Shown here: positions 1 through 64,000 of the stretch, piece by piece
How the letters are laid out: the number at the start of each line of letters is the position of its first letter
Numbering within the stretch: the first letter of the stretch is position 1
Assembly (NCBI GenBank): GCA_037308085.1
Contig: CP147779.1
Location: 1,536,001 to 1,600,000, forward strand
Length of the DNA: 64,000 bases
Source: Promethearchaeati archaeon SRVP18_Atabeyarchaeia-1
GTDB lineage: Archaea; Asgardarchaeota; Atabeyarchaeia; Atabeyarchaeales; Atabeyarchaeaceae
Direction of reading: 5' to 3'
Made by a program: the position numbers and the translations under genes
Notes under the pieces: model-generated
Database searches by the model: none
What the model was told of the DNA's origin: nothing
What the model saw: the letters and a program-made list of their open reading frames with translations, nothing else

Positions 1-2
1 AG

Positions 3-851
3 AAGGATCTTCAGGCGGCCAGATGCCTTCTGAAGGAGAAGTTGTACGCTCAAGCAGTTTTCTACTTACAGCAGAGCGTTGAGAAAGCTGTTAAATCACT
101 TGGAATATGGGACGGGAAGATCACTGAGGTTGAAGCTAGGAGCGAAATTGGGCACAAAACAATCAGAATCTACTTCAGGATATTTGGCGAAACAAAAGAC
201 AAACTGATAGCCTTTGAAAAGGCGCTCCTCATGTTCCCTGATCTTAGGAAGCTAGCTTTCTTGGACGTATCCCAAGTGGCCAGATTGAAGCGTGGGATAG
301 ATGCGTTTCGAAAGGAATTTTCTGACGAGAACGTCGCATTGAGAATCTCTTCCTCGGAGCGCGACCTGCAGGACTTCCTGAGAAAGCTCCGGACGCTGAA
401 AGAAGAGTTGGGCAACGAGCTAACAAGAATAGATAAGGAGTTTAAGGAGCTGTCAGCGAACGAGAAGAAAAGCGGGGATTTCAAGAGTAAGCTGAGCCAA
501 GTACTTGAAGTTGGTTCTCAAATCAGGCCAATTATGGCAGAAGGAAGCACGATCGAGGATGTGGTTGACAAGTCAGTCTCGCCTGAGTTCATTATGATTC
601 TCATTGGTATCTCTAAGTCAATGATCCGACTTAGTTTCTGTTATCAGTCCTTACTCTACTCCTGTCTTATTCTCTATCCGCACGCTGCCAGAACAAGATA
701 TCCTGGAGACGATTTCAATCCAACGGATTTCTATAATGCAAGAGCACCGCTGATCCAACTCCTAGATAATTTCATAGAGTCCACCGGAGGAGTCTTGCGA
801 GAACTTGATCTGATCTACTGTGAAGCCCCTAGATTTGGGAAGAAGCGATGA
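3..851 (+). CDS. HEPN-domain protein with a long helical insertion (5' end lies outside the window)
   Basis: Frame is open from base 3 (KDLQAARCLLKEKLYAQAVFYLQQSVEKAVKS). Has the HEPN signatures QQxxEKxxK, GH and C-terminal RTRYP. Confidence 0.75.
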   Translation, partial: KDLQAARCLLKEKLYAQAVFYLQQSVEKAVKSLGIWDGKITEVEARSEIGHKTIRIYFRIFGETKDKLIAFEKALLMFPDLRKLAFLDVSQVARLKRGIDAFRKEFSDENVALRISSSERDLQDFLRKLRTLKEELGNELTRIDKEFKELSANEKKSGDFKSKLSQVLEVGSQIRPIMAEGSTIEDVVDKSVSPEFIMILIGISKSMIRLSFCYQSLLYSCLILYPHAARTRYPGDDFNPTDFYNARAPLIQLLDNFIESTGGVLRELDLIYCEAPRFGKKR

Positions 852-1293
852 TCTCCATATCCTAGAGACGAGCCGCACACATTCTAACGGTTTGGCCTGT
901 GGATGATCGAAGATCGCGGAGAACAACTCGTTTCTCAGAAGCCTTGCCAGATGCAAAAAGAGAGTGAATGGAGCTTCGATCACTGGGTTCAGCTAAGAGA
1001 ACGATGCACATAAGGTATCTAGGGAAGACGCGCTCCTGCCTTATCCGGAGGAGAATTGGTTTCCTAGCAGTATCAAAGACTTAGTAGTTGAAGGCATGAG
1101 AGACTAGGTAGTGTGAAACCTGTCTCTAGATTAATATCAGCATTCTATTATTCGTCTGCTTGCAGGGTGATTGGCTGGGGCATGGTGAATACCTTGTGCA
1201 GAACCTCAATTGACTTGGTAGCTCAGCGCGCGCTAGATGGGAGTATAGGGACCATCCTTCGATCGCAATCCATAAATGACGAACCAGAGAGTT

Positions 1294-1878
1294 CTATTCC
1301 GTCCCCTCCTCCGTTTCTTGCAGATCCCTCTCAATTTCCGCTCTGATTCGCTTATCGTAGGCTTCTCTACAGTTGTCGTCACAGCATGCAGGAAGAGTAT
1401 AATTCGGTTCCATTTTCTGCACAATGAAGCCTTTTGCGGTAAGTCTTTCCTCCAACAGTCCGAGAAATAGCTCATACTTATCGGGTTTGTATTTCATAAT
1501 GACTTCGTCAATCTCTGAATCCGAAAGGAGCCGCTTCCCGCAATTCGCGCAACACGCGAATTGATTGACGAAATTCCTGTTGATGTAATCCCTGTCCCTC
1601 TCCATCGCTGTTTTAAGGAGATCACTCATTCGGTTTGTTTCATCAGGCCCGTACGCTTCTTTGGCCTCTAACGAGTTGGCGACCACTTGTGAAGCTAGTC
1701 TTCTTAGCGTCTCCGGTACAGAACTTTCCGTGAATCTACTAGGTTCTATAGCCGGGCCTTGTCTATAATGTCGACAATCCCTCTTTCTCGCTATGTTATG
1801 ATGCTTTAGTCCACACGTCTTAGCAAATTTGCAGTCTTCACACCAATTGATGGCAACTGGATACCGCATCCATCTCAC
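1294..1878 (-). CDS. Cys-rich hypothetical protein (putative Zn-binding)
   Basis: 194 aa with CEDC, CANC and CCDDNC clusters. 3-bp gap to the upstream ORF suggests an operon. Confidence 0.6.
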   Translation of the reverse strand: MRWMRYPVAINWCEDCKFAKTCGLKHHNIARKRDCRHYRQGPAIEPSRFTESSVPETLRRLASQVVANSLEAKEAYGPDETNRMSDLLKTAMERDRDYINRNFVNQFACCANCGKRLLSDSEIDEVIMKYKPDKYELFLGLLEERLTAKGFIVQKMEPNYTLPACCDDNCREAYDKRIRAEIERDLQETEEGTE

Positions 1879-1881
1879 CCC

Positions 1882-2295
1882 TCAAACATACATAAGCGCT
1901 AAATTCTCCTTGGTTGACCTCTCTGCTCTTTCCTTGTACTCCTTCTGAGCCGTGTTTTCACTTCCCATATCTGGCTTTGCCTTACGCCTAGGTGGTCTGC
2001 GCTTTCTTTCGACTATTGAGACGCATATCCACAATGGCAGACCTAGCCCTATGTCGTGAATCACATTGCTGATATTGTGAGTCCGGGTCGAAATGCCAAT
2101 AATTAGGCGAGACCTAGGCTTCAGAACAATAGTCATGAAACCGTCCTCATCGAAACCGGTAGCTATGACACAACCTTCTTCAATGATGCGATCAAGTGAT
2201 GCTAGATTCCTGGCATGCACTCTGAGCTGAGCCTCTCCCCTACCGTTGATAAAAAATGCTGGTAAGAGATTTTCCCATTGAAGCTTCTCACTCAT
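1882..2295 (-). CDS. Hypothetical protein
   Basis: 137-aa ATG ORF with GGAGGT just upstream; abuts the 1294..1878 ORF. Confidence 0.55.
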   Translation of the reverse strand: MSEKLQWENLLPAFFINGRGEAQLRVHARNLASLDRIIEEGCVIATGFDEDGFMTIVLKPRSRLIIGISTRTHNISNVIHDIGLGLPLWICVSIVERKRRPPRRKAKPDMGSENTAQKEYKERAERSTKENLALMYV

Positions 2296-3751
2296 TCAGT
2301 GCTACCTCCATAAGAAACCCATGTGGAACGCCGCCACCGTTCATCAAGCGTTTCACTCAATTTCTCGAACCTCTATTTATCAGCTCGACATGCTTAGGGG
2401 TTTCCGGTCATGCTACGAGTCGACCGTCCGCTCTTCTTCTCAACAACACTGTGACAGAGGTGGCTTATAAGTGTGACGGAAAAGCGCCTCTCTGGTGCCT
2501 CTAATCCAGATTTCAGACATGCTAATATCCTATAAATCAAATATAGATAACTGAATGTCCTAAATTATAAATTAAGGCTCACATTTGGTTTATTTACCAA
2601 TTCCTATATTCACTATTTCATTAATTCTTTTCTTTTCATTTGTTTCATTTATCTCACATTGTGATTTGCAGTATTTTCTGTATTTCTTATGCCCCTCCAC
2701 ATTTTAACGGAGAGAATTGCGCACCTTGTACGACCAAAAGGGAAAACCTTGCTTCCCGAACCATGCTGAAAGTAGGTGGCACAGAAGCAGACGGGTTGTT
2801 CCAGAGTGTATCATTAGTCCAATCCAGCAGGGCATGCGAGCAGACTGTGATGGCAATGTGCCCTCGCGGTGCAGTAGTAAACACCTCGACCGCAGCCTGC
2901 GTATCGCTCTTTGTAGGTCTGGTTCAGATGCTGGGTCCGTTAATAGATGCTGCCGACGAATCACTTGGAACACTCTCTCTCAAGGGGAGAGAGGTAACAG
3001 GGTTGGATCGAAATCGACATGTTGGAGAAAAAGACATCAAATTACAGGGAATCAGCTGAGGATCATAAAAGCCGAGTTATGCACAGCCAACACTACGAAA
3101 GTAGCTAAACGGTGGCGCGCTAAACATATTCTTTCAACTTTGCATCGACCTATCATTACCCTGAACTTCCCTGAACTTGTACCTCATTGAGGTGTCTGCA
3201 CCGGAGGAGTTGTCATAACAACTAATGCATTTAGTCAGTTCAAAACGATTCTCGCCATAGCCTCTTCATCGTTTTCTACATAAATCACCTTGATTCAGAG
3301 ATTGTGATTCCTAACTATTTCAGAATAAACAGCCTCTACGCGCCCTCCAACCTCAATCTGCCGCTTACTACGGTCAACATCTACCAGGCCCTACCTTCTA
3401 TCAGCCTTCTCAATGCAGTCGGTCGCATTCATTTTGAGGGTCTCATCAGCGCAGATGCCGTTGGCGGTTATCTCTGAAAGGTTGAAAGGTTTGATCATCC
3501 ATATGCGATCCTGCCTATCTACTCACATACGTCTCCATCTCAGCATCCATTTAATTTCTATTTAAATTCAATAATCCAATCTATCCGTTTCCGACCAGAG
3601 AACCAAACTCATTTATAAAAGTGCTAATATAAGCTACATAGCTATAGGCATCCGTTTAGGTAGGTACTTGTGCCCTCAACAACCTACCTTCTCACGTCAA
3701 GAACCCTTCTTAATCAGCCAAAACAATTCAAATCAATTCGATTATTATTCC

Positions 3752-3976
3752 TCACTCTGACCCGAATAATCCTGATTTATCGTCATTCGATGCAGGATAA
3801 TAACCTAATTCATGTTCTTCTATTAATTTCAAGACAATATCCTCTGCCTCTGGTCTCTCTAAATTCAATTTGCCACGCAGTAAAGAGACAGCTTCATCTG
3901 TGGATAGACTCTGCCCTTTATACTCCGCTCTCCACTTCGAGACCAGACATCTTGATGCCAGACAATATTCACTCAT
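3752..3976 (-). CDS. Small hypothetical protein, possibly wHTH-like
   Basis: 74 aa, ATG preceded by AGGTGA, amphipathic helices. Confidence 0.45.
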   Translation of the reverse strand: MSEYCLASRCLVSKWRAEYKGQSLSTDEAVSLLRGKLNLERPEAEDIVLKLIEEHELGYYPASNDDKSGLFGSE

Positions 3977-4611
3977 GTGAATTCACCTAACCCCGATTGC
4001 CTAAAGTTCCCTTTGCGAGTGGCTCCGTGGAAAGTATGGAAATTGGTCGAATGGTTGCATCGATCTTCGCAGACGCAGGTGTCCTGACCTAAGACCATAT
4101 TATGATCTTAAGCATGACATCCAGGCGAAAATACTTGCTGGGCTTGCCGAGCTCAGATTTGGAGACTCCAAGTTCATATTTGAGCTCCTAGTCCCAAATC
4201 TCATCCTCGTCCAGCATCCGATATTTGGATGGAAAGAGGCAGGTTCAGTGGCTCATATTTGCACGGCTTTAATAAAACAAGGTGAGCATGAGTTGGCGAG
4301 GAGAGCCTATCTGGGACAAGCAGACAAAGAAACCGTCCATAGGATCCACATTGAATATAACAAGGAACTTTGGCGGCTCTTGAGTGCGCTGATGAGCTAA
4401 AGATTACCTGACGGATCACCGTCTCCCAAAGAGATTCTAAAGAATGTCTCTGTTCCCACTTTCTCGGGGTCTGCAAGCCTATACGAGAGTTATTCAAAGT
4501 CTCCGTTTCAACGGACCTGGTTGTGTCTAATGCGACTCTTTCGACTTGAGACATGTTTGGAAAGATCAGCCGGTATTTGACAGAACTTATCATGGAGTCC
4601 TCTCTGCTCCA

Positions 4612-5696
4612 CTACTTAAGGAGTTTCTTGATGAGATTCGCAATCTTCTTTGCTAGGATCGGAGGAACTGCGTTGGCAGCCTGCTGGTACTGACTATTCA
4701 ATGTCCCCATGAATCTGAATCTATCTGGGAAGCTCTGAAGCCTCGCAGCCTCTCTGACAGAGATTATTCCATGCTGCTGCGGGTGAAGAAGCATAGCCCT
4801 TCGCGCATGAACTACCGTCGGCGAAGGCCGACGCCAGGAGAGCCTGCTGTATATACTGCTGTGAAGAGCATCTCGATTATTGAACCTTTTTTAATAGTAT
4901 CAGGCAAGATATTCCATCCTTCCTAAGGCTCTTTCCCTGACCTATCAACCGGATCGTCTCAACGACTTCATCGCTATGTTCAGTGGACCAGTGGTTGTAG
5001 AGTCTGTTAGCTCTCTTCCAAAGCGTTGCGAGATAAGGAGAACCTCTTATCTTTGGGTGGACCACATTTTCTTTCCCACCTCCGCCCCGCGGGAGTGGCA
5101 GGAGATCCTGAATTGCATCACTCACACAGGTTGCGCCTATTCGCTTCAATAACGAAAAATCAAGTTCAGCGTTATCTAGAAAGCCTGCGACAAATAGCCT
5201 CCTTCTCATCTGTGGAATCCCGAACCACTGAGCTTCCAGGCGAGCAATTGAAAGCCTGTAGCCAAGATCGTTTAGATCCTTGTCGAACGCACCCCACTTG
5301 TCCATGTTTTGAAATCTGACAACGTTTTCGAAAAGAAACCCCTTAGGTCTGATCTCTTTGACCAGCCTTACAAAATGGGAAACCGAGGAAGCAGACGGGT
5401 GATTGCCTCTACAAGGATACATGTTCGCAGGCGAATAGGGCCTGACATGGAGGGACCCCAATCACGAATACTCTTTCGAAACCCATACGAGATGCTATGT
5501 CAAGAAGTTCTCGACCATGAACATCCTCTACATCTCCCAGCACCTGCACTTTACGGAAGTTGCGCTGATATGTCTTAGCTGAGTCAGGATCCTTTTCGAT
5601 AGCAGCGACTATCTTAAAACCGGCTTCCCTGAACCCTAGATTTAGCCCGCCTGCACCTGCGAACGAATCTATGACCCCTATATCCTTTGAAAGCAT
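4612..5696 (-). pseudogene. DNA (cytosine-5) methyltransferase pseudogene, paralogue of 16845..17954
   Basis: Motif I DSFAGAGG, PPCQ/PYSPAN, FENV and REAARLQSFPD..NAVPP are split over three reading frames (at least two frameshifts). Confidence 0.9.
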
Positions 5697-6023
5697 TATC
5701 CTACCTCTAGTACACGACCCCTTCGCTCGAAGCAAGATAATCCTTGATCCAATTCACAACTGTCGTTTCGCAGGCGGGACCGGTCGTCTAAACCAGTTTC
5801 TTTGAGGAATTACGGTCTCTAACGCTTCACAAAATCTCAGAGGCAAGCCACACGCTAGCTTGTATGGTTATGCCCTCATGCATCTCGCTTGATTGCTTCT
5901 GTTCTAGGGATAGTCATAGGCAACGAGGTATAAGATTCTATCTTATGGTGTGGAAAGGGCTGATTGAGTAGAGCTGTAGACACACGTTAATCATGTATGA
6001 ACGGAAGGTCCACGCTTTTCCTA

Positions 6024-8951
6024 TCACTCCTTTGATTGAATCGAACTGAGCAACAAGCTGGCCTTTCTCCTTATCTCCTGGTCGGTGTCAAGAGCCAACC
6101 TGTTCAATATTATTCTCGCAAAATCTCTATCGATCTTCGACAAAGTGTTTGAGATCAGTTCGATCGCCATTAGTCTTGTTGAGGTCTCTGCGTTACCCGA
6201 TAGACTTTCAAGAATGAACTGTAGAGAAGGCTGGAGACTATCAAGCGTATTCTTTACGTTTTCTGGAAGTCTGCCGAAATTCTGTGCGATGGCAAGCGCC
6301 ACCCCCAATACTGTCTTATTTCCCTGGGAGAGCCTGAGAAAGAATTCTCTCTGGGTTTGAGAAAGCTTATCGTAGCATGCTGCTAATACTGATGACGCGA
6401 CCCACCCGCTCTGATCTTTTTCCATTAGTCCCAGTAACAGCTGATCCATGACAGTCTGACTAAAACTGTCAAAATTGATGGTTAAGATCGATGTGACAAA
6501 CGGCTTGGTCTCCCATCTAGTTGCAAGTTTCACTAGCAGTTCTTCCCTGATATCTCTAGGGAGGATATCAAAAGCCATCTCTACGCGTAATGCCAAATGA
6601 ACGACCGTTTCAGTTCTTTCTGCCAACTTCAGTAACAACGATTTCCTATTCTTCGCGGGAAGCACGGGGAACATAAAGGTATCGTACACCAGGCTGGTCA
6701 CTACGTCTTTTGCCGTTTCATCTTTTTCCAGAAGTTTATCTAGTAGTAGGTTCCCATCTGCCTCGGTAAACTTATCAAAATGCGTTATTATCGGAACCGA
6801 TGCCATCTCTCTAATCGATTCATCTTTTTCGAGGAGCTTAAGCAATAGTGCTTTCCTATCATTCTCAGGAAACTTATCAAAGTTATAGTTTATTCCAGAT
6901 ACAAGCTGTATTGCACCTTCACACGTCTCTGAGGACTTGAAAAGCAGGCGTCTAACTTGCGTTGGAAGTCTGTCATAGTATGCCGCTACAGCAGGTACTA
7001 CTCTTCTTGCTGTTTCTTTCGTCTCCGCGATCTTGAATAGCAAGTTTCTAGCTCTTTTCGGAAGTTTATCATAATTAGCTGCGACCGCCAGCGCCACAAA
7101 TCCTGCCTCGTCTCTTCTTGCTGCAAGCTTGAACAACAGAACCTTGACTCTGCTGGGAATTAGGCGGTAGCGGGACGTGAGAAATGGGGCTAACACAAAG
7201 GCTATCCCTTTTCTTTTCGAGAGTCTGAGGAGTGACTCGCTTATAACATTCTCAGGAAGTTGCTTGAGATAGGACATGACGAAGAATATTATATGCACTG
7301 CAGCTTCATCTTTTTCCGAAAGTCTTAGTACTACCTTGCTAACGATCTCTTTGTTTATCCGTGTAAATTGACCTCTGTTTACCAGAAGATGAGTCATTGC
7401 TTCACCATAAGATGGATGAGAGAACATTACCGTTCCATCCTTAATATGGATCTTATCATTCTTGAACCAGTTGAGAACCTCGTCAAAAGTCTGCCAGTTT
7501 CTTATCCTCAGATCATGAACAAGCCTTACATACTCTCTTCTTACAAGCCCTACTGGCAGATGTGAGACAAAGGCGAATGATAGAAACAGGATCTTGTCGT
7601 CGCTCATGTCTCCAATTTCTCTCGCGAAACTCCTTTCGGTTTCTTCGGATTTCCGCATGATCTCTTTCTTCAGTTCTTCTTCTCTTTCCACATTGACTGT
7701 AGAAGTGACGAATTCTCTGATGCTCAATGGCGTAGGCAAGATACGTTCTTTATTCAAGTTTTCCAAGATCAGATCTTTCAGTCTGTCATCTTTGAGCCAT
7801 TTGCAGCCTTTCGCCTCAGCCCACTTGAGAAGAATTTCTCTCCTCTTTTCATAGTTGTAAGAAGGCTTTCTTATGCTCAGCTTCTTCTCGAATTGTTCAA
7901 ATTCCAGTGAAGAAACTTGTTCTCTTCTGAACTGCTTGAACGCCTCTTCTCTTGAGGTTATTATTACATATGCATCTTTGACATTGCGAATCTCCACTGT
8001 TATCGTTCCGATAACCCTTTCCAGATTCTCTCTGCGCTCATATTGGGTTTGCCCAAAAGGGTCCTCAAAATAAATAATGCGATGTGGTCTTAACTCTCTG
8101 GCTATTTCCTCTAATCTTGTCCTAACTTCTTCTCGTTCCCTCTCTTCTCTTCCAGGTATCCATATCGGTTCGTATCCTTTGCTGAAATACTCCCAAAGCA
8201 ACCTTATCGCTGTATATGTTTTTCCGTACTCCTTGGTGCCAGATAGGAAGAGGATTCCGTTTCTCTTGAGAACTTCCTTTATTTCCTCGTATTCCAAGGG
8301 AGGAACATACAAATCGTCAATCCTATCATACCACGCGCTACCAGGAATCCCGATCCTTTGGAGGAACTGAAAAACTCTACCTCTCCGTAGAATCTCACTG
8401 ATCTCAGCAATGAAGAAATCAATGGTCTCGCCCTTCTGACCCTCTCGTTTGATTCTCTGGCATCTTCTCCTATCTAGGGGGTCTAATTCATTATATGCCG
8501 ACTCCGTAAGGACGACGAAAGTTGCCCGTGGTCCTTCATTATCATTGCCATGTGTGCTTCTGTACCATGCGTGATAATAACCGATTACAGCGTTCTTCTT
8601 GTTCTTGAGACCTGCGACTAGTTCATTCGTAAGCGGGAAAAATCTTGATCCCACAAGCTCGGGTAATTCCTCAACTACTATTGCAATCTCAAGCTGCAAG
8701 TTAAGGACTAAGAGTTCACCTATGCCTACGAAGACTTTCCAGAGGTCGCTGAAAACGAGTAGCCATTGGTCAAGTTGAAACGGTTCATATTTCATTAGAG
8801 TACCATTGTCACACAGATTACGTAGCCTGCCTTCAATGAGATGCGTCCAAGCGTCCCTGACATACTCCGCGGGTCTCATAAGTATCTCCGCTTCTTTCTC
8901 AGCACCCTTTTCAAATCCTAGTATGTCAATAATCACAATGAAGTGCTTCAT
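6024..8951 (-). CDS. STAND-type (nSTAND3-like) NTPase with N-terminal nucleotidyl-cyclase-like domain and C-terminal HEAT/ARM repeats
   Basis: N-terminal IIDILGF and LDQW acidic motifs; Walker A GTKEYGKT; Walker B IIYFEDPFG; about 35-aa repeats of the type (F/Y)DKLP..R..LL.KL. Confidence 0.75.
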   Translation of the reverse strand: MKHFIVIIDILGFEKGAEKEAEILMRPAEYVRDAWTHLIEGRLRNLCDNGTLMKYEPFQLDQWLLVFSDLWKVFVGIGELLVLNLQLEIAIVVEELPELVGSRFFPLTNELVAGLKNKKNAVIGYYHAWYRSTHGNDNEGPRATFVVLTESAYNELDPLDRRRCQRIKREGQKGETIDFFIAEISEILRRGRVFQFLQRIGIPGSAWYDRIDDLYVPPLEYEEIKEVLKRNGILFLSGTKEYGKTYTAIRLLWEYFSKGYEPIWIPGREEREREEVRTRLEEIARELRPHRIIYFEDPFGQTQYERRENLERVIGTITVEIRNVKDAYVIITSREEAFKQFRREQVSSLEFEQFEKKLSIRKPSYNYEKRREILLKWAEAKGCKWLKDDRLKDLILENLNKERILPTPLSIREFVTSTVNVEREEELKKEIMRKSEETERSFAREIGDMSDDKILFLSFAFVSHLPVGLVRREYVRLVHDLRIRNWQTFDEVLNWFKNDKIHIKDGTVMFSHPSYGEAMTHLLVNRGQFTRINKEIVSKVVLRLSEKDEAAVHIIFFVMSYLKQLPENVISESLLRLSKRKGIAFVLAPFLTSRYRLIPSRVKVLLFKLAARRDEAGFVALAVAANYDKLPKRARNLLFKIAETKETARRVVPAVAAYYDRLPTQVRRLLFKSSETCEGAIQLVSGINYNFDKFPENDRKALLLKLLEKDESIREMASVPIITHFDKFTEADGNLLLDKLLEKDETAKDVVTSLVYDTFMFPVLPAKNRKSLLLKLAERTETVVHLALRVEMAFDILPRDIREELLVKLATRWETKPFVTSILTINFDSFSQTVMDQLLLGLMEKDQSGWVASSVLAACYDKLSQTQREFFLRLSQGNKTVLGVALAIAQNFGRLPENVKNTLDSLQPSLQFILESLSGNAETSTRLMAIELISNTLSKIDRDFARIILNRLALDTDQEIRRKASLLLSSIQSKE

Positions 8952-10047
8952 TCTACCACCTATTCTCTTTTGTGTGCATGTTCTTGAGTTTCGCCTCGCT
9001 ACCTTTCAAACGTATGTATCCCTAGGTTGTTGCCGGCTGAGTCACCCGAGCAAACCAGTTCTGTGGAGTAAAGCATTTTAGACGGCATGCTCACTAATAA
9101 AGTGAGTCAAGCCCTAGCTTAATAATGAAATGCTCAGAATCAGTCGTTGCCTCTCTCAGACAGATGCGGGCTTACGCTGAACCGAGCCTTGTATGAGAGT
9201 ATGTTGTGGGCAGTTGATTTGAGCGTCTTTGACAATGGATTATGTTGGACCCTCTACGAGCTGATGTAAGAAAAGAATCCTGTCAAAAAGGAACCAACTT
9301 GGGACACCCGCGCCGTAGACGCAATCGCGATCGGATGCACTGACATCGGATGCAACAGTTTCTATCCACCGGAGTTCTGGGTTTGGAGATGCTACGAATA
9401 TTCTCGACGACAGCGCCAACAAACTCAACATGTGCTTTACAGGCAACGCTCAGAGGAATTCTGCTTTCACGGTCACATGCACTTAGACTATTTGACAGAT
9501 GAATACAGGATTGGGACAAACCCTCCAAGGTTCTTCAAATGGGCAAGACGTATACTGGTCGGTCTCTGGGTTGTCTACCTCGCGGTACGTTTGATCCTAA
9601 ATGTCATGGCGACGGTATTCCGTCTCTCAATAGTGGTATAGCTAAGAATGGAGCGATCGACATGTTCTCGAATTTTTCTTAGATATGCCACCATTCTTGA
9701 GACGGCCGGTGACCGTGGTTCTTTCTCCTTCACTACTAGTGTTGGTCATCCTATACGGTGTATCTGTGTCTGATCATTTCATTTCCATGCGTCAATCCAC
9801 TCGTTCTCAATTCGAGGTGACGCCCAGCAGTTTCCACACTAGCGGTGCGATTGTGTTTTTGAAGAAGCTGAATCCTGCAACCCAGTTCAGGCACACGGCG
9901 AAGAGGAAGCCGTATACAACTATCGTAGCGATACGCCCGGTGAGAAATTGAAGGATAGAGCCTTCTTTGTTGCTATGAGGAGTTCGGCGAACATGATGAT
10001 GGCGCCTAAGCCGAAGAAAATATCCAGCACTGGCTTCAGCGCGCGCT

Positions 10048-10154
10048 ACCATTTGGCAGTTTTAGATTTTGCCGCGAAGATATGCACCGCCAAGAATCCA
10101 AGGCACGAGGAGTGCCCTGTTCGAGCTTCTTGCGACTTCTATAAGATCCTTTAA
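10048..10154 (+). pseudogene. C-terminal relic of an HhH-GPD glycosylase (second Mig-like copy)
   Basis: YHLAVLDFAAKICTAKNPRHEECPVRASCDFY aligns with [32 protein letters not shown] of 15999..16706. Similarity starts at the palindrome 10038-10047. Confidence 0.8.
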
Positions 10155-10220
10155 CCAGTTTTCAACATTCCGTATTCTCGTATATGGTAGTACTATCTCC
10201 CAAAATATAGGGTTTTAGAG

Positions 10221-10296
10221 AAAGTTTTATAAATACCAATGTATGTTATTGTATGGAAGCAAATAAATCAAAATACATTCAATATGGCGATGTATG
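10221..10296 (+). promoter_or_regulatory. Archaeal BRE/TATA promoter with TGTATG repeats
   Basis: Purine-rich BRE followed by TTTATAAATA (10226-10235); TGTATG at 10240, 10250 and 10291. Confidence 0.5.
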
Positions 10297-10297
10297 A

Positions 10298-11338
10298 TTG
10301 AGATACATCATAGACATTCCTAGATGGCTGGACGTGAAGATCAAAGCAATATTGGCAGATGAGGGATCAGATTATTCCAGCATCGGGGAATTCATCGTAG
10401 TCGCATGCGAGAACCAAATCAGGATTGAAGCCGAGGACACTGAAGTCGGCTCAATCGAGCCCGTGGCTACGGAGAAGAATGTTCCCAGGAAAGAAAAGCT
10501 AGAACACTTGTTGAGTTCTGATATCTCAGCAGTCTCCACGGTGAATAGTCCAAGTCCAGACAAGGTCGACGCTATTCTGCTATGGGGGCAAGTTAACAGG
10601 ATCTTTCCAATCAAACTGGGCACACGTGTTTTAGCCAACTCTCTCAAAGATATGGGCGCTGGATTAATGAATCTGGAGGATTTTAGAAACAAAGCTACGA
10701 GAATTGCCAGGGAATTCGGTCTGAAATTAAGAATTCTCGACAAGAGGAAAATGCGCAAACCCGGCGAGAAGTTATCAACAGGTCTGCCTGCAGGTAGCAA
10801 GGCAGAGCTTTCAATGAACCGCTACAAGGCGCACTACTTAGCGTACCAGACTGGAAAGGGAACTCTCTCGGGAGCACTTGCTGACCTGCGCCTCGCAAAC
10901 ATCGAAGGCGACAACATTGGCATAACTGAAAAAGGACTAGAGTTTGCAAAGTTAAGCAACCCTCTCCTAGATTCCAAAGAAGCCAATTTGACCATGCCCC
11001 TATCAGGGGGGGAGATCAAATGCTTTCTTTCTCTAGTCAGTGAATTCCTTCCAGACGAACATGCGTTCATGAACACTGTGCTCGGAATGATTGAGTCCGG
11101 AGAGCCTCCAAGGGAAGTGTTCAATTCAAGGGTCAAGGGATTTCTCGAGAAAGTTTGGAAGAGAGAGATAACAAACGCGGTGGCAAATACAATGAGATCG
11201 GGAGTATTGAGTAGGATGTGGGAGCTTAAGCTTGTTGAATGTAGACATGTTGGAAAGACCGTTGTATACTCGGCAGTCAGAGGAAGCGGAGGGGAACTCG
11301 GTGGCGCGAAGGAAGAGGTTTCCAGCAATAAGATTTGA
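10298..11338 (+). CDS. DNA-binding protein: N-terminal RHH-like plus winged-helix domains
   Basis: YIIDIP..LD..I......YSSIGEFIVVACENQI (RHH pattern); IGITEKG and LSRMWELKLVE..YS (wHTH wings). Confidence 0.7.
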   Translation: MRYIIDIPRWLDVKIKAILADEGSDYSSIGEFIVVACENQIRIEAEDTEVGSIEPVATEKNVPRKEKLEHLLSSDISAVSTVNSPSPDKVDAILLWGQVNRIFPIKLGTRVLANSLKDMGAGLMNLEDFRNKATRIAREFGLKLRILDKRKMRKPGEKLSTGLPAGSKAELSMNRYKAHYLAYQTGKGTLSGALADLRLANIEGDNIGITEKGLEFAKLSNPLLDSKEANLTMPLSGGEIKCFLSLVSEFLPDEHAFMNTVLGMIESGEPPREVFNSRVKGFLEKVWKREITNAVANTMRSGVLSRMWELKLVECRHVGKTVVYSAVRGSGGELGGAKEEVSSNKI

Positions 11339-11350
11339 GGTGAGTGTAAG

Positions 11351-13729
11351 ATGAGCGAATCCGGCGTGATGAAGTCTCCTCCGGTAAATTGGTCCAGCTT
11401 CCTAGAACAGGTTAGGCGGGACTACGAAACGCCGCCTGCAAAGGGTGTGGCTCACGGCCTTCAAAAGGACGCGATCCAGAACGGCTGGGGAGCTCGAGTC
11501 ACAGAAAAAGGACATGGATGGTCACTTGCCTTCGTGCTAATTGCTTCCCCCGATGGAAGGCTCTTTCTAACCGCCACCGACGCAGGCACAACTGGATTGA
11601 CAGGCAAAGTCTATGACAATGCGAGAGACCAATTGCCCGATGCGTTTCCACCAACTGAAAGACTCGCTCGTTTTGAATGCATGTTTGACTCTGGCGGCAA
11701 TGTGGGACCAGGTCTTTTCGGACGCGGTAAGCTCATTTTCAACTGTTCCTCGAAAGAGAACCTAATATACTATGACAGTCTGACGAAAGATGGTAGCTAT
11801 CGGTTCGGTAAGCGGCACATTTTAGGCCGCGATTGCCTGCAGTATGAAAGAGTGTTCGAGAACTACGAGGCTCGCGAGAAACTGAAGGAGCTTACTGGTG
11901 GGATTATCCCAGCACTTGAGCAGCCCGGCACGCGTATTATTATTGTGAATCCTGTCCAAGATGTTCTCGAAGCTATTCACAGTGGAGTTTTCCTTCAGGC
12001 AATCGAAGAGACTTGGTGGGAAATCATTCTCAAGTACAACGCGGATATCTCTGTGACGGACGAACACCTTGGCATCTCTCGAGCGCAACTCCCAAAGGAG
12101 TTTGATGGTCTTCCTGAGAAAGACGCGAATGGCTGGCGAGTTTATTATAGGACAAACGAAATTGTCCAAGTAGGAGATCAGGAGCTTCGCATCAAGCACC
12201 TTCATTTTCTGCTCCCACCTGCTGGACACACTCTTCGCGAGGACCTGCTTGGTATTAGCGTTCACAGGCGAGGAATGAAAATCGGTCCGCTTCAGTTGAG
12301 CGGGATCCCTGATGAGATCAGTGATCGGTTTTTTGGATATGTCCAGCTAATGCCAAACTTCGAAGATCTTCTAGCAGAAGCTGAGAACACGGTTCACTAC
12401 GGTTTTGCCGGGCACAAGTACAAGCCGGTCTACCGTGGTCTCAAGAAAACGGTTCAAGACCACTTGGAGATCTTCATGCAACAACTCGGCTATCGGAAAC
12501 CCGGCGGTGACCCGGACTTGCAAGCGAAGCAATTGATGGAAGAAGCCCAAGCTGACCTTAACAGCATCCTTAATGGTATGGGCATTCCTAGTCTCGGAAC
12601 CGGAACCGAAAGGGAGTCGGGGATTTTCCTTTCAGTGGAGGGTTTGATTTTTCCACGCGAAACCAACTATCTCACGATCGGAGATGAAATCTCCGGGTTC
12701 TGGTACTTGATAAGGAATACATCAGATAGCCCACAATCCATTCGCTTTGAGGTCTTCACAAATGAAAGAGATGCTGGCAGAATTGAACCACTAATTGAAC
12801 AGAAACTAATAACAGTCGGAAGCAAAAAGGAGTTCAAGACTGATAAGCTGAAGATCGCTATTACTGAGCATAAGTATAGAAGGAACACAAAGGTGGGTTG
12901 CACAGCTCTCATTACTGACCGGAATGGAAAGACCGAAAGAAAGACCTTTTTTTTCTACATTGACTTGCAGCCTCCAGAAGAAGAGGAGAACCTTGCAACC
13001 ATCAAATTGAAGTCAGCTGAATGGCCCCGGAAGAACTCCCGAAGAGTTGACTATAACCAATCTGTCCGCAACCTGACTTATGAGGTTGAAAACAACACGG
13101 CGCTTAACATGCGGATGGAACAGAAGATTAAGACGCTGTGGACTGCCGAAAAAGAACCGATCGTGGATATCTTGAGAGAGAACGACGAACTAGGTCCATA
13201 TGAAGCAAGACTTCTCAGGGTGGACCAGATAACGATGTCTCGTGAGCAGTACCAGGATGTTCTCCGCGGGACGATTACTTTGCGGTGCCACGCCATTGCA
13301 CTTGAGACAACCAAACTTTGGGAGAAAGGACATCGTCTGGCAGAGCATAACATCAATTTCTATTTGAATATGGATCCTTCATATGGCTTCTTTGAAGAGC
13401 CTGAGTACTTTGATGGAGGGCCTAATAAGCCCCGCTCGGAGACGCAACCACTTGAAGGATCTCGGTCATGGCGTTTGCGTATTAACAGGACTCATCCGGC
13501 CTATCTTGTGGCTAGGACCAATGAGTTGCATCATAAGAACTATCTTTTTGAGGAAATGGCGCGGCAGACGGTTTGCGTCCTTATTCGTACGAATCAACGT
13601 GACCCAATTAGAAAGCTGGCTGAGCTACATGGCGAGGAAGTCGACCAGATGGAAGCCGAAGATGTTGTTCAGAATGTGGCATACTGCATAACGGACAGGA
13701 TCCTTGCTAAATACTACGAGGGGTATTGA
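11351..13729 (+). CDS. GHKL (MORC/MutL/sacsin-like) ATPase with C-terminal beta-rich (Ig-like) domains
   Basis: N-box KDAIQNGWGA, G1 DAGTTG, G2 GLFGRGK, G3 PGTRI; ENTVH motif; beta-strand-rich C-terminal half. Confidence 0.75.
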   Translation: MSESGVMKSPPVNWSSFLEQVRRDYETPPAKGVAHGLQKDAIQNGWGARVTEKGHGWSLAFVLIASPDGRLFLTATDAGTTGLTGKVYDNARDQLPDAFPPTERLARFECMFDSGGNVGPGLFGRGKLIFNCSSKENLIYYDSLTKDGSYRFGKRHILGRDCLQYERVFENYEAREKLKELTGGIIPALEQPGTRIIIVNPVQDVLEAIHSGVFLQAIEETWWEIILKYNADISVTDEHLGISRAQLPKEFDGLPEKDANGWRVYYRTNEIVQVGDQELRIKHLHFLLPPAGHTLREDLLGISVHRRGMKIGPLQLSGIPDEISDRFFGYVQLMPNFEDLLAEAENTVHYGFAGHKYKPVYRGLKKTVQDHLEIFMQQLGYRKPGGDPDLQAKQLMEEAQADLNSILNGMGIPSLGTGTERESGIFLSVEGLIFPRETNYLTIGDEISGFWYLIRNTSDSPQSIRFEVFTNERDAGRIEPLIEQKLITVGSKKEFKTDKLKIAITEHKYRRNTKVGCTALITDRNGKTERKTFFFYIDLQPPEEEENLATIKLKSAEWPRKNSRRVDYNQSVRNLTYEVENNTALNMRMEQKIKTLWTAEKEPIVDILRENDELGPYEARLLRVDQITMSREQYQDVLRGTITLRCHAIALETTKLWEKGHRLAEHNINFYLNMDPSYGFFEEPEYFDGGPNKPRSETQPLEGSRSWRLRINRTHPAYLVARTNELHHKNYLFEEMARQTVCVLIRTNQRDPIRKLAELHGEEVDQMEAEDVVQNVAYCITDRILAKYYEGY

Positions 13730-13730
13730 C

Positions 13731-14399
13731 ATGGATTTTGCAATAGTAACAGAGAAGTATCCGGGAGGAAATATCAAAACTCTGAGATCGACAGTAAATC
13801 CGATTACTCCTGAGCTCGAACAACGTGCGCTCAGGCTTGATTCCTATCTTGGTAGTAGGATTCCTGCAATTGAGAAAGAGCTTATTGATGCTGGGTTGTT
13901 GGACGAGAAGATCCCAAAAGAAGGAAGCTTCAAGAATCAAGGTAATATATCACTCTGGCATGCCCTCGGATTAAGACTGTCCGCGCTTTGTGACAAGGAA
14001 GGTGTGACTAGTGTTCGAGAGCGGCGCTGGCTCTGGGAGGCGATCGAGAAAATCTATGCGACTGAGCGAATCAAACGAATTGGACGGGGGCGTACCAGGC
14101 GCCACTTCGAGTACTGTTACCAGGTTTCCAGGTATCCGATTGAATTCGCAGACCAGTTGAATTGGGCAGAATGGGTCTATTTTTTTGACTCGCGCACTGT
14201 GAGAGAAGAAACGCGGGTGCACGTATGGCTTATGACCCGTGTGAAAAAAGGCGAGAAAATTGATCGATCCACTTTTCGCGTTTTCACGCAACATCTCAAT
14301 AGGCGGCTCCGCAAACTCGACACTTCGGTTCTCAACAACGAGGAACTATTCGCGATATATGATAGAATATGGCAAGGTGTCAAGACCCCTGGGGAATAA
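13731..14399 (+). CDS. Hypothetical protein resembling the DUF1016/YhcG N-terminal domain, with no nuclease domain seen
   Basis: LWHALG...GRGRTRRHFEYCY..SRYP....QLNWAEW pattern; starts 1 bp after the ATPase stop codon. Confidence 0.55.
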   Translation: MDFAIVTEKYPGGNIKTLRSTVNPITPELEQRALRLDSYLGSRIPAIEKELIDAGLLDEKIPKEGSFKNQGNISLWHALGLRLSALCDKEGVTSVRERRWLWEAIEKIYATERIKRIGRGRTRRHFEYCYQVSRYPIEFADQLNWAEWVYFFDSRTVREETRVHVWLMTRVKKGEKIDRSTFRVFTQHLNRRLRKLDTSVLNNEELFAIYDRIWQGVKTPGE

Positions 14400-14664
14400 A
14401 AGCGGGTCTCCTCGACTCTGGTGAACTCTTATTACGATATTTGAGGTCTTGCTTTAGAAGTCCAATTATCCTTGCTCCAAGGGACTTCGCGAAAAGAAGT
14501 GGTATGGCATTCGCGACTTGTTGGGTTGGGAACGCAGAGTACCTAAGAACAAGTAATCATCTGGAAACGACTGGATGCGTGCTGGTTCCCTCACTGAGAG
14601 CCCTCTATCTTGTTCTGGATGAATGAGCATGCTCTTGCGGAGGTTTGTGAGCGCAGCGCGCGCT

Positions 14665-14791
14665 AGCGCGGTGCTATTCAGCTGATGTCTTGAGGAGGCT
14701 ATTCGTCTTCATGTTGCTCAAAAATGCTTACCACGTTGCGGAGATGTTCAGGTATTTCGTCATACTTTGGGTAATATTGCCAGTTTATCAC
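14665..14791 (-). pseudogene. N-terminal fragment of a putative restriction-endonuclease-like gene
   Basis: [30 protein letters not shown], then after a 1-bp shift [10 protein letters not shown], ending at the palindrome. Family resemblance is from recall only. Confidence 0.4.
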
Positions 14792-14878
14792 TTCTGATAC
14801 CTCCCGTACTGATGTCTGCCTCATTCCTGATAACTGTTCAGAAATGCCGAGAAGTCTCAAGACCTCCTAATTCTCTTG

Positions 14879-15709
14879 TCATTTCTTGAGGAAGTTGGTT
14901 TCGATGAGCGCATCAGTCTCTCTCAAAATCGGTATGAAGGTTTTCGCAACATTCGTTACCATGTAGAAGAAATCTTGTCCTTTATCTGTTAACTTCACTG
15001 ATGAAAGTGCACTTATGTAGCTTTGATATGCATCATGGCTCAATCCATTGTAACGGCAGGCGGTATTCTTCACCTCCTGTATGCCACTAACCAGACGGTG
15101 AATCAACCTAGCCTGAACTTTAGAGCTAACATTTCTTACAACCGCATTCCACATGCCAGATTCTGTAATGCCATTCAGTCGCGTGCTTCTTTCTTTCAGA
15201 AAATGATGATCGCCAACGACCGTGATGATCCCGAACCTAATAGTGCCTAACTGAACAGGACTAGAGATTATTAGTTCTGACTCGACCAGATAGTCCGTGG
15301 CCAATACGAGACTGCTGTGAAAGAGTATTTCCGCATCTTTGTCGCTCTCCGCACCGAGATAACTCGAAAGGTGCTCAGCGTCAATACAGTAAAGGTTCAA
15401 TTTGCCCAAATTCGCGTCTTGAACAGTCTCATCGTTTGACTCATGATAGAAACAGGGCAAGCCCAGCAGTGCGTGTCTTATGTGACAGACTTCGTGAAAC
15501 GCAATAGATCTTTTGGCCCACTCGGGGTACTTCCTCATTTGTGTGGTGTATTCAATTGTAAAACTATCATTTGTAGTTTCGCCTACCACCCACTTTGCTG
15601 GAGGTACGAGCTGTGCGTTCTCTTTTAACACTATGCGCTGTTCAATTCCGTAAAACTTTTTCGCGTCCTCCAACCGCGTCTGAAAGGGCGACAGATCCGT
15701 TTTAGACAT
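14879..15709 (-). CDS. HExxH (zincin-like) hypothetical protein
   Basis: SIAFHEVCHIRH motif. Confidence 0.6.
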   Translation of the reverse strand: MSKTDLSPFQTRLEDAKKFYGIEQRIVLKENAQLVPPAKWVVGETTNDSFTIEYTTQMRKYPEWAKRSIAFHEVCHIRHALLGLPCFYHESNDETVQDANLGKLNLYCIDAEHLSSYLGAESDKDAEILFHSSLVLATDYLVESELIISSPVQLGTIRFGIITVVGDHHFLKERSTRLNGITESGMWNAVVRNVSSKVQARLIHRLVSGIQEVKNTACRYNGLSHDAYQSYISALSSVKLTDKGQDFFYMVTNVAKTFIPILRETDALIETNFLKK

Positions 15710-15738
15710 TCTATCATCCCCGGTACACTTTCTTGCTC

Positions 15739-16012
15739 TCACATCATTGTGATCTTTCCTCTGCCACCCACGTTAAGCTCTCCGAATATTGTGAATTCCG
15801 TTTTCAATTCTGACTCTATCGCCGACATTTACCATCTCAACCTGTCCTCTCCAGAGGCTCAGCTTAATTTCTTTGGTTTCGTCTCTCAGAATTACCTGAG
15901 CGTAAAGGGCCTGCCCAAACCGGGTCTGTATCGTCCTTTCCTCAGATTTTTCAATTATGGTGCCCTCCACGTTTATCTATTCCATCCTTTCGCCAATATC
16001 ACTTATTTTCAA
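15739..16012 (-). pseudogene. Single OB-fold SSB/RPA-like pseudogene
   Basis: LKISDIGERME*INVEGTIIEKSEERTIQTRFG..LRDETKEIKLSLW..GDRVRIENG; in-frame TAG at 15977-15979 plus a frameshift before FGELNVG. Confidence 0.75.
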
Positions 16013-16706
16013 TCTTCATCGTCGTTCCAGCATAATAGTCGCATATCTCATTGTTGGGGCACTCCCTGCACTTTGGATTCTTCGGTTTGCATACAGCAGC
16101 GGCAAAATCCAAAAGGGCAAGATTGAAATCTCTGCCCTTTCCCGGCATAATGAGCCCTGAAACAAAATTCCAAAATTCTGGGTCTGTTCTCGCCCTCTTT
16201 TTCCGCGCCCTTGGTGAGAACACGCGCTGGACGACTCGAATTGCGTTGGTATCCACTAGCGGCACGTCCTCACCTGCTGAAAAACATAGTACTGCATTGG
16301 TAGCATACATGCCAACTCCCGGCAGTTTGAGAAGCTCTTCTTTCTTCAAGGGAATGGTTCCACCGTGGCCAGACACGATACTGTCTGCAAGCTTCTTTAG
16401 GAGCAGTGCCCTTTTGTGCTCTATTCCGAGTGGCTTTATTATTTCTACGATGTCCGAGGTAGACGCCCCTGCCAGAGACGCCACGTTGGGAAATGACTTG
16501 ATGAACTTGGGAAAGATCTCTCTGACCTGATTCCTTGAAGTCTTTCTGAGCAACATCTCAGCTATGAGAATCTCATAGGAATTTCTTGTTCCCCTCCAAG
16601 GGAATGATGATGTGTTCCGTACATGCCATAACAAAAGTGTCTCGGAGAATGCCCGGCTTTTTACCAGAACCGATGTTTCACTACCAGTCACCCGCTTACT
16701 CACCAC
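15999..16706 (-). CDS. HhH-GPD DNA glycosylase with 4Fe-4S cluster (Mig-like T:G mismatch glycosylase / MutY family)
   Basis: FPWR..YEILIAEMLLRKT, HhH LPGVGMY, VDTNAIRV, C-x6-C-x2-C-x5-C; no MutT-like C-terminal domain; directly downstream of Dcm. Confidence 0.85.
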   Translation of the reverse strand: MVSKRVTGSETSVLVKSRAFSETLLLWHVRNTSSFPWRGTRNSYEILIAEMLLRKTSRNQVREIFPKFIKSFPNVASLAGASTSDIVEIIKPLGIEHKRALLLKKLADSIVSGHGGTIPLKKEELLKLPGVGMYATNAVLCFSAGEDVPLVDTNAIRVVQRVFSPRARKKRARTDPEFWNFVSGLIMPGKGRDFNLALLDFAAAVCKPKNPKCRECPNNEICDYYAGTTMKIENK

Positions 16707-16844
16707 TGAGTTTCGAAATGATAGCCTTCAGACTTTCGAGATCTCGATTCCGATAGCTTCCTATTAGAATCCCCCCAACATCCTGTGCGAGCCTCTCGAT
16801 CTGAACCCGATCTAGATAAGCCGACTGGCGTCTACCTGAACTCA

Positions 16845-17954
16845 TCACAGAACGCCTCCTCCTCTACCATCCAACAACCTCCTGATCAAGTGCGCGACCG
16901 CCTCTGCCACGAGCGGAGGGACCGCGTTAGCAACTTGTTGATATTGATCATTCAGCGAACCCATGAACCTAAACCGGTCTGGAAAGCCCTGGAGCCTTGC
17001 AGCCTCTCTGACAGAAAGTATCCTATGTTGCCCAGGATGAAGAAGCATGGCTCTGCGCGCGTGGACTATGGTTGGAGAAGCCCGCCACCTGCACAGCCTG
17101 CGGTAGATGTTACTGTGAAGAGCCTCAAGATTGGAATATCTCCCTTTAATATCCTCAGGTAAGCGCTTCCATGACCTCCGAAGACTCTCTCCTTGCTTTA
17201 TCAAGCGTATCGTGTCGACGACTTCACTACTGTGCACGGTGGAACGATGGTTGTAGAGCTTGGTAGCTCCTTCTAGAAGTCTCTCCACATAGAGGGATCC
17301 ATTCTTCATTGGGTGGACTGCATCATCCTTACCTCCTCCGCCCTCGGGTAGCCGTGGCAAGCCGCAAATCGCCTCTCCGACATGAGTCGGCTCACGATGT
17401 CCCAATAGTGAAAAATCAAACTTAACCCCATTCTTAAAGCCCGCAACAAAAAGTCTTCTTCTTATTTGCGGCACCCCAAACGTCCGCGCGTCGAGATGAG
17501 AAAACGAAAGCGTGTAACCAACATTGCTGAGAGCATTGACAAACGTCTCCCAGGTATTCATGCGCTGAAACCTCACGACATTCTCAAAGAGAAAGCCCTC
17601 AGGCTTGGTCTCTTGAACTATCCTAACAAAATGTGACACCGAGGAAGCGCAGGGGTGTCGATCACCATTGTTCTTGTGCGTATTTGCAGGCGAATACGGC
17701 TGACAGGGAGGCCCACCAACCAGAAACAATCTGTCAAATCCTGCACTAGCCGAGATGTCGACAAGGTCGGCACCATGAACATTCTCTGCATCTCCAAGTA
17801 GACGTACTTCAGGGAAATTGAGCTTGTAAGTCTGAGCGGAAGGAACATCTCGCTCCACAGCAGCAACTATTCTGAATCCAGCTTCCCTGAAGCCTAAACT
17901 AAGCCCGCCGGGACCTGCGAACAGATCTGTGATTGCGACATCTTCGTAAGGCAT
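16845..17954 (-). CDS. dcm: DNA (cytosine-5) methyltransferase
   Basis: DLFAGPGG, GGPPCQ, FENV, PQIRRR, REAARLQGFPD, NAVPP. Confidence 0.95.
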   Translation of the reverse strand: MPYEDVAITDLFAGPGGLSLGFREAGFRIVAAVERDVPSAQTYKLNFPEVRLLGDAENVHGADLVDISASAGFDRLFLVGGPPCQPYSPANTHKNNGDRHPCASSVSHFVRIVQETKPEGFLFENVVRFQRMNTWETFVNALSNVGYTLSFSHLDARTFGVPQIRRRLFVAGFKNGVKFDFSLLGHREPTHVGEAICGLPRLPEGGGGKDDAVHPMKNGSLYVERLLEGATKLYNHRSTVHSSEVVDTIRLIKQGESLRRSWKRLPEDIKGRYSNLEALHSNIYRRLCRWRASPTIVHARRAMLLHPGQHRILSVREAARLQGFPDRFRFMGSLNDQYQQVANAVPPLVAEAVAHLIRRLLDGRGGGVL

Positions 17955-18257
17955 CACGCCGCCCCCCGCACACAAATTAAAGGGCATTCGCTGTGGTGAA
18001 GAGACCCGAACGTGAATTGAACCAATATCCACTAGTCAATGCCAAGCACTTGAAATGACTTCCCCCCGTAATGCATCGAATCCCTGACCACACTGAGCGA
18101 TAGTGGCACAAACGACCCGCCGAGAATTGATTATGGCGTTGCCTTGCCAAGTTTGTGCCAATCATGTCTGTACCACATTCATTTATGAGTAGCGGAGTAT
18201 AAAACTCTAGCTCTTTCTTCAGATGCAGGGACAATGTAAGACTGCTCTCCCAACATT

Positions 18258-19547
18258 CTATTTCTCTACCTGATTCTCTTCGCTATGTTTGTCTTCCCTA
18301 TGTGTCAGACCGATCACTGTCTTCAACGCCTTCTCCAAATCTTCGATCCTCTTCTCCATGTTCTGAATGGCATAAGCCTGAGTGTCGTTTCTGACTCTGA
18401 GCTCTAATACTTCCTCCTTATCTTCAGACTTGACTGCTACTCCGAGTCTCTTATTCATGCTTTCCAAAGCATTTGTCCTGCCAGCCAGGTCGGAGACTAT
18501 ACCCAGTAGTTTCTGATTCTCTTCTCTGATCTCCGCAACATTATCTTTGAGACCGTTACCGTTGCCATTACTGATCGAAAGATAAGGCTCATACTTTAGG
18601 TATTGTTGTTTGACCTCTTCCGACTGATTCTCCCTGTATGCTTTCCCAAGGCTGCCGATAGCATGACCTAACCAGAATTCTATGATCGAATCATTGCATC
18701 CATTCTCCGCCAATATCTTGGAGAAACTTGATCTGAGTGCATGTGGAGTGACATCACTGATCGGCTCATCGCCTTTGATCAATCCTGATCTCTTCGCAAC
18801 ATCTCTGACCATTACTTCCACTGCGCTCCGACTCAGCGGCTCAAAGACCTGGCCCTTTCGACCGTACTCCTTAAAGAATAATGGATCGCTTTTTCTCAAT
18901 TCAATGCCCTGGGCATTCTTCAGGTCTTCAAGGTATGTTTTCAGCGCTGATACTGCGTCGAAACCCAGATACGTGTTGAACCGTGTGTGGGTCTTCTTGC
19001 GAAGTAGATCAAGTCTCAAAGGATGCTCGCTCTCTTCCAGGCCTCTGGCGACATCTCCGTAGGTCAATCCTGTAAGAGTGGAGACATCGATCCCACTCTG
19101 ATACATCACCAAGATCACGGCCCTGTCCCGAATCGACAAGCAGTGATCAAGCATTTTCCTAACGTCTTTGGGAACGAGTTTTCTGCGCCTGAACTTTATC
19201 TCACTGTCTCCCAGATTCATTCTCACTCTCACGTCAAACGTAGCGTAAAAGCTGCGGATCGCCATCACTGCCGACCTAGACGACTCTTCGGTATGATTCT
19301 TCTTCATGTGATTAAGAAACCCTATCAGTGATATTGACACAACATCTCTTCGCTCTCTAACATCCATTCTCTGATCCTCAATCGCTTCGTCTATGACCTG
19401 TCTGGGAGTCTTCTTGATGTATTCGAGATACTGCCTTAGTCTAAGCAGGTAGTTTCGGCGTGTGCGCTCTTTCGATTGCTTCATTATCCACCTGCTAACA
19501 TAAGCGTCCTTCAGTAGTTGCTCATTTACCCCTGTTTCAACCGTCAA
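18258..19547 (-). CDS. Tyrosine recombinase/integrase with C-terminal coiled coil
   Basis: RDRAVIL..SG, RKKT, HALR, WLGH, AY; N-terminal SAM-like region. Confidence 0.9.
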   Translation of the reverse strand: MTVETGVNEQLLKDAYVSRWIMKQSKERTRRNYLLRLRQYLEYIKKTPRQVIDEAIEDQRMDVRERRDVVSISLIGFLNHMKKNHTEESSRSAVMAIRSFYATFDVRVRMNLGDSEIKFRRRKLVPKDVRKMLDHCLSIRDRAVILVMYQSGIDVSTLTGLTYGDVARGLEESEHPLRLDLLRKKTHTRFNTYLGFDAVSALKTYLEDLKNAQGIELRKSDPLFFKEYGRKGQVFEPLSRSAVEVMVRDVAKRSGLIKGDEPISDVTPHALRSSFSKILAENGCNDSIIEFWLGHAIGSLGKAYRENQSEEVKQQYLKYEPYLSISNGNGNGLKDNVAEIREENQKLLGIVSDLAGRTNALESMNKRLGVAVKSEDKEEVLELRVRNDTQAYAIQNMEKRIEDLEKALKTVIGLTHREDKHSEENQVEK

Positions 19548-19690
19548 TACTACCTTCCACGCTCCTAAGAACAGCTCATTTCCCTAGGATTATATGGTGC
19601 CTACTCGATATAAGTATTTCTATATATATACGTCAGTAGGCGCGTTTGGCAAGGTGAAGGGTTTGAAACGACAGCGTCAAACAACCCCGA

Positions 19691-19726
19691 GTTGCAAGCC
19701 CACAAGCTCAAGCGGTGGGTAACTGA
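19691..19726 (+). mobile_element. IS200/IS605-type end relic
   Basis: GCAAGCCCACAAGCTCAAGCGGTGGGTAACTGA imperfect hairpin; related relics near 39390 and 57316. Confidence 0.5.
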
Positions 19727-19772
19727 TGGGAAGAAAGCGCCAATTTTGAGGGTACCATTCAAGAGGGAAACG

Positions 19773-21341
19773 AGCTGTTCGGATGGACTGTATAAATAGA
19801 TGCAACTACATGTAGGTGAATGTGGAACGGCTATGCTCTTCCAGGGAAGCGCCCTTAGTTGCTTGGGTGCCTGCGTCAAGGTCATGCAGGGCGGGGACAG
19901 AGCAGGCAGGAGCCCTGCGAGAAGCCACAAGGACCGAGAAATTACGAGGCGAATAGGAAGCTTCTCCAATCAGTCAAGGAGGCGGGACTATCAGCACCGC
20001 AGTTGCAGCAGCAGATCCAGGGAAGCATCATAGGTGGAAAACTAGAGAAGGCGAAAAGAGGACCATCGCAGTAGAGTACCAGCCATCCAGTAGCATGCTC
20101 AAATACCTTGAAGATATGAAGGACGCATTAGTGGCGTTTCTCGCCCAGGCATACGCCTCAGCCAAGATAAGCGGCCGCCTCTTGATCCCCAACCCGGTTG
20201 CGCTGAGGAGGAGGGTGAAGCCTTGGTTCGACACCCGCTATGAGTATGCGAGGCACCACGTCAATCCTCTCTGCAGGACGGCCGTGGCGCTCCTACGGTC
20301 GTACAGGAAGAGGCATGGGAGACTCGCCATGCCCCAGGTCAGGAGGCTAGCCATGAGGATCGACTCCGAGCTCTTCCGCCTCACACTGAACCCCGGCGGA
20401 AGCGTGACCGTCAGGGTCACCCTGAAGCCTTTCACCTACGAGTATATCACCTTCATTCCAGGTCACAAGAAGTGGAGCGAGTACAGCGCTGCAGGGGAGG
20501 CGTGCGAGATCCTGTTGACGGACAGGAAACTCTGCGTCACCTTCGCCCTAGGGCGTAGTAGCGGGAAGCCCCTGGCTGCGAGGCTGGCTGGTTTGGACCT
20601 CAACTTTCACAGCGCAGACTCCTCAGCGTTCAGCAGCGGTAGCATGGGGCTGGAGTCACCTCACACCAACTCCCTTAACAGGGTGGTGCAGGTTCAGAAC
20701 GACTTCTCGAGGAGGCGGAGGCGCATCCAACTGCACGTCAGGAACCCGGGGAAGAGAGAGAGGAAGCTTGAGGAGACGAGGGGCAGACAGAGAGACAGGG
20801 TTAAGGATGCGCTCCACAAGCTGTCAACCAGGATCGTCCGAGAGAACCCTGGCACATCATTCATCTTCGAGGACTTGAAGGGCATTAGGCAGGGAAGACG
20901 AAGAGGCCGGCATGATCGGGCAGGCGGTAGGAGGCTGAGGACGTACCTGAACCGCTGGCCCTACAGAGCCTTCCAGAGCATGGTGGAGTACAAGAGCCGG
21001 TGCAGGACGCTGTACGTTAGCCCGAGGGGGACCTCATCGAAGTGTCCCGTCTGCGGTGGAAAACTTGAGCACCCAGCTTGGGCAATAAGCAGATGCAGAA
21101 CATGCGGCGTGGACTACGACCGGGACAGGCTCGCCTCCCTGGCGATACTCCAGCGCGGTCTGCGCCTATGCGGCCAACCGTTTGCCGTGAGTGCGGCTGC
21201 CTCTTGGCAGCAGATGAGGAGTGAATACCTGTACACCCCCGGAGTGCCCAAGGCCGGGGGAGCAGGCGGGACCAAGCATGCTGCCAACGCACCGAATAGA
21301 AGTGCGGCCAACCTCCACGAATTTCCACATTTCTAGAAACG
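19773..21341 (+). mobile_element. IS607-like element with internally deleted tnpA and intact tnpB
   Basis: TnpA relics (VERLCSSREA / LGACVKVMQGGDRAGR HTH-like, then RSH); periodic T(T/C)TCCAC-type repeats at the right end; GAAACG at both junctions. Confidence 0.65.
20095..21336 (+). CDS. tnpB: TnpB RNA-guided nuclease
   Basis: RuvC-I GLDLN, RuvC-II FEDL, Zn finger CPVC..CRTC, RuvC-III DRD. Confidence 0.92.
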   Translation: MLKYLEDMKDALVAFLAQAYASAKISGRLLIPNPVALRRRVKPWFDTRYEYARHHVNPLCRTAVALLRSYRKRHGRLAMPQVRRLAMRIDSELFRLTLNPGGSVTVRVTLKPFTYEYITFIPGHKKWSEYSAAGEACEILLTDRKLCVTFALGRSSGKPLAARLAGLDLNFHSADSSAFSSGSMGLESPHTNSLNRVVQVQNDFSRRRRRIQLHVRNPGKRERKLEETRGRQRDRVKDALHKLSTRIVRENPGTSFIFEDLKGIRQGRRRGRHDRAGGRRLRTYLNRWPYRAFQSMVEYKSRCRTLYVSPRGTSSKCPVCGGKLEHPAWAISRCRTCGVDYDRDRLASLAILQRGLRLCGQPFAVSAAASWQQMRSEYLYTPGVPKAGGAGGTKHAANAPNRSAANLHEFPHF

Positions 21342-21597
21342 GATATGGCGCAGGAGAGCTCAAGATAGTGGACTCAGGCCAGTATGGTTTGCTAAAGGAG
21401 AGTCAAACGAGCTCATAATTATCCTCAAAGGATCAACCCTGAACGGCACCTACGTGATGATAAGCACCGGAGAACACAAGTGGCTCATGTTCAAGAAGAA
21501 AAGCTAAAAGTGGAGCAGTGTCTGAGGCTCTTCTGGCGTTCCGGCTTCCTTTACGCCTTCTGCCTAGAAGCAGTTCCCCGCGCCGACGTCGGGCGCG

Positions 21598-22440
21598 TCA
21601 AGTATGAGTGACCAGCGCACTGGCGAAGACTATCGCCCCAACGTACTCGCCCACCGGCGCAGCCCTTGACGTGTCAATCATGGGTTTCGGCAGTCCGAGA
21701 TAGGGTGCGCCATATGAAGCTCCGCCACCCAAGTGAATAAGCGTACGGTAGGCTAGGTTTCCAGATATGCCGTCGGGCGCAATGATGAGGTTGGCTTTTT
21801 CTGCGATCGCCTCCTCAATCAGGATCTCATAGTGCTTGATATCTAAGTTACCGTTCTCCTTTCTGGCCTCCTTAAGGACGTTCTCTGCTTCTTTGATAGT
21901 ATTGTCAACCGTCCTGTCGCGACCTATATCGCTTATTCTGCCACCCGAAAGCACTGCAACCTTCGGCGTGAATCCCAGCGCTTGTATTATCTTCACTCCT
22001 TCTCTTATGAAGTAGAGTTTCTCTTTGACACTTCTCCCTTCGTCTATTCCAACAGGGGCGAAGAAGAAGTAGTCCTTGCTAGATGTTTCGAGAAGCGCTA
22101 GTCGTGCTGTGAAGGGAAGTTTGAACCTTGTTTTGACCGTCGCCAGTACTCTGTTCGCGCCCAGCGAGCCCCGCACCACAGCATTTACTTGCCCATCAAG
22201 AAGCTTGACCAAATCCCCCTCTGGATCGTCACTAACTATTGATTCAAGCGAAGTGTCGATTGCCCCAACCTCATCGAACGTCTGAGCTGATCCGACCAAG
22301 AAGATGCGCTTCGCGTACCCATTCCACAAGGCCCTCAATGAAGCGTCGATCACTCTTCTACCGCTTTCAACTGGGGTCGATATGCCCATGCCGATTATTG
22401 CCGGAACCGCTTGGGCCATTCTGACAAGGTTGTCTATCAT
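21598..22440 (-). CDS. mtxX: MtxX / methanogenesis marker protein 4 family
   Basis: VRGSL, APVGIDEG, LSGGR..D.GR, ILIE, APDGISGNL, DTSR. Confidence 0.85.
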   Translation of the reverse strand: MIDNLVRMAQAVPAIIGMGISTPVESGRRVIDASLRALWNGYAKRIFLVGSAQTFDEVGAIDTSLESIVSDDPEGDLVKLLDGQVNAVVRGSLGANRVLATVKTRFKLPFTARLALLETSSKDYFFFAPVGIDEGRSVKEKLYFIREGVKIIQALGFTPKVAVLSGGRISDIGRDRTVDNTIKEAENVLKEARKENGNLDIKHYEILIEEAIAEKANLIIAPDGISGNLAYRTLIHLGGGASYGAPYLGLPKPMIDTSRAAPVGEYVGAIVFASALVTHT

Positions 22441-22787
22441 GAGTATTCCCTCGGAACAGACCAGTTTCCTGGGACGGACAACTGGACAAGGACAAAGCTA
22501 GCAATCTAGACCTCTCTCGCTCATCCGCCCTACGCTTCTCCCATTTGAGTGTTAATATTTTCTCCATACTCGCTTAAAAACTTGAAGCCGAGGAGACATA
22601 TGAAACTAGAGTCGAGACGACACGCAGACTTCGTCCCTTAGCTCTGAGAAAAGGTTAAGAGTGTATCTTCATTAAGTAACAGACGCAAAACACGTCATTA
22701 TTTGCCGAATCAAGAGAGCTGATCTCTCCAGATCTAATGCTGGAAAGTTGGAAACAAGGTCGGAGAGGGAATAGGTGTGTCCTAGAT

Positions 22788-23993
22788 ATGCCAACCTCTG
22801 ACAGAAACCCAACATCCTTTCTGCGCGAGGAATACCAGACTCTTGTCGACCAAGAGCTGGATTGGAAGCTCCGTGTCCTTCAGGGTCCAAGCGACACCAA
22901 ATGCATTGTTGACGGAAAACAAGTAATAATGTTATGCTCAAACAACTACTTGGGCTTAAGCACTCACCCCAAGCTGAGAGAAGCTGCGATAAACGCCATA
23001 AAGTCACACGGGGTCGGATCCGGCTCAGTAAGACCAATAGCCGGAAACATGGACCTTCACATCGAACTCGAAAGGAGACTGGCAAAATTCAAGCGAGCCG
23101 AGGCGTCGCTCGTATACACGAGCGGTTTCACAGCAAACTCCGGATTGATTCCTCAGCTCGTTGGAAAGGAAGACCTTATCGTGAGTGACGAGCTGAACCA
23201 TGGCAGCATCATAGACGGGGTGAGACTATCAGTTGCGGAGAGAGCTATCTACAAGCATCGGGACGCAGCAGATCTTGAACGGGTGCTTACCGAGGCGGAG
23301 AAGCATAGACCCGCATACCGCAGGATACTCATAATAACTGACGGCGTCTTTTCCATGGACGGAGATATAGCTCCTCTCGATGAGATCGTGAAGGCGGCAG
23401 AGAGGCACGGCTCAATGGTTTACGTTGACGACGCGCATGGCGAAGCAGTGCTAGGGGAAGGAGGTCGAGGAATAGTCTCACATTTCCACTTGGATCACAA
23501 GAGAGTGCACGTTGAGATGGGCACTTTCTCCAAAGCCTTCGGTGTCATAGGTGGGCACATTAGCGGAACCCAGGACCTCATCAACTTTGCATACAACAAA
23601 TCAAGGACGTGGCTCCTTACAGCATCACACCCGCCACCTGTTGCAGCGGCATGCATAGCCGCCATAGAAGTCCTCGAGACTGAACCCCAGCATGTAAAGA
23701 AGCTATGGGACAACACAAACTACTTCAGGAAGGGACTGGTGGGCCTTGGATTCAACACGGGCAAGAGTCAAACCCCGATAATACCAGCGATCATAGGTGA
23801 GAACGCAACCGCGAAGAAGTTCAGCCAGAGACTATACGAGGGAGGCATTTTCGCTCTGCCGATAATTTACCCAATGGTCCCGAAAGGAACGGCCAGAATA
23901 AGAACAATAATGAACTCAGCTCTGACAAGAGGCGACTTGGATCAAGCACTTGCCGCATTCGGGAAAGTTGGGAAAGAACTCAGCGTATTATAA
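22788..23993 (+). CDS. kbl: Glycine C-acetyltransferase (2-amino-3-ketobutyrate CoA ligase) / AONS family
   Basis: SNNYLGL, DELNHGS, DGVFSMDGD, DDAHG, GTFSKA; adjacent to a threonine dehydrogenase. Confidence 0.85.
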   Translation: MPTSDRNPTSFLREEYQTLVDQELDWKLRVLQGPSDTKCIVDGKQVIMLCSNNYLGLSTHPKLREAAINAIKSHGVGSGSVRPIAGNMDLHIELERRLAKFKRAEASLVYTSGFTANSGLIPQLVGKEDLIVSDELNHGSIIDGVRLSVAERAIYKHRDAADLERVLTEAEKHRPAYRRILIITDGVFSMDGDIAPLDEIVKAAERHGSMVYVDDAHGEAVLGEGGRGIVSHFHLDHKRVHVEMGTFSKAFGVIGGHISGTQDLINFAYNKSRTWLLTASHPPPVAAACIAAIEVLETEPQHVKKLWDNTNYFRKGLVGLGFNTGKSQTPIIPAIIGENATAKKFSQRLYEGGIFALPIIYPMVPKGTARIRTIMNSALTRGDLDQALAAFGKVGKELSVL

Positions 23994-24404
23994 AGTCAGA
24001 GGAATAGGTCAGGTTCGGATAGTTCGCAGCACTGCTCCTCAGACTCACGGTTTTCCTGGTTCTGTAACCCCGACGCTCGGAATGGCGGTCGATTACCGCG
24101 CAGCACAGGCACGGGATTGCCATAATCGTCTTCTTAGAGCTTGAATTAGAAAGACTAATTAAGCAGTATACGTATACATTCCTCGCAGTTAAAGAAAGAG
24201 AAAGACTTGATGAAGTCACCCTTCGACTGACCCCTCTTTGGCTGGGAGCGGTGGTTTCTGGTGGCAGGATTGGGGGGAGGTCTTACTTTTCTTGTAGCGC
24301 TAGTTGTATATTTTCTAACCGCCCTGCTTAGCCAGTTTGGTGCCAAGGCAGCTCCAGCGCTACCTATCAATGATCGTCCCTTTGTGTGACTTCTAATTAC
24401 AAAC

Positions 24405-24631
24405 GCGGGCCAGAAAGCCTACGCCCTTATGGACGTGGGGTGAATGGCGGGTCTAAGTAGAGGAAGATGCATCTGCTTGGGCAGTAGGTACGGTGCGTGC
24501 CGAATCCGCGCCTGCGAAGATCGAAGCCGCTACCCCCGCGCCCCTTGGGCACCTCAACGGTGATCCACACGTCAGGGAAAGCCCGATCCATGAACCAGGA
24601 AGCCAACGCCCTCAAGGCGTTGGAAGCTCAC
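24405..24631 (+). mobile_element. Non-autonomous mini IS200/IS605 element (ends plus probable omega-RNA scaffold)
   Basis: Right end GGAAGCCAACGCCCTCAAGGCGTTGGAAGCTCAC closely matches 39027-39061; left end resembles 37229-37270; no ORF. Confidence 0.75.
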
Positions 24632-24675
24632 GTCCGGATGATCCGCATCCATGAAATTCCATAAGATAATGGGGG

Positions 24676-25617
24676 CTACTTCAGTTTCTTGCTGAGCTTC
24701 TTGATCATATCTTCGGTCATGGATGCCAGGTCATAACTTGGTTTCCAGCCCCATTCCTCTCTCGCTATTGAATCATCAATAGACCTTGGCCATGAATCCG
24801 CAATATCCTGCCGAAAGTCCGGTCTGTAATCTATTTTGAACTCGGGGATGTGCTTCTTAATTTCTGCCGTGAGCTCTCCAGCAGTGAAGCTCATACCTGC
24901 GACATTAAACACGCGATGCTCTAACTTCGAACCATCAGCCTCAGCTAGATCAATTAGGCACTTGATACAGTCTGGCATGTACATCATTGGAAGCATCGTC
25001 TTCTCTTTGACAAAACAAGTGTATCTTCTCTTCCGTATTGCCTCGTAGAATATCTCAACAGCGTAGTCTGTCGTTCCTCCACCAGGCGGCGTCTCACTAC
25101 TGATTATACCAGGTAGTCGCACTGAACGGGTATCCAAACCGTATTTCTTGAAGTAGTATTCCACTAGCAGTTCACCGGTGACCTTCGTTATTCCATACAT
25201 CGTAGTTGGTCGCAGAATAGTGTCATTAGGCGTATTCTCTCTCGGGGTCGACGGACCGAAGGCTGCAATCGAGCTTGGCCACACGATCCGCTCAACACCA
25301 TGTTTTCTTCCAACCTCAAGCACGTTTATCAGACTATTCATGTTAAGATTCCAAGCTGTTTGAGGCACTTTTTCGCCAGTGGCTGACAATATGGAAGCCA
25401 TGTGATAAATCGCATCTATCTCATGCTCGCGGACAATGTCGGCAAGTGCTTCCTGGTCTAGAGCGTCAAAGTGGATGAACAGATCTTCTTCATGCAAGAA
25501 AGTAGGCTCCTTTATATCGGCCTCCAGGACGTTTCCGATTCCATATTTCCCCCTCAGGACCGGAACAAGATCGCTGCCAATTTGACCGGATGAGCCTATT
25601 ACAAGAAATCTCTTCAT
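24676..25617 (-). CDS. tdh: L-threonine 3-dehydrogenase (SDR/epimerase type)
   Basis: GSSGQIG, LSATGE, PSSIAAFG, YGITK, PGGGTTDYAV, ADSWP. Confidence 0.88.
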   Translation of the reverse strand: MKRFLVIGSSGQIGSDLVPVLRGKYGIGNVLEADIKEPTFLHEEDLFIHFDALDQEALADIVREHEIDAIYHMASILSATGEKVPQTAWNLNMNSLINVLEVGRKHGVERIVWPSSIAAFGPSTPRENTPNDTILRPTTMYGITKVTGELLVEYYFKKYGLDTRSVRLPGIISSETPPGGGTTDYAVEIFYEAIRKRRYTCFVKEKTMLPMMYMPDCIKCLIDLAEADGSKLEHRVFNVAGMSFTAGELTAEIKKHIPEFKIDYRPDFRQDIADSWPRSIDDSIAREEWGWKPSYDLASMTEDMIKKLSKKLK

Positions 25618-25827
25618 CTCTTATCAAGATCCGCCTGTTTTGGCATCGTTCAATGAGGCAAAGAATGGAATTGACTCAGCCGCGTCGGTATTTTAGTCTT
25701 TCTCCACAGAGTCCGTTCGCCAAATCAAAGTCTCTCACTAGATTCGTGAACATCACAATCACCAAGACGAAATGGATCATTCAATTCAACAACCTTTAAA
25801 GCTGATTGGAAGTCTTATTTCAAGATC

Positions 25828-26412
25828 ATGAGCAGCAAGAAGTTGCCACCAGATCAAAGAGAGATCGATGAAATCCTAAGGTGGAACATTGACCACCCAG
25901 GAATTATTCCCGAAAATCCACAGATCGATCTGGGGACGTGGAGTCTGACAGTAGATGGCGAAGTTGGGAATCCCGTCAGGTTAAACTGGCAGGAATTGCT
26001 CAGGCTTTCCTCTTCGGAATCCAAGAGCGATTTTCACTGTGTAGAAGGTTGGAGCGTCAGAGACTGCAAGTGGTACGGGATTAAGTTCAGCGTCTTGACT
26101 CAGCTCGTGAAGGTGCGCGAGGGGGCGAAGTACGCCCTATTCAAATGCTCTGATGGCTATACGACATCGTTGCTCCTTAAGGACCTGCTTAAGGACAACG
26201 TGATCTTGGCTTACAAACTTAATGGCGATGATCTCGCGGAATCCCTCGGCGGACCGTTGCGACTTATTGCCCCAGACAAGTACGCATATAAGAGTGCGAT
26301 GTGGATCGAGCGGATAACTTTTATGAAGACCAATCAGCTTGGGTATTGGGAGAAACGCGGGTATAGCGACACAGCGGATGTCTGGAAAAACGATCGCCGC
26401 GCAAGATGGTAA
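25828..26412 (+). CDS. Sulfite-oxidase-like molybdopterin oxidoreductase
   Basis: DFHCVEGWS, GGPLRL, YKSA.W, GYWE.RGY. Confidence 0.88.
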   Translation: MSSKKLPPDQREIDEILRWNIDHPGIIPENPQIDLGTWSLTVDGEVGNPVRLNWQELLRLSSSESKSDFHCVEGWSVRDCKWYGIKFSVLTQLVKVREGAKYALFKCSDGYTTSLLLKDLLKDNVILAYKLNGDDLAESLGGPLRLIAPDKYAYKSAMWIERITFMKTNQLGYWEKRGYSDTADVWKNDRRARW

Positions 26413-26466
26413 CAGCAGCAGAGGGTTTAGCAGTACTTCTGGTAAAAATAGACGGTGGTATGAAGC

Positions 26467-29442
26467 GTGGGAGCAGATAACTCGGCAACAGCAACAGACG
26501 AGAAGGCATTCCAGAAGAAGTATGCCGAAACATGCTCGCTCTCACTGGATGAGCTGACTAAGCAGCTAAAGACCGATCTCACGAAAGGACTATCTCAACG
26601 TGACGCCGAGGAGAGGCTAGAGAAATCGGGTCCAAACCTAATTCCCAAGGTCAAGCCGAGCTTCTACAAGATATGGATCGCTCCTTTCATGAATCTGCTA
26701 ATAACCATCTACCTAATCATCAGCACAGCACTGGCGTTAATCGCCATTTTCATATTGCCCGACGCGGGGGCGCGCTTGTTCATATGGATCCCGATAATCG
26801 CCATCAATGCCATTCTCTCTATCGTACAGCAAGCCAGAGCGCAGAAGAAGCTTGAGGCGCTTCAGCGGCTATCTGCGCCACAGTGTGAAGTGGTCAGGGA
26901 CTCCAAGCTAGCCGTGATTTCCTCCGATCAACTGGTTCCAGGCGATGTCATAAAGCTGAAGCAGGGTGACAGGGTACCAGCTGATGGCAGAGTGATCACT
27001 GCATCAGCCCTTTCTGTAAATGAAGCAATTCTAACCGGGGAATCTGAAGAGGTAGAGAAAGTCGAAAGCCACGCAGAATGTGATAAGGATTCCCCAGTCT
27101 ACTCCTGGAGGAACATGACCTTCCTCGGAACTTACGTGACTGCTGGGTCAGGGAGCCTCTTGGTACTTAAGACTGGTAAGGAGACCCAGCTCGGGAGAAT
27201 CTCAGCAACCTTGGAGCAGCTTGACACTGGCGAAATACCGCTGCGCCAGAAGATCAATAGACTAGCAAGGTACCTCGGGGTCGCAGTCGTGCTTTACCTC
27301 GTCGTGTCACTAACTTACGGCATCTATGTTCTATCTCAGCAGGGCAACCTTTTTGTAGCGGGCGCTTTGGACGTAAGGAGGGTCGCCGATGACGTGGTCG
27401 TAAGCTTGGTCACGGCGATGAGCATAATGCCAATCAACATCCCGCTACTGACAACAATTACGCTGCTGACTGGTATCTTAGCCATGGCGAAGCATCAGGT
27501 TCTAATTCGTGATCTCAGCGCCGTCGAAGGTCTGGGCAGAGTCTCAGTCATATGTTCGGACAAGACCGGGACAATCACGAAAAACGAGATGACTGCAGAG
27601 TGGGTGTGCACGCCGCGAGTTAAAGGACCATTCCCAACCTACAGAGTCAGCGGCGTCGGTTACCAGCCTAGTGGAAGAATCCTAGAAGCCGAGTCAGATG
27701 CAGATGTTAAGGATCCAGTGAAGATGAAACCCGGAGATCCTAGCCAAGATACCGTCGATGTCAAGCATGAAACCCCTCTCGAGTACATCCTCGCCTCCTG
27801 CATACTCGGCAACGAAAGTTCCATCACCCACGACAAGTTGAAAATCGGGAAAGTGGAGCACACGGTCCATAAGGCTGTGGGAAATGCTACTGATGCCTCA
27901 CTACTAGTCCTATTCCGCAAATCCAAGCTAGATGAAAAAGAATATAGATCAAGATTCAAGGAGTTATTTAGCTACCCCTTCGACTCAAGGGCAAAGCGTA
28001 TCACCAATGTCTACAAGGATGACAAGACCCACAAATACGTTGTTCTAGCAAGAGGGGCAACGGAAATGCTGTTGCCGCTATGTGGGCGCCTGGCTGAAAA
28101 GAAGATGGGTGAGACAGCAAGCCTGCGGGAGGATGGTAGATCCGCGATAGAGAAGCATGCCTATCTCTATGCGTCATCTGGTTACAGAGTCATCTCATTT
28201 GCTATTAGGCAGCTAGACGAGCCACCTTCAGCAAGCAAACCCGAAAGAGAGCAACTTGAGAAAGATATGACCTACTTGGGTTTCGTAGCGATTATGGATG
28301 CGCCAAGAGAAGGCGTTCTCGAGTCCGTCCAAGAGGCAAGAATGGCTGGAATAAAACCAGTCATGGTGACTGGAGACAGCCTGCCAACTGCGAAAAGCAT
28401 CGCACAAAAGGTTGGAATAGCTGAGGAAGGAGACAACTGTATAGAAGGATCCAAGATCGATTCTCTATCGAACCAAGAATTCCTTAAGACCAGCGTGTTT
28501 GCCCGCGTTTCCCCAGAACACAAGATGATGATAGTGAATCGATATAAGAAGCAGAAGCGCACAGTCGCGATGACAGGTGACGGAGTAAATGACGCACTTG
28601 CAATTTCCAAGGCTGATGTCGGCATCGCCACGGGAATAACAGGTACGGACGTCGCGAAACAGGCTGCAGGCATGATAATAACTGACGACTCATTCACCTC
28701 GATAATAACAGGTGTCCGTGAAGGACGAGGGCTCTTCCAGAAGATCAGAGCGATAGTCTTTTTCTATATTGCCGTGAACTTCGCTGAAGCCATGATCTAT
28801 TTTGGCTCCTCACTCTTCCCGGGATTCCATCTGCTCAACTCATGGCAGCAGATATACATCTTCGCCACGGTCCACTCAATCCCTCCATTCGCAATAATCT
28901 TCGGCCATATCAGCAAGGACGTCATGAAGGAGAAGCCACGCGACACCGAAGGAATATTCACTAAGCGGCTGGGCATCGCATTACTCCTCTTCTCTCTTTC
29001 ACTGGCGTTAATGCTCTACGTCGTCTACGGCGCCTGCCTGAATGGGATCTGGGCGGTCTTTCCCGAGAACATGCTAGGTTACATCCCGACAGTCAGCTGG
29101 GAACAGGCAAAAGCACGCACGATGCTTCACTCAGTCATAGTGATATCTGAGAGCCTCGTAGTTGCATCATTGATCCAGATGAACAAGCCAATAGACAGAA
29201 CACTGGTGCAGGAGAATCGCCTGATTCTCCCCTTCTTCATCATACTAGTTCCCTTGGCGCATATTGCGCTCATGTATAACCCGGCGCTTCAGTCAATGCT
29301 CTATCACGCTATCGGTCTAGATCTCGAGATTATTCAGCTCAACCTGCTCGACTGGGTCGCTGTTGTGCTTCTCGCGCTATTCCCTGTGTGGATTTTAGAG
29401 ACGTATAAGAAAAGGGTTAGAAACCAAGGCTTGTTCTTCTAA
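26467..29442 (+). CDS. P-type ATPase (P2-like scaffold, atypical membrane sites)
   Basis: TGES, DKTGT, TGD, GDGVND; about 10 TM helices. Confidence 0.95.
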   Translation: MGADNSATATDEKAFQKKYAETCSLSLDELTKQLKTDLTKGLSQRDAEERLEKSGPNLIPKVKPSFYKIWIAPFMNLLITIYLIISTALALIAIFILPDAGARLFIWIPIIAINAILSIVQQARAQKKLEALQRLSAPQCEVVRDSKLAVISSDQLVPGDVIKLKQGDRVPADGRVITASALSVNEAILTGESEEVEKVESHAECDKDSPVYSWRNMTFLGTYVTAGSGSLLVLKTGKETQLGRISATLEQLDTGEIPLRQKINRLARYLGVAVVLYLVVSLTYGIYVLSQQGNLFVAGALDVRRVADDVVVSLVTAMSIMPINIPLLTTITLLTGILAMAKHQVLIRDLSAVEGLGRVSVICSDKTGTITKNEMTAEWVCTPRVKGPFPTYRVSGVGYQPSGRILEAESDADVKDPVKMKPGDPSQDTVDVKHETPLEYILASCILGNESSITHDKLKIGKVEHTVHKAVGNATDASLLVLFRKSKLDEKEYRSRFKELFSYPFDSRAKRITNVYKDDKTHKYVVLARGATEMLLPLCGRLAEKKMGETASLREDGRSAIEKHAYLYASSGYRVISFAIRQLDEPPSASKPEREQLEKDMTYLGFVAIMDAPREGVLESVQEARMAGIKPVMVTGDSLPTAKSIAQKVGIAEEGDNCIEGSKIDSLSNQEFLKTSVFARVSPEHKMMIVNRYKKQKRTVAMTGDGVNDALAISKADVGIATGITGTDVAKQAAGMIITDDSFTSIITGVREGRGLFQKIRAIVFFYIAVNFAEAMIYFGSSLFPGFHLLNSWQQIYIFATVHSIPPFAIIFGHISKDVMKEKPRDTEGIFTKRLGIALLLFSLSLALMLYVVYGACLNGIWAVFPENMLGYIPTVSWEQAKARTMLHSVIVISESLVVASLIQMNKPIDRTLVQENRLILPFFIILVPLAHIALMYNPALQSMLYHAIGLDLEIIQLNLLDWVAVVLLALFPVWILETYKKRVRNQGLFF

Positions 29443-29494
29443 CCTACATGCCTCTAGGAATTCCAGAGAGCAACTCAACCAGAGCGCTATCAAG

Positions 29495-29977
29495 GTGAGC
29501 AAATTGAGCGAGCTTCCTCCTGCCGAAGACGCGAAAGTCACTCTCCGTAGGATCAATGGAAAGACCGTGAGGAGGATCTGCAACCTAGGCGTATCCGAAG
29601 ATCAAAGGAATTTCGTTGCGCCAAACGCAGTATCGATTGCACAAGCCTATTTCAACAAGACAGCATGGTTTCGCGCAATATACGCAGACACAACCCCAGT
29701 CGGCTTCCTGATGCTCTCCGAGGTTCCCAAGCGAGGATTCTACTATCTTTGGCGGTTCATGATCGATGCCAAGTATCAGGGTAAGGGTTATGGACGCAAA
29801 GCTCTTGAACTTGTCATCAAGCGAATCCGGAAAATGCCTAAGGCAAAGGCTCTCTACTTGTCCGTGGTGAGAGCTAAGGGGAGTGCAGAGGATTTCTACA
29901 AGAGCTTCGGCTTTGAGTTTACGGGAAGAATGGATGGCGTCGAGTATGTGATGAAGCTCGCGTTTGGTAAGCAATGA
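29495..29977 (+). CDS. GNAT acetyltransferase (polyamine acetyltransferase-like)
   Basis: Q..FVAPNA.S.A.A, RFMID..YQGKGYG, FY..FGF. Confidence 0.85.
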   Translation: MSKLSELPPAEDAKVTLRRINGKTVRRICNLGVSEDQRNFVAPNAVSIAQAYFNKTAWFRAIYADTTPVGFLMLSEVPKRGFYYLWRFMIDAKYQGKGYGRKALELVIKRIRKMPKAKALYLSVVRAKGSAEDFYKSFGFEFTGRMDGVEYVMKLAFGKQ

Positions 29978-30112
29978 TCTGCGACCGGATTCGAGATAGA
30001 TGGCATCGACCTCTCGTACTACACTAATATGGACATGGTGGACGGAGAGATAGCCATATTCATGAAGAAGAAGATAACGAACGCAAGCAGACAATGAGGA
30101 GCCCGCATAGTT

Positions 30113-30976
30113 TCAAGAGGGGATTCCTGACTCACAGGGCACGCCCGTCTGGCACAGTCCACACCCATAACCTTCAAAGCCGTAGTGGGTTCTCACGTAG
30201 TTCCACATCGAGTCGACATATTCTCTGCACTTGATCTTGTCATGACCTGCTTTGGAGATGGCTCCGACTGGGCACCGTTCGACGCATTTGCCGCATGTCC
30301 CCTTGGAGAAGAAAAGGCAGTAGGCGTGGTGATCAGTGTACGGTCTTTCAGACGGTGGGATGCTGATCTTGGCGACTGCCGAGCCGCATCGCATGGCCTT
30401 CCCCACTGGTGTTATCAGTCCATCACAGAGGCCGAAGGTTCCAAGTCCAGAGACGTATGCAGCATGCCGCTCGGACCAATTCGAAGTGATAAGGTATTTC
30501 CCCGATACTCTGGTTCCCCAGAGATGTGAAAGAGAAGGTGCGACCGACTCATACCCCTTCTCTGCGAGGATGCTGACGACGTGTCGTCGAAGGGTGTCAT
30601 TGAAATTCTCGCCGTAAATTCGAGCTCGAGCCCATCTTTCAGTCGGAAACCTATTCTCCTTTCTGTGTTCATTCTTTGTGGCCTCAGTATGTGGTAGCAC
30701 CCAACTTATCACTGTGAGCTGGTTCGCCGTGGTCCTCGTTTTCGGGAAGGCTCTGGCGAATATTTCGAGTGGTGACAGGTAGAACTCTCCAATATCCTTC
30801 TTAAAGAACTGGTAAAGGGGGTCAGCTCCACTTGAAAAGCCCACAATAGGGTCTGCCCAAGCCCTCTCATTTTCCTTGTTCTTCAGGGAGTTCTCGGGGG
30901 AAACCCCGACAAACCGCTTTACGGAGTCCCCTATCCAGCTAGCCGGGTTTCTGTCTCTCCCAGTCAAATTCACCAT
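30113..30976 (-). CDS. Epoxyqueuosine-reductase-like Fe-S protein
   Basis: SNWSERHAAY..GLG.FG, CGKCVERCP, CGLCQTGVPC. Confidence 0.8.
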   Translation of the reverse strand: MVNLTGRDRNPASWIGDSVKRFVGVSPENSLKNKENERAWADPIVGFSSGADPLYQFFKKDIGEFYLSPLEIFARAFPKTRTTANQLTVISWVLPHTEATKNEHRKENRFPTERWARARIYGENFNDTLRRHVVSILAEKGYESVAPSLSHLWGTRVSGKYLITSNWSERHAAYVSGLGTFGLCDGLITPVGKAMRCGSAVAKISIPPSERPYTDHHAYCLFFSKGTCGKCVERCPVGAISKAGHDKIKCREYVDSMWNYVRTHYGFEGYGCGLCQTGVPCESGIPS

Positions 30977-30994
30977 CGTCTATCTTCATGATTC

Positions 30995-31714
30995 CTACAG
31001 CTTAACAAAGCGAGAGGCTACCCCCAATATCCTCGTCTGCAATCGCAGAGTGACCTTCCCGACAACCAAACCTATGAGAACGCCTACAAGAACATCTAAA
31101 GGATAGTGCACTCCGACGTATATCCTGCTGAAGGCAACCGCGATCGATAGAAGATACAGTAGCAGCACCTTCATGGATTTCCTGGTTGGGAAGACAGCAG
31201 CAAGGGCGAATATCCTCTCCGAGTGACCGCTTGGGAAACTCGAGCCAGACTCGTAGTCGAGGGGGATGACCCCCGATAGTGTTGAGTATGGCCTGGGCCG
31301 CATCACTGCTATCTTCAGGGGGGCTACTATGAGAGTTCCTATCACAACGGTTGTCAGGATCAATACCGCTTCCTTTCTATAGCCCAACCAATACAGCACG
31401 ATGCAAAACACGACGACCGCAAGTGTGCTACCCAAGTGAGTTACCAACCCAAAAAAGGCACTTGGAATAGGGCTCAGAAGCCCGGGGTTAATGGCTAGTA
31501 GCAGAGAGGCGTCCCATTGTGCGATCGGAGGCGGAAAAACATCGGGTCCTGTAGGTCCACCTAGACCTAACCCTATTGTATCGATGTACTCGAAGAGGAC
31601 ACCTAGAACAATAATTACAATTCCAAGTAGAATCTCCCATGATTCTGGTCGACGCCTCAGAACGCTATCTTTCTTGACCTCATTTCCCAATATTGCCGCT
31701 CCCCGAGAAAGCAT
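30995..31714 (-). CDS. PAP2 phosphatase
   Basis: K....RPRP, SFPSGH, SRIYVGVHYPLDV. Confidence 0.9.
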   Translation of the reverse strand: MLSRGAAILGNEVKKDSVLRRRPESWEILLGIVIIVLGVLFEYIDTIGLGLGGPTGPDVFPPPIAQWDASLLLAINPGLLSPIPSAFFGLVTHLGSTLAVVVFCIVLYWLGYRKEAVLILTTVVIGTLIVAPLKIAVMRPRPYSTLSGVIPLDYESGSSFPSGHSERIFALAAVFPTRKSMKVLLLYLLSIAVAFSRIYVGVHYPLDVLVGVLIGLVVGKVTLRLQTRILGVASRFVKL

Positions 31715-32376
31715 GACCTAGAATTTGCAGGCGATTTGAATGGTATGTCTTGTCTTCTCTTATAGATTATGCATTGGACACGTTGCTAGCCGATGCATGA
31801 AGGTGCTTTGGCACCTAGATGATATAAGCCTCAAGCTACCCTCACGTTTACTAGAAGCGGTGGGAGCTGGATCAACTATGGGTGTTGACCTGGGTCTGTA
31901 TCGTTTTCCTGATGGTTTTCTTTGGGGATCATGTATCGGGGACTATGAGACCTTTAGAGGAGCTGAATGACGCAATCGAAGTGGACAAGGTCAATGTCAT
32001 TGGCCACAACTGGTCGTGCGCAATCCACGGCTATACATGGGGATACGGGTTCAAGCCCTTCTTCGCTCTTATGGATGTTGAAGGTGAAGAAAAGGACGTA
32101 GGGGGCTACGAAGACTTGGTCGGCTCCTTGAAGAGAAGGATAACCAAGACTGGAGAATACTACGGCTCAATATGCAGAGACAACGGGTTCCTGCAAAGCT
32201 ACTACCAGAAGTACCATAGTATGGAGAACCCCCTGAAGCAATGGCTTGAATTCTGAATAACGTGTTTCCAACTAGAGCGAGCCCTGGGCGCCAGGATTAT
32301 CACTCTGAATAACCAGAAAAACAAATCAACAAAAAAAGTGAACTAGGCTTCATAGCCGCCGCACTTGCAGGCGCAA

Positions 32377-32775
32377 CTACTCCGTGGTCTTACCGTCGAA
32401 TTTCTCTGGTTTTGCTGCTGCTTCCGATTTTGTGTGACGAACTACCTTGTCCTGGTGCTCGGGAGGCGAATAGATCGTATAGAGTTTGAGCTCCGATTGC
32501 TTAGAGGTGTTGACTACATTGTGCTTGGCGCCCGCGGGGACGATAACTCCATCTCCATCCTTGACGCGGTGTTCAACGCGGTCAATAATCACCTTTCCTT
32601 CTCCTCCCTCAAATCGAAAGAATTGATCAACGTTGCTGTGCGTTTCCATGCCTATTTCTTCCCCAGGCTTGAGGCTCATGAGCACAAGCTGGCTGTGCTT
32701 TCCCGTGTACAGTACACGGCGGAAATCGGCATTCTTCCTCGTCTCACTTTCAAGAGCCGCTACATACCCTTTCAT
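32377..32775 (-). CDS. Cupin-domain protein
   Basis: EIGMETH..DQFF, VPAG..HNV, YSPPEH. Confidence 0.88.
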   Translation of the reverse strand: MKGYVAALESETRKNADFRRVLYTGKHSQLVLMSLKPGEEIGMETHSNVDQFFRFEGGEGKVIIDRVEHRVKDGDGVIVPAGAKHNVVNTSKQSELKLYTIYSPPEHQDKVVRHTKSEAAAKPEKFDGKTTE

Positions 32776-33026
32776 ATACATCACCACGATTTTTCTAACA
32801 CCCACTGCTAGACTTCTCCAGACAGCATTATGCAACCGTATCTATTAAGATGTTGGGAACCTAGACGGATGCAAAGACGAGACGCCACGATAAGACTGCC
32901 ATTCTCAGTGCAAACTGATTCTGCTCCTATTGCCGCCTTCTTGTGCTTCCTGCTACACATCTTCCAAGCTTCAATTGATGACAAAAAAAGGAAGAGATGG
33001 TTTAGGTAGACCATGCAATCTTTTCC

Positions 33027-34478
33027 CTAAAGTTTCAGTCCCGCTGCTGTGCGCTTGCCAAGCTCGGAATCAGCTTTCGCTAGGTTAGCCATCATACGCT
33101 GCTGAATCTGCTTGTTCGCCTTTCCAAGGGAATCGACTATGTTGTCAACTAGATGGTCCTGATCCACCTTGCTAAGCGAACGGTAGCGCTCGCCAGCCTG
33201 CTGGAAATCATTGGTCAGAGAGATCTTCTTTCGCACGATGTCTCCCTCTAGATGAGGGTGACTCACGATGATGCTTGGTGTCTCATGGGGCATTCCATCA
33301 GCCAGCGTATTGGGCTCATAGTTGACAGTGCCTCCACCATACGGCGCATATTGCATGAAGCCATCACGCTGGTTGTTGCTGACTGGTACTTTCGGTTGGT
33401 TCACTGGAATCTGTAGATAGTTGGGGCCTAGCCTGTGCCGCTGTGTGTCCGCGTAGCTGAAGACTCTGCCTTGCAGGAGTTTGTCGGCTGAGAGTTCTAC
33501 TCCTGGGACGATTGAGGCTGGGCAGAAAGCAGCTTGTTCTGTTTCGGCGAAGAAATTCTCTGGGTTGCGATCCAGTACCATCTTGCCAACTGGAATCAGT
33601 GGGAACTTGTTCTCTGGCCATGTCTTCGTAGGATCGAGTGGATCGAATTCCTGCTTCAATTCATCAGGGATTTCCATAGTTTGGACGTTCAATTCGTATT
33701 CCACGGTCTTCCCAGACGCGATTGTGTCGTATAGGTCACGTGTTGCGATGTCTGGGTCTTCCCCCGCGAAACGGGTTGACTCGTGGCGGTCGATCGTCTC
33801 TATCCCAGCCATCGGCTTCCAATGATACTTGACGTAGATAGCCTTGCCTTCCGCGTTCACCCACTTGTAGGTGTTTACGCCGAATCCTTCCATTTTTCTG
33901 TAGCTCTTGACCGTTCCTCGATCGGAGAATAGCCAAGTGATCATGTGGGTCGACTCGGGTGTCAAAGAGATGAAATCCCAGAAGCGGCTGTTCGCTGACG
34001 AGCTGGTCGGTATGCCCGTGTCAGGTGCAGGCTTGAAGGCATGTACCATGTCAGGGAACTTGATAGCGTCTCGAATGAAGAACACTGGCAGATTATTGCC
34101 TACTATATCATAGTTTCCATCTTCGGTGTAGAACTTGACTGCAAAACCCCTAGGATCACGGGCGGTATCGGCTGATCCCCGTGAACCCACCACAGTGGAG
34201 AAACGAACGAAGACCGGTGTCTTCTTCTTCGGGTCCTGAAGGAATTTCGCGCAGGTGTACTTCGCCATACTCTTGTAGACTTGGAAGTAGCCGTGAGCAC
34301 CGGCACCCTTGGCGTGCACGACACGCTCCGGAATGCGCTCACGGTCGAAGTGCGCAAGTTTCTCAATCAAGTGCACATCTTGCAGTAAGACGGGACCTCG
34401 CTCGCCAACTGTGAGTGAATTCTGGTTGTCGCTGACGGGAACCCCTTGATTTGTGGTCAGTTGCTTGTCTTTCGCCAT
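33027..34478 (-). CDS. katA: Monofunctional heme catalase
   Basis: FDRERIPERVVHAKG, VRFSTV, RVFSYADTQ. Confidence 0.96.
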   Translation of the reverse strand: MAKDKQLTTNQGVPVSDNQNSLTVGERGPVLLQDVHLIEKLAHFDRERIPERVVHAKGAGAHGYFQVYKSMAKYTCAKFLQDPKKKTPVFVRFSTVVGSRGSADTARDPRGFAVKFYTEDGNYDIVGNNLPVFFIRDAIKFPDMVHAFKPAPDTGIPTSSSANSRFWDFISLTPESTHMITWLFSDRGTVKSYRKMEGFGVNTYKWVNAEGKAIYVKYHWKPMAGIETIDRHESTRFAGEDPDIATRDLYDTIASGKTVEYELNVQTMEIPDELKQEFDPLDPTKTWPENKFPLIPVGKMVLDRNPENFFAETEQAAFCPASIVPGVELSADKLLQGRVFSYADTQRHRLGPNYLQIPVNQPKVPVSNNQRDGFMQYAPYGGGTVNYEPNTLADGMPHETPSIIVSHPHLEGDIVRKKISLTNDFQQAGERYRSLSKVDQDHLVDNIVDSLGKANKQIQQRMMANLAKADSELGKRTAAGLKL

Positions 34479-34536
34479 TACTGATATCCTCCTCTCATAC
34501 ATTATCCTTGCACAAGGGTATGTACGGAAGGCTATT

Positions 34537-34548
34537 TAATAGCTATTA
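34537..34548. promoter_or_regulatory. Putative PerR/Fur operator between divergent catalase and perR
   Basis: Perfect palindrome TAATAGCTATTA in an AT-rich divergent promoter. Confidence 0.5.
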
Positions 34549-34564
34549 TTACTTAATAGTAGCT

Positions 34565-35035
34565 ATGAACGAATACCAAGAATCCGACCTCCCTATAATC
34601 GAGGCTTTCCGTAAGAAAGGTTACAAAGCAACTCCACAGCGGATAGCGATCTGTCGACTTGCCCTTCGCACCCGCGGGCATCCAAGCGCACAAGCGATAT
34701 ACCAGCAGGTAAGGGCAGTCTTCCCGACTGTGAGCCTTGCAACAGTCTACAAAACTCTTCAGACCCTAGGTGAACTCGGACTGATCCAACAACTTAATTT
34801 CCCGCAGAGCCAAGCCAGATTCGATTCCTACATGAATCCTCACATAAATCTCGTCTGCACGCAATGCGGGAATATCCAAGATCTGGACGATCGTGCTGCA
34901 CGAGAACTGGTGGACAGAGCCTCCTCGGCGGCCAAATTCACCGCAACGGGGCAACGCCTCGACATATATGGCATTTGTGATAGGTGCCGAAAGAGAGGAA
35001 GAACTGCGCCGGTCGAGACCGCAATGGTTGACTAG
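34565..35035 (+). CDS. perR: Fur/PerR family regulator
   Basis: TPQR, HPSA, SLATVYKTL, H.NLVCTQCG, GICDRC; divergent from catalase. Confidence 0.85.
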   Translation: MNEYQESDLPIIEAFRKKGYKATPQRIAICRLALRTRGHPSAQAIYQQVRAVFPTVSLATVYKTLQTLGELGLIQQLNFPQSQARFDSYMNPHINLVCTQCGNIQDLDDRAARELVDRASSAAKFTATGQRLDIYGICDRCRKRGRTAPVETAMVD

Positions 35036-35343
35036 AACTTGGAGCTGGGTCTGTTTCTATTCGAGAAGCATGCACCAAGCTTTCTCTCTCGCTTCGTGGA
35101 GAGATCCTTTGGACTCTCACTTCGATTTCTTTTGTCAAGGATAATCGCAGGTATTCTTTGGTAACGTCATAAATCAACCCCAATCCGGGCAAAATGCGTA
35201 AGCGATCTCATTTACATTGATTTCGTACTAGCTTAAGTAGTGGACTCTTCAATTGCTCTAGGCAAGAAAGGATGGGGTCACGCCTTTCTTCAGGGCAGGA
35301 CACATAACAGGAATACTCTGCAGCGATTCCTGGCGGAGCTGAT

Positions 35344-36678
35344 TTGATGGATAGAATCTCCATTGAAAAGGTTCTACGAATGATAAGCGTTGTAGGAATA
35401 TTGGTCTGCGGAATCACTTTCCTTGTAGTTGTTCTTCCTCTGGCTAGCATAATATCCTATGACATTATGTTGCCCCCGACAGTTATGGACATACTACTTG
35501 GAATGTTCGTGACAGTCACTCTAGTCCTTGCTCTTTCGATGGTTTTGTCCGTCAAATCGCGTATGCGCCTGATAAAACCCAGAAGGCGGCAATCTCACTT
35601 GGTATTGAATGTCTTTGCCATTCTATTCTTGATTGCCATACCATTTTGCACTGCGACCATCTCAAATGCATACCAAGAGCCCAACACCTATCAACCGCTT
35701 AGCACTTTTGATCAAACCAATTGGGTTCACTTCAATGGTACAGCTTGGGGGCAGAGCCAAGAAAAGGTTTGGAGCGAATTGAATTATCTCTGGGGGGACA
35801 AACCGGAAATTGCGCCTTTGAATCCACAAGTCCTTGAGCAGACCCATTTACAGGGATATACGCGTCTCAAGATGCAGATTTCGGTAGAGAATTCTGGCAT
35901 CCCCCAATGGGACGTCGTGCCCTTCTACTTGTTAGTCCCTGATACCCCGCGAGCCTATCCATGCCCAGTGGTGATTGTGCACCATCAGCATAATGGAAGG
36001 TTTGAATATGGCAAGATGGAGCCCTGTGGCATAGCTGGAGACCCGCGACAGGCAATTGGGGTCGATCTTGTTCAGCGCGGATATATTGTCGCTTGTCCTG
36101 ACGCTCTGTGTTTTGGTGAGCGCCAAGTCTATTTTGGCGAAAAATACACTGGCATGCTAATGTTCATGCTCAATCGCACTCTCAATTTCAAGTATATCTG
36201 GGATGTCAGCCGTCTCATAGACTACTTGGTGACACGCTCCGATGTCAACGAATCGCGCATTGGGATAATGGGTCACTCGCTTGGAGGTCAAATGGCAGTA
36301 TGGTGCGCCGTCTACGATCCTCGAATAAAGGTGGTTCTTTCGAATTGCGGAATCGGGAAAATAAGTGGAAACAACTCGATCATCGAAGAGGGGTCTTTCC
36401 AGAACTACGCTTTCTATGTACCTGGCATAGTGAAACTGAATCTGAAAATGGAAGAGATAATTGGGCTAATCGGAAACCGATCACTCTTCCTAGCAGCGGG
36501 CACTGAGGATCACGGCTTGCCGATCAACGGCGTGGCAGAAATACATAATTGGCTTGAAGAGAAATACGCCTACTACGGTCATTCAAACAATCTCGTCACC
36601 CTGCGATTTGTCGGCGGACACATGCTTCCAACCGACACGAAGCTGAGGATGTATGGTTTCTTGGATCAGGAATTGTGA
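35344..36678 (+). CDS. Membrane-anchored alpha/beta hydrolase (dienelactone-hydrolase-like)
   Basis: 3 N-terminal TM helices; GHSLGG; Asp and His of the triad (GTED, GGH). Confidence 0.85.
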   Translation: MMDRISIEKVLRMISVVGILVCGITFLVVVLPLASIISYDIMLPPTVMDILLGMFVTVTLVLALSMVLSVKSRMRLIKPRRRQSHLVLNVFAILFLIAIPFCTATISNAYQEPNTYQPLSTFDQTNWVHFNGTAWGQSQEKVWSELNYLWGDKPEIAPLNPQVLEQTHLQGYTRLKMQISVENSGIPQWDVVPFYLLVPDTPRAYPCPVVIVHHQHNGRFEYGKMEPCGIAGDPRQAIGVDLVQRGYIVACPDALCFGERQVYFGEKYTGMLMFMLNRTLNFKYIWDVSRLIDYLVTRSDVNESRIGIMGHSLGGQMAVWCAVYDPRIKVVLSNCGIGKISGNNSIIEEGSFQNYAFYVPGIVKLNLKMEEIIGLIGNRSLFLAAGTEDHGLPINGVAEIHNWLEEKYAYYGHSNNLVTLRFVGGHMLPTDTKLRMYGFLDQEL

Positions 36679-36712
36679 GTAATCTTGGACGGTCAAGTGG
36701 TGGGGTGGACCT

Positions 36713-37084
36713 TTGAGAATAGAAATAAGTAAATTCCTTGCTATGCTAAGAATAACATTGAGCTCACTTCTAATCGCATTGGCGATTCCTCTGGGTGAGA
36801 CATTTCAGCGCCTGATGGCAATGAACTATCGTGCGGAATATACGTTTGAGGTTCCAATCGGCACCCAGATGAGCAACCTGGGCACTTTCTGCTTGGTTAC
36901 AATGCTTCTCATAGCCGCAGGTTGGGGTATATTGACTAGCCTACTTCCTGAATTCGGAGAGAACCCAACAACTAGAATCCGGGAACTGCGGGTAATTGTC
37001 TTCCTCATTCTTTTGATCTTGTTGATTGGAATGGCGATTGTCGGGAACTATTTCGCCCAGAAAATCGACCGATGGTCATTCTAG
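36713..37084 (+). CDS. Small membrane protein
   Basis: 3 hydrophobic helices. Confidence 0.55.
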   Translation: MRIEISKFLAMLRITLSSLLIALAIPLGETFQRLMAMNYRAEYTFEVPIGTQMSNLGTFCLVTMLLIAAGWGILTSLLPEFGENPTTRIRELRVIVFLILLILLIGMAIVGNYFAQKIDRWSF

Positions 37085-37330
37085 CGCACTTGGGGACTCC
37101 AATATTCTGTGGCACTTGAATCTAGCTCCCCTCCAGAAATCTTTCTACCTGTCAACCTCACACTTTCGCCACCACCTCATATTTGGATATGGTTCAACGG
37201 CAAACATCTTCTTTCTAGAAATGGATTGAGCAAGAAACCCGACACGCTTCAGCGGTTGGATGAATTGTGTGCCATCCTTTAGACTGGGCAATCCCAAACC
37301 TTATGGTGGGCTATCATCTAAGGCGTTTAT

Positions 37331-37726
37331 ATGCCAAGAGGTTATCAAAAGACATCCACAACTATTTACCTGATGAACTACCACTTCGTGTGGAGCCCAA
37401 GATACAGGAGAAAACTGCTGGTCGGGAAGGTCGCCAAGAGGCTGGAGCACTTAATATACGAAAAGGCGAAACAACTGGAGTGCCGAGTTATCCAGCTAGG
37501 AATCATGCCTGACCATGTGCACCTCTTCATAGAGAGCAACCCGAGGATATCCCCAAACCGGGTCATAGGAGAGATGAAAGGCTACACATCACGGGTTCTG
37601 AGGCACGAGTTCCCAGAGCTGCTGAGGATGCCGACTCTATGGACAAGAAGCTACTTCGCCAGCACGGCAGAAAACGTAAGCTCAAAGATAATAGAGGAGT
37701 ACATTGAGGCTCAGAAAGGAGCTTGA
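37331..37726 (+). CDS. tnpA: IS200/IS605 Y1 (HUH) transposase
   Basis: YHFVW.P.YR, DHVHL, LW.RSYF, YI..Q. Confidence 0.95.
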   Translation: MPRGYQKTSTTIYLMNYHFVWSPRYRRKLLVGKVAKRLEHLIYEKAKQLECRVIQLGIMPDHVHLFIESNPRISPNRVIGEMKGYTSRVLRHEFPELLRMPTLWTRSYFASTAENVSSKIIEEYIEAQKGA

Positions 37727-37730
37727 AACC

Positions 37731-39056
37731 ATGCAGGTTACCAAGACCGTCAGGATACCTGTGCACTACTCAATAACGAGGCATAAGCTAGGCATCATAG
37801 ACAAGCTGACGGCCAGGTTGACTTGCGGGGTAGACTTGTGGTCACGGCTGATCGAGGAATACGGCATTAAAGAGAGGGGTAAGCTCAGAAGCCGCGCTTT
37901 TGAGGCTCAGGTGAAGGAGAGAACTGGTCTTGGGGCTGGTCTAGTCCAGTGCTGCGGGGATACTGCCCTCTGGATGTGGCGAAGCTACAGGGAGCTGCAT
38001 AGAGCCTGGGCGGAAGCAGTGGAGATGGCTGGGAGACGAAAGGAGTGGGAATGGCATGGGAAGCTCCTAAGGAGAGAACCCAGGAAACCGCTCACTAGCG
38101 GTCTCAGTCACAAGGTCCCAATCTGGTTCGACTACCGCGTAGGCAAGCTGGAGCACGCCAAGAGTATCAGGATCGCAAGTCACGTTATCCGCGTAGCTAC
38201 GCTGCGGAAAGGTGAATGGGTCACAATTCCGCTTAATGCTGCCCCTTATCATGCTAAGCTGCTTGAGCTGGGGACAGCCAAGAGCTTCCAAATCGTGAAG
38301 AAAGACTCCAAGTACTATGTCCATGTCAAGATTGATTATGACGTGCCGGATAGGCCTGTTGCGGGCGTTCTGGGCGTGGATCTGGGGGTTAAGCGCCAGG
38401 CGGCAACCGTGTTGCTGATCGGCGAGAAGCCCCGAATCACTCCACGGTCCTTCACGACAATCCGGGATGGAGAGAAGAGGCACCGCCTTGACAGGCTGAA
38501 CAGGCTTGTCTCCGACCTGCAGCAAGCAGGGAAGTACGATGCCCTGAGGCGGCTAAGGCACAAAAGGAAGCGCGTCGCAGAGCACTTCGACCGTGTATCC
38601 GCTGTGACGCTCGCCGACATGTCTGAGGGATGTCTCCTCGTCGTCGGCTACCCGAAGGGCATAAAATACAGGAGCTACAGGGGCAACGGCAAGAGAAAGC
38701 TGCGGAAGGCGCTGACGCGCTGGAGCTACGGCCGCATCATGCGGTTCACGGTGGAGGAGAGGGCTGAGAGAGGTCTTCCGACGTTGGTCGTTGATGAGCG
38801 GTGGACCTCCAGGACGTGCTGGAAGTGTGGCTCAAGGCAGACCCTCCGCTTGAACCAGTCGACCCTCTTCTGCCGGTGCTGTGGTATGACTTTCAACGCT
38901 GACTACAACGGTGCGTTGAACATCGGCCTGCCTTACTTGGCTAATGCCGCGGGTCGAGGGGCTGCAGATGAGCCAGCCCAGGAAACCGGGGATGAACAGG
39001 CAAGAGAAATAGTAGCCTGCAAGCCCGGAAGCCAACACCCTTCAAGGGGTTGGTAG
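37731..39056 (+). CDS. tnpB: TnpB with rearranged RuvC-II
   Basis: GVDLG; VVGYP at the canonical Glu position; DERWTS; CWKC..CRCC; NADYNGA.NI. Confidence 0.9.
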   Translation: MQVTKTVRIPVHYSITRHKLGIIDKLTARLTCGVDLWSRLIEEYGIKERGKLRSRAFEAQVKERTGLGAGLVQCCGDTALWMWRSYRELHRAWAEAVEMAGRRKEWEWHGKLLRREPRKPLTSGLSHKVPIWFDYRVGKLEHAKSIRIASHVIRVATLRKGEWVTIPLNAAPYHAKLLELGTAKSFQIVKKDSKYYVHVKIDYDVPDRPVAGVLGVDLGVKRQAATVLLIGEKPRITPRSFTTIRDGEKRHRLDRLNRLVSDLQQAGKYDALRRLRHKRKRVAEHFDRVSAVTLADMSEGCLLVVGYPKGIKYRSYRGNGKRKLRKALTRWSYGRIMRFTVEERAERGLPTLVVDERWTSRTCWKCGSRQTLRLNQSTLFCRCCGMTFNADYNGALNIGLPYLANAAGRGAADEPAQETGDEQAREIVACKPGSQHPSRGW

Positions 39057-39102
39057 CTCACACTAGGAGTGTGTCACTTCGTGATCCGGAGATGTGGAGT
39101 AG

Positions 39103-39366
39103 ATGGAAGGCAAATGCCCTTACTGTGATTCGGAAATCGCTTCCGATCAGATGGACGCTCACCTGAGAAAACACATATTGCCATTGCAGGCGAAAATCGA
39201 CAACGTGACAGTGGATTATGGAAATAGAGTGGCTTTTATTCACGTTGTCGTGGGAGAGAGGGGCAATGCCAAGGGCATTGACACCGCGGTCTCGCTGCCA
39301 CTGGAAATGAAGATACTTGGCAAGGTAGAAGTCGCGGGTTTTTCTTTTAGTCTATTACCCGACTAG
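39103..39366 (+). CDS. Small protein with N-terminal C2H2-like Zn finger
   Basis: CPYC-x9-HLRKH. Confidence 0.55.
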   Translation: MEGKCPYCDSEIASDQMDAHLRKHILPLQAKIDNVTVDYGNRVAFIHVVVGERGNAKGIDTAVSLPLEMKILGKVEVAGFSFSLLPD

Positions 39367-39511
39367 ATATTCACTTGACGAAACGTAGAGTGCAAGCCCA
39401 CGCTCTTTTGGGGTGGGTCCCAACGGTTCCTTAAATACTTTCTCGAGAATACCTGCCTATGCTCAGGACCTGAACTGCTCTGTTTAAGCCCAAAAGAGCA
39501 GGTGGAAAAGA

Positions 39512-39856
39512 ATGGGTAAGAGAAGCATAGTTGAATTGAGGTTCAAATTGGCCGATGGTTTAAGGGATAGGCTATTGAGGAAGCAGTTAGTGGATGAGAG
39601 TGTAGTCTGCTTGCAGAGCGATAATCAAATCATAGATTCTTATTTGCGCTGTGCAGATTGTGGAGAGAGGAATATCCCAGATAAAATTGTTGATTTGGTG
39701 TTAGAAGCAATGCAGAACTCTGTAGCTGTAGCTTTAGATGAGGTTGATCCAGCAGAGTTTGCAGATGTATTTCTGGAACTAATAGACGGCATCACTTATG
39801 AGGAAAGGACAAACACCCTATTTGTAGAAAAGAGACAGGATGATGATAAAGCTTGA
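39512..39856 (+). CDS. Hypothetical acidic protein
   Basis: 114-aa ATG ORF with CADC; AGGTGG upstream. Confidence 0.55.
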   Translation: MGKRSIVELRFKLADGLRDRLLRKQLVDESVVCLQSDNQIIDSYLRCADCGERNIPDKIVDLVLEAMQNSVAVALDEVDPAEFADVFLELIDGITYEERTNTLFVEKRQDDDKA

Positions 39857-39946
39857 TAACTAAGCGAATCTTTGAGAAATAGAATAACACTCTTGAAAGA
39901 AATGAATGCCTCACCATCAACCTGACGTAGGGGATGCGATCAATAA

Positions 39947-40489
39947 ATGGCAAATAATAAACTTACTAACATTACTGCAGAACCAGGAGGACGAGAGATC
40001 GTCATCACCCGAGTCTTCGAAGCGCCGCGCGAACACGTGTTCAAGGCGTACACGGATCCGAATCTCATACCCCTATGGTGGGGTCCGAAAAAGTATGCTG
40101 CTACTGTTGACAAAATTCAGGTGAGCGCGGGGGGTGTTTGGCGATTCGTCCAGCGTGGACCCGACGGCAATGAGTACGCCTTCAACGGCGTGTATCACGC
40201 GATCGTGCCACCCGAGCGACTTGTCTCCACATTTGAATTCGAAGGTATGCCGGGTCATGTATCGCTTGAAACGGTGAAGTTAGAAGAGCAAGACGGCAAG
40301 ACAAAGCTCACGGCCACATCTGTCTTCCAAACGGTTGAAGATCGCGACGCGATGCTCAAGTCGGGAATGGAGGAAGGAGCGGTCGAGACCATGGATCGTC
40401 TTGCCGAACTTCTGCGAAAGCCTAAAGCGTTAACGAAAGAGAAAAGGGGTGAGTCTAGCCATGATCCCAATTCGAGGAGAGTGAGGTGA
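39947..40489 (+). CDS. SRPBCC/AHSA1-domain protein
   Basis: ITRVFEAPR..VF.A.TDP....WWGP, GG.WRF, SGMEEG. Confidence 0.9.
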   Translation: MANNKLTNITAEPGGREIVITRVFEAPREHVFKAYTDPNLIPLWWGPKKYAATVDKIQVSAGGVWRFVQRGPDGNEYAFNGVYHAIVPPERLVSTFEFEGMPGHVSLETVKLEEQDGKTKLTATSVFQTVEDRDAMLKSGMEEGAVETMDRLAELLRKPKALTKEKRGESSHDPNSRRVR

Positions 40490-40630
40490 GATTGCAGTCC
40501 ACAACTTCTAAGTAGAGCCACGTGGAATGATCCGTGAAGCAGTTTCGGGAGGAAACTGACAGTAGGAGAGTGCGCTCCTTTTTGGGAAAGACGGAACCGA
40601 AAGACTCAAAGACTCTACGGTATTTGAGTC
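40461..40630 (+). repeat. 170-bp duplicated segment, copy 1 (copy 2 at 56211-56380), ending in the 33-bp repeat
   Basis: Collinear, high similarity by eye; reads as the relic 3' end of a gene (..EIAVxNFxVEPxGMIxEAVSGGN*). Confidence 0.85.
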
Positions 40631-40795
40631 CTATTCCGCGATACTTCTTTTTCGAGGCGGGGTCAACTTGACTAGCAAGAGAAACTACCCCTGACAATAA
40701 AGAAGGGATGCTAGCATGTGCCGCACGAGTGACGTCTTGTAGCCCCCTGCCCATGAAAATCAGGTCAGAAAAGAGCATTGAAAGCGTTCCATGCA

Positions 40796-41638
40796 CTAAG
40801 CAGGCTTTTCCTTATCCATCTCATCTAGCAAGACCTGTACATCGTCTTCGTCTAAAAGGTCAAACCTTGTTATTCTCCATTGGACTTTCCGACATATTGG
40901 AGTGCCTGGATATGCTCCAACATCGTACAGCTCGTAGTTTCGGAAGATTGTTGGCTTCTCTTGGTAGCATGTCCACACCGCCTTCTTTAAAGTATCAGTA
41001 TCTTCAACTCCTGTGAGATCTATGATTGCCACCTGTTTTCTAAACCTATCAACAGCTTCCATTGTGATGTTGAAAAGGTAAGGCTTGAGTGCCCTCGCAC
41101 CCTTTATGCGTCTTCCCTTGTCAAGCCCCTCTTCGATTAACGCCTTAATAGCCATCCCAGGCATATGCCCCTCAACGCCTCTCCCACATAGTACGAGGTA
41201 GCGTATGTTCGGGTTAGCAACGATATTCGCAATGATTTTCTCGATCCCGATGTTCGCTGTTTGCAGGGTTCCCGCTAGTGCTGCGCCGGACTCGATGGCA
41301 CTCCTTACAAGAGTTTCGATGCCACTGGGGATCTCGCCATAAGATGAACTTAGAAGGGTAATGACAGCTACTGGGGAGTAATCATTTCCTCGGAGATAGT
41401 GCCCATCCTCTGGAGGATAATCATCTGGAGGCTTAACCTTCCGTATCTCCTCAATAATCTCTATCGCTCCTTGAGGACACTTCTCCTCGCATCCTCCGCA
41501 TCTCGAGCATTTCTCCTCTGCCACTGGGACAGCTAGTTCTCTCTCACCGACGGTTCGAAATTCATAGATTCCTTGAGGGCAGGTGTCCACGCAGACGCCG
41601 CATCCCGAGCACTTGTCTTCGTCAACCTTGATCTTCAC
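40796..41638 (-). CDS. 2x[4Fe-4S] ferredoxin-MtrA (corrinoid-binding) fusion
   Basis: CSGCGVCVDTCP and CSRCGGCEEKCP; TANIGIEKIIANIVANPNIRYLVLCG..VEGH; GTG start overlaps the upstream TGA. Confidence 0.88.
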   Translation of the reverse strand: MKIKVDEDKCSGCGVCVDTCPQGIYEFRTVGERELAVPVAEEKCSRCGGCEEKCPQGAIEIIEEIRKVKPPDDYPPEDGHYLRGNDYSPVAVITLLSSSYGEIPSGIETLVRSAIESGAALAGTLQTANIGIEKIIANIVANPNIRYLVLCGRGVEGHMPGMAIKALIEEGLDKGRRIKGARALKPYLFNITMEAVDRFRKQVAIIDLTGVEDTDTLKKAVWTCYQEKPTIFRNYELYDVGAYPGTPICRKVQWRITRFDLLDEDDVQVLLDEMDKEKPA

Positions 41639-42363
41639 TGTCTCCCTGCGCCTCGCTCCCTCGCTGCCTTCTTGATGCGTTCGATTAGACTTAGCTCCTC
41701 GCTTGTCGTCTGGTACTTCCACGGTTCCTTGACCCTTACGGTTATCTTGGTACATATCGCTGGCTTGGGGTAGGCTCCTTCATCATGGAGAAGGTAGCCT
41801 CTGAACTCCACGGGCCTCCTGCTTCTGCACGCTGAGACAGCCTCCCTGACGTATTTAGCATTCATTCCGAGCCAGGGTTCATCCTCTGATATCAGGTTGA
41901 CAGGTTTAATCTGCTCCCTAAACCTCTCAGTTGCCTCTAGCGGCAGATTGTATAGGAATGGTGTTGGGGCCTCAGCCCCGATTATTCTTCGCTTCTCGTC
42001 CACTCCGTTCCCCAAGAGTTTCATAATCGCGTCCGCAGTCAAGTGGCCCGCAGACTCTCTCCAGCATATCACGAGGTATCGTATGTTCGGATTAGCCACA
42101 ACATTCGCAATGATTTTCTCGATCCCAATGTTCTCCGTCTGCACGCTTCCCGCAAGGGTAGCACCGCAGTCTATCGCGGTGCCAATGAGCTCGCTGAGTT
42201 CGACTGGAATATTAGATTCAAGTGTGTCAAGGATCGCCGCTACAGCAACCGGGGAATAATCATCTCCTCTAATGTATCTACCCTCTTCAGGCGGGTACCC
42301 TGGTGGCGGTTTGACCTTGGGGACATCCATACCACTATTCACGTCTACGTTATCACCTCTCAA
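41635..42363 (-). CDS. Soluble MtrA-like corrinoid protein
   Basis: YPPEEGRY.RG...SPVAV, TENIGIEK..NPNIRYL..GH; no C-terminal membrane anchor. Confidence 0.88.
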   Translation of the reverse strand: MRGDNVDVNSGMDVPKVKPPPGYPPEEGRYIRGDDYSPVAVAAILDTLESNIPVELSELIGTAIDCGATLAGSVQTENIGIEKIIANVVANPNIRYLVICWRESAGHLTADAIMKLLGNGVDEKRRIIGAEAPTPFLYNLPLEATERFREQIKPVNLISEDEPWLGMNAKYVREAVSACRSRRPVEFRGYLLHDEGAYPKPAICTKITVRVKEPWKYQTTSEELSLIERIKKAARERGAGRQ

Positions 42364-42584
42364 TCTTGAATTTCAGCTCCTTATTTTTGGCGACTTAAAA
42401 ACCTGTGAAACAAAACGGCTGTCGACACTTGAAGAATAAACGCTATCACGACCACGAATGTTGATGGGTCCCAAATGACAGGACTGCAATTCCCAATGCT
42501 GTGGGCAGGTTCTTCATGCCAGAAGCGTAAGTCACTGAAATACCCTTTGCTCTATTGAAAATCTCTTTTCGGCGCGCATGGGCT

Positions 42585-42854
42585 CTATTCTTCTGCTTCA
42601 CTACGGATGGCATCTTCTAGCTTTTGTGCGTTGAACGTGAACTCGGTCATCTTGATGCCTCCGTTAACGACTACAGCCTTGGTTGACGTCAGACCATATT
42701 TCAAGGCTTCGTCGGAGAAAGCTTGCTTAACTTGGAAGTCAACCTGGCCCCTGAATTTCAAGACAACACTCCAGACCTTATCCATGAAGCTCTGCCAAGA
42801 ACACGCGCAGGCCCCAGTGGGAACAAACACTTCGACCCTGACCTTCTTATCCAT
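42585..42854 (-). CDS. Small thioredoxin-fold protein with CxC motif
   Basis: VEVFVPTGACACS...KYG.....VVVNG. Confidence 0.65.
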   Translation of the reverse strand: MDKKVRVEVFVPTGACACSWQSFMDKVWSVVLKFRGQVDFQVKQAFSDEALKYGLTSTKAVVVNGGIKMTEFTFNAQKLEDAIRSEAEE

Positions 42855-42911
42855 AGTTTACTACCTTCCATATCCATCCTTTGCTGTCTACGGTTCTATC
42901 AATCAGGAGAC

Positions 42912-42973
42912 ACATATTTAAGTTTATAAATATGTTTGGGTCACAAAATACATATTCAGATAGATGAATATGT
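42912..42973. promoter_or_regulatory. Two tandem inverted-repeat operators ACATATTYA-N6-TRAATATGT
   Basis: Perfect 9-6-9 IRs at 42912-42935 and 42950-42973 in the divergent promoter. Confidence 0.8.
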
Positions 42974-43048
42974 TCTTGCTTATGGAAATTAATTCAAACT
43001 AGATGCTTTGCATGCAACAAAGTAAGAGAAAAGAGGGATTGAGCTAAT

Positions 43049-43471
43049 TTGAGCGAGGAAGGCAAAGTTGTCGTCTTGGCCTGTAGTGGCATAGGTAAGG
43101 TTCTGGGGTCGATCACTCGCTTGGTCCTCTACCACATAATAGATGAAATGAGGAGGCAGAACACGACCACGACTTGTCTGCCACTGGTTGCGCTCAAGGA
43201 CAAAGAAGCCGTTGCGCTCGTCAGTAACCATCCATGCATAACTATTGACGGCTGCCCTAACAAATGTGCGAAGGTTTCTGCTGAGAACGCTGGTGCGACC
43301 GCGGTAAAGGCTTTCACTGTGGCCGAGTTCATGCGGAAGTTCAAAGACCTGAAGCCTTCAGCCGCTTCAGTGCTGGAGCCCGGACAAGGTGGAAGGGCAC
43401 TCGCGCGCAAGATTGCTGAACAAATAAGTCTGGAAGTCGACGAGCTATCAAACGAGAATGTCCGGTTTTGA
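43049..43471 (+). CDS. DGC-domain putative Zn-binding protein
   Basis: ACSG, CLP, IDGC...CA. Confidence 0.85.
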   Translation: MSEEGKVVVLACSGIGKVLGSITRLVLYHIIDEMRRQNTTTTCLPLVALKDKEAVALVSNHPCITIDGCPNKCAKVSAENAGATAVKAFTVAEFMRKFKDLKPSAASVLEPGQGGRALARKIAEQISLEVDELSNENVRF

Positions 43472-43937
43472 GGAGGTCCCACGGTTGAGTGAGCATGGCG
43501 ATTGGATGCGCAATAAGGTTGGCGTGGTAACGTGCAGCGGAGAAGAAATCTCCGAGGGAATGGTCTCTAGAGTAGCTGCGAGAAAAGTCCTTGAAGAGCT
43601 CGAACCTAATGACACTATGACGATATGTATTCCTCTTTACTTGGCGGGAGGCGAGGAGGAGAGAAGCTTTGTAACAAAGTCCCCAACAGTCACAATTGAT
43701 GGTTGTGATAAGCTCTGTGCGAAAAGGAGTGTTGAGAAGGTTGGGGGTCGACCCATAGCGGCGGTTGTGGTTACTGACTTCATGAAGAGAGAACACGTCA
43801 AACTCAAGACAGAGTCGCGAAGGGAACTTGAGCCAAAGGGTGCAGAACTGGCAAACACCATTGCTTCCAAGGTCGCTGCCATTATCGAGGATTACGTGAA
43901 GGCTCAAGGCAGAGTGACTGGAAGAAGGGAGGGGTAG
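43458..43937 (+). CDS. DGC-domain putative Zn-binding protein (paralogue)
   Basis: TCSG, CIP, IDGCDKLCA. Confidence 0.85.
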   Translation: MSGFEEVPRLSEHGDWMRNKVGVVTCSGEEISEGMVSRVAARKVLEELEPNDTMTICIPLYLAGGEEERSFVTKSPTVTIDGCDKLCAKRSVEKVGGRPIAAVVVTDFMKREHVKLKTESRRELEPKGAELANTIASKVAAIIEDYVKAQGRVTGRREG

Positions 43938-43941
43938 GAAC

Positions 43942-44397
43942 ATGGAGTTTCTTGAATTTACTATTGACAAATTCATCTTCAGAGTGGTCAAAGGCAACAA
44001 GTACTCTCAAGATGATGTCTGGCTTGCTAGTGCGGGTGAGAGAAGGTGGAGGATCGGGATAACTGACTTCCTTCAGAAAACGAGTGGCGACGCAGTAATT
44101 GCACAATTGCCAGATTTGGGCAGGACCTTTCAGAGGGGTAGCGAGGTGGCGCAGTTTGAAACTGTTAAGACTATCATCTCAGTTCCTATGCCCGTCACCG
44201 GCAAAGTTGTCGAAAGAAATGACAGGATTCTTGATGAGCCTGGGCTCTTGAACAGCGATCCGTATGGTAAAGGCTGGATAGTCACAGTTGAAGCGAGTAA
44301 CGTAGAGAAAGAGTTCAAGCACTTGCTCTCTGACAGCTCCTATTTTGAGTTAATGAAGAAAAAGGTCAGCGAGGTTCAATCCAAGCCGAGAAAGTAA
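43942..44397 (+). CDS. gcvH: Glycine cleavage H-like lipoyl carrier
   Basis: IGITDF.Q...GD, ETVK (lipoyl Lys), N.DPYG.GW. Confidence 0.88.
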   Translation: MEFLEFTIDKFIFRVVKGNKYSQDDVWLASAGERRWRIGITDFLQKTSGDAVIAQLPDLGRTFQRGSEVAQFETVKTIISVPMPVTGKVVERNDRILDEPGLLNSDPYGKGWIVTVEASNVEKEFKHLLSDSSYFELMKKKVSEVQSKPRK

Positions 44398-44472
44398 ACA
44401 TGTCAATATAACATTGTCTCTTGGATCATCGTGTCTATTCCAGAGCCAGATATGTAGGGGTGGTGTTAGTTC

Positions 44473-44898
44473 TTGCCAGTCTACAGAACTAAGGTAACTT
44501 GGTTGGGCGGGAATACTGGTAGCCTTGAGTGTGGGAATGGCACCCGAATGGATTTTAGCGCTCCTCCAAGCCTCCACGGCAAACATGGGGTGATGACTCC
44601 GGAGGATGGTTTCGTGGCTTCGCTGAACATGTGCGTGCACATGATGTTTATTTGGGTCGCAGAGAGGATGAAGATAGAACTTCTGTCTTATGAGTGTGAA
44701 GCGGAGGGGACAGTTCAGGACAGACTTGATAGGACATCCGTCTTTACGAAGCTGATTTTGAGACCAAGAATAGTAGTTAGGATGGCGACAGAAGAGAAGG
44801 TCAAACAGGCGATGCAGCTAGCGAGGAAATTCAGTCTAGTGGCAGAATCAATAAGACCTGAGGTAGTCATTGAGCCCGAGGTAACAATTAAGCGTTAA
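44473..44898 (+). CDS. OsmC-family protein
   Basis: APP...G.....TPED..VASL..C; second Cys apparently replaced (FSLV). Confidence 0.8.
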   Translation: MPVYRTKVTWLGGNTGSLECGNGTRMDFSAPPSLHGKHGVMTPEDGFVASLNMCVHMMFIWVAERMKIELLSYECEAEGTVQDRLDRTSVFTKLILRPRIVVRMATEEKVKQAMQLARKFSLVAESIRPEVVIEPEVTIKR

Positions 44899-45103
44899 CA
44901 CTCCTCTCACCGTATTAACCAGAGTCGCACCTGCTATATATGTGAAGGTCATCTATACGAGCCAGTAGAAGCAGGAGTCTTTGGTGTCTTTGCCTTGGTT
45001 ACGCCCGCTATTTGCGCATCATACCCAAATTTCGTTATTGTGGTGGTCAGCGGATGCGTCAAGTACGAACCTAAGAAGTTCTGAAGAAAACCAATATGGC
45101 GTG

Positions 45104-45820
45104 TTACCCTGTTCCTCTTCTTATCATCTCTGCATACTCGTGTGGTAACTCTGAAGCCTCGATGGCGCTCGTCATTCTTTCCACATCATATTGAACTCTC
45201 CTAAAACCTATGCTCAACTCTTCAGCTGGAGTCAAGAGAGCGTAAGTTGCCCTTGGGTCACCATCCTTGGGCTTTCCGAGACTTCCGACGTTTACGACAT
45301 GCTTATCGTCTATCACCTTGTGGTAGGGCAGATGCGTATGTCCACACACGAGGAGATTGCATCCTCCTGCCTGCAGGAGGCGATTGAAGGTCTTCGCTGG
45401 TCTGTCCTCGTATAGGTACTCATTAATCCTTCTGGGGCTACCATGAGTGAGAAGGATCTCGAATGCCTCTTGGCTGAAGCGTAGCTCGCGCGGCAGGGTC
45501 CTCAGGAATTCCTTGTTCTCCCTTGTGACGTGGGTCTTCGTCCAATCTAGGGAGCGGTGACCGAGCAATCTCTGCGTTTCGTCTGTATAAGCGCACCCAC
45601 AGTCGTCTCTCTCAAAGCCGACACCTTCATCATAGTTGCCCATCACACCTGCGATTCCCTTGCTCCTTATGCTGCTTATCACTTCATTTGGAAAGGGGCC
45701 GTATCCAACAAGGTCCCCACAGTGGAGGATCTTGTCAGCGCCTTGCTCTTCAATGTCAAGGAGAACCGACTCAAGGGCGGGAAGGTTGCTGTGAACATCG
45801 GAGAAAATCGCGTACTTCAT
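45104..45820 (-). CDS. Metallophosphoesterase (calcineurin-like; ars-operon-associated type)
   Basis: SDVHSN, GDLVGYG, GNYD, DCGCAY, HGSPR, GHTH. Confidence 0.9.
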   Translation of the reverse strand: MKYAIFSDVHSNLPALESVLLDIEEQGADKILHCGDLVGYGPFPNEVISSIRSKGIAGVMGNYDEGVGFERDDCGCAYTDETQRLLGHRSLDWTKTHVTRENKEFLRTLPRELRFSQEAFEILLTHGSPRRINEYLYEDRPAKTFNRLLQAGGCNLLVCGHTHLPYHKVIDDKHVVNVGSLGKPKDGDPRATYALLTPAEELSIGFRRVQYDVERMTSAIEASELPHEYAEMIRRGTG

Positions 45821-45844
45821 GGGGGGTGACCATCTCGAGTTTCT

Positions 45845-46234
45845 CTACTTCAGCGATTCCAGTTTCTTCATGGTCTCAACAATCTTTGGGTTTGCAAGGG
45901 AATAGTAAGCCCACTTCCCTTCTTTCCTTCTTTCTAGCAAACCCTCCTTCTCCAACAGCACTAGGTGGTGAGACGCAGTTGGTTGTGTCATGTCCAATGC
46001 AGCCATTATCTCGCAAACGCACATCCTGCGAACCATTAATAACTTCAATATTCTAATTCTGCTGTCGTCACTTAGAGCTTTGAAGAGCCGGCTTTCTCTG
46101 ATGGCTAAATCCTTGTTCGCTACCTTGGCAGCCAACTCCTTCAACTCATTCGCGTATCTGGAAGCATCTTTGCCCTGGCAATAGGGCGAAGCAACCAACC
46201 TAACCAGTCTCCTGTCAGAATGACTCTTCGACAT
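45845..46234 (-). CDS. arsR: ArsR repressor
   Basis: FKALSD..RIRIL, MCVCEI (alpha3 As(III) site), SHHL..L...GL. Confidence 0.9.
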   Translation of the reverse strand: MSKSHSDRRLVRLVASPYCQGKDASRYANELKELAAKVANKDLAIRESRLFKALSDDSRIRILKLLMVRRMCVCEIMAALDMTQPTASHHLVLLEKEGLLERRKEGKWAYYSLANPKIVETMKKLESLK

Positions 46235-46253
46235 GTTCTCATCCACTGCTAGT

Positions 46254-46277
46254 TCATATCTGCGAGACCAAATATGT
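46254..46277. promoter_or_regulatory. Operator copy upstream of arsR
   Basis: TCATATCTG-CGAGAC-CAAATATGT. Confidence 0.65.
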
Positions 46278-46487
46278 ATTTTGCCGGAAGGCAACTTCAG
46301 CCGCTTGAGCTATTGAAGCACCTTGACCCCATAAAGATCTGTGAAACGGCCAGCGCCGCGTTCCCCCCTATTTCTGTCGGTGACGGTCTGCCCCTCCTCT
46401 GAGCATTGTTCCAAACCAGTATCTATGTTAATCTCTTGTCGCTTCTGTGCCGATCATAATAAGATATATATGTCACTTCTTGCGGAT

Positions 46488-46519
46488 TCATATTAATAAA
46501 TCTAAATACGTAAATATGA
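46488..46519. promoter_or_regulatory. Operator copy (or copies) upstream of acr3
   Basis: TCATATTAA-TAAATC-TAAATACGT, plus an overlapping TAAATATGA half-site. Confidence 0.6.
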
Positions 46520-46531
46520 ACCTAGATAGCG

Positions 46532-47620
46532 GTGTGGAACATGCCTGAGAAATCCTTGAAGAAACTTTCGCTGATCGATAGGTTACTTCCGATCTGGATT
46601 TTTCTTGCGATGGCTATCGGCGTGGGAGCAGGGTGGGCATTCCCACAGATTGCGACGATTTTTAACATGCTCCAGATAGGAACGGTTTCGCTTCCCATTG
46701 CGATCGGATTGCTGTGGATGATGTATCCTCCCCTTGCTAAGGTGAAGTATGAGGAGCTCGGGAAGATTAAGGGTGCGAAGAAAATGTTTGGAGTGTCGCT
46801 CTTCCTAAACTGGGTAATTGGACCTTTCCTCATGTTTTCGCTGGCCTGGCTCTTTCTGCCTGATCTGCCTGATTATAGGGTTGGTATCATCATAGTTGGG
46901 TTGGCTAGATGCATTGCGATGGTCTTGATATGGAACCTGCTTGCAGGCGGTGATAGTGAGTATGCCGCTGTCTTGGTTGCTCTCAATTCGATCTTCCAGA
47001 TGGTGTTCTACTCGATCTACGCCTACTTCTTCGTGACCTTGCTCTCCTCTTGGGTAAGCGGGTCTGCGGGCATGGTCGTGAATATCTCGGTTTGGAGTAT
47101 CGCGCAGAGCGTTTTGATCTTTCTCGGTCTTCCTTTCGCCGCCGGAATAATCACTAGGTTCACGTTGATCCACAGAAAGGGGAAGGTATGGTATGAAGAG
47201 AAATTCATTCCGAGGCTGAGCCCCACCGCAATCATCGGCCTCCTCTTCACAATAGTCGTAATGTTCTCCATGAAAGGTGAGTACATATTGAATTTGCCTT
47301 TTGATGTGCTCAGGGTTGCCGTCCCTCTGGCGTTGTATTTTCTGATAATGTTTTTCACTTCTTTTCTCCTGTCTTGGCGCTTGAGGTTCAGTTATCCTGA
47401 AACGGCGACGCTCTCCTTTACCGCTGCGAGCAACAACTTTGAGCTTGCGATAGCTGTAGCTGTCGGGGTGTTCGGGATAAACTCGGGGCAGGCTTTCGCC
47501 GCAGTCATAGGGCCTCTAATCGAAGTTCCGGTGCTTATCGGCCTAGTCTACGTTTCACTCTGGCTAAAGACCAAGATGTTCGCCAAGGCGAGAAGATCTG
47601 GGATGAGTGGCAAGACCTAA
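46532..47620 (+). CDS. acr3: Acr3 arsenite efflux transporter
   Basis: [36 protein letters not shown]. Confidence 0.95.
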
Positions 47621-47901
47621 GAGCGATGCTGCAAGCCTGAAAGCCAACGGTAGCTTAGTCTGAATCTGAAGGACGGAACGGGTGGGAGAGGCAAGGACGC
47701 TCAACTTCAGCGAGGACTCCGTCGAAAGACTCAAAGACTCGCCGGTGAAAAGCGCGCGCTCCGTTTCTGGAAAACTCTGAATATGTGAGAGTGTCTAACA
47801 AGTTTTCCTCAATGAAGAAAGAAAGAGTGAGTGGCTTTTAGGTTCACACTTCCGTAACCCTAATCCTTTCTGGTAGGTAGCGCGCGCTATGAGGGCTAAA
47901 T

Positions 47902-49095
47902 CTAATCGTGTAGAGTAATAGCGACTGGTATCAAAAGGATGAATGCTGCGCCAGTAAAAAGGAAGGTCATATTGATGCTCATGAACCCCATTAGCACACC
48001 AGCCATCAATGGGCCAAGCGTATAGCCTACGTCTTTGAATGCGGCTATCGCCCCAGTCATGGCCACCTTGTTTTCCCCGAGCGTATCAGACATCCTCGAG
48101 TATAACACTATGAAGATCATGGTATAGCTTACTGTAAAAGCAGTCAAGATTGCCATCGTATAGTATATGCTACTCGCGAAAGGTATTATGCTGCTTGGCA
48201 ACGGTATCAGGATCGCAGTGACGGTTGTGAATACTGTCGCCACTATCAGCGTCCTGCGTACGCCAAATCTGTCCACCGCGTTTCCCATCGGTACTTCGAG
48301 AGCAACGGCAGGCAAGAGAGCCACCGTAAGTAATGTACCGATTGTAGGAATAGGGATTCCTTCACTGTAGAGGAGTACCGATAGGAATGAGTAATAAACG
48401 TTGATCAAAGCATAGAACACGACTGTTAGAAAAATAGTCTTTATGAATCGTCTATTACGCATATACTTGAATAGTGTCGCGGTTTGACGACTCGAATGTG
48501 CTCTCTGAGATCTAGGTATATTCTTCAAGAAGATTGAGATCACAAGGAATGCGGTAAAGCTTGTTAGACTAAGCAAATAGAACGGTAGTGAGAATGAAAT
48601 GATAGTGACGAGGCCTCCTATGATGGGGAATATGGCTGAGGCTAGATCATTCATGTCGGAGAAGAATCCGGTTTCCTTTCCCTTTACCTCCTTTTCGGCA
48701 TAGCTGAAGATGTAAGCCCACGAAGTTAGCCAGAGGAAAGATGATGCAACTCCCCTAGTGACACTTACCAGCAGTAGTGGCAGGAAGGAATTTGCCACAG
48801 TATACAGTAATGCAAGGATGGAGTAAACGAGTAACACCACTTGGAGAACTCGTTTCATATTTATCCTGTTCTCTGCGAGACCGACGGGTATATTGAGGAA
48901 TATTCCCATCATTGTTGTCAGTGAAAGAATAACGCCAGTCATGAACAGATCTCCAGTCACGTTCTGTATATATATCGAGAAAACTGGTGAGGCAATTCCC
49001 CAACCGCCAGTGTAGACAAAAAACGCGACCGAGACTGGCAATATTACCCTTTTGAAATTGGTGATATGCCGTAACTCGCTGAACTCCTTGAACAT
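47902..49095 (-). CDS. MFS transporter
   Basis: About 12 TM helices; DRFGVRR; GYTLGP. Confidence 0.85.
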   Translation of the reverse strand: MFKEFSELRHITNFKRVILPVSVAFFVYTGGWGIASPVFSIYIQNVTGDLFMTGVILSLTTMMGIFLNIPVGLAENRINMKRVLQVVLLVYSILALLYTVANSFLPLLLVSVTRGVASSFLWLTSWAYIFSYAEKEVKGKETGFFSDMNDLASAIFPIIGGLVTIISFSLPFYLLSLTSFTAFLVISIFLKNIPRSQRAHSSRQTATLFKYMRNRRFIKTIFLTVVFYALINVYYSFLSVLLYSEGIPIPTIGTLLTVALLPAVALEVPMGNAVDRFGVRRTLIVATVFTTVTAILIPLPSSIIPFASSIYYTMAILTAFTVSYTMIFIVLYSRMSDTLGENKVAMTGAIAAFKDVGYTLGPLMAGVLMGFMSINMTFLFTGAAFILLIPVAITLHD

Positions 49096-49553
49096 ATGAA
49101 ACACCGAGACAGCTTGGTAGGTAACGTGTGCACATAAATATTGCTTTTCGAAATTCGCCTCTCTGTATCTAGCCAGCAAAATAACGAGAAGAACCAAGGA
49201 GTCGCATAACTGCTCAGTTCTGCACAATGTCTACTTGAGTGCCTTTTGCTGAGTGCAGATGCCATTGCCTATCCCAAGAACCCCGTATATGAGGCTAGTT
49301 GCGGGAAACTGCGTATGGACAGAGAGCGCACCAGCGAAAGACTCCAACACTCAACGGTATTTGAGTCTAGTTCTGCCGGCATCCTCTTTTAGCGCGCGCT
49401 GCGCAGATTGCAGTGAAAGCTGGAATCGACTCAACAAAATGAAGTCTAGTATACTGAATGCAACTTATGGCAACTTGAAGAAACCTCTACCATTTTGCAG
49501 TGTTCAGGATAGCCGCGGGGTCATGCTATGGTGGGCAAAGCCCATGATCTTAT

Positions 49554-50596
49554 CTAGGGTTTCGAACGATTCCCACGCGCGTTAAGAGAGTTCAATTTAT
49601 CTCTGAAGATTTTGAGAGACTCGTGATCTGTGAGCACGTAGACCAGATCTCCTTCCTCAAGCTGAAAGTCGTCTACCATATCAGTCATGCTCTCACCGTT
49701 TCTGTAGACAAGCAGGATAGGGCAGATTCCCATGATGTCTCTGTACTGGATTCCAGAGTTTCTTATTCTGAACTCGGCAACGTGCCTCGACTTCAAGTTG
49801 TCTGTAAGGAAGACACCAGCTACCTCCTTTGAACTGGAAGACAATGCAAGTATTTGCCCCGTAATCTCGGAAAACGGGATTACTATGTCAGCACCCGCAT
49901 CCCTCACACCTTTCACTAACTCTCTGTCGTTGACTATGGAGACAGTTCTAATGCTGTTATTGAGCTTCTTTGCCATCATAACTGTCAGCATGTTGTCACC
50001 GTCGTCTTCTAACGTGGATAGTAGGGTGGATGCTTTCTCAACGTTTGCATCCTTAAGCGCCTCATAAACGTTGGTTATAGGCGCGAACATACCTGGAATG
50101 TTACGGGACCTCAGAAGGTCGAGCTGGCTCTCGTCTCTGGCGATAACGATGTATTCGAGTTTGAGTGACTAATGCTCTCCACCACGTATTTCCCTAAGAA
50201 CATGTAACCAACCACGATTACGTGGTTCTCCATCCTCTTCGCCAGTTTCTGGCTCAGCTCCTCGGTCATAAGCCCCTTCTTAATGGTTGCGGAGACAGTT
50301 ACTTGAAGGAGAGACGCGGCTGAACCCACGGCTATGATGAAGACGAATATGAGTAGAACCTTTTCCGTGCTGACCATAGTAACTATGTTGGGCGCGTAGA
50401 TACCGATGGTCGTGATTGTAGAGATCGAGCCTAGAAGGGCGGTCAGAAAGTCTAGCCCCTGATAGTACATGAATATCAGCGCCCCAATCAAGAACATTGA
50501 GAAGAGTATAGTGAGTTGAATCCAGACGCGCTTAAGGATGTAGTACGGCGCGTAGACTGCGATGTCGAGCGTTCTTCTTAGCCTTTTCGCTTTCAA
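49554..50596 (-). pseudogene. K+ channel with RCK (TrkA-N/C) domains, split by one frameshift near 50165
   Basis: TITTIG pore helix, NHVIVVGY..LG; continues LKLEYIVIARD..AGAD.VI.P in another frame. Confidence 0.8.
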
Positions 50597-50949
50597 ATTC
50601 TCGCGTTTCCCGCTCGTTTCCTAGGGGTAGAATTCACGAATCTTTCAACGTGTTCCTGCGTCCACAATGCCCGTCCACTTTTCTTACGACCTTCAAACCT
50701 GCAGTTGCATTCAGAAACTCCGCGCAGCCGTACAAAGTTTTCCGGATAACCTTGGTCTTACCAATCGCACTTGGCTTCTATTATTCACTTCGATGTACTT
50801 CTTTCATGGATTCCTTTCGTCCATGGTCATGGGCAGCAGTCATCAGCGCTCGCGATCAGCAGTAGAATGGAATGGCACCAAGAGCGATGAGAGGAATTGC
50901 CAGAAAGGTGTAACGCTGGCGCGCGTTACGTGCTGCTTGTTCAGCTTGG

Positions 50950-51348
50950 TCAGGTGAGATTCTTCACTTGGTGTGCAAGGATTCCTCTATATCTCGAAGC
51001 ACATTTACGTTCTTCAGAGGAGGCTCTTCTTGCAGCCCACTCTAGAAGCGGAGTGATTGATTTCCTGAGTTCCGTTCCGTCGGTGGTAAGTGAGTATTCT
51101 ACACGGGGAGGTATCTCCGAAAAGGCTTCTCTCCTGATTATGCCTTCACCTTGAAGTCCTTTCAACGTGTCAGATAGGGTTTTGGGGCTGATGCCACCCA
51201 ACTCTTCCATGAGCCCATTGAACCTGAGCCTCCCATTATTGCCGATAGCGTTGACGACCAGGAGCGCCCACTTCTTGCCTATAACATCTATGACGCCTTC
51301 AAGAGGGCAGAGGCATACATGATCACCATTTTCACACATACTAATCAC
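50950..51348 (-). CDS. HxlR-family regulator
   Basis: CP....DVIGKKW, ISPKTLS..LK.L, PPRVEYSLT. Confidence 0.9.
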   Translation of the reverse strand: MISMCENGDHVCLCPLEGVIDVIGKKWALLVVNAIGNNGRLRFNGLMEELGGISPKTLSDTLKGLQGEGIIRREAFSEIPPRVEYSLTTDGTELRKSITPLLEWAARRASSEERKCASRYRGILAHQVKNLT

Positions 51349-51444
51349 TTACTCTGTGCATAGTCACTGTCTTGCTATAAACTTGGTAGTATAAATACTT
51401 CACTTTTGATATTGTTAACCTCATAGAAATGAGGTGAACAAAAA

Positions 51445-51630
51445 ATGTGTTGCCGTTGCAATTGTGAACAGCATCATCATGAGGAAGGACGAGAAGATGA
51501 ATACGGCCTATGCCACACAAGGCGTTTCCTAACTAAAGCAGAGAAGACTGAGAAAATGAAGGGCTATGCAGAGGAGCTAAGGAAGGAACTTGCAGCAGTC
51601 GAAGAGCACATCAAAGAATTGGAAAGCTAA
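51445..51630 (+). CDS. Small Cys/His-rich coiled-coil protein (DUF5320-like)
   Basis: MCCRCNC..HHH, RRFLTK.E, coiled coil; GAGGTGA RBS; divergent from HxlR. Confidence 0.7.
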   Translation: MCCRCNCEQHHHEEGREDEYGLCHTRRFLTKAEKTEKMKGYAEELRKELAAVEEHIKELES

Positions 51631-51844
51631 GGGTAGTCGCGAAATAGACGTCCAAGAACTGCGTTCCCCCTTTCCAATCGCGGGATCATAGTCAAGAACT
51701 GCTTACCTAAAGAAAGAACCAAGTCAGAGAAGGAACCCCCATTTGGGAAACAATGAGTCAGACTGAGACCGGGGAGCGCACAAACCTGCTAGGATGAGGC
51801 TTTGGATTGCAGATAGCTTCTGAGAACGAAAGGAGACTGGAAAT

Positions 51845-52774
51845 ATGACTGCGGAAGACGCCATTGAAGTCTCAAATCTAACCAAACACTATGATAACCT
51901 ACTGGCGGTCGATCACATAAGCTTCGAGGTTAGGAAGGGAGAGATCTTTGGCTTCTTGGGTCCCAATGGTGCTGGCAAGACAACTACGATTAGAATGCTC
52001 ACTGGTATCATCAAACCTGATGACGGCGCGGCTTCGATCTTGGGCCATGACATTCTGAGAGAGGGGCTCAAGAGTAGACAAGTAACAGGGGTCGTTCCAG
52101 AAATGGCGAATGCCTACATTGACCTCTCAGCCTGGGGAAACCTGACACTGATGGGCGAGTTATATGGAGTACCCAGGAGGCAGAGAGAGAAGAGCGCCTC
52201 TGCGCTCCTGAGAAAAGTCAGGCTATATGATCGAAGGAATAGCCTTGTAAGAGGATTCTCAAGAGGAATGAAGCAGAGGCTGCTATTGTGCATGGCACTC
52301 GTCAGTGAGCCACAAATTCTCTTCCTAGACGAACCCACGTCAGGTCTAGATGTCGAGAGCCAATGGTTGATAAAAGATATGATTCGTGAAATCAACAAAA
52401 GCGGAACAACTGTGTTCTTGACAACACATAACATGGAAGAAGCTAACCAGCTCTGCGATAGAATAGCAATCATCAATCACGGCAAGATCGCAGCGATCGA
52501 TACTCCAGAGAAGCTCCGCATGCAAAGCAGCGGATTGAACTCCGTCGAGGTAAGCTTCGAAAAGGCGATACAAGCTGAAGAATTGATGAAAATCGAAGGT
52601 GCAAGAGAGGTCAAAAAAACTGGGGATAAGATAAGACTGTACACAGATCAGCCAAGCATAGTACTCGAGAGGATTGTTGATTTTGCGCGCTCAAGGAGGC
52701 TCAAAATAGTCACCCTCAACACGTTAGGTCCCACTCTAGAAGACGTATTCCTAAGACTTGTGAAGGAAAGTTAA
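51845..52774 (+). CDS. ABC exporter ATP-binding subunit (DrrA-like)
   Basis: GPNGAGKTT, FSRGM, LDEPT. Confidence 0.93.
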   Translation: MTAEDAIEVSNLTKHYDNLLAVDHISFEVRKGEIFGFLGPNGAGKTTTIRMLTGIIKPDDGAASILGHDILREGLKSRQVTGVVPEMANAYIDLSAWGNLTLMGELYGVPRRQREKSASALLRKVRLYDRRNSLVRGFSRGMKQRLLLCMALVSEPQILFLDEPTSGLDVESQWLIKDMIREINKSGTTVFLTTHNMEEANQLCDRIAIINHGKIAAIDTPEKLRMQSSGLNSVEVSFEKAIQAEELMKIEGAREVKKTGDKIRLYTDQPSIVLERIVDFARSRRLKIVTLNTLGPTLEDVFLRLVKES

Positions 52775-52780
52775 GGGAGG

Positions 52781-53548
52781 ATGATGCGATTCTTGGGCAA
52801 ACATGTTTATTCGGAGCAGTTCAAACGGTCTCTTGCGATCGTCAAGAAGAACATACGGATCTACTACTCTAAGGGGCCCGTAATCACTTTTGGTCTTCTG
52901 ATACCATTCTTTCTTTTTCTTTCGTTCTATATTGGGAGGAGTTCAAGTGTTGAGGATTTGATACCCGGGTTGCTTGCAATAACTGTCTTCTTCACAGCTA
53001 GCTCGGTGGGGCCCGCAATAGTTCCTTGGGAAGCGAGATCAAAGACTCTCGAGAGGCTCGTATCCTGTCCCGTCTCAATCTGGACGATCTTTGTCGGCGA
53101 CATGCTTTCATCCTTCCTGTTCGGGGCCATTATCTCAGTATTTCCTGTGATCATCGGCTTGTTGCTAGGCGTGGAGATAGCCAGCCCGCTATTGCTTGGA
53201 CTCGGAATAACTGCGGGAGCATTATGTTTTGCAGCTTTGGGAGTGCTCATGTCTGCCTATCCGCCGACAGATGTTCCAGCGACCATAATGATGCTGTCTT
53301 CTATGATCAAGTTTCCGCTGGTTTTTATAAGTGGTATCTTCATTCCCATTCAAGAGCTGCCGGACTGGGGCAGAATAGTCTCCTCATTTTCTCCGTTGAC
53401 ATATTTCACAGATCTGGGGAGGAGCTCAATACAAGGCTACAGCTACTACCCCTATTGGCTGGACATCGTGGTCGTGGTCGCATTCGCAATTGTCTTCTTG
53501 GTCTCAGCCGTGAAACTTCATGAACGCACAATACAGAAACGACTTTGA
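52781..53548 (+). CDS. ABC-2 permease
   Basis: 6 TM helices; FISGIF.P...LP.W, PLTY. Confidence 0.9.
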   Translation: MMRFLGKHVYSEQFKRSLAIVKKNIRIYYSKGPVITFGLLIPFFLFLSFYIGRSSSVEDLIPGLLAITVFFTASSVGPAIVPWEARSKTLERLVSCPVSIWTIFVGDMLSSFLFGAIISVFPVIIGLLLGVEIASPLLLGLGITAGALCFAALGVLMSAYPPTDVPATIMMLSSMIKFPLVFISGIFIPIQELPDWGRIVSSFSPLTYFTDLGRSSIQGYSYYPYWLDIVVVVAFAIVFLVSAVKLHERTIQKRL

Positions 53549-53730
53549 GACGCACAAAGATGAAGCGAATATCCTCTACGAGGAAGAAGAAAAAGGTGCA
53601 CCCTCGCTCGTCCTAGCGCACGGGGCAGCAATCGTCAGCTGGCAGCACGCGACCTCGCTGATTTGTGGAACAGTCCGCTGACTGCCAAGATGGCAGTGAA
53701 GGTGGGCGCTTTGGGGTCTCTGGATGAATC

Positions 53731-54207
53731 TTAATCCTTTTTTGTTTTCTTCCTCTTGTTGTATCTGTACTGGTAGTATCCGAAAGAACTCATCATAATG
53801 AAGAAGGAGACCACAAGCATATTTCCATAGAAGTTTGAGACTAGGTATCCATACCAGTTCAAGCCTATACTTCCGATGAAAAGGAGCAGAAGGTAAACAG
53901 TGAGGCCGATTGGCCAACGGTCAGGATGATGATAGGGCTTCTTTCGAGTGATTAAACGATACCAAAGGTCGTAGACCAGATAGATGATTATGGGTAGTCC
54001 TGCTACCAAACGTCCTGAATCGTTGCCAATTAAGAGGTTCACCACCCAAAGCAGAGTGAAGGGTATCAGCTGGAGACTGAACACAGGGCTCAACTTCCAC
54101 TCCAGCTTTTCGAGTTGGTGAGCACGCAACAGATATACGACTATCAGGAAAGCATAGAAGACCAGCGCAAAGAAGATAACAAGATTATCGATAAGAACTT
54201 TATCCAT
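53731..54207 (-). CDS. Membrane protein
   Basis: About 5 TM helices, basic C-terminus. Confidence 0.65.
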   Translation of the reverse strand: MDKVLIDNLVIFFALVFYAFLIVVYLLRAHQLEKLEWKLSPVFSLQLIPFTLLWVVNLLIGNDSGRLVAGLPIIIYLVYDLWYRLITRKKPYHHPDRWPIGLTVYLLLLFIGSIGLNWYGYLVSNFYGNMLVVSFFIMMSSFGYYQYRYNKRKKTKKD

Positions 54208-54565
54208 GAGACAGAGCCAACCTGATATTTGACAAGAATTGAGGATAAGAATGTTAGAGTCTGGGGATTCAATACGGTCCTAACTGTGCATATAACGTTT
54301 TCAAGCGCGCGATTTATCTCTTTTTCTTCTGCTGCTTCCTGCTGCTACGTTGAAGCGCTCTACTAGGATAACTACGATGATGGCTCAGTCAGGGACTGCA
54401 CCGAAAGACTCTGGCACCAAGCAGTGTTTGAGTGTAGTTCCCCTATAGCGCGCGCTCATAGAAGGGGGGGATGAGAGTTCTTGATGTCCACATAGGTATG
54501 CCTTTAATACTTTGTTGAGTCAAGGTTTTGCAGAGTTCGAGAAGTTGTACGGGCTGGTTCTGAGC

Positions 54566-55147
54566 ATGACAAGAAAGAAGGTTGGAAGCAAGCCTCTCCT
54601 TTTCCCATTCCCGGTCACGATAGTCGGGGCAGATGTCGGTGGAAAACCAAACTTCATGGCGATCGGATACATTGGAATAATCGATGACACACCATCCATG
54701 ATCGCACTAGGATCACTAAAGAGCCATTACACAAACAGAGGCATCATTGAAAACAAGACCTTCTCTGTCAACATCCCAACAGAAGAGATGCTCCAAATCA
54801 CCGACTATGTAGGGACAATCTCCAGGGAGAAGGTAGACAAGTCGAAGCTATTCGATGTCTTCTACGGTAGGCTGAAGAACGCACCAATGATAGAGCAGTG
54901 CCCAGTCAACCTTGAATGCAAGGTTCTCGATATCCTAGAAAAAGGGGGCACGTATTACAACATCATTGGCGAGATTGTTGAATCTTATGTTGACGAGAAA
55001 TACGTGACTGGAAAGTACCCGGACATCGAGAAGATGAAACCTATGGTCTTCTCAGTAGCCGGCGCCAAGTACTACTCAATTGGCAAGTACCTTGGAACTA
55101 TGGGGAGCGCGAGCAAGGACTTCAAACGCGAGATAAAAAAGCAATAG
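54566..55147 (+). CDS. Flavin reductase (flavoredoxin) family
   Basis: FP.PVTIVG, HYT...I....FSVNIP, APMI..CPVNLEC. Confidence 0.88.
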   Translation: MTRKKVGSKPLLFPFPVTIVGADVGGKPNFMAIGYIGIIDDTPSMIALGSLKSHYTNRGIIENKTFSVNIPTEEMLQITDYVGTISREKVDKSKLFDVFYGRLKNAPMIEQCPVNLECKVLDILEKGGTYYNIIGEIVESYVDEKYVTGKYPDIEKMKPMVFSVAGAKYYSIGKYLGTMGSASKDFKREIKKQ

Positions 55148-55377
55148 CCTTCAGCAGCGCGCGCTAATTGAAACCAGAGCCAGGCGGAGAGGATGGTGTG
55201 GTGGCACTTCTCAGATAATATTTCGCAGAGACTAGCAGAGAGATCAGAAGAGGCGATGTGGAGCTACCCTAGACGCATAATGCATGGTCTCGGTATTGAG
55301 CGGTCAGCCAGACGCTCAAAAGTAATATCAATAGTGCAGATCGGAGGGGCGAGAGAACGGAAAAAATACCGCCGTCT

Positions 55378-56139
55378 TTGGCGAAATCGGGCGCGAAGGA
55401 AATACTAGAACGAATGAAATCAATCTCAGGAGGAAAAGTCTTAGATGTCTGCACGGGAAGCGGTGATTTCATTCAAGCCTTGGTACAGACCCTGAAGGAT
55501 TTTGTTTCCTTCGTAGGAGTTGACGTGTCAGAGAGGGATTTGGAAGCTGGAAAAAAGCGCTTTGTGGGCAGACCTGTAGAGTTTAGGAAAATGGATGCAA
55601 GGATTCTGGAATTCCAAGAAAACAGTTTTGACACTGTCACCATGGCCAATTCAATGCACCATCTTGACGAAGTAGGGAAAGGGCTGGATGAAATGAAACG
55701 TGTTTTGAAGCCCGGAGGGTACCTTATCGTCAATGAGCCATATTGTGATGGTAGGCAAAACGAAGCGCAGAAGACAGACATACTCAAACATCACTGGACT
55801 TCTGAGATTGATTCATTGTTGGGAATCACTCATCATTACACATTCACCAAAAAAGAGATCAAAAGGTTGATCGCTAGGCTTGGATTAAGGGATTTCGAGA
55901 CGCTTGATTCCGCGCGCTATGTCAAATGCTTGTATTGCGAACGAATGTATGAGTGCGAAGACCCAAGAAGTGAAAACCACCTCAAAGACATGATAAAGGA
56001 GATCAACGAAGATCTCGAGCGCTTGAAGACACACCCCGAAGCGAGAAAACTAGGACAGGAGGGCGAGAAGCTGAAGGAGAGAGTCAAGAAAGTCGGCTCC
56101 GCGGACGCCTCAAGCCTGTTTCTCATTGGTACTAAGTGA
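55378..56139 (+). CDS. Class I SAM-dependent methyltransferase
   Basis: VLDVCTGSG, SFDTV, RVLKPGG; extra CLYC....EC. Confidence 0.88.
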   Translation: MAKSGAKEILERMKSISGGKVLDVCTGSGDFIQALVQTLKDFVSFVGVDVSERDLEAGKKRFVGRPVEFRKMDARILEFQENSFDTVTMANSMHHLDEVGKGLDEMKRVLKPGGYLIVNEPYCDGRQNEAQKTDILKHHWTSEIDSLLGITHHYTFTKKEIKRLIARLGLRDFETLDSARYVKCLYCERMYECEDPRSENHLKDMIKEINEDLERLKTHPEARKLGQEGEKLKERVKKVGSADASSLFLIGTK

Positions 56140-56540
56140 CAGCCCCCCTAGTTCTCTTCGGTCACTTCTTGGGTTTGCGCAGATACTCTGGAATTGGAAC
56201 ATCCCTGCTCATGATCCAAAATCGAGGAGAGGAGGGTGAGATAGCTGTCCGCAACTTCCAAGTAGAGCCAAGTGGAATGATCCTTGAAGCAGTTTCGGGA
56301 GGAAATTGACACGAGGACTGCGCGCTCCTTTCTGGGAAAGACGGCACCGAAAGACTCAAAGACTCGCCAGTATTTGAGTCCAAGTTTCCTCCAAACACTT
56401 CTTTTTGAAAAAGAGCTTTCAGCTCTGATTCAGACTGACCTTGATCAGTCTTAAGAGAAGCATGCAGTGCAGAGAAAACGAGGTTTATCGACGTTGGCAG
56501 ATTCTCGACAATTCAAGTGTCTCAACCCCGTCGAGCTCTC

Positions 56541-56804
56541 TCAGGGTCGGTAGACTCTCTTTCTGAGGTCCAGATTAACCAAGACTATTATGCTCTCTTT
56601 TTCGTAGATCTTGAATAGTGCTCTATACTTTCCAAGGCGCAATCTGAAGGTATCCTCTTCTCCAGCAATCTTGACAATGTCCAGTTTGGCACTCGGAAAG
56701 TCTTCGAGTTCTCTGAGCTTTTCTATTACCCGTGTCCTACTGCTGGCATCCAGCCTCCCAATAGCTGATTCAACTTTTCTGTGAAGTAGAACCCTGAACT
56801 TCAT
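56541..56804 (-). CDS. RelE/ParE-family toxin
   Basis: FRLRLGKYRALF, R..VY. Confidence 0.85.
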   Translation of the reverse strand: MKFRVLLHRKVESAIGRLDASSRTRVIEKLRELEDFPSAKLDIVKIAGEEDTFRLRLGKYRALFKIYEKESIIVLVNLDLRKRVYRP

Positions 56805-57018
56805 CGAGAGGCGTCAACTCACTCAATTTCCTTTCCTTGATCATATTGTCAGCTTCTCTGAGCAGTCTGTATTCTTCTGGTGTCAAGAAGACGTCTTCAA
56901 GGAACTCGCGCAATTCATCGATCTTTCTGTCGATCTCCTTGACTTTGTTTAGAACTGATGAACTCGTGGAAACCACCAATCCAGAGTTAATGGAGCGTGT
57001 CTTAAAAAGTCTTCCCAA
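56770..57018 (-). CDS. Putative cognate antitoxin (true start probably downstream of 57018)
   Basis: Small acidic protein (LTPEE..LDEV) overlapping the toxin start. Confidence 0.65.
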   Translation of the reverse strand: MGRLFKTRSINSGLVVSTSSSVLNKVKEIDRKIDELREFLEDVFLTPEEYRLLREADNMIKERKLSELTPLDEVQGSTSQKS

Positions 57019-57477
57019 CCCAGTCGCTGTTTCATCAAACCACTGTGAAGCATTCAGACAGTCTTGGAAAGCTATTGCTCAACCGCTGGAACAGTCTTAG
57101 GCTAAGCTTTTGTTGTTTTCAGTTGGCTTAAGATTCTTGAGCCCCAACGAAAGACTCAAAGACTCGACAGTATTTGAGTCCAGTTCACCGTCAGCCCATC
57201 TTTTTGACTCGAAGGCTTGTTGCTGTGCCTCATACAGGTTCCTAGGGTAACGCCTCCGTCAGTAGGCGCTTCTGGCGTTGTCAAGGGTCGAAGAAGATAG
57301 CCTCGAAGAACTTGGAGTTGCAAGCCCATAAGCATTAACTGCGCGTAACATACCTATCTGATGGACTCAATAGAATAGCCATAACTATTTAATTCGAAAA
57401 GTCCAATGATTACTTGAAGTAAGCTATGATGAAAGAGAAACGTTGGCTTAAGAAAGGTTGGAAGTGAAGTCAAAGAT

Positions 57478-57684
57478 ATGCGTCAAGTTATCCTTTATCT
57501 TGGCGAAGATGGCTACTGGGTTGCTGACTGCTCCAGTCTACCTGGATGTGTTAGCCAAGGCAAGACAAAGGAAGAGGCTATCGCCAATATTAAGGAGGCC
57601 ATCCAAGGTTACATCGAAGCATTGCAGGATGACAATATGCCTGTGCCTGCTGAGCATTTTGAGGCTATCGTGGTGGCAGTATGA
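57478..57684 (+). CDS. hicB: HicB antitoxin
   Basis: EDGYW.A....LPGC.SQG.T.EEA..NIKEAI. Confidence 0.9.
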   Translation: MRQVILYLGEDGYWVADCSSLPGCVSQGKTKEEAIANIKEAIQGYIEALQDDNMPVPAEHFEAIVVAV

Positions 57685-57902
57685 GCAAACTACCCCTCAT
57701 CTCGGGTCGTAAGTGCGTAAAGGCGCTGGAAAAGACGAATTTCTATATCAAGAGGCAAAGCGGAAGTCACATAATCCTGCGCCGCGACGATCCTTTCACT
57801 CAAGTTGTAGTCCCTGATCATAAAGAGCTCGACTGAGGAACTCTGCTAGCCATCATAAAACATGCCGGTCTGACAGTCGAAGACTTTATGAAGCTTCTTT
57901 AG
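57681..57902 (+). pseudogene. hicA: HicA toxin with an in-frame TGA
   Basis: MSKLP..SG...KAL....RQSGSH....VVVPDHKELD*GTL..I...AGL; TGA at 57834-57836. Confidence 0.88.
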
Positions 57903-58297
57903 AATAGAACTTGTGCGGGTCTTGCCAGATTCACCGCACCAAGGTCATTTGCTGGATGCCCGCGCCGAAAGACTCAAATACCAAGATTCTCACTAACTTG
58001 TAAGGACGGCTCAGATTTGAGATCCGTTGAGGTGAACCACAAGATGGTTTGGAGGGATATACAAACCACGGTCTGAGTATCAGGAACTTGTTTTGTTATG
58101 TGGTTACTCCGCCAGTAGTGGTTCCCGTCGCCTTCACCAGTTCTGCATGATTTCCTCCGCTGCGATACCTCTTTCTCCATTTCGTATTATAGAAGAAGCT
58201 AGAAGAGAGCTTTTTTCAGAGGAGGTTATCTTTGTGAACCAACGTGGACAGAGGCAGAGATGGAAACGAGGAGCCGTTAAGGAGATGAATAAGCAGA

Positions 58298-60220
58298 ATG
58301 TCTAAGAAGCAGAAAGAATCAGTAGGAGTCGTGGAACTCACTTTCCCTGATGGTTCGAAGAAGCAGTACCCTAAGGGGGCAACTGCCCTTGAAGTCGCGG
58401 GCAGCATCGGCCCTAGACTTGCTGCAGACGCAATAGCGGCGAAGCTCGATGGGCTACCAGTCGACCTCAACATGCCAATCGAGAAGAACTGCAGGTTCGA
58501 GATTCTCACTTGGGAGTCGAAGGATGGGAAGGAGGTTTTAAGACACTCAGCCGCACATGTGCTCGCTCACGCTGTGATAGAACTGTACCCGAAGGCTCTG
58601 ACAACGATTGGACCCGCCGTTGAGGACGGCTTCTATTATGACTTCGATATGCAACCGCTCAGCTCTGAAGATCTTTCGAAGATCGAGGCAAAGATGAATG
58701 AGATCATCAAGGCAGATCTTCCGTTCAAGAGAACGGTCGTGCCGAAGAAGAAGGCTATCGAGCTCTTCAAGGGAAATAAGTACAAGATCGAGCTGATCAA
58801 TGAACTTGGCGGTGACCAGGTCTCGGTTTACGAGCAGGGTGGATTCAAAGACTTCTGCAGAGGGCCCCACGTTCTTAGCACCGGCAAGATAGGTGCAGTG
58901 AAACTCAGGAAGGTGGCTGGGGCATACTGGCATGCAGACGCCAAGAACCAGCAGCTCCAGAGAATCTATGGGGTTGTGTTTCCGTCGGAGAAGATGCTCA
59001 AAGACTATTTGCACATGCTTGAGGAAGCAGAGAAGAGAGACCACAGGAAACTGGGTCGCGAGTTGGATCTATTCAGCCTGCATGAAGAAGGTCCGGGCAT
59101 GCCTTTCTTCTTGCCCCGTGGTCTAGCTCTGAAAAGCAAGCTCATTGAACTGGAAAGAGAAGAGCACAGGAAAAGAGGGTACGTCGAGATACAGACGCCA
59201 CAGATCCTAAGCAGCAGCCTTTGGACACACTCAGGCCATATGTCCTACTACAAGGACAACATGTATTTCACGGAGATCGAAGGTGCCCAGTTTGTAGTGA
59301 AGCCAATGAACTGCCCTGGAGGATTGCTGGTCTACAATGAGAAGAAACATAGTTATCGGGAGCTGCCACTTCGTGTAGCTGAGTTTGGAATGGTACACAG
59401 GAACGAGCTATCGGGAACATTGTCAGGGTTATTCAGAGTGAGATGCTTCACACAGGATGATGCCCACATCTTCATGGCTCCGGAACAGGTCCGCGACGAA
59501 GTCACAAGGCTGATTGACTTCGTAGGAGATATGTACAGGATCTTTGGGTTCGATTTCCATGTTGAGCTCAGCACACGACCGGCGAACTCAATAGGGACGG
59601 ACGAGGCATGGGAGCAGGCTACTAATGGGCTTAAAGATGCGCTTGAGCACAAGAAGATGAAGTACAAGATCAACCTGGGCGATGGTGCCTTCTACGGACC
59701 GAAAGTCGACTTTCACATCAAGGACGCCATTGGCAGGACATGGCAGTGCGCAACGATCCAGCTCGACATGAACTTGCCCGAACTATTCGACATAAACTAC
59801 GTGGGTGAAGACGGGAAGGAACACCGGTGCGTCATGATACACAGAACAATCTTTGGGAGCCTAGAGCGATTCATGGGAATCCTCATCGAGCACTACGCTG
59901 GAAAATTCCCGCTGTGGCTCAATCCGCTGCAAGTGATGATAGTCAATGTCGCTGAAAGGCACTCGGAAGCCTGCGCTGAACTAAAAGAGACACTCGCCCA
60001 GAAAGGGATACAGGCACAAGTCGATCTACGCAACGAGACGGTCGAGGCAAAGATAAGAGACGCCCACCTCCAGAAGGCCAACTACATTCTGGTGGTGGGG
60101 GACAAGGAAGTAAGGGACGGCACGGTGACGGCGAGAACGAGAGATAACGTTGTTCTAGGATCAGTGAAGACAAATGACTTCATAGATAAGGTGCAGGAAG
60201 AGATCAGGGAAAGGAAGTAG
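58298..60220 (+). CDS. thrS: Threonyl-tRNA synthetase (bacterial type, TGS plus editing domain)
   Basis: HSAAH, CRGPH, RDHRKLG, KPMNCP, QDDAH, GSLERF. Confidence 0.97.
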   Translation: MSKKQKESVGVVELTFPDGSKKQYPKGATALEVAGSIGPRLAADAIAAKLDGLPVDLNMPIEKNCRFEILTWESKDGKEVLRHSAAHVLAHAVIELYPKALTTIGPAVEDGFYYDFDMQPLSSEDLSKIEAKMNEIIKADLPFKRTVVPKKKAIELFKGNKYKIELINELGGDQVSVYEQGGFKDFCRGPHVLSTGKIGAVKLRKVAGAYWHADAKNQQLQRIYGVVFPSEKMLKDYLHMLEEAEKRDHRKLGRELDLFSLHEEGPGMPFFLPRGLALKSKLIELEREEHRKRGYVEIQTPQILSSSLWTHSGHMSYYKDNMYFTEIEGAQFVVKPMNCPGGLLVYNEKKHSYRELPLRVAEFGMVHRNELSGTLSGLFRVRCFTQDDAHIFMAPEQVRDEVTRLIDFVGDMYRIFGFDFHVELSTRPANSIGTDEAWEQATNGLKDALEHKKMKYKINLGDGAFYGPKVDFHIKDAIGRTWQCATIQLDMNLPELFDINYVGEDGKEHRCVMIHRTIFGSLERFMGILIEHYAGKFPLWLNPLQVMIVNVAERHSEACAELKETLAQKGIQAQVDLRNETVEAKIRDAHLQKANYILVVGDKEVRDGTVTARTRDNVVLGSVKTNDFIDKVQEEIRERK

Positions 60221-60250
60221 AGCCACCTGCAAGTGGATCTCCACGGTGCG

Positions 60251-60273
60251 TGGAGCAAAACTCCATTTTTTTT
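60251..60273 (+). terminator. Hairpin plus T-run after thrS
   Basis: TGGAG-CAAAA-CTCCA-T8. Confidence 0.5.
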
Positions 60274-60354
60274 GTGGCATTTTTCTGAGCAAAAATCTTA
60301 ATACAGCTCTTGAGTCTACTTCATTGATGCGGGGAACGGGAGTTTCGGGAGATC

Positions 60355-61212
60355 ATGGACCTGAACGTGCTAGTTGAGAAACTGCGGAATTTCGGCTTGG
60401 TCGAAAATGAGGGAAGAGTCTACGTTGCCTTGGTGCTGAAAAGCCCACAGAGGCCCAGTGAGATAGCGTCGGCAAGTGGAGTGGCGCGAGCAGAGGTGCA
60501 TAGGCATCTTCGCGATCTGGAGAAGAAGGGGTTCTGCGTGGTCGTAGGGGAAAGGGGCAAGAAGTACTCCGCCATCAGCCCAAGCGAGGCGCTGGGTTCA
60601 CTTGTTGAACAGGAAGAGGGTAGAAGGCAACAGATGATCAAGAAGAAGGGCGCCTTGATATCTGAATGGAACTCATCCCAGCATCCATTCAGTTCGATGG
60701 AGACGGCGCCAGAGAGGTTCCAAGTCTTGAGAGACGTGCAGATAGCGCTGGAACGTGGAATCAACTTGGCAATTGAATCCAAGAAGACGTGTAGAGTAGC
60801 GCTCCGCATGTCAACCCTGAAAGAGTTCATTTCCTCGGAGATGCTGCAAACCATCGAGTCTTCGGGGGTACTAGACAGGGTATCGCAGAAGAGTGGAGTG
60901 CATTTCCGCGTGCTGCTTATTTCGCCGACAGATGACGTTATTGGCTTAAGAGAGGTTTTCGAGAAGGTCGAACTTTCCGTCAACGCAGAAGTCAGGTGGA
61001 CAACGTCTCCAATGCTTGAATTCTTCCCAGATGCGGTCATCAAAGACGATGACGAACTGTTAATACATACTCCTCCAGTCAGCAAAATGGAGAACGGGGT
61101 TGCAAAGGAAAGAGGCTCGAAAGCAGTTGTAACTAATGTCGCAGCGATGATCGCATCTTTCATCGCCATGTTTGACCAACACTGGGCCAACGCAGAAGAC
61201 TTGCGTCTCTGA
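60355..61212 (+). CDS. TrmB-family regulator
   Basis: L..FGL..NE..VY..L, L..LEKKG, PLD-like C-terminal domain. Confidence 0.85.
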   Translation: MDLNVLVEKLRNFGLVENEGRVYVALVLKSPQRPSEIASASGVARAEVHRHLRDLEKKGFCVVVGERGKKYSAISPSEALGSLVEQEEGRRQQMIKKKGALISEWNSSQHPFSSMETAPERFQVLRDVQIALERGINLAIESKKTCRVALRMSTLKEFISSEMLQTIESSGVLDRVSQKSGVHFRVLLISPTDDVIGLREVFEKVELSVNAEVRWTTSPMLEFFPDAVIKDDDELLIHTPPVSKMENGVAKERGSKAVVTNVAAMIASFIAMFDQHWANAEDLRL

Positions 61213-61260
61213 GATTAGGGGTGTAGACCTTTGGATTGCTATTGAGGAGGGAACTTTGAT

Positions 61261-62040
61261 ATGGAAGCAGAAGACTTGGAGAAGGAGCTGGAATACTACG
61301 GCTTGTCTAAGAAGGAGTCAATGATTTATCTGTACCTCCTCATAGGCGGGTCAAAGGAGGTCTCTGAGATATCACACGGACTGTCAATAAACAAAGCTGA
61401 TATCTACAAATACCTTAAGGAGCTTGAGGGAAAAGGAATATGCAAGGAGATACTCATCCACCCCTCAAAATTCGAGGCATCTCCCTTGGAAGAAGCCCTG
61501 AGCTCCTTGATAACGAAGCAGGGCCAAAAAGTGGAATCCCTATCTAGGACCAAGGATGAGATTGTGTCTGCTGTGGGCGTAATCTTCCCGCCGACCTCTG
61601 AACCGAAATTCCAGATCCTGCAGGGAAGAGAGCCGACAACCAACAAAATCAGGCGAATCAGAAGGAGCTCCATTGACGCGATGATCTATGTGCGTGAAAG
61701 AACGTTGATGTTTCTCCATATGCTGGGCTTGCTAGATGTGTCACACGTTTCTGAGGGGCTGTCAATTAGAATCTTGTCAAAGTTGACGCCCAAGACAATG
61801 GAGATAGTGAAAGAGTATAAGCACTGCAAGTTCAGGAATATTCGTGAAGAAGCGGACTCTAACCTGCCTGAATTTGCCGTCTTCGACAAGAAGGAGGTTC
61901 TCGTGGCGCTTTCCGTAAGCGACAGAAGCGCCATAATCGATAAGGATGAACTGGCAATGTGGACAGACAGCGAAGCGCCAGTTTCGCTGGTTGTAGCTCT
62001 GTTTGAGAAGATGTGGACCGACGCCGAGGAACCAAAGTAA
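61261..62040 (+). CDS. TrmB-family regulator (tandem paralogue)
   Basis: GLSKKE..IY..LL, L..LEGKG, FAVFDKKE, LFEKMW. Confidence 0.85.
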   Translation: MEAEDLEKELEYYGLSKKESMIYLYLLIGGSKEVSEISHGLSINKADIYKYLKELEGKGICKEILIHPSKFEASPLEEALSSLITKQGQKVESLSRTKDEIVSAVGVIFPPTSEPKFQILQGREPTTNKIRRIRRSSIDAMIYVRERTLMFLHMLGLLDVSHVSEGLSIRILSKLTPKTMEIVKEYKHCKFRNIREEADSNLPEFAVFDKKEVLVALSVSDRSAIIDKDELAMWTDSEAPVSLVVALFEKMWTDAEEPK

Positions 62041-62088
62041 CTGAAGCAAGCCAAGTCACAGGCAGACGATGGTCCCCGTATCCTTCGC

Positions 62089-63537
62089 CTATCCTTCGGG
62101 CTTGATTTCTGAAGATTGACTGTCAAATCTCCATTTCGGCCCTTTCGACGTATCTTCGACCATTATTCCCATATTCTTCAGCTGGTCTCTTATCTCGTCA
62201 GCCTTTCCCCAATTTCCATTCTTTCTGGCCTCTTCTCTCTCCTTGATTAGGTTGGCGGCTCGCTCCGATAGTCCTTCCACCTTTTCCGTGGTTCCGCCAC
62301 TGATTTTGGACAGTCCGATAATCGCGGCAAGCTTCCTGATTTCCTCAATTATGTTCTCCAGCGATTCTCTTCTAGCATTGGAAGATAGAGCCTTGTTTCC
62401 GAGCTTAGCAAGATCCTGCAAGGCGACAATAGCTTGAGGGGTATTGAAGTCGTTATCCATTGCTTCGAGGAACTTGGTCTCGATTAGGGAAACCTGACCT
62501 CTGTAGTCTTGGCCCGTTTCAGGCTCGTCTTCTGCGGCGCTCTTTATTTGCCTCTCGAGTTCGACCACGGTATTCCTGAGCCTAGCTAGATTCTTTTCTG
62601 CTTGCTCAAGAACCTCTTCGCTGAAATCGATTGGGCTGCTGTAGTGAGTTGAGACAACGAACAATCTGAAAACGTCTGGATCCCATTCCTCTAGAAGATC
62701 CCTGATTGTGATGAAGTTGCCCAGCGACTTCGACATCTTTTCTCCAGCCACGTTGAGGAAACCGGTGTGCAGCCAGTATTTCACGAAGGGCGCCTTTCCA
62801 GTTGCGGCCTCGGACTGGGCAATCTCATTCTCGTGATGCGGGAAGACCAGATCCTTCGCGCCGCCATGAATGTCGAGCCTCTCCCCAAGGTACTTCATCG
62901 ACATGGCTGAGCACTCGATATGCCACCCGGGGCGACCTGGTCCCCAGGGGCTGTCGAAGGACGGTTCTCCTTCCTTTGCTCTCTTCCAGAGGGCAAAATC
63001 AGCAGGATCCTTTTTCCTTTCATCCACCTCGACGCGCGCCCCAGCCAAGATCTGCTTAGGAGACTGATGAGAAAGAGCCCCATACTTCGGGAACTTTCTC
63101 ACAGAGAAATACACGTCGCCATCGACCGCGTAGGCGTATCCCCGCCTTATGAGTCTAGCCACTAACCTCACTATGTCTTCCATGTGTTCGGTTACACGCG
63201 GATAGACGTTGGCTCTCTCAATTCCAAGTGCATCAAGATCCTTGGAAGCTTCTGCTGCGAGTCTGGACGCTAGCTTCATAGGGTCGACCCCCTGTTGCTT
63301 AGCCTTCGCAATGATCTTATCCTCAACATCGGTAATATTCTGAACATGAATGACCTCGAAGCCCCTGAACTTCAGATAACGCTTGATCACATCAAAAGCG
63401 ATGTATGTTCTGGCATGACCAATATGGGCATAGTCTTGAGGCGTTAAGCCGCAGACATACATTTTCACTTTGTTGCCTTCGATTGGCTTGAACTCTTCCA
63501 GCTTCTCTGTCAAGTTGTTATAGACTTTAAGAACCAA
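62089..63537 (-). CDS. cysS: Cysteinyl-tRNA synthetase
   Basis: YVCG, HIGH, PGWHIEC, FPHHENE, KMSKS; probable TTG start after GGAGTG. Confidence 0.97.
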   Translation of the reverse strand: MVLKVYNNLTEKLEEFKPIEGNKVKMYVCGLTPQDYAHIGHARTYIAFDVIKRYLKFRGFEVIHVQNITDVEDKIIAKAKQQGVDPMKLASRLAAEASKDLDALGIERANVYPRVTEHMEDIVRLVARLIRRGYAYAVDGDVYFSVRKFPKYGALSHQSPKQILAGARVEVDERKKDPADFALWKRAKEGEPSFDSPWGPGRPGWHIECSAMSMKYLGERLDIHGGAKDLVFPHHENEIAQSEAATGKAPFVKYWLHTGFLNVAGEKMSKSLGNFITIRDLLEEWDPDVFRLFVVSTHYSSPIDFSEEVLEQAEKNLARLRNTVVELERQIKSAAEDEPETGQDYRGQVSLIETKFLEAMDNDFNTPQAIVALQDLAKLGNKALSSNARRESLENIIEEIRKLAAIIGLSKISGGTTEKVEGLSERAANLIKEREEARKNGNWGKADEIRDQLKNMGIMVEDTSKGPKWRFDSQSSEIKPEG

Positions 63538-63737
63538 GTTTGAATCGCACTCCTGGCGCCGCCAATGACGAACAGTGCTGTGCCTAGCCCTCGCTGGAGT
63601 TGAGAATATCCGCCTATTCTTTAATGAATCTTTGGGCACCTCATAGTGCTGGACTGGACATCAGAATGCTGGATCTGCCAAGGGTCAAGAAATCTATGCT
63701 CGACACCGTGCGAGAGTGAACTCCACCAGCAACAAAG

Positions 63738-63895
63738 TGGAGGGGAGTAGGGGAATCTCACCCAGGAGATAGAAACCCCCGGGGAATCGAACCCCTGTCG
63801 CGGACTATCCACGGTGTGGGTACTGCAGGCCTTAGAGTAAGCTTGGCTAGGTCAGCCAGAAGCTCATCGCCCCTAAGCCACTCGGACAACTCCCC
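63738..63895 (-). tRNA. tRNA-Cys(GCA) with three introns and encoded CCA
   Basis: Acceptor GGGGAGT/ACTCCCC, U73, CCA; anticodon GCA at 63824-63826; T-stem AGGGG/CCCCT. Removing inserts of about 36, 16 and 31 nt gives a 75-nt cloverleaf. Confidence 0.88.
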
Positions 63896-64000
63896 ACAAT
63901 TTGCACGTGACTGCAACACTGGTTTTTTCTCTATGACTACCATTGATCAACACACATCCTCATATTATCGTTTTCGGTTCCTCGAAATTCACTTTGATTC

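Follow-up and report, generated by a model that had tools for sequence, protein, structure and literature searches.

A fixed ten-base palindrome at rearrangement junctions of Atabeyarchaeum as a candidate end-joining filler

The ten-base palindrome AGCGCGCGCT, a fixed word of the form A(GC)4T, is found where DNA has been broken and rejoined in the genome of the soil Asgard archaeon Atabeyarchaeia-1 (2,808,651 bp; genus Atabeyarchaeum, group 1; here G000). It adjoins cut genes, a deleted recombination-site arm and inserted cassettes, and it therefore looks like an end-joining scar. We give a probability of roughly 0.55 to the reading that this self-complementary word is a filler, added at breaks by an end-joining process specific to this genus. 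The rejoining of double-strand breaks without Ku and the homology-free capture of DNA are poorly understood in archaea. If the reading is true, joins of this kind could be read from genome sequence by their constant, self-pairing filler, and events of gene loss and capture could be counted and dated from genomes directly.

Genus-specific excess in non-coding DNA

The window, that is the whole 64,000-nt stretch of G000 DNA analysed here, contained all eight exact copies reported in the initial annotation (Table 1), against an expectation of 0.07 and a maximum of 1 in dinucleotide shuffles. Every GCGCGCGC within the window had the A...T flanks. None of the eight copies lay in a long open frame, in agreement with the claim that none is inside an intact gene. 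Counted against background over the whole genome the palindrome was again enriched, with 17 copies and a z-score of 10.8; no other of the 1024 ten-base palindromes deviated as much (runner-up 4.1). At 17 copies in 2.8 Mb, "highly iterated", as it had been called, is the wrong label. Three of the 17 were ordinary coding or background matches, at background expectation, and the other 14 were non-coding and within accessory DNA. Frames of at least 150 aa, which make up 83% of the genome, held 2/17 copies (p = 3e-10). The tract was almost always (GC)4 in length, and decayed or slipped GC tracts were frequent within 200 bp of the copies (18 vs. 3.7 expected).

Table 1. Copies of the palindrome and adjoining features in the window (window coordinates).
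Feature	Position	Strand	Remarks
Copy 1 of AGCGCGCGCT	1225..1234		Intergenic, in defence island; no long open frame across
Small membrane-ORF relic	9920..10037	-	5' end cut by copy 2
Copy 2 of AGCGCGCGCT	10038..10047		Junction, membrane-ORF relic / Mig relic
Mig/EndoIII glycosylase C-terminal relic (FeS loop)	10048..10154	+	PF10576, 29.1 bits; begins directly at copy 2
4.6-kb segment, RHH + GHKL ATPase + DUF1016-like operon	10048..14654	+
C5 cytosine methylase C-terminal relic	14472..14654	-	PF00145 profile positions 270-298, 24.5 bits; cut by copy 3
Copy 3 of AGCGCGCGCT	14655..14664
Dif-like hairpin repeat H, truncated after spacer	47716..47750	+	Compared with intact H at 40591, 56341, 57141
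Copy 4 of AGCGCGCGCT	47751..47760		In place of H right arm
Orphan segment, 118 bp	47761..47878		Between copies 4 and 5
Copy 5 of AGCGCGCGCT	47879..47888		13 bp past stop of MFS transporter gene (47902-49227, -)
H repeat, tail cut at T-tract	49328..49390	+
Copy 6 of AGCGCGCGCT	49391..49400
H repeat, tail cut 12 nt after right arm	54395..54446	+
Copy 7 of AGCGCGCGCT	54447..54456
699-bp segment, flavin reductase gene + own TATA-like box	54457..55155	+	PF01613, 76 bits; copy at each end
Copy 8 of AGCGCGCGCT	55156..55165

Only one genus shows this excess. A MAG of a different species of Atabeyarchaeum (G001) had 16 copies, all 16 outside likely genes; the sister genus had 3, and the count did not exceed 5 in any of 298 further Asgard genomes. 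The same excess in two species of the genus makes it very improbable that the copies are an artefact of assembly or curation at strain-variable regions. In favour of an artefact, the G000 assembly is a manual curation of short reads (PMC11291895) and the copies are located in variable regions; against it, the authors used Nanopore and PacBio reads to validate that assembly (PMC11291895), a 10-mer is too short for joining assembly graphs, and the copy at genome position 868700 (see below) sits in well-conserved DNA.

The initial annotation had likened the palindrome to HIP1 of cyanobacteria. HIP1 (GCGATCGC) occurs roughly once per kb, coding DNA included. The two are alike as short GC-rich palindromes that are over-represented relative to Markov expectation and discussed in connection with recombination and methylation. 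The analogy fails on both copy number and distribution, since the 17 copies per 2.81 Mb of AGCGCGCGCT do not approach one per kb, and its excess copies are confined to junctions in non-coding DNA.

Some copies are close to stop codons, as first noted (the MFS transporter stop is 13 bp from 47888, and that of the flavin reductase gene 9 bp before 55156). An intergenic, exact and dyad-symmetric palindrome, with a TATA-like box adjoining one copy, could in principle be an operator or other protein-binding regulatory site of accessory genes. We regard this as the least probable of the explanations considered, because the copies have no fixed place relative to genes (5', 3', between convergent genes, in gene relics), no consistent promoter spacing was seen, and homology breaks exactly at the palindrome.

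Homology breaks at the palindrome

At seven tested flanks, homology to other loci ended 0-4 nt from AGCGCGCGCT (10038 left, the Mig relic, the C5-methylase relic, L025:4000, L030:5195, and in G001 L013:3713 and L014:5277), and at an eighth, C139 of G001, it ended within approximately 10 nt. This scar-like behaviour supports the original reading of the palindrome as a mark of rearrangement junctions. Comparison with relatives agreed: copies were in G000-specific insertions within syntenic core DNA. The relatives are only 70-85% identical to G000, and most intergenic breakpoints are therefore not resolvable. The excess copies lie either between formerly non-neighbouring sequences or as a patch where otherwise contiguous DNA has lost a short stretch.

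The junctions at copies 2 and 3 were as initially described. On one side of 10038 the homology of the membrane-ORF relic to G002 (the sister-genus genome; 120.4-120.6 kb) stops at base 10038, where G002 has about 10 more N-terminal codons; on the other side begins the glycosylase fragment (29 bits), which is paralogous to the intact Mig gene at 15999-16706 (repeat I1). The gene fragment ending at 14655 is the minus-strand C-terminal fragment of a C5-methylase, which stops at 14654 (24.5 bits). The 4.6-kb segment in between thus has a truncated gene at both ends, with a copy adjoining each. The breakpoints joined are arbitrary, as they fall in the Mig, methylase and membrane ORFs and at three different places in the repeat H. 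Intact versions of the cut sequences (Mig, the H repeats, the G002 allele of 868700) do not contain AGCGCGCGCT, which argues against a crossover site present in advance. The link that had been proposed with the Dcm and T:G glycosylase nearby did not hold up: relics of these genes are themselves among the cut sequences, and they are therefore victims and not agents.

Genome position 868700 is the only site for which both flanks have a clean "before" allele. Here G002 is 90% identical on both sides of the G000 copy and carries an intact dif-like dyad, GACTGCAGTAC-TTGGCA-GTATTTGAGTC, from which, without an outgroup, the polarity of the change was taken. In G000, 15-16 nt (one dif-like arm plus 5 nt) have been swapped for 8-9 new bases that complete the palindrome. 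These bases are missing from both parental sequences, as expected of an end-joining filler. G000 is a published complete Asgard genome with depth-resolved short-read, PacBio and Nanopore population data, so that before and after alleles can be sought for each junction without new sampling.

The alignment at 868700 also largely refutes a restriction scar. If A^GCGCT were cut, its 4-nt overhangs filled in and the blunt ends joined, GCGC would be duplicated and the product would be exactly AGCGC+GCGCT; GCGC is reported to be m4C-methylated in these genomes (PMC11529989), and a 15-kb stretch around copies 2 and 3 is free of AGCGCT. We rejected this origin as highly improbable, since the uncut counterparts have no AGCGCT at the breakpoints and the base context differs: the base following AGCGCGCGCT was a purine in 74% of flanks, vs. 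46% after genomic AGCGCT. No HaeII-family enzyme was found, but the RE_HaeII search was also empty in control genomes, so this negative says little. Across 62 half-flanks there was no information beyond the purine bias at +1, giving the pattern Y|palindrome|R.

Alternating GC is a classic Z-DNA former, and (GC)4 could be a fragile sequence, through Z-DNA or a cruciform or as the target of a rare-cutting nuclease, and hence a cause and not a product of the rearrangements. The clustering of GC tracts at hot spots favours this, as do PacI-like rare cutters in viruses of the sister lineage (PMC11529989). We nevertheless consider it improbable, with perhaps one chance in ten: it leaves unexplained both the fixed A...T flanks and how a tract arose within Mig, methylase, membrane and H sequences that were once intact, and at 868700 an ancestral-type allele without the tract has already been seen.

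A candidate end-joining route

Under the filler hypothesis, each 3' end at a break would gain a short tail, A first and then alternating G and C. Two such self-complementary tails would pair, gaps would be filled and nicks sealed, and the product would be A(GC)4T whatever the two ends had been. The same process would close deletions, take up pieces of foreign DNA such as defence modules and small gene cassettes, and mend breaks in the cassette array at its dif-like recombination sites.

Known end-joining fillers and N-nucleotides, such as those of TdT/Pol mu, the LigD polymerase domain and the templated insertions of Pol theta, likewise place extra non-parental bases exactly at the join, in events that are deletions, insertions and fragment captures. 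They are random or copied from nearby DNA, whereas here one fixed self-complementary 10-mer recurs, at 14 G000 sites and 16 G001 sites, and both genomes in which it is seen lack Ku. Profile searches for Ku (PF02735) gave no match in G000 or G001 but matched in G002 and in a control genome; the proposed end-joining route is not Ku-dependent. PolX yielded sub-threshold matches only, in all three genomes.

The tails may be the work of a nucleotidyl transferase, with the archaeal primase PriSL as one candidate. In Saccharolobus, break repair by PriSL uses both terminal transfer and the annealing of microhomologies (PMC12019639). Like the proposed route, PriSL(X) microhomology end joining is archaeal and Ku-independent, relies on a terminal transferase and microhomology annealing, and produces small indels; the abstract of that study describes insertions and deletions of small size and says nothing of a fixed GC filler (PMC12019639), unlike what is seen in Atabeyarchaeum. 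The primase may have a role in writing the Atabeyarchaeum filler. The near-constant (GC)4 length counts against a loose tailing process, which does not predict it, and no polymerase is known to add one constant ten-base word. Literature searches for the 10-mer and its GC core at archaeal junctions returned primers and unrelated uses, and no paper describing such a filler.

A wider proposition, which we hold tentatively and think somewhat less likely to be right than wrong, is that some archaeal lineages, here a Ku-less Asgard genus, have a dedicated end-joining route that writes a fixed self-complementary tail (A plus alternating GC) on any DNA end, pairs and seals any two ends, and so builds defence islands and cassette arrays from captured arbitrary fragments.

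Dif-like sites, cassettes and bounded segments

The copies at 47751, 49391 and 54447 come after the hairpin repeat H, as originally observed. A connection with the recombinase serving the cassette sites had been proposed, and it received some support: the palindrome was no more than 60 nt away from 4 of approximately 8 dif-like sites, and one break was exactly at an arm/spacer boundary. The palindrome as a part of H was rejected, as the spacing between the two is not constant and the point of truncation in H differs. In the pdif (XerC/XerD) modules of Acinetobacter plasmids and in integron attC cassettes, accessory modules are delimited by recombination sites, and here too an array of 11-6-11 dif-like sites delimits accessory gene modules, with the palindrome in and beside it; the pdif analogue, however, is the dif-like site H, which the palindrome cuts at variable places. 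In Neisseria, the short dyad repeats of dRS3/NIMEs bound small intergenic mosaic segments and coincide with rearrangement breakpoints. The dRS3 element is 20 bp long with a variable centre and is the target of a phage integration enzyme, whereas AGCGCGCGCT is created where it was absent before.

Pairs of copies enclose several segments of between 64 bp and 8.8 kb (in G000 47751/47879, 54447/55156 and 2454975/2456172; in G001 three pairs), and seven non-coding copies are single. Such pairs would be expected if the palindrome were the crossover or attachment core of an integron- or att-like site-specific recombination system, in which circular one-copy cassettes recombine with a chromosomal copy to form copy-cassette-copy arrays. 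A tyrosine integrase is present in the island, both copies of a 4-OT tautomerase cassette begin at the GC tract, and another element of the G000 genome has a known att core of 11 bp (PMC11529989). We judge this explanation unlikely, at around one chance in eight. The site is missing from both the intact cut genes and the intact dif-like sites, and in coding DNA the motif is at background only. The single copies are not accounted for, no conserved recombinase-binding arms were found in the 62 half-flanks, and the event at 868700 is a 16-nt replacement in contiguous DNA without any cassette. Relatives of the flavin reductase found elsewhere also do not have such a site: 39 metagenome loci with these relatives, which are at most 47% identical over most of the protein, held one copy, equal to background, and a cassette-borne site from a donor pool was rejected.

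Ends of IS elements or MITEs were rejected as well. Seven bounded segments had no target-site duplications and no common internal sequence, and in a genome self-comparison the only repeat family ending in the motif was the duplicated 4-OT cassette. Since both copies of this cassette begin at it, the GC tract can travel with a moved segment or be reused by it.

Number and placement of the palindrome

The palindrome AGCGCGCGCT, or A(GC)4T, was present in exactly eight copies in the window, all at positions named beforehand. Dinucleotide-preserving shuffles of the window predicted 0.07 copies and never contained more than one, which confirms the excess reported in the initial annotation. Every GCGCGCGC in the window was flanked by A...T. 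In the whole genome (G000, one contig of 2,808,651 bp) 17 copies were found against approximately 2 expected under Markov orders 0-5, with 8/17 concentrated in the window alone. Among all 1024 ten-base palindromes this word had z = 10.8 and the runner-up z = 4.1, and its one-mismatch variants were at background level. The palindrome is a special yet rare word in G000, and with 17 copies per genome the earlier label "highly iterated" was wrong. The same-genus MAG G001 (280 contigs) contained 16 copies vs. 1 for a control word, the sister-genus genome G002 contained 3, and none of 298 further Asgard genomes had more than 5. A full-text literature search yielded no description of the palindrome, and it is unmentioned in the two published papers on the Atabeyarchaeia-1 genome.

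Open frames ≥150 aa cover 83% of G000 yet hold only 2/17 copies (p = 3e-10). The three coding copies (see table) are ordinary background matches, in a number that chance predicts; once they were removed, all 14 excess copies were non-coding. In G001, 16/16 copies fell outside likely genes, and the three in long stop-to-stop frames were all upstream of plausible start codons.

Homology breaks at the copies

At seven flanks tested against a homologue elsewhere, homology ended 0-4 nt from the palindrome, and at an eighth (G001 contig C139) within approximately 10 nt; the relatives are only 70-85% identical, and most intergenic breakpoints are therefore not base-exact. The flanks themselves carried no information beyond a preceding pyrimidine and a following purine (46/62 half-flanks). 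To the left of copy 10038, the match to a small G002 ORF ran to base 10038, with its first ~10 codons absent. On the right, the flank begins as a Mig/EndoIII glycosylase relic, of which the FeS-loop end remains (PF10576, 29 bits); the intact Mig at 15999-16706 is its paralogue. Left of 14655, a minus-strand C5 methylase is represented by a C-terminal piece (PF00145 positions 270-298). Both the glycosylase fragment starting at 10038 and the gene fragment ending at 14655, as initially annotated, were thus borne out. Because these relics at its ends abut copies, the 4.6-kb operon segment 10048-14654 is a fragment, with a cut gene next to a copy at either end. A second C5-methylase relic (4626-5461, minus strand, PF00145 positions 92-169) matched the intact C5 methylase at 16845-18032 with 73% identity over 253 nt; as it joins the relic at 14655, the island holds one intact methylase and two relics.

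The dif-like hairpin repeat H consists of GACTCAAAGAC, a 6-nt spacer, GTATTTGAGTC and a T-tract, forming an 11-6-11 dyad. Approximately eight copies were found in G000, seven of them at 40.6-58 kb of the window (40591-57982) and another at genome 868684. H delimits accessory gene modules in G000, and was also found in G001 (C125, C185) and G002. Half of the G000 sites, four, lie 60 nt or less from a palindrome, and the cut in H falls at another point in each. At 868700, the only palindrome site with a two-sided "before" allele, G002 was 90% identical on either side and contained the intact dyad GACTGCAGTAC-TTGGCA-GTATTTGAGTC. Here 8-9 new bases completing AGCGCGCGCT stand in for one arm and 5 further nt (15-16 nt in all) in G000, and the break falls exactly on the arm/spacer boundary. 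Judged from this alignment, the site is a patch in contiguous DNA and no cassette boundary; AGCGCT was absent from the aligned G002 counterpart.

Sites associated with the palindrome (L-numbers are extracted loci)
Feature	Location	Detail
Homology end at palindrome, outside window	L025:4000	
Homology end at palindrome, outside window	L030:5195	
Homology end at palindrome, outside window	G001 L013:3713	
Homology end at palindrome, outside window	G001 L014:5277	
H break by palindrome	window 47751	inside dyad
H break by palindrome	window 54447	12 nt after dyad
H break by palindrome	window 49391	at T-tract
H break by palindrome	genome 868700	other arm replaced
Coding copy	genome 1835381	encodes QRAL; G001 orthologue reads QRVL
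Coding copy	genome 2503396	inside 186-aa frame
Coding copy	genome 1708549	indel-free alignment to TGCGCGCACT and AGCTCGGACG in paralogues
G000-specific 0.8 kb with palindrome		4-oxalocrotonate-tautomerase-like gene, named from its translation only
G000-specific 2.5-kb insertion with palindrome	L026:1561-4074	LarA_N-like gene, between 23S rRNA 3' end and RNase P RNA gene
G000-specific 2.6-kb mosaic		two palindrome copies
Copy beside TIR-domain gene		paralogue of window's integrase ~16 kb away

Origin of the palindrome

Adding the word de novo where ends are joined is the only account that covers the 868700 patch as well as the cut genes, and we give it a probability of roughly 0.55. A pre-existing crossover site would require the palindrome inside once-intact Mig, methylase, membrane-protein and H sequences, and intact copies of these are without it; we consider this explanation unlikely. 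The same requirement burdens a pre-existing fragile tract, which we regard as slightly more doubtful. A restriction scar, in which AGCGC and GCGCT would be the halves of a filled-in A^GCGCT cut, is very improbable. It fails because uncut counterparts lack AGCGCT and because the next base was a purine in 74% of palindrome flanks vs. 46% after genomic AGCGCT.

Under de novo addition, 3' ends would gain a tail of A followed by alternating GC, and the tails would then pair, be filled in and be ligated. This scheme is consistent with the symmetric A...T and with the rare (GC)3 and (GC)5 variants. The near-constant tract length is no consequence of it, and may hint at synthesis that is templated or measured by a protein. 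A Ku-domain gene was detected in G002 (C1:1523792-1524331, L092, 137 bits) and none was found in the palindrome-rich G000 and G001, an anecdotal pattern of three genomes. Classical Ku/LigD joining is ruled out in the latter two by the absent Ku. The nearest known activity to the proposed tailing and joining is that of the archaeal primase PriSL, described in Saccharolobus as joining breaks via terminal transfer and microhomology annealing (PMC12019639).

Within 200 bp of copies, 18 GC-alternating hexamers were counted where 3.7 would be expected, a five-fold enrichment (p about 0.001). A ~320-bp cassette is present twice (genome 374865-375186 and 2153054-2153378, 95% identity), starting at A(GC)4T in one case and at T(GC)5T plus 4 nt in the other. 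From this clustering and these starts, it follows that old tracts decay and slip and that the same spots are struck repeatedly. The cassette's small gene reads, by translation only, like a 4-oxalocrotonate tautomerase, and the second cassette copy has three degenerate GC tracts no more than 150 bp away.

Genomic surroundings

Comparison with the relatives placed all comparable G000 copies outside the window in G000-specific extra DNA within syntenic core regions. In G001 and G002, ~90 bp separate the 23S rRNA gene from the RNase P RNA gene; the corresponding G000 locus, L026, spans genome 456681-464681. The G000 23S rRNA gene has ~100 extra bases relative to both (L026:1037-1134; flanks 93-100% identical), which may be a small rRNA intron. 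Defence modules and gene relics form a mosaic over the first 20 kb of the window, up to a tyrosine integrase, and the copies at 47-56 kb sit in the H array together with an MFS transporter, an ABC transporter, a flavin reductase, a SAM methyltransferase and ParE.

The integrase gene has two 90%-identical copies (window 18254-19726, genome 1661974-1663446), and both carry one shared ~96-nt element (window 19631-19726). Several stretches of G001 and G002 match this element at 90-96% identity, and it is probably the defence islands' att region. Repeats of ~115 nt, made up of gene 3' ends and terminator-like T-tracts, cluster at genome 2.700-2.712 Mb and have relatives in G001 C94 and at 2.64-2.66 Mb of G002; the array is free of the palindrome in G000 and contains two copies in G001. 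GGCC was strongly under-represented in G000 (5510 vs. 10030 expected, z = -45), as were TTGCAA and AAATTT, which suggests restriction pressure on these words. A TnpB gene (OrfB_IS605, Cas12f-like TNB) in a GC-richer stretch (57% GC) at window 20095-21336 is repeated with 89% identity at genome 1904824-1906275, and several further ~1.3-kb repeat families are present in G000.

Follow-up and report, generated by a model that had tools for sequence, protein, structure and literature searches.

STAND/NLR receptors are an immunity design common to all domains of life, and the known outputs of their prokaryotic members are nucleases, SIR2, TIR, proteases, and pore-formers. Class III cyclases have a palm fold with two metal-binding Asp residues, one at the end of strand 1 and one in the strand 2/3 hairpin; their cyclase domains are active only as dimers. 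A cyclase N-terminal to a STAND NTPase is found in the bacterial cyclase–STAND regulators (class III cyclase, AAA_16, TPR), e.g., in mycobacterial Rv0386-type proteins; these are regarded as signalling regulators, not as mobile single-gene defence modules.

Avs5 (AVAST type 5) combines SIR2, nSTAND3, and helical repeats, as in EfAvs5 (PDB 9jap) and PaAvs5, the NTPase of the latter being PF20720 (bioRxiv 10.1101/2025.07.08.663546). Cyclases as NTPase-gated outputs have been described in conflict systems with cNMP cyclases (VMAP/vWA-MoxR ternary systems, iSTAND2; Kaur et al., 2020, 2021; PMC7159879, PMC8195603); a cyclase on nSTAND3 is mentioned in the main text of neither paper. A 2026 survey of STAND proteins gives 90 families (PMC13581612).

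The gene considered here occupies 6024..8951 on the reverse strand of the window, i.e., of the whole 64,000-nucleotide stretch of DNA that was analyzed, and encodes a protein of 975 aa consisting of a cyclase-fold head, an nSTAND3 NTPase, and a HEAT-like repeat tail. Like Avs5, it is a single-gene system in which an N-terminal effector is followed by the NOD and then by a helical-repeat sensor at the C-terminus; its NTPase is likewise PF20720. The two differ in the flanking parts: the head is SIR2 in Avs5 and a cyclase-type palm domain here, while the repeats are TPR, Sel1, or PPR in Avs5 and 32-aa HEAT-like here. The position of the head relative to the NTPase is the same as in the cyclase–STAND regulators, in which, however, the cyclase is canonical and detected by Pfam, and the NTPase is of the AAA_16/MalT type. 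The conflict systems share the concept, but consist of several genes, draw on different NTPase clades, and contain cNMP cyclase domains that can be recognised as such.

Architecture, NTPase switch, and repeat tail

The gene is a single uninterrupted open reading frame; it starts with ATG at 8951, has a GGTGGT Shine–Dalgarno-like box 6 nt 5' of the ATG, and ends with the stop codon at 6024–6026. The full-length AF2 model (pLDDT 87.3) has the three-part layout of the Avs/NLR type, i.e., an effector, a NOD with helical and winged-helix parts, and a repeat sensor. In Foldseek, it resembles EfAvs5 (E 3.7e-5), SAMD9, NLRP9, NOD2, and Avs3. As modelled, the protein has the sensor–switch–output design of bacterial antiviral STAND proteins and of animal and plant NLR receptors. 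The tripartite architecture claimed in an earlier note on this DNA is thus borne out by the reading frame, Pfam, the full-length model, and Foldseek, and all motifs quoted there (IIDILGF, QLDQW, and the FEDPFG Walker B) are present.

The nSTAND3 domain (aa 215–376; 7824..8309, reverse strand) matches PF20720 with E 2.2e-20 over model positions 1–151 of 155, and the score of 73.4 bits exceeds the cut-off of 27.2. Both nucleotide-binding motifs are intact: Walker A, GTKEYGKT, at aa 238–245 (8217–8240, reverse strand), and Walker B, within IIYFEDPFG at aa 292–300, of which IIYFED (aa 292–297) corresponds to 8061–8078 (reverse strand). Residues G238, K244, T245, E296, D297, and R334 do not vary among 57 homologues, and the assignment of the NTPase to nSTAND3 in the earlier note agrees with all of this. 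The helical and winged-helix-like part of the NOD follows at aa 377–530 (7362..7823, reverse strand); according to the secondary structure of the full model, it comprises helices at 384–480, a helix at 489–496, and then a hairpin of strands 501–504 and 507–510.

The remaining sensor-like solenoid (aa 531–975; 6027..7361, reverse strand) consists of about 11 two-helix repeats of 32–33 aa, clearest at aa 565–930, and the C-terminal 440 aa are all-helical in the full-length model. The periods of 32 and 33 aa stand out in the autocorrelation (z 8.8 and 6.3, respectively, against shuffles), and the consensus repeat of the family is LPExVRNxLLxKLSEKDxxAxxVAxxVAxNFxK. The number of repeats is highly variable, the relatives being 610–1416 aa long. 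The tail had been described as made of HEAT repeats, which holds for the helical solenoid and for the Foldseek resemblance to the HEAT scaffold PR65 of PP2A (prob 1.0, target TM 0.39–0.45), but not for the sequence, as no Pfam HEAT model matches and HEAT repeats usually have a longer period, of about 39 aa. The accurate wording is, hence, "HEAT-like, short period."

Fold and predicted active site of the head

The N-terminal head (aa 1–212; 8316..8951, reverse strand) belongs to an undescribed sequence family and is modelled as a palm domain similar to the class III cyclase homology domain. Structure prediction, proposed earlier as a check of this region, yields a cyclase/palm fold with a pLDDT of 92.9. 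Among the Foldseek PDB matches listed (to rank 50), all are class III adenylyl/guanylyl cyclases (prob 1.0, E 3e-5 to 4e-4). In VIA, a structure search independent of Foldseek, the best match is the cyclase domain of Rv1900c (1ybt; Z 12.0, rmsd 3.3, 156 aligned), and class III cyclases, Pycsar cCMP/cUMP cyclases included, occupy the first 16 ranks (Z 12.0–10.1, about 150–160 aligned); the fold and the strand order of the head are those of the PF00211 cyclases, PycC (PDB 7r65, 8jsf, 8jsz) among them. Other palm folds found by VIA are Cas10 (Z 10.0), GGDEF (Z at most 9.6), and mCpol (Z 7.8); fold matches in BFVD are generic cyclase or GGDEF proteins only. The head thus has, at the level of the model, a class III cyclase-type palm fold.

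Sequence comparison gives a different picture, since similarity to class III cyclases is detectable neither by sequence nor by profile. The head has no Pfam match at E ≤ 10, PF00211 included, and no genuine match to PDB sequences, either by phmmer or by a profile of 90 heads. The sole PDB sequence matches, designed helical repeats, were rejected as an artefact arising from the low complexity of helices 1 and 2. A search of the genome itself with PF00211 also gives no match. Comparison of the head family with 120 canonical cyclase domains gathered from a Heimdallarchaeota seed yields an hhalign probability of 0.2%, which is a weak negative, as this cyclase set is narrow (Neff 2.8). The dimerisation arm of class III cyclases is replaced in the model by a low-confidence loop at aa 96–108; a homodimer prediction for the head (score 0.00) was run without controls and weighs neither way.

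What the head does share with the class III cyclases is a DIxGF-type Asp at the end of strand 1, an Asp in the hairpin, and an xIGxxTG-like motif on strand 4. Asp9 (codon 8925..8927, reverse strand) lies in the IIDILGF motif (aa 7–13) at the end of strand 1 (aa 2–10), and Asp61 (codon 8769..8771, reverse strand) in QLDQW (aa 59–63), in the hairpin between the strands at aa 54–59 and 62–67. They occupy in the model the positions of the two metal-binding Asp residues of palm-fold cyclases, just as the earlier note had placed them, and are predicted to bind metal. Asp9 is retained in 98% and Asp61 in 97% of 204 aligned homologous heads, hence, judged by this alignment, the conservation of the two residues is not due to chance. 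A third acidic residue, specific to the family, is Glu88 at the start of strand 4 (codon 8688..8690, reverse strand; 95%). Conserved in the same 204 heads are also Arg32, Lys116 (91%), and Tyr126 (94%). The complete signature D9–R32–D61–E88–K116–Y126 is seen in 161 of the 204 and in the present protein.

Other residues expected of a cyclase are missing. Aligned by motif, Glu88 would correspond to the strand-4 Arg of class III cyclases (motif RxGxHTG); the family consensus here is PLEIAIGTG, compared to RVGINTG in the canonical cyclase of locus L012. Helix 4 (aa 106–128) has no column with conserved Asn or Arg, only Lys116 and Tyr126 being conserved in it, and no conserved Lys is found four residues before Asp61, where Tyr, Ile, or Pro occurs. 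Hence, neither the Asn/Arg pair for the transition state nor the Lys/Asp pair that specifies the base in class III cyclases is found, and four of the six canonical residues are not found in the head family in a register taken from motifs, not from superposition. Given the silence of PF00211, the hhalign probability of 0.2%, the lack of the helix-4 Asn/Arg pair, and Glu88 in place of the strand-4 Arg, the head differs from a canonical cyclase. The N-terminal effector claimed to be cyclase-like is, therefore, so in its palm fold with both Asp residues (AF2, Foldseek, VIA), and not in the canonical sense (PF00211, hhalign, catalytic residues).

These absences, together with the lack of profile similarity to active cyclases, would fit a head that is not an enzyme but a nucleotide-binding or oligomerisation/adaptor module without cyclase chemistry, the output being provided by another domain or by a protein acting in trans. 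One of the VIA matches of the head is indeed a class III cyclase-like ATP-binding protein of P. aeruginosa (PDB 6yii; Z 9.4), and inactive cNMP cyclase domains have been described in conflict systems (Kaur et al., 2020; PMC7159879). We consider this reading unlikely, as six polar residues, three of them acidic and at the predicted metal site, are conserved at 91–98% in a family otherwise only about 30–40% identical, which is beyond the needs of a scaffold. The composition of the family bears on it as well.

Family, distribution, and genomic context

At 50% identity, the head family falls into at least 132 clusters; at 90%, it numbers at least 280 proteins. The head is present in 234 of the 237 retrieved proteins and is N-terminal to nSTAND3 wherever nSTAND3 is present; it thus sits in the effector slot. 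In one relative (P0047), a trypsin-like peptidase takes the place of the head, as expected of interchangeable effectors, and in about 98% of members the head is the sole candidate effector domain; both observations argue against a non-enzymatic head. In its favour, five relatives (e.g., of the P0136 type) have an extra Mrr-type nuclease N-terminal to the head, and in these killing may depend on a module other than the head. For the same reason, the suggestion that the output is something other than DNA cleavage cannot be extended to the entire family. The Mrr fusions have a parallel in conflict systems, where a restriction-endonuclease domain occurs next to the cyclase (PMC7159879).

The gene is present in three of 400 genomes of the phylum, as a single copy in this 2.8-Mb genome, and is missing from a genome of the same genus. 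Its hosts are mainly anaerobic archaea (archaeal carriers are ANME-1, Bathyarchaeia, Hydrothermarchaeota, Methanobacterium, and Argoarchaeum), and bacterial carriers are Chloroflexi, Eubacteriales, and Zixibacteria; a search of IMG/VR with one peptide pattern found no relative. The gene is therefore seen as accessory and laterally moving. Here it lies in an integrase-bounded island of lower GC content (43%, compared to 48–51%) together with a HEPN gene, two Dcm genes (one of them broken), an HhH glycosylase, and an integrase. Two candidates for standalone heads were rejected: P0138 is a decayed copy, the downstream gene lacking the P-loop part, and in P0190 the gene is split or frameshifted, with its nSTAND3 gene coming after.

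A protein of this layout could also be a housekeeping signalling STAND outside immunity, coupling an internal cue to nucleotide signalling in the manner of the bacterial class III cyclase–AAA_16–TPR(–LuxR) regulators. Canonical cyclase–STAND fusions are common (PF00211 together with PF13191), and some loci of the family are situated among ribosomal or metabolic genes. Nevertheless, the rarity of the gene within the phylum, its scatter over archaeal and bacterial phyla, the existence of decayed and split copies, the low-GC island, and the highly variable number of repeats make such a role highly improbable.

By plain count, defence, toxin–antitoxin, or integrase genes occur in seven of the nine loci with individually inspected gene tables; the other two (L014 and L019) contain nothing defence-like. 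Seen here are GmrSD and an Eco57I-like enzyme (G002), AbiTii, HEPN, and Schlafen (G182), and, in loci of other relatives, HicAB, Phd, PIN, MNT-HepT, Rep, and integrase. Restriction enzymes of types I, IIG, and IV, a DRT, and a GajB-like helicase are among the 115 further neighbours, no family being common to more than two of the 115. Searches with defence models recognise no named type: PADLOC, suggested earlier as a check, finds no named Avs-type model and gives only a weak match to PDC-S73 (E 1e-7) over the P-loop region, and NCBIfam finds none either, the only match being DS8_antiphage over the P-loop (18.7 bits, cut-off 790). An antiviral role is suggested by architecture and context.

Proposed mechanism and output

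On balance, we lean towards a single-gene, NLR/Avs-like immune sensor, in which oligomerisation would activate a nucleotidyl transferase resembling a cyclase. Judging from the Avs and NLR proteins of solved structure, the C-terminal solenoid of 32-aa HEAT-like repeats may bind a viral or mobile-element protein, and the nSTAND3 NTPase would then be released to bind ATP and oligomerise. As class III cyclase domains must dimerise to be active, oligomerisation would bring the cyclase-fold heads together and assemble a two-metal site (Asp9 and Asp61, with Glu88, Arg32, Lys116, and Tyr126); the fold and the pattern of conservation suggest that this site acts on nucleoside triphosphates. The output may be direct, i.e., growth may be arrested because NTPs are consumed on a massive scale or because a toxic nucleotide is made. 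By analogy, this seems likelier than a second messenger read by a receptor, since there is no conserved partner gene and no cNMP-binding domain was found in the genome.

If the head instead made a diffusible nucleotide signal, either a cNMP or a cyclic or linear oligonucleotide such as those made by Cas10, mCpol, and GGDEF enzymes, it would be read by an effector encoded elsewhere. The palm fold is indeed common to these three and to the Pycsar cyclases (Z about 10), and cyclase-based signalling is established in Pycsar and has been proposed for conflict systems (PMC7159879). However, Pycsar has an adjacent effector gene, while none is found beside the 975-aa gene, and no gene family recurs beside the sensor across more than 20 loci; upstream genes of about 280 aa in G002 and L023 proved unrelated to each other. 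Neither a CAP-type cNMP-binding domain nor a Csx1 HEPN domain was found in the 97%-complete genome, and a lone gene moving laterally would require a receptor in each new host. A diffusible signal thus appears quite unlikely to us.

We tentatively propose, as a possibility that we would stop short of calling probable, that within the cyclase/palm superfamily the head forms a new and strongly diverged branch, used by NLR-like receptors as their module for killing or alarm. As a monomer, the head would have no activity, and only upon STAND oligomerisation would it become an active two-metal nucleotidyl transferase, its product being something other than cAMP, cGMP, cCMP, or cUMP, or its effect being an NTP drain. 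A cyclase-fold output that depends on dimerisation would suit activation by induced proximity, and would join NLR-type sensing to nucleotide chemistry in one polypeptide. If true, this would be a new effector chemistry for prokaryotic NLR-type immunity, mainly in methane- or alkane-oxidising and other anaerobic archaea. The head is a sequence family outside Pfam, and is carried mostly by hard-to-culture anaerobic archaea and co-occurring bacteria, in which antiviral mechanisms are poorly known.

The six-residue D-R-D-E-K-Y signature leads to directly testable mutants. A point against the proposed mechanism is that the present copy deviates from the family at three otherwise conserved positions of the strand-4 region (P86Q, G92V, and D97P) and carries an insertion of 3 aa in helix 4.

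Domain architecture of the STAND protein

The STAND gene is a single unbroken ORF of 975 codons (window 6024–8951, minus strand), with a GGTGGT box 6 nt 5' of the ATG at 8951. The motifs quoted in the earlier note are all found in its product, namely IIDILGF (aa 7–13), QLDQW (aa 59–63), and IIYFEDPFG (aa 292–300); Walker A, GTKEYGKT, is at aa 238–245. The NTPase had been assigned to nSTAND3, and Pfam agrees (PF20720, aa 215–376, E 2.2e-20), this being the sole Pfam-recognised domain of the 975-aa protein; together with AF2 models of the N-terminal domain (the head, aa 1–212) and of the full-length protein, this match supports the proposed three-part architecture. PADLOC and NCBIfam yield weak, P-loop-level matches alone (PDC-S73, DS8), hence, by sequence, the protein is outside every named defence family of these libraries.

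In the full-length model (pLDDT 87.3), the tail is helical throughout, beginning at aa 531 and reaching the C-terminus. BLOSUM autocorrelation reveals a period of 32/33 aa (z 8.8 and 6.3 vs shuffles) with harmonics at 65 and 97; approximately 11 repeat units are countable by eye at aa 565–930. The top Foldseek match of the full-length model is the PP2A PR65 HEAT scaffold, while the NOD part (nucleotide-binding and helical/winged-helix module) matches SAMD9, EfAvs5 (9jap), NLRP9, NOD2, and Avs3. Due to the helical model, the period, and the PR65 match, "HEAT-like" is a fair description of the modelled tail; the HEAT repeats proposed earlier stand in this looser sense, as the period is short and no Pfam HEAT model matches the tail. 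In relatives, the repeat is highly regular (consensus LPExVRNxLLxKLSEKDxxAxxVAxxVAxNFxK) and its copy number varies, hence the protein length of 610–1416 aa across the family.

Fold and predicted active site of the head

The head has no Pfam match at E <= 10, and no PDB match by phmmer or by a 90-sequence profile. HMMER, run exhaustively on 1.84 billion representatives, retrieved 132 clusters with this domain, and the AF2 model built on their alignment is confident (pLDDT 92.9, pTM 0.89), its elements being, in order, a strand, two helices, a strand hairpin, a helix, a strand, a long helix, three strands, and a helix. The matches listed by Foldseek against PDB (to rank 50) are all class III adenylyl/guanylyl cyclases (prob 1.0). 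VIA, a second, Foldseek-independent structure search, matches the head with the Rv1900c cyclase domain (Z 12.0, rmsd 3.3, 156 aligned), a eukaryotic guanylate cyclase (Z 11.7), mammalian AC C1 (Z 11.6), the Pycsar cUMP/cCMP cyclases (Z 9.8–10.3), the Cas10 palm (Z 10.0), GGDEF (Z <= 9.6, with a smaller aligned length), and mCpol (Z 7.8). Given the matches from both searches, the cyclase-like fold suggested from the sequence is well supported.

Six polar residues are conserved in 204 full-length heads: D9 (98%), R32 (97%), D61 (97%), E88 (95%), K116 (91%), and Y126 (94%); all six co-occur in 161 of these heads, and also in the Atabeyarchaeia-1 protein. The two cyclase-like Asp positions of the earlier note are thus D9, at the end of strand 1, and D61, in the strand 2/3 turn. 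The strand 1 motif of the cyclase family is FxDIxGFT; D9 lies within DILGF, comparable with CDIKGS at this position in the canonical cyclase of locus L012, the D61 turn is comparable with MGDA, and at strand 4 the family consensus PLEIAIGTG stands against RVGINTG. One edge of a four-stranded antiparallel palm sheet (order 4-1-3-2) holds the 2/3 turn together with the C-end of strand 1 and the beginning of strand 4; hence D9, D61, and E88 should cluster, as expected from topology rather than from coordinates.

PF00211 matches neither the STAND protein nor anything elsewhere in its genome, and hhalign of the head family against 120 true cyclase domains gives a probability of 0.2%; on sequence, the head should not be filed under PF00211. 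As modelled, it would work like a palm-fold nucleotidyl transferase, its shape being closest to class III cyclases. The head alignment contains no conserved Asn or Arg on helix 4 and no conserved Lys in the hairpin, and the dimerisation arm position is a lower-confidence loop (aa 96–108) in the head model. Weighing these features with the polar signature, we consider it rather unlikely that the head is a non-catalytic nucleotide-binding or adaptor module. The Atabeyarchaeia-1 head retains 17 of the 19 most conserved columns (family median 18), departing by P86Q and G92V, and by D97P at the 78%-conserved D97; a 3-aa insertion in helix 4 is unique to it.

Relatives and their distribution

The head is present in 234/237 retrieved proteins, with Walker A about 240 residues downstream in full-length matches. 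P0047 has a trypsin-like peptidase where the head would be, a replacement expected for an effector slot. An extra Mrr-type restriction-endonuclease domain precedes the head in P0136, P0171, P0051, P0018, and truncated P0021; Pfam Mrr models match the first three, and the N-terminal extensions of P0018 and P0021 are 67–73% identical to those of P0051 and P0171. This domain is a PD-(D/E)xK nuclease, and the Mrr-head-nSTAND3-repeat proteins, a metagenomic sub-group, reach ~1400 aa. Judging by these domains, a minority of the family would use a nuclease output, so the suggestion that the output is not DNA cleavage fails for that minority. Since some relatives add Mrr, a regulatory role of the head is a possibility. 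A restriction endonuclease adjoining a cNMP cyclase was noted in other conflict systems (PMC7159879).

Split and decayed copies also occur. At L023:6001–8014, the head gene (213 aa) precedes a gene of 447 aa that aligns from STAND residue 337, therefore the P-loop part is deleted; an Eco57I-like methylase lies beside this decayed copy, and beside the intact one of the related genome G002.

The host genome (2.81 Mb, single contig) has a single copy of the head and a single true nSTAND3 gene. The head is found in 3/400 genomes of the same phylum, is absent from the same-genus genome, and, in a pattern-limited scan, occurs in 18 of 185,579 species genomes. Archaeal hosts are Methanophagales, Methanobacteriota, Halobacteriota, Bathyarchaeia, Hydrothermarchaeota, Methanobacterium, and Argoarchaeum; bacterial ones are Chloroflexi/Dehalococcoidia, Eubacteriales, and Zixibacteria.

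Among characterised systems, Avs5 (SIR2-nSTAND3-repeats; PMC11897194) comes closest; its NTPase family and layout are shared, but its head and repeats differ. NTPase-gated conflict systems with a cNMP cyclase as their output were proposed earlier (PMC7159879, PMC8195603), and many bacteria carry canonical cyclase-STAND fusions (PF00211 with AAA_16). The new element is the constant head of this nSTAND3 clade, whose centre is in anaerobic archaea: a cyclase-fold domain that has diverged strongly and escapes database recognition. A literature search, with the supplementary tables of a 2026 STAND survey outside its scope, found no paper describing such a head on nSTAND3. The canonical fusions are useful for contrast with the diverged head; at L012:1321–2010 and in related matches, class III cyclases are joined with zinc ribbons and AAA_16 STAND modules, in a large family spanning Heimdallarchaeota, Chloroflexi, Anaerolineales, and Planctomycetes.

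Genomic neighbourhood and candidate mechanism

The STAND gene lies in a lower-GC stretch of the window (43% vs 48–51%). Directly downstream is a frameshifted, truncated C5 cytosine methyltransferase (Dcm) relic (4877–5735, minus strand), whose overlapping frames 5409–5735 and 4877–5461 each match PF00145; the relic resembles a degenerate paralogue of the intact Dcm gene (16845–18032). A HEPN-domain gene (3–851, plus strand; Pfam HEPN, E 7e-7), open at the window 5' end, encodes a protein with a long coiled-coil-like middle. A tightly packed operon at 10298–14399 (plus strand; 346, 792, and 231 aa) has no Pfam or PADLOC match at E <= 0.01. An HhH-GPD glycosylase gene is near the intact Dcm gene and a tyrosine integrase (18258–19547, minus strand); the island's right-hand boundary is marked by the integrase and the TnpB/Cas12f-like gene after it (20095–21336, plus strand), with housekeeping genes beyond.

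The G002 locus (L021) contains GmrSD, PLD, an Eco57I-like enzyme, and a HerA-like giant. The latter, a 1394-aa protein (13938–18122, plus strand) with a weak HerA/DUF87 match only, is encoded ~840 nt downstream of the STAND gene, with a 153-aa minus-strand ORF in between, and may be another uncharacterised defence ATPase. The locus in genome G182 has AbiTii, RNase T, RiboL-PSP HEPN, and Schlafen; others have HicAB and Phd, Rep and an integrase, PIN and an integrase fragment, or MNT-HepT pairs with a second STAND-TPR gene, and two have nothing notable near the relatives. Among 115 ORFs from 14 further loci are type IIG, type I, and type IV restriction enzymes, a DRT reverse transcriptase, GajB-like helicases, integrases, and PIN domains; no gene family is common to more than two ORFs. 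Given the patchy distribution and the neighbourhoods without a shared partner, the gene behaves as a mobile single-gene accessory module, often, not always, in defence or mobile-element surroundings, as read from the loci rather than from an enrichment statistic. With such surroundings on one side and the two unremarkable loci on the other, a non-immune signalling STAND seems very unlikely.

The architecture and fold interpretation are supported, while the chemistry and the antiviral role are tentative; we lean slightly towards an Avs/NLR-type sensor. The repeat solenoid would capture an invader protein, and the nSTAND3 module with ATP would form an oligomer, bringing the cyclase-fold heads into proximity. 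Class III cyclase domains are active as dimers only, with the active site at the interface, hence induced proximity would be a natural on-switch. The output, the weakest step, may be a direct effect, i.e., NTP consumption or a toxic product, rather than a dedicated second-messenger pathway; this is favoured by the lack of a conserved partner gene and because neither a CAP-type cNMP-binding domain nor a Csx1 HEPN domain was found in the host genome. A diffusible signal made by the head and read by an unlinked effector is, given that genome search, considered improbable.

Elsewhere in the window, there are a second TnpB-like gene (37704–39056) and a full-length haem catalase (33027–34502, minus strand; PF00199, E 5e-188), the latter notable if the host is strictly anaerobic like the archaeal sources of the STAND relatives.

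Follow-up and report, generated by a model that had tools for sequence, protein, structure and literature searches.

A candidate methylation-linked defence cassette with a MORC-like GHKL ATPase in an Asgard archaeon

The operon and its surroundings

The stretch of DNA that was analysed, referred to as the window, is 64 kb long, and all coordinates are positions in it. It contains a tight operon of three genes, A, B and C, all on the forward strand and separated by gaps of 12 bp (A/B) and 1 bp (B/C), as an earlier note on this DNA had described. Neither A, B nor C has a match in Pfam, NCBIfam or PADLOC. The features of the operon and its flanks are the following.

10032-10151, forward strand: relic of a Mig-type glycosylase, the C-terminal ~40 residues including the Fe-S cluster loop
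10225-10310, forward strand: putative promoter/operator region of the A-B-C operon, reaching the TTG start codon
10298-11338, forward strand: gene A, 346 aa, TTG start
11351-13729, forward strand: gene B, 792 aa
13731-14399, forward strand: gene C, 222 aa
14455-14663, reverse strand: relic of a C5 DNA methyltransferase, the C-terminal ~70 residues, frameshifted
14879-15742, reverse strand: HExxH protein, 287 aa, no family match
15773-15970, reverse strand: small OB-fold ORF, 65 aa, weak Ssb-like OB match (E 0.01)
15999-16706, reverse strand: intact Mig/MutY-like HhH-GPD mismatch glycosylase (PF00730, E 9e-13)
16845-18032, reverse strand: intact Dcm (C5 cytosine DNA methyltransferase), full length (PF00145, E 9e-59)
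18258-19547, reverse strand: tyrosine recombinase at the island edge (PF00589, E 2e-18; XerA-like, E 2e-26, below the model cut-off)

The TATA box and repeated TGTATG motifs previously assigned to the operon were both found. A TATA-like TTTTATAAATA lies upstream of A at 10225-10235, TGTATG occurs near the promoter at 10240, 10250 and 10291, and ATGTAT/ATACAT occurs four times within 75 bp (10239, 10273, 10290 and 10303) versus 0.04 expected. Across the whole window TGTATG is not enriched, with 21 found versus 19.5 expected. TGTAT-type repeats are also present upstream of a near-identical RHH-like head of A in another fetched B-C locus, L013 (labels of this kind denote such loci), and the ATGTAT/TGTATG repeats are predicted to form the operator of the A-B-C operon.

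Both flanks of the operon carry remnants of genes. The Mig relic on the left, already suspected from the sequence, is genuine: in tblastn it matches the last ~40 residues of nine Mig proteins (E down to 2e-10), and it is cut at a copy of CAGCGCGCGCTA at 10037-10048. On the right, an ORF that had been taken for a truncated nuclease-like gene (14466-14630) was rejected as such and proved to be part of the methyltransferase relic, identified by tblastn with about 25 Dcm proteins (E down to 9e-13) and a PF00145 match with in-frame stops; this relic is cut at a second copy of CAGCGCGCGCTA at 14654-14665. The remainder of the right flank agrees with the earlier description as far as the intact Dcm and Mig-like genes are concerned, the SSB assignment being weak. 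The intact glycosylase also matches TIGR01084 (mutY) with E 4e-47, below the model cut-off, and the PADLOC model 'type II nicking endonuclease' with E 1e-47. The HExxH and SSB-like genes have no homologues with the B-C module among 64 genome loci and are local passengers outside the conserved cassette. No Z1, AIPR, helicase or recognisable nuclease gene was found in the window, as had been stated before.

The 2.8-Mb genome has no intact Dcm gene other than this one, 2.4 kb from the operon, and a whole-genome search with PF00145 gave no match outside the window. Three Dcm generations are situated no more than 13 kb from the operon, where all PF00145 matches of the genome are. An nSTAND3 NLR-like gene is adjacent in the window. 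B is single-copy in its own genome and absent from 30 relatives, including members of the same genus, which points to mobility.

The ATPase, its partner and the head genes

In the AlphaFold model of B (pLDDT 86) a GHKL (Bergerat) ATPase with an S5 transducer (residues 10-384) is followed by a helical linker, Ig/FnIII-like beta-sandwiches (about 420-715) and a C-terminal helical domain (716-790). With VIA-align, residues 10-384 superimposed on 326 residues of SMCHD1 with Z 22.7 and rmsd 4.1, and the ATPase module gave Z 21.4 with MORC3, about 20 with Hsp90 and 17.2 with MutL; over SMCHD1, MORC2/3/4, Hsp90, Topo VI-B and MutL the GHKL+S5 fold scores between 17 and 23. The earlier reading of B as a MORC-like GHKL protein is supported by this fold search. 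The beta-domains matched RbmA and transglutaminase beta-domains in Foldseek.

In an alignment of 56 sequences the ATP-binding motifs N44, D77-x-G79-x-x-G82 and G121/G124/G126-K127 are invariant or nearly so, with N44, D77, G82, G121, G124, G126, K127 and H349 fully invariant. B has the motif I Asn, the DxGxG motif, the Gly-rich ATP lid and the ATPase+transducer fold of the GHL group, but the family does not have the catalytic Glu that the group carries four residues before the motif I Asn. The N-box reads KDAIQN, as noted before, and this position (D40) is Asp in 55 of the 56 members and Glu in one. With Asp in place of Glu as the catalytic base, hydrolysis may be slow or absent. Among 32 B members none matched the Pfam HATPase models (HATPase_c, HATPase_c_3) at E<=1, and a regular-expression scan did not find the MORC S5 motif GhXhhpXXRhl (Iyer 2008) in any of them. 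An ExxxH motif (E345-x3-H349) follows the S5 domain, with Glu at position 345 in 42 sequences and Gln in 14, and His at position 349 in all 56. The likeness of B to MORC and SMCHD1 is one of fold, not of family.

C is a helical protein with an N-terminal beta-hairpin (model pLDDT 92.6), and no match to it was found in the PDB (best Foldseek E 0.3, best VIA Z 5.3). Only G80 and W145 are invariant, so there are no catalytic-looking conserved residues and no conserved polar site. Homologues form 315 clusters in 1.84 billion representatives, and all are stand-alone among the 150 listed. The proposal that C is DUF1016N-like found no support: no DUF1016 model was among the commonest Pfam matches listed for 54 relatives at E<=0.5, and no solved structure of a DUF1016/YhcG N-terminal domain surfaced in fold searches with C.

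A appears from its sequence pattern and weak matches to consist of an RHH-like N-terminus and a predicted double winged-helix DNA-binding body. Its C-terminus matches an ArsR-type wHTH with E 0.03, and the ESM Atlas returned double winged-helix and FokI-recognition-like matches, which serve as leads only; the earlier designation RHH-wHTH is a tentative one. In some homologues a zinc ribbon replaces the RHH-like head. In 46 of 144 loci (15/64 genome loci and 31/80 metagenome loci) the gene immediately upstream of B is a homologue of A; elsewhere its place is taken by a 77-aa helical protein or a MazE-PIN pair, or the search revealed no head gene. The B-C module has three head genes that can stand in for one another, A being one of them. 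Since it occurs in only this minority of loci, A cannot be the general recognition subunit that the earlier note had made of it. Profile, PADLOC and fold searches with A, B and C revealed neither a nuclease domain nor any other effector domain.

Conservation of the cassette and its relation to known systems

The cassette was found in about 145 bacterial and archaeal loci, and the census covers 144 fetched loci, 64 from genomes and 80 from metagenomes. B is followed by C in 123 of them (55/64 and 68/80), and the B and C distances correlate with r 0.88, indicating co-evolution; C is an obligate partner of B. Dcm lies beside B-C in 88 of the 144 loci (33/64 and 55/80), and in 19 of the 21 metagenome loci that have at least 2.5 kb on both sides. 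Where Dcm is linked in metagenome loci, it is no more than 1.5 kb away in 53 of 55, with a median gap of 699 bp. The slot between B-C and Dcm is usually taken by Mig or by Vsr (PF03852), and in most Dcm-linked metagenome loci the median gap fits one of these alone, leaving no other conserved gene in between. Homologues of Mig are found beside the module in 12 of the genome loci and 43 of the metagenome loci. The neighbourhood is conserved, with Dcm and Mig or Vsr adjoining most adequately flanked loci, so that the refuting outcome named in the earlier note, no co-occurrence elsewhere or never with methylases, did not arise for B-C. Dcm linkage is seen in most major clades of the B tree.

Whole clades, namely gammaproteobacterial sponge symbionts and CPR, carry B-C without a linked Dcm, and one 1.8-Mb chromosome with B-C lacks any PF00145 match. 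It follows that B-C does not strictly depend on Dcm and is not self-toxic in its absence. No N6 or N4 methylase family recurs among the neighbours of the Dcm-less loci. Linked Dcm genes vary widely (median identity 28%) and follow the B tree only weakly (r 0.23), which is hard to reconcile with a restriction component of fixed sequence specificity. The surroundings are in keeping with defence: toxin-antitoxin pairs and recombinases lie near B-C loci, and in L006 and L011 the interval from C to Dcm contains further defence genes.

No named system matched in the search for a prior description (PADLOC profiles, PDC-M33). The claim of a new system was nevertheless overstated, because a general class of MORC/paraMORC GHKL ATPases encoded in predicted Dcm/Vsr restriction-modification operons has been on record since 2008 (Iyer, Abhiman & Aravind, PMC2292703). 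Like those, B is a GHKL+S5 ATPase adjoining a C5 cytosine methylase and a very-short-patch repair enzyme, with a patchy, laterally mobile spread in Bacteria and Archaea, and compared by motif alone it shares with paraMORC2 the conserved ExxxH just after S5. It differs in the missing HATPase and MORC S5 signatures, in its inserted beta-sandwich domains, in the obligate partner C, in the frequent replacement of Vsr by Mig, and in having no superfamily II helicase, Z1, AIPR or restriction-fold nuclease as a partner. What is new here is the B ATPase family, the partner C and the absence of a helicase or nuclease.

The Dcm-Vsr-HATPase_c_3-Z1-DUF4420-AIPR cassettes of Bacillaceae (L072-L074) share the linkage to Dcm and Vsr. 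Their ATPases also have Asp four residues before the motif I Asn (ADxIDNSxDA versus KDAIQN in B) and LNR[SN]HP before the helical tail, where B has INRTHP. Profile comparison with B was not significant, with a probability below 1% for the whole protein and of 9% for the tail motif (E 0.004). The Bacillaceae ATPases are about 500 aa long without beta-sandwiches, and their partners Z1, DUF4420 and AIPR are absent from the window and from the conserved neighbour clusters of the 64 genome loci. PDC-M33 is a three-gene 'guilt-by-embedding' candidate of PADLOC (Payne et al. 2024, bioRxiv 10.1101/2024.01.29.577857). Three of 32 B relatives match PDC-M33A weakly (best E 0.0024), but the window proteins including B do not, and none of 54 C relatives matches any PDC-M33 model (M33B, M33C), so the two differ in gene content.

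Tiamat and GHKL-Shedu (paraMORC3, VcSduA) are single-protein GHKL ATPase-nuclease defences (bioRxiv 10.64898/2026.09.30.754977; PMC12137116). Like B they have an N-terminal GHL ATPase, which is believed to form a dimeric clamp against phages. In two variant loci, L026 and L030, B is short, at 430 aa, and is accompanied by Dcm and a PD-(D/E)xK nuclease of the NOV_C/Tiamat type. In contrast to these defences, B has no PD-(D/E)xK, DUF3684, DUF4263 or TmtA match, its C-terminal half consists of beta-sandwiches and helices, it needs the separate partner C, and it is linked to cytosine and not adenine methylases. The eukaryotic chromatin-compacting ATPases MORC and SMCHD1 are the best structural matches of the ATPase module (Z 19-23) and likewise have a functional link to cytosine methylation, but B is only about 12% identical to them and lacks the CW, hinge and coiled-coil regions and the MORC signature motif.

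Proposed function and alternatives

Because the B-C cassette usually stands beside a cytosine methylase and a mismatch-repair enzyme, it probably provides a restriction-like immunity with no recognisable DNA-cutting enzyme. The function that we propose for it, with the scales about level, is that of a mobile, methylation-linked defence cassette acting through a MORC-like clamp. In the usual order of head gene, B, C, Mig or Vsr, and Dcm, the methylase would mark host DNA with 5-methylcytosine, and Mig or Vsr would repair the T:G mismatches that arise from its deamination. ATP-driven dimerisation of B would clamp DNA, and C might be an adaptor or regulator docking on the beta-sandwich or helical tail of B. 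The head gene, here A, would bind DNA and probably repress the operon through the ATGTAT repeats. The target of the B-C engine would be DNA without the Dcm mark, which may be blocked, compacted or passed to a nuclease outside the conserved core. In the present genome the operon appears to have been excised from such a cassette, with the Mig and Dcm relics marking the cut on either side. The fold and motifs of B, its pairing with C, the linkage to Dcm, Mig and Vsr and the mobility are observed, while a role in defence, the clamping, the reading of methylation, the autoregulation by A and the contact of B with C are proposals.

Three other explanations were weighed. B could be a matchmaker resembling MutL and, together with C, help Vsr or Mig to correct Dcm-made T:G mismatches, mobile Dcm cassettes bringing B-C to hosts without MutL. 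The GHKL+S5 module is indeed common to B and MutL, MutL stimulates Vsr in E. coli (reviewed in PMC2292703), a repair gene sits directly between B-C and Dcm in most loci, PF01119 (MutL) was not found in the present genome, and a generic repair partner would explain the tolerance of diverse Dcm lineages. Yet a single partner for both the nuclease Vsr and the glycosylase Mig, two unrelated proteins, is unlikely; B-C is also kept in clades and in one genome without linked or detectable Dcm or Vsr, no MutS-like mismatch sensor is present, and neither a DNA-binding or toxin-antitoxin head gene nor a defence-island setting would be expected. Such a repair role is considered improbable. We give an equally low probability to an autonomous module for abortive infection, toxin-antitoxin-like activity or mobile-element maintenance, which would lie close to Dcm through co-transfer in defence islands. 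It would account for the roughly half of genome loci without Dcm, their heterogeneous neighbours (recombinases, GmrSD), the MazE-PIN pair among the head genes and the two direct copies of a short palindrome that flank the module in the window, which resembles a movable segment. It does not sit well with a linkage that is specific to C5 methylases and their repair gene, is immediate and recurs in most clades of the B tree, with the lack of a recurring N6 or N4 methylase beside Dcm-less loci, or with the repeated replacement of Dcm next to the operon in its own genome.

The third explanation is that of an accessory to type II restriction-modification, in which a conventional, often unrecognisable endonuclease cuts and B-C loops or clamps DNA to couple recognition with cleavage, or regulates. 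The same looping role was proposed for paraMORCs by Iyer et al. (PMC2292703). At least eight loci have an ordinary restriction endonuclease candidate adjoining Dcm, and B-C could therefore be an accessory and not the restriction arm itself. Among the candidates are a PADLOC REase_II (E 3e-97) between Dcm and Vsr in L005, an AlwI/FokI-cleavage-like protein next to Dcm in L004, L007, L009, L020 and L021, and the NOV_C protein of L026 and L030. Restriction endonucleases often escape profile searches. Against this, B-C is not regularly accompanied by any one endonuclease family, most Dcm-linked metagenome loci have Mig or Vsr alone between the module and Dcm, and the window, its methyltransferase intact, has no endonuclease candidate although some related loci do. 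This explanation is likewise thought unlikely.

Within the proposed clamp defence, a bolder version can be formulated, which we regard as doubtful. B-C would be the engine of a nuclease-free, methylation-gated immunity, in which a MORC-like clamp traps or compacts DNA lacking 5-methylcytosine and thereby silences it, its specificity coming from the neighbouring Dcm and not from a recognition subunit of its own. Specificity borrowed from Dcm would explain the free swapping of Dcm genes. If true, silencing by MORC and SMCHD1 would have a prokaryotic counterpart, in this case in an Asgard archaeon.

In 2008 a part in restriction was predicted for GHKL ATPases linked to cytosine methylases (PMC2292703), and our literature search found no report of an experimental test on a Dcm/Vsr-linked GHKL ATPase. 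The cassette is small, with five genes, and widespread, with about 300 sequence clusters in many phyla of Bacteria and Archaea; it goes undetected by Pfam, NCBIfam and PADLOC and contains no recognisable nuclease. For annotation pipelines, B and C are two families to be added, together with a clear signature in the genome. If the cassette defends, it would show how a prokaryotic MORC-like clamp reads DNA methylation, and would bear on the origin of eukaryotic MORC/SMCHD1 silencing.

The A-B-C operon and its flanks

The three genes under study encode a putative DNA-binding protein (A), a GHKL ATPase (B) and a small helical partner (C). The intergenic gaps are 12 bp and then 1 bp, and both the coordinates and the gaps agree with the three-ORF layout described in the earlier note.

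Features of the operon and its surroundings (window positions)
Left flank: nSTAND3 gene
4615-5714 (-): third C5 methyltransferase, frameshifted pseudogene in three reading frames
10225-10235: TATA-like TTTTATAAATA, upstream of A
10298-11338: gene A, TTG start, 346 aa
11351-13729: gene B, 792 aa
13731-14399: gene C, 222 aa
14455-14663: C5 methyltransferase C-terminal relic, frameshifted
15999-16706: HhH-GPD/MutY-like glycosylase, intact, right flank
16845-18032: C5 cytosine methyltransferase (Dcm), intact, right flank
18258-19547: tyrosine recombinase, right flank
1224-1235, 10037-10048, 14654-14665, 49390-49401, 55155-55166: copies of CAGCGCGCGCTA

Upstream of A, ATGTAT/ATACAT occurs in 4 copies within 75 bp compared with 0.04 expected, and TGTATG repeats are mixed into this cluster downstream of the TATA-like element. 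The repeated TGTATG noticed earlier upstream of the operon is present as a local cluster; TGTATG is not enriched over the whole window. Similar TGTAT repeats precede a near-identical A N-terminus in a related locus (L013), and the ATGTAT/TGTATG repeats could form a putative operator for the RHH-like head of A.

The suspected relic on the left was confirmed as the tail of a mismatch glycosylase (Mig) at 10032-10151, and the ORF on the right that had been taken for a truncated nuclease is actually the frameshifted C-terminal end of a C5 methyltransferase. The pseudogene at 4615-5714 shares 56-70% identity with the intact Dcm. PF00145 matches in the 2.8-Mb genome are confined to the window, and only one of them is intact. 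Both the Mig and the Dcm relics start exactly at a CAGCGCGCGCTA copy (10037 and 14654, respectively), and therefore the operon looks like a piece of a larger Mig-A-B-C-Dcm cassette that was cut at both ends. These two copies are in direct orientation, separated by 4617 bp, and because they bracket A-B-C precisely at the relic cut points, CAGCGCGCGCTA, with its palindromic core AGCGCGCGCT, may be a recombination site. It is strongly over-represented: when up to 2 mismatches are allowed, the window contains 20 matches where 3.2 would be expected. The flanks of its copies showed no common similarity, and no tRNA or long direct repeats were found at the island ends. A TnpB/Cas12f-like gene (OrfB_IS605, Cas12f1-like TNB domain) is located just past the recombinase at 20095-21336 (+).

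Predicted structures and relatives of the encoded proteins

A, B, C and the downstream HExxH protein did not match any entry in Pfam, NCBIfam or PADLOC. The predicted structure of B (pLDDT 86) consists of four parts. In the model, residues 10-384 form a GHKL+S5 module that aligns to SMCHD1 (Z 22.7), MORC3 (21.4), Hsp90 (about 20) and MutL (17.2), with MORC4 and Topo VI-B also among the structural alignments. The module is followed by a helical linker, by Ig/FnIII-like beta-sandwiches with matches to RbmA and transglutaminase domains, and by a closing helical tail. No variation was seen in the ATP-binding motifs of the relatives compared, and the Asp reported earlier in place of the usual catalytic Glu was borne out in 55 of 56 relatives. 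Pfam HATPase models detected none of 32 B members at E<=1. Shorter variants of about 670 aa are without residues 545-675, which correspond to one sandwich; longer, fused forms were not found, nor did the viral contigs searched contain relatives of B. A search for a hidden nuclease site showed H349, N456, N712, H715 and Y731 to be conserved, and no recognisable nuclease was found in A, B or C. In the host's 2.8-Mb genome, which is 97% complete, no MutL-type S5 domain (PF01119) was found.

The model of C is confident (pLDDT 92.6) and shows a helical fold that begins with a hairpin at the N-terminus. C gave no match in fold searches against the PDB or in the ESM Atlas, has no conserved polar site, and its relatives matched no PADLOC model. 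No fusion to other domains occurs among the 150 best C relatives. The proposed DUF1016 label found no support, as DUF1016 is absent from the commonest Pfam matches listed for 54 C relatives at E<=0.5.

The RHH-like head of A is replaced by a zinc ribbon in some relatives, and its body gives weak winged-helix signals. The gene directly upstream of B (the head gene) was compared in 64 genome loci: it is A in 15 and a MazE-PIN pair in 7, and in 18, among them L007:7734-7961, it is a conserved helical protein of 77 aa. The 77-aa protein has invariant F12, R19, N35, Y39 and Y41 and no relative in Pfam or the PDB. Profile searches of PDB sequences with this protein, A, B and C yielded nothing significant. 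Comparisons of A with the 77-aa protein and with the recognition part of AlwI/FokI-like endonucleases showed no relationship.

Conservation and linkage to Dcm

The 64 genome loci come from many bacterial and archaeal phyla, and 80 metagenome loci served as a second set. C directly follows B in 55 of the genome loci; of the three-gene unit originally proposed, the B-C pair thus recurs, whereas A is upstream in 15 of 64 only. Of the genome loci, 33 contain Dcm, 15 the mismatch-repair nuclease Vsr and 12 Mig. Of the metagenome loci, 68 contain C and 55 contain Dcm, while Mig was found in 43 and Vsr in 6; Dcm is present in 19 of the 21 with at least 2.5 kb on each side. The gap between the module and Dcm in the metagenome loci has a median of 699 bp, the size of the repair gene. 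The neighbourhood comparison suggested in the earlier note therefore finds both the B-C pairing and the Dcm linkage across bacterial and archaeal loci. B was absent from all 30 relatives of the host, including those of the same genus.

Co-evolution is tight between B and C (r 0.88) and weak between B and Dcm (r 0.23), and the linked Dcm genes vary widely, sharing a median identity of 28%. Because Dcm genes are freely exchanged, B-C appears to act without a fixed sequence specificity of its own.

In some loci, other defence-type genes lie inserted between B-C and Dcm: an OLD/AriA-like ATPase in L006:6448-9672, and a PRTase, an ORC/Cdc6-like protein and a CARF protein in L011:3479-7435. Payne et al. 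2024 take such embedding as a sign of defence systems. A PADLOC type II endonuclease is present in L005, and an AlwI/FokI-cleavage-like protein lies nearby in five loci. In two variant cassettes (L026:4094-7729 and L030:1322-4985), the 77-aa head protein, a short B, a PD-(D/E)xK protein and Dcm are found. B here consists of the ATPase module alone (430 aa). The PD-(D/E)xK protein, of 256-261 aa, belongs to Pfam NOV_C and gives a match to the C-terminal end of Tiamat TmtA; in L030 this nuclease showed no relationship to C or to the tail of B.

A candidate methylation-linked defence cassette

A 2008 study (PMC2292703) had already predicted methylation-linked defence of the MORC/paraMORC type. 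B lacks the MORC signature motif, whereas its ExxxH after the S5 domain (E345, H349) fits paraMORC2 as described in that work. Three of 32 B members match the PADLOC model PDC-M33A (best E 0.0024), making B at most a remote relative. Classic Dcm-Vsr-HATPase_c_3-Z1-DUF4420-AIPR cassettes are present in the Bacillaceae loci L072-L074. Their ATPase resembles B in the Asp at the catalytic-base position and in an LNR[SN]HP motif, compared with INRTHP in B. A placement of B in this Z1-linked HATPase_c_3 family through the NRTHP motif and the Asp N-box was rejected, as hhalign gave no significant result. New here are the ATPase family with its partner protein, the finding that Mig can take the place of Vsr, and the lack of a helicase or nuclease. 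The novelty of the candidate system thus applies to the ATPase family and its partner, whereas the kind of system had already been predicted.

Three other roles for B-C were weighed. That B-C is a MutL-like repair accessory is considered unlikely, and a function as an accessory to conventional type II systems is similarly improbable. B-C could also be an autonomous module that simply travels together with Dcm, which is given an equally low probability. In the B tree, Dcm linkage is seen in most major clades; a clade of gammaproteobacterial sponge symbionts and a CPR clade have lost it. Four of five such genomes encode an unlinked Dcm, and one 1.8-Mb chromosome has no Dcm. The loci without Dcm have heterogeneous neighbours.

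The preferred reading, given about an even chance, is that the cassette of head gene, B, C, Mig or Vsr, and Dcm constitutes a methylation-linked defence of the MORC/paraMORC kind. Dcm would mark self, and Mig or Vsr would pay the mutational cost of this methylation. The interchangeable head gene would provide DNA binding or regulation, and B-C would be an ATP-driven engine acting on unmarked DNA, either by clamping or silencing it or by handing it over to a variable nuclease.

Follow-up and report, generated by a model that had tools for sequence, protein, structure and literature searches.

The systems closest to the locus reported here are the pdif modules of Acinetobacter plasmids together with the IMEX elements (CTX, TLC and the gonococcal island), the sedentary chromosomal integrons and CALINs, including archaeal ones (Ghaly et al. 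2022, PMC9668308), and the XerA/dif dimer resolution system of archaea (Cortez et al. 2010, PMC2958812). The pdif and IMEX systems combine sites of 11-6-11 geometry, with conserved arms and variable spacers, and modules that have no recombinase of their own, that carry resistance, transport and toxin-antitoxin genes, and that are found in identical form in different contexts, while a housekeeping recombinase of the host is presumed to act in trans. Sedentary integrons and CALINs have a co-oriented array of sites, swappable modules, toxin-antitoxin cassettes and one end anchored by an attI-like site with a single canonical arm. Archaeal dif has 11-bp inverted arms around a 6-bp spacer, conserved flanks and one XerA-like gene that does not adjoin the site; it is single-copy, lies at the terminus and contains TAA-N6-8-TTA, which is the most conserved trait of archaeal dif (PMC11840125).

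Apart from that last set of dif traits, all of these characteristics are shared by a locus in the wetland Asgard archaeon Promethearchaeati archaeon SRVP18_Atabeyarchaeia-1, where about 20 kb of DNA upstream of thrS is split by short sites into modules of accessory genes. The window analysed is a stretch of 64,000 nt (GCA_037308085.1 CP147779.1:1536001-1600000). We found no paper that describes this site or array system, and it differs from each of its closest relatives. Unlike pdif modules, it is archaeal and chromosomal, and its array sites are direct, whereas pdif sites are inverted (C/D and D/C) on plasmids. It also has no TAA-N6-TTA, it possesses a fixed half-site before thrS at which the array appears to be docked, and Xer is only a candidate for its enzyme. 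In contrast to integrons and CALINs, it has no IntI and no attC cores or fold, its sites are conserved in sequence, and its modules, which no integrase adjoins, are often multigene, use both strands and carry their own regulators. Finally, a typical chromosomal dif is ruled out by copy number, by the spread of sites over multiple loci and both strands in a sister genus, by position and by the missing TAA-N6-8-TTA motif, and the arm sequences are different as well.

The site is an imperfect inverted repeat whose inner arms read ...AGAC-N6-GTAT..., and it is the sole recurring 11-6-11 repeat in the genome. Its 28-bp core, GACTCAAAGAC-N6-GTATTTGAGTC, when searched with three or fewer mismatches, is matched in the window at 40603, 49340, 56353 and 57153; shuffled sequence gave 0.00 matches, and none of the copies is expected by chance. 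The conserved element extends beyond 33 bp, comprising about 25 nt upstream, the 33-bp core, yrrTTCyCC, about 8 variable nucleotides and a T-run. All sites lie on the plus strand and are co-oriented, irrespective of the direction of the flanking genes. They are listed below with the elements that adjoin them.

32889..32921, plus strand: possible relic site, read directly; strongly decayed (left part about 8/16, right arm 6/11)
37090..37122, plus strand: full site in decayed form, in which the left arm of the CTCCAATAT variant is followed by TAGCTCCCC and a T-rich tail
40460..40597, plus strand: 138-nt "long form" upstream of the site at 40598 (repeat family D1; blastn)
40598..40630, plus strand: full consensus site, spacer TCTACG (core match, sequence reading)
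47723..47746, plus strand: half-site; left part, spacer TCGCCG and GT (sequence reading)
49335..49367, plus strand: full site with two left-arm mismatches, spacer TCAACG (core match, sequence reading)
54402..54434, plus strand: divergent full site with six mismatches, spacer CAAGCA (sequence reading)
56348..56380, plus strand: full consensus site, spacer TCGCCA (core match, sequence reading)
57148..57180, plus strand: full consensus site, spacer TCGACA (core match, sequence reading)
57966..57981, plus strand: terminal half-site, the putative docking site; its left part is conserved and has T at position 14 (…CAAATAC), and the right arm is absent
57982..58297: conserved non-coding leader from the array to thrS (four-way alignment and ORF comparison)
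58298..60220, plus strand: thrS, the fixed right-hand anchor (Pfam; 79% amino-acid identity to the sister genus)

Five of the copies in the window are thus full 33-bp sites and two are left-arm half-sites, with one or two decayed copies lying to the left of these. A preliminary description of this DNA had counted seven co-oriented copies, five of them exactly 33 bp long. The orientation and the five full sites stand, but the other two of the seven (47723 and 57966) are left-arm half-sites. Its observations that the spacers vary and that the copy at 54402 is divergent agree with our reading. It had seen no copies in the first 40 kb, which needs a slight correction in view of the decayed site at 37090-37122 (nhmmer E 0.0075, Infernal E 4.9e-4) and the probable relic at 32889-32921. 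The former marks where, on the left, the region differing from a congener (G001) begins; synteny with that genome stops at 37081. The latter, which falls under the nhmmer threshold, is flanked by a 151-aa ORF and the catalase-Fur block, and a good site in the sister genus (L016:14549, E 2e-13), which comes after a homologue of 32356-32808, is its positional orthologue.

Other sites also have informative surroundings. After the GT of the half-site at 47723, the remainder is replaced by sequence bearing AGCGCGCGCT, and the downstream flank of the site at 49335 shares homology with the flank located ahead of the arsenic module in the sister genus (G002) and on metagenome contig L034. The unusual spacer CAAGCA is also found in G001 and on contig L027. 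The 138-nt long form recurs at 56210-56347, and the homology of the whole 172-nt repeat (87% identical) ends at the end of the right arm. The terminal half-site is joined directly to the thrS leader, and the same half-site is present at the same junction in G002 (L017:1561), at L027:5070 and on L034, and thus in four lineages. Within this leader, a minus-strand ORF of 68 aa is not conserved as a protein, and searches revealed no tRNA and no Rfam match.

Scans of the 2.81-Mb genome by regex, nhmmer and Infernal confine the site to the array stretch (1.577-1.594 Mb), with a right-arm half-site at 868.7 kb and a weak match at 1.710 Mb as the two outliers; wide scatter of the REP/MITE type is not seen. 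The array is about 200 kb from the GC-skew peak (1.366-1.375 Mb). Among 151 genomes of the phylum, the site was found only in the three from Atabeyarchaeia, namely this genome (G000), G001 and G002 (nine, eight and eight matches). It occupies five loci in G002, on both strands, and arrays with differing cargo are evident in G001, G002 and six metagenome contigs. The viral and plasmid-like contigs of IMG/VR yielded no copy. The preliminary description had named as its counter-case a genome-wide scatter of sites at fixed positions relative to promoters or terminators, without breaks in synteny. This is not what is seen: between genomes, the content and order of modules change at the sites.

The modules of the window, as assigned by Pfam, are as follows.

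37123..40597: module 1, an IS605-type IS, two small ORFs and an AHSA1/SRPBCC protein (39947-40489)
40631..47722: module 2, two MtrA-like genes (minus strand, 40796-42363) and the arsenic module
42562..47616: arsenic core module; small ORF, two DGC genes, GcvH, OsmC, metallophosphoesterase, ArsR and an SBF/ACR3-type carrier
47747..49334: module 3, MFS transporter (47902-49227, minus strand)
49368..54401: module 4, TrkA_N protein, two or three small ORFs, HxlR regulator, ABC-2 exporter pair (51845-53548) and a 158-aa ORF
54435..56347: module 5, flavin reductase (54512-55147) and SAM methyltransferase (55378-56139), terminating in the 138-nt long-form repeat
56381..57147: module 6, ParE/RelE-type toxin (56541-56804, minus strand) and its 82-aa partner (56770-57018)
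57181..57965: module 7, HicB-like ORF (57458-57712) and HicA toxin (57681-57836)

This inventory upholds the gene content proposed earlier, as well as the end of the array just before thrS. The IS of module 1 comprises a Y1 tnpA at about 37364-37714 (PF01797 at genome position 1573364-1573714) and a tnpB at 37704-39056, and one MtrA-like gene of module 2 is fused to a ferredoxin domain. The array is flanked on the right by thrS, two TrmB-like genes and cysS, and on the left by a hydrolase and the catalase-Fur block. Toxin-antitoxin pairs, hydrolases, transporters and small enzymes are among the cargo of G001, G002 and the six contigs. No recombinase resides within any of the approximately 25 modules examined across genomes.

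The modules move, and are found at new positions and in different genomes while still flanked by sites. The arsenic core module is 89.7% identical over 5077 nt to its counterpart in G002, with thrS at 73%, and there it lies at a different locus (about 1.853-1.858 Mb), inverted, between two sites. It is again found between two sites on contig L034, with 85.7% identity and thrS at 73%. A copy of the ABC exporter pair (83% amino-acid identity) sits beside a site on a G001 contig (C185), where its neighbours correspond to genes at 2.68 Mb in the present genome. Likewise, G001 and L027 share the ParE cassette at 88% identity amid differing neighbours, an ORF of the G001 array matches the 82-aa partner with 68% identity, and a cassette resembling ParE and this partner lies between sites on another G001 contig (C64). 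On contig L030, 2.75 kb of inserted DNA bearing two sites separates genes between which this genome has just 8 bp. Some site-bearing inserts thus occur at loci where this genome has no site, and these call for entry at secondary sites or for another mechanism.

We believe that the repeat is probably a double-stranded site for conservative site-specific recombination, served by a tyrosine recombinase acting in trans. The half-sites break at the borders of the spacer, with the left arm retained at 47723 and the right arm retained at 868.7 kb. These breaks, the end of the 172-nt homology at the right arm and the conserved terminal hybrid together fit an exchange at the spacer. Two 11-bp arms, predicted to bind protein, surround this spacer, with conserved flanks of about 25 nt upstream and about 40 nt downstream, and the site marks the junctions of mobile gene modules. 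We infer that a module would exit as a circle with one full site, and that its re-entry would take place at a half-site or at a different full site. Successive insertions ahead of thrS would yield a co-oriented array, docked at the conserved half-site. The right end of this array would be a fixed junction of hybrid type, in which the left arm is joined to the thrS leader, and it would predate the split of the two genera. Because the spacers of neighbouring sites differ, recombination between them might be hindered, and most modules would be held in place.

As the enzyme, we tentatively favour the single XerA-like protein of the host, given the geometry of the site and the presence of the protein in all three genomes. 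The genome has four PF00589 genes, none of which is within or beside the array. The XerA-like protein (290-304 aa) is the only PF00589 protein (tyrosine recombinase) found in G000, G001 and G002, its gene showing 67-76% identity among them, although the correlation covers just three genomes, all of them related. Its best matches are XerA (PDB 5hxy) and the NCBIfam model recomb_XerA_Arch, for which it falls under the cut-off (183 vs 220 bits), and the genome has one xerA, 420 kb from the array. Serine recombinases and Y1 transposases are likewise present in all three genomes. The recombinase at 18258-19547, which the preliminary description had put forward, belongs to a separate integrated element of about 16 kb that has no copy of the site, and whose integrase has a 91% identical copy at 1.662 Mb. 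The Xer/dif connection proposed in the preliminary description is at most a candidate one: the 11-6-11 geometry and the shared XerA-like protein speak for it, but the TAA-N6-8-TTA motif is absent, the site is multi-copy and the array is distant from the skew peak.

An alternative that we consider unlikely is that ordinary integrative elements inserted in tandem at a single chromosomal att site, leaving the repeats as att scars and the modules as decayed remnants, with the element-borne integrase, such as one from a family of about 440 aa, now residing elsewhere or lost. Elements integrated in tandem at a single att site have precedent in archaea (reviewed in PMC8371274), a published survey reports 14 integrated elements in this genome (PMC11529989), and the large integrase family is common to G000 and G002 (37% identity). 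However, the modules examined are small, down to 0.8 kb, and carry no integrase, replication or virus gene; the large integrases lie in their own 9-16 kb element without a site, and none was found in G001 (94% complete). Moreover, the site is strongly conserved across genera and the cargo is not. A tRNA-gene att site is not indicated either, since ARAGORN found no tRNA with or without introns, although tRNA genes in this lineage are rich in introns and could be missed, and there is no Rfam match.

It is quite improbable that the element is a regulatory or structural DNA or RNA signal (terminator, insulator, operator or small RNA) whose copies act as homology patches for homologous recombination. 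A T-run does follow each site, perfect copies can form a hairpin (-7.7 to -8.7 kcal/mol), and homologous exchange could make use of conserved repeats 70-100 nt long. Yet the 28 aligned sites exhibit no covariation (score 0.056 vs 0.059 in shuffles), no compensatory changes were found in the arms, and variant sites fold no better than shuffles. The arms are kept as sequence, not as fold. The T-run lies at too great a distance from the stem for the sites to be flagged as intrinsic terminators, and the sites match no Rfam family, hold one orientation whatever the direction of flanking genes, and are confined to accessory islands. Breaks exactly at the spacer borders are not predicted by homologous recombination.

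We regard as very doubtful a single-strand, hairpin-guided HUH/Y1 transposase (IS200/IS605 or REP-associated) that cleaves at a distance from the hairpin, perhaps at GCGCGC. Y1 transposases exist in each of the three genomes, including one inside module 1, the hairpin has a conserved 5' flank, and some breakpoints fall at a GCGCGC-rich decamer 45-56 nt downstream, for which the favoured model has no account. However, this motif is close to only about 5 of the 28 sites, the window tnpA belongs to an ordinary IS605 with tnpB, there is one type of site rather than distinct left and right ends, and the stem lacks the expected compensatory changes, with variants that do not fold. A classical integron cassette array without integrase (CALIN), as reported in Asgard archaea, has almost nothing to recommend it beyond the enrichment of integrons in Asgard genomes (PMC9668308) and a co-oriented array with toxin-antitoxin cassettes, since the 28 aligned sites have no RYYYAAC/GTTRRRY cores, as had been noted earlier, the best integron integrase model (TIGR02249) reaches 87.7 bits against a cut-off of 265, and this on the 290-aa XerA-like protein, and a 33-bp site conserved in sequence without covariation is unlike the structure-conserved attC of 57-141 bp. 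Integron identity is thus refuted on the defining features tested (integrase, attC cores and fold).

The platform envisaged in the preliminary description, resembling an integron or pdif system, holds as far as its site-bounded, swappable modules are concerned; IntI, attC cores and inverted sites of the pdif type are absent from the array. If conservative recombination at the site is the correct explanation, modules would occasionally land elsewhere on the chromosome and pass between genera. The locus looks like an undescribed gene-shuffling system of an integron-like or dif-module-like kind, and it can fairly be called an archaeal cassette system that has its own recombination site.

We tentatively propose that the accessory genes upstream of thrS (58298-60220) belong to a gene capture and shuffling platform equivalent in function to an integron, in which a housekeeping XerA-type recombinase acts on a lineage-specific 33-bp site. 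Its docking point would be a half-site before thrS, and its modules would hop to other loci and between genera. We consider this reading possible rather than probable, and the following observations bear on it.

Each full site comprises two 11-bp inverted arms around a 6-bp spacer. Direct reading confirms five full sites, and two further copies of the preliminary description (47723 and 57966) keep the left part only; all seven are on the plus strand. Its claim that the first 40 kb hold no copies is slightly off, given a decayed copy and a probable, still more decayed relic there.

Sites in and near the array (window coordinates)
32889-32921, probable relic site, more decayed than the copy at 37090-37122 and in the same place as a good site in the sister genus
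37090-37122, decayed copy
40598, plus strand, full site
47723, half-site, left part
49335, plus strand, full site
54402, plus strand, full site
56348, plus strand, full site
57148, plus strand, full site
57966, half-site, left part, terminal before thrS

A search with the 28-bp core, allowing up to three mismatches, gave four matches in the window against 0.00 in shuffled sequence. The conserved element is also longer than first described. A semi-conserved upstream flank is followed by the left part CGAAAGACTCAAAGAC, the spacer, the right arm GTATTTGAGTC, the motif yrrTTCyCC, about eight variable bases and a T-run. The left arm occurs in two sequence variants and the right arm is nearly invariant, while the spacer follows the pattern TCgn-CR with its central two to three bases free.

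The window spans bases 1,536,001-1,600,000 of the complete source genome (2,808,651 bp; Asgard class Atabeyarchaeia). Scans of this whole genome by regular expression, nhmmer and a sequence-only Infernal model add, outside the array, only a half-site with the right arm at 868.7 kb, a weak match at 1.710 Mb and the decayed copy at 37090-37122. Among 151 sampled genomes of the phylum, the site is carried only by the three of the Atabeyarchaeia family (9, 8 and 8 hits), which are this genome, its congener LC30 (G001, a metagenome-assembled genome) and, from the sister genus, Candidatus Atabeyarchaeum deiterrae Atabeyarchaeia-2 (G002, CP147780.1). One scan of public metagenome contigs turned up genuine copies on six more contigs, in several cases as arrays; four of the 11 hits (L024, L028, L029 and L032) are chance matches, as is a match within a coding repeat of genome G033. 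A virus or plasmid as carrier was rejected, since IMG/VR contains no copy of the full site and the 12 right-arm matches there are due to chance.

Module content does change at the sites when relatives are compared, in keeping with the module-accretion platform envisaged by the preliminary description. The arsenic module (42562-47616) is 89.7% identical to its counterpart in G002 over 5077 nt, and thrS of the same pair is 72.9% identical. In that genome the module is inverted and 350 kb away from the thrS array. Two co-oriented full sites enclose it, and the neighbouring genes have their homologues at 2.126 and 2.130 Mb of the source genome. A third copy, 85.7% identical (thrS 73%), lies on the 42.8-kb contig L034; there it forms part of the thrS array, with a site on either side, but has other neighbours and lacks the phosphoesterase. 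The left border of both relatives' copies falls immediately past the T-run of a site. Two MtrA-like genes (40796-42363), one of them with a fused 2x[4Fe-4S] domain, separate site 40598 from the arsenic module; this pair is absent from the other two module copies and is thus an addition specific to the source genome.

Other modules recur in similar fashion. The ParE cassette is 88% identical between the congener and locus L027, with different flanking cassettes on each side; in the congener, the two sites enclosing it share the spacer TCGCCG. A ParE/82-aa cassette is found again between sites on congener contig C64, beside genes from 2.715 Mb of the source genome. A second copy of the ABC exporter pair adjoins a site on congener contig C185, beside genes that lie at 2.68 Mb in the source genome. 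At locus L030, a 2.75-kb insert with two sites parts genes that have 8 bp between them in the source genome. Site-bearing inserts occur at loci that have no site in the source genome.

The right end of the array is the same in four lineages (this genome, G002, L027 and L034), where a left-arm half-site ending in CAAATAC is joined to the conserved non-coding thrS leader. On the left side, synteny with the congener stops at 37081. Taken together, these two ends indicate that the array is anchored at thrS and open at the left, and the oldest sites are the decayed ones at this open end. Between 33030 and 37081, the catalase-Fur block and the block of a hydrolase and a 133-aa protein are swapped in order relative to the sister genus (L016:14549-18640), and sites lie at the borders of the blocks. 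Nucleotide identity to the sister genus is 84% for catalase-Fur, compared with 73% for thrS. Within the thrS leader (57982-58297), some 20 nt including GGAGGGATATACAAACC are near-identical in the four lineages, about 230 nt before the start codon. Downstream of thrS lie two tandem TrmB-family regulator genes (60328-62037). A TrmB-like protein of Thermococcus shapes the chromosome-domain boundary at dif (PMC11840125), and any tie between the genes here and such a boundary is pure speculation.

The module contents reported earlier agree with Pfam, and none of the approximately 50 module ORFs scanned matched a recombinase family. Module 1 carries an IS605-type insertion sequence (37200-39060) with a Y1 tnpA (about 37364-37714) and tnpB (37704-39056). 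Other arrays carry, among other genes, HepT/MNT and PIN toxin modules, a polyprenyl synthase, a membrane methyltransferase, an FAD monooxygenase, a KaiC-V4R protein and three alpha/beta hydrolases, one per module.

The array resembles both integrons and the Xer-dependent dif modules of Acinetobacter in that short sites bound recombinase-free modules, and in that the same module is found in several contexts. It does not belong with the integrons, however: IntI and the attC fold are both missing, and the lack of attC cores noted in the preliminary description holds on the aligned sites. Nor does it match chromosomal dif in two defining features. The first is copy number and position, because the site is multi-copy, occurs on both strands in G002, and forms an array about 200 kb from the GC-skew peak (1.366-1.375 Mb). 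The second is arm sequence, as the TAA-N6-8-TTA feature of known archaeal dif is missing. A search for another canonical dif yielded only weak TAA-N6-TTA candidates, none conserved; the best, at 1,480,307, is absent from both related genomes. The pdif modules differ from the array in site orientation and replicon. These comparisons place the array among site-specific-recombination module arrays, as a variant of them.

Covariation among 28 aligned sites scores 0.056 (shuffles, 0.059), a value equalled or exceeded in 392 of 500 shuffles. Pair 19-36 is broken in nine of these sites, and the same G-A mismatch is present in 21. Furthermore, shuffled sequence folds at least as well as the variant sites 49335 and 54402 do. 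Thus, the palindrome is not maintained by compensatory change, and a folded hairpin, whether attC-like or RNA, was rejected. In attC sites the fold is kept while the sequence drifts, and here the reverse is true; judged from the alignment, the pattern is that of a putative double-stranded site read by a protein. The sites are not flagged as intrinsic terminators, no Rfam family is found at the sites or the thrS leader, and an att site in a tRNA or other RNA gene was rejected because no tRNA match is found in the leader and the 68-aa ORF adjoining the terminal half-site is not conserved as a protein.

The anatomy of the junctions is in keeping with an exchange at the spacer. A 172-nt repeat (40460-40631 and 56210-56381) spans the left flank and both arms and ends where the right arm ends, with three of six spacer bases differing between its copies. 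What remains at half-site 47723 is the left arm with the spacer, and at 868.7 kb the spacer with the right arm. The left-arm hybrid at the terminal junction is what an insertion into a chromosomal secondary site should leave at its right end. A palindromic decamer, AGCGCGCGCT, has 17 copies in the 2.8-Mb genome, eight in the window and five of these in the array.

Copies of the decamer
Window 1225, 10038, 14655, 47751, 47879, 49391, 54447 and 55156
Genome 868700

The decamer adjoins the half-sites at 47723 and 868.7 kb, flanks the flavin-reductase gene on both sides and lies at the left border of the arsenic module. Its copies may be secondary recombination points or fragile alternating-CG DNA. 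A conserved non-coding stretch upstream of the right-arm half-site carries, at genome positions of about 868,835-869,100 (L072:2836-3101), an insert of about 240 nt relative to G002, bounded by duplicated TCACATGAG.

Given the geometry of the site and the conservative nature of the junctions, the enzyme is probably a tyrosine recombinase. Four are encoded in the source genome, three of them integrases of 429-468 aa. The one at 18258-19547, earlier put forward as a possible enzyme for the site, belongs to a separate integrated element without copies of the site and is 91% identical to another at 1.662 Mb.

Integrated elements (two copies, 9-16 kb)
Window about 3431-19726, about 16 kb, ending with the 429-aa tyrosine integrase at 18258-19547
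Genome 1.6546-1.6634 Mb, second element, with the 91% identical integrase and a 560-nt end segment common to both

The fourth recombinase (290 aa; L018:1450-2322, minus strand) best matches Thermoplasma XerA (5hxy, 4e-26) and, at 183 bits against a cut-off of 220, the NCBIfam XerA model. This protein is the only tyrosine recombinase found in all three genomes, which makes it the simplest candidate, by a correlation that covers only three related genomes. All three likewise encode serine recombinases and Y1 transposases.

The uptake and reshuffling of accessory genes in archaea, and above all in Asgard lineages, is poorly known, and a literature search found no published description of archaeal arrays of this kind. 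Wetland Atabeyarchaeia genomes and their mobile elements are the subject of two papers (PMC11291895, PMC11529989); their available portions do not mention the array although integrated elements are listed, and the available text of PMC11529989 has no mention of cassettes, hairpins or an integron at its locus.

Given a 33-bp site, a docking junction and at least three modules found in several contexts, module capture in an uncultured Asgard lineage can be tested in vitro and by mapping reads. Should the host XerA prove to be the enzyme, Xer-dependent mobile modules would extend from bacteria to archaea, and the system would bear on how chromosome-resolution machinery can give rise to integron-type systems. 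Arsenic handling, efflux, redox enzymes and toxin-antitoxin pairs make up the cargo, which suggests that the array serves as an adaptive tool-box of the organism.
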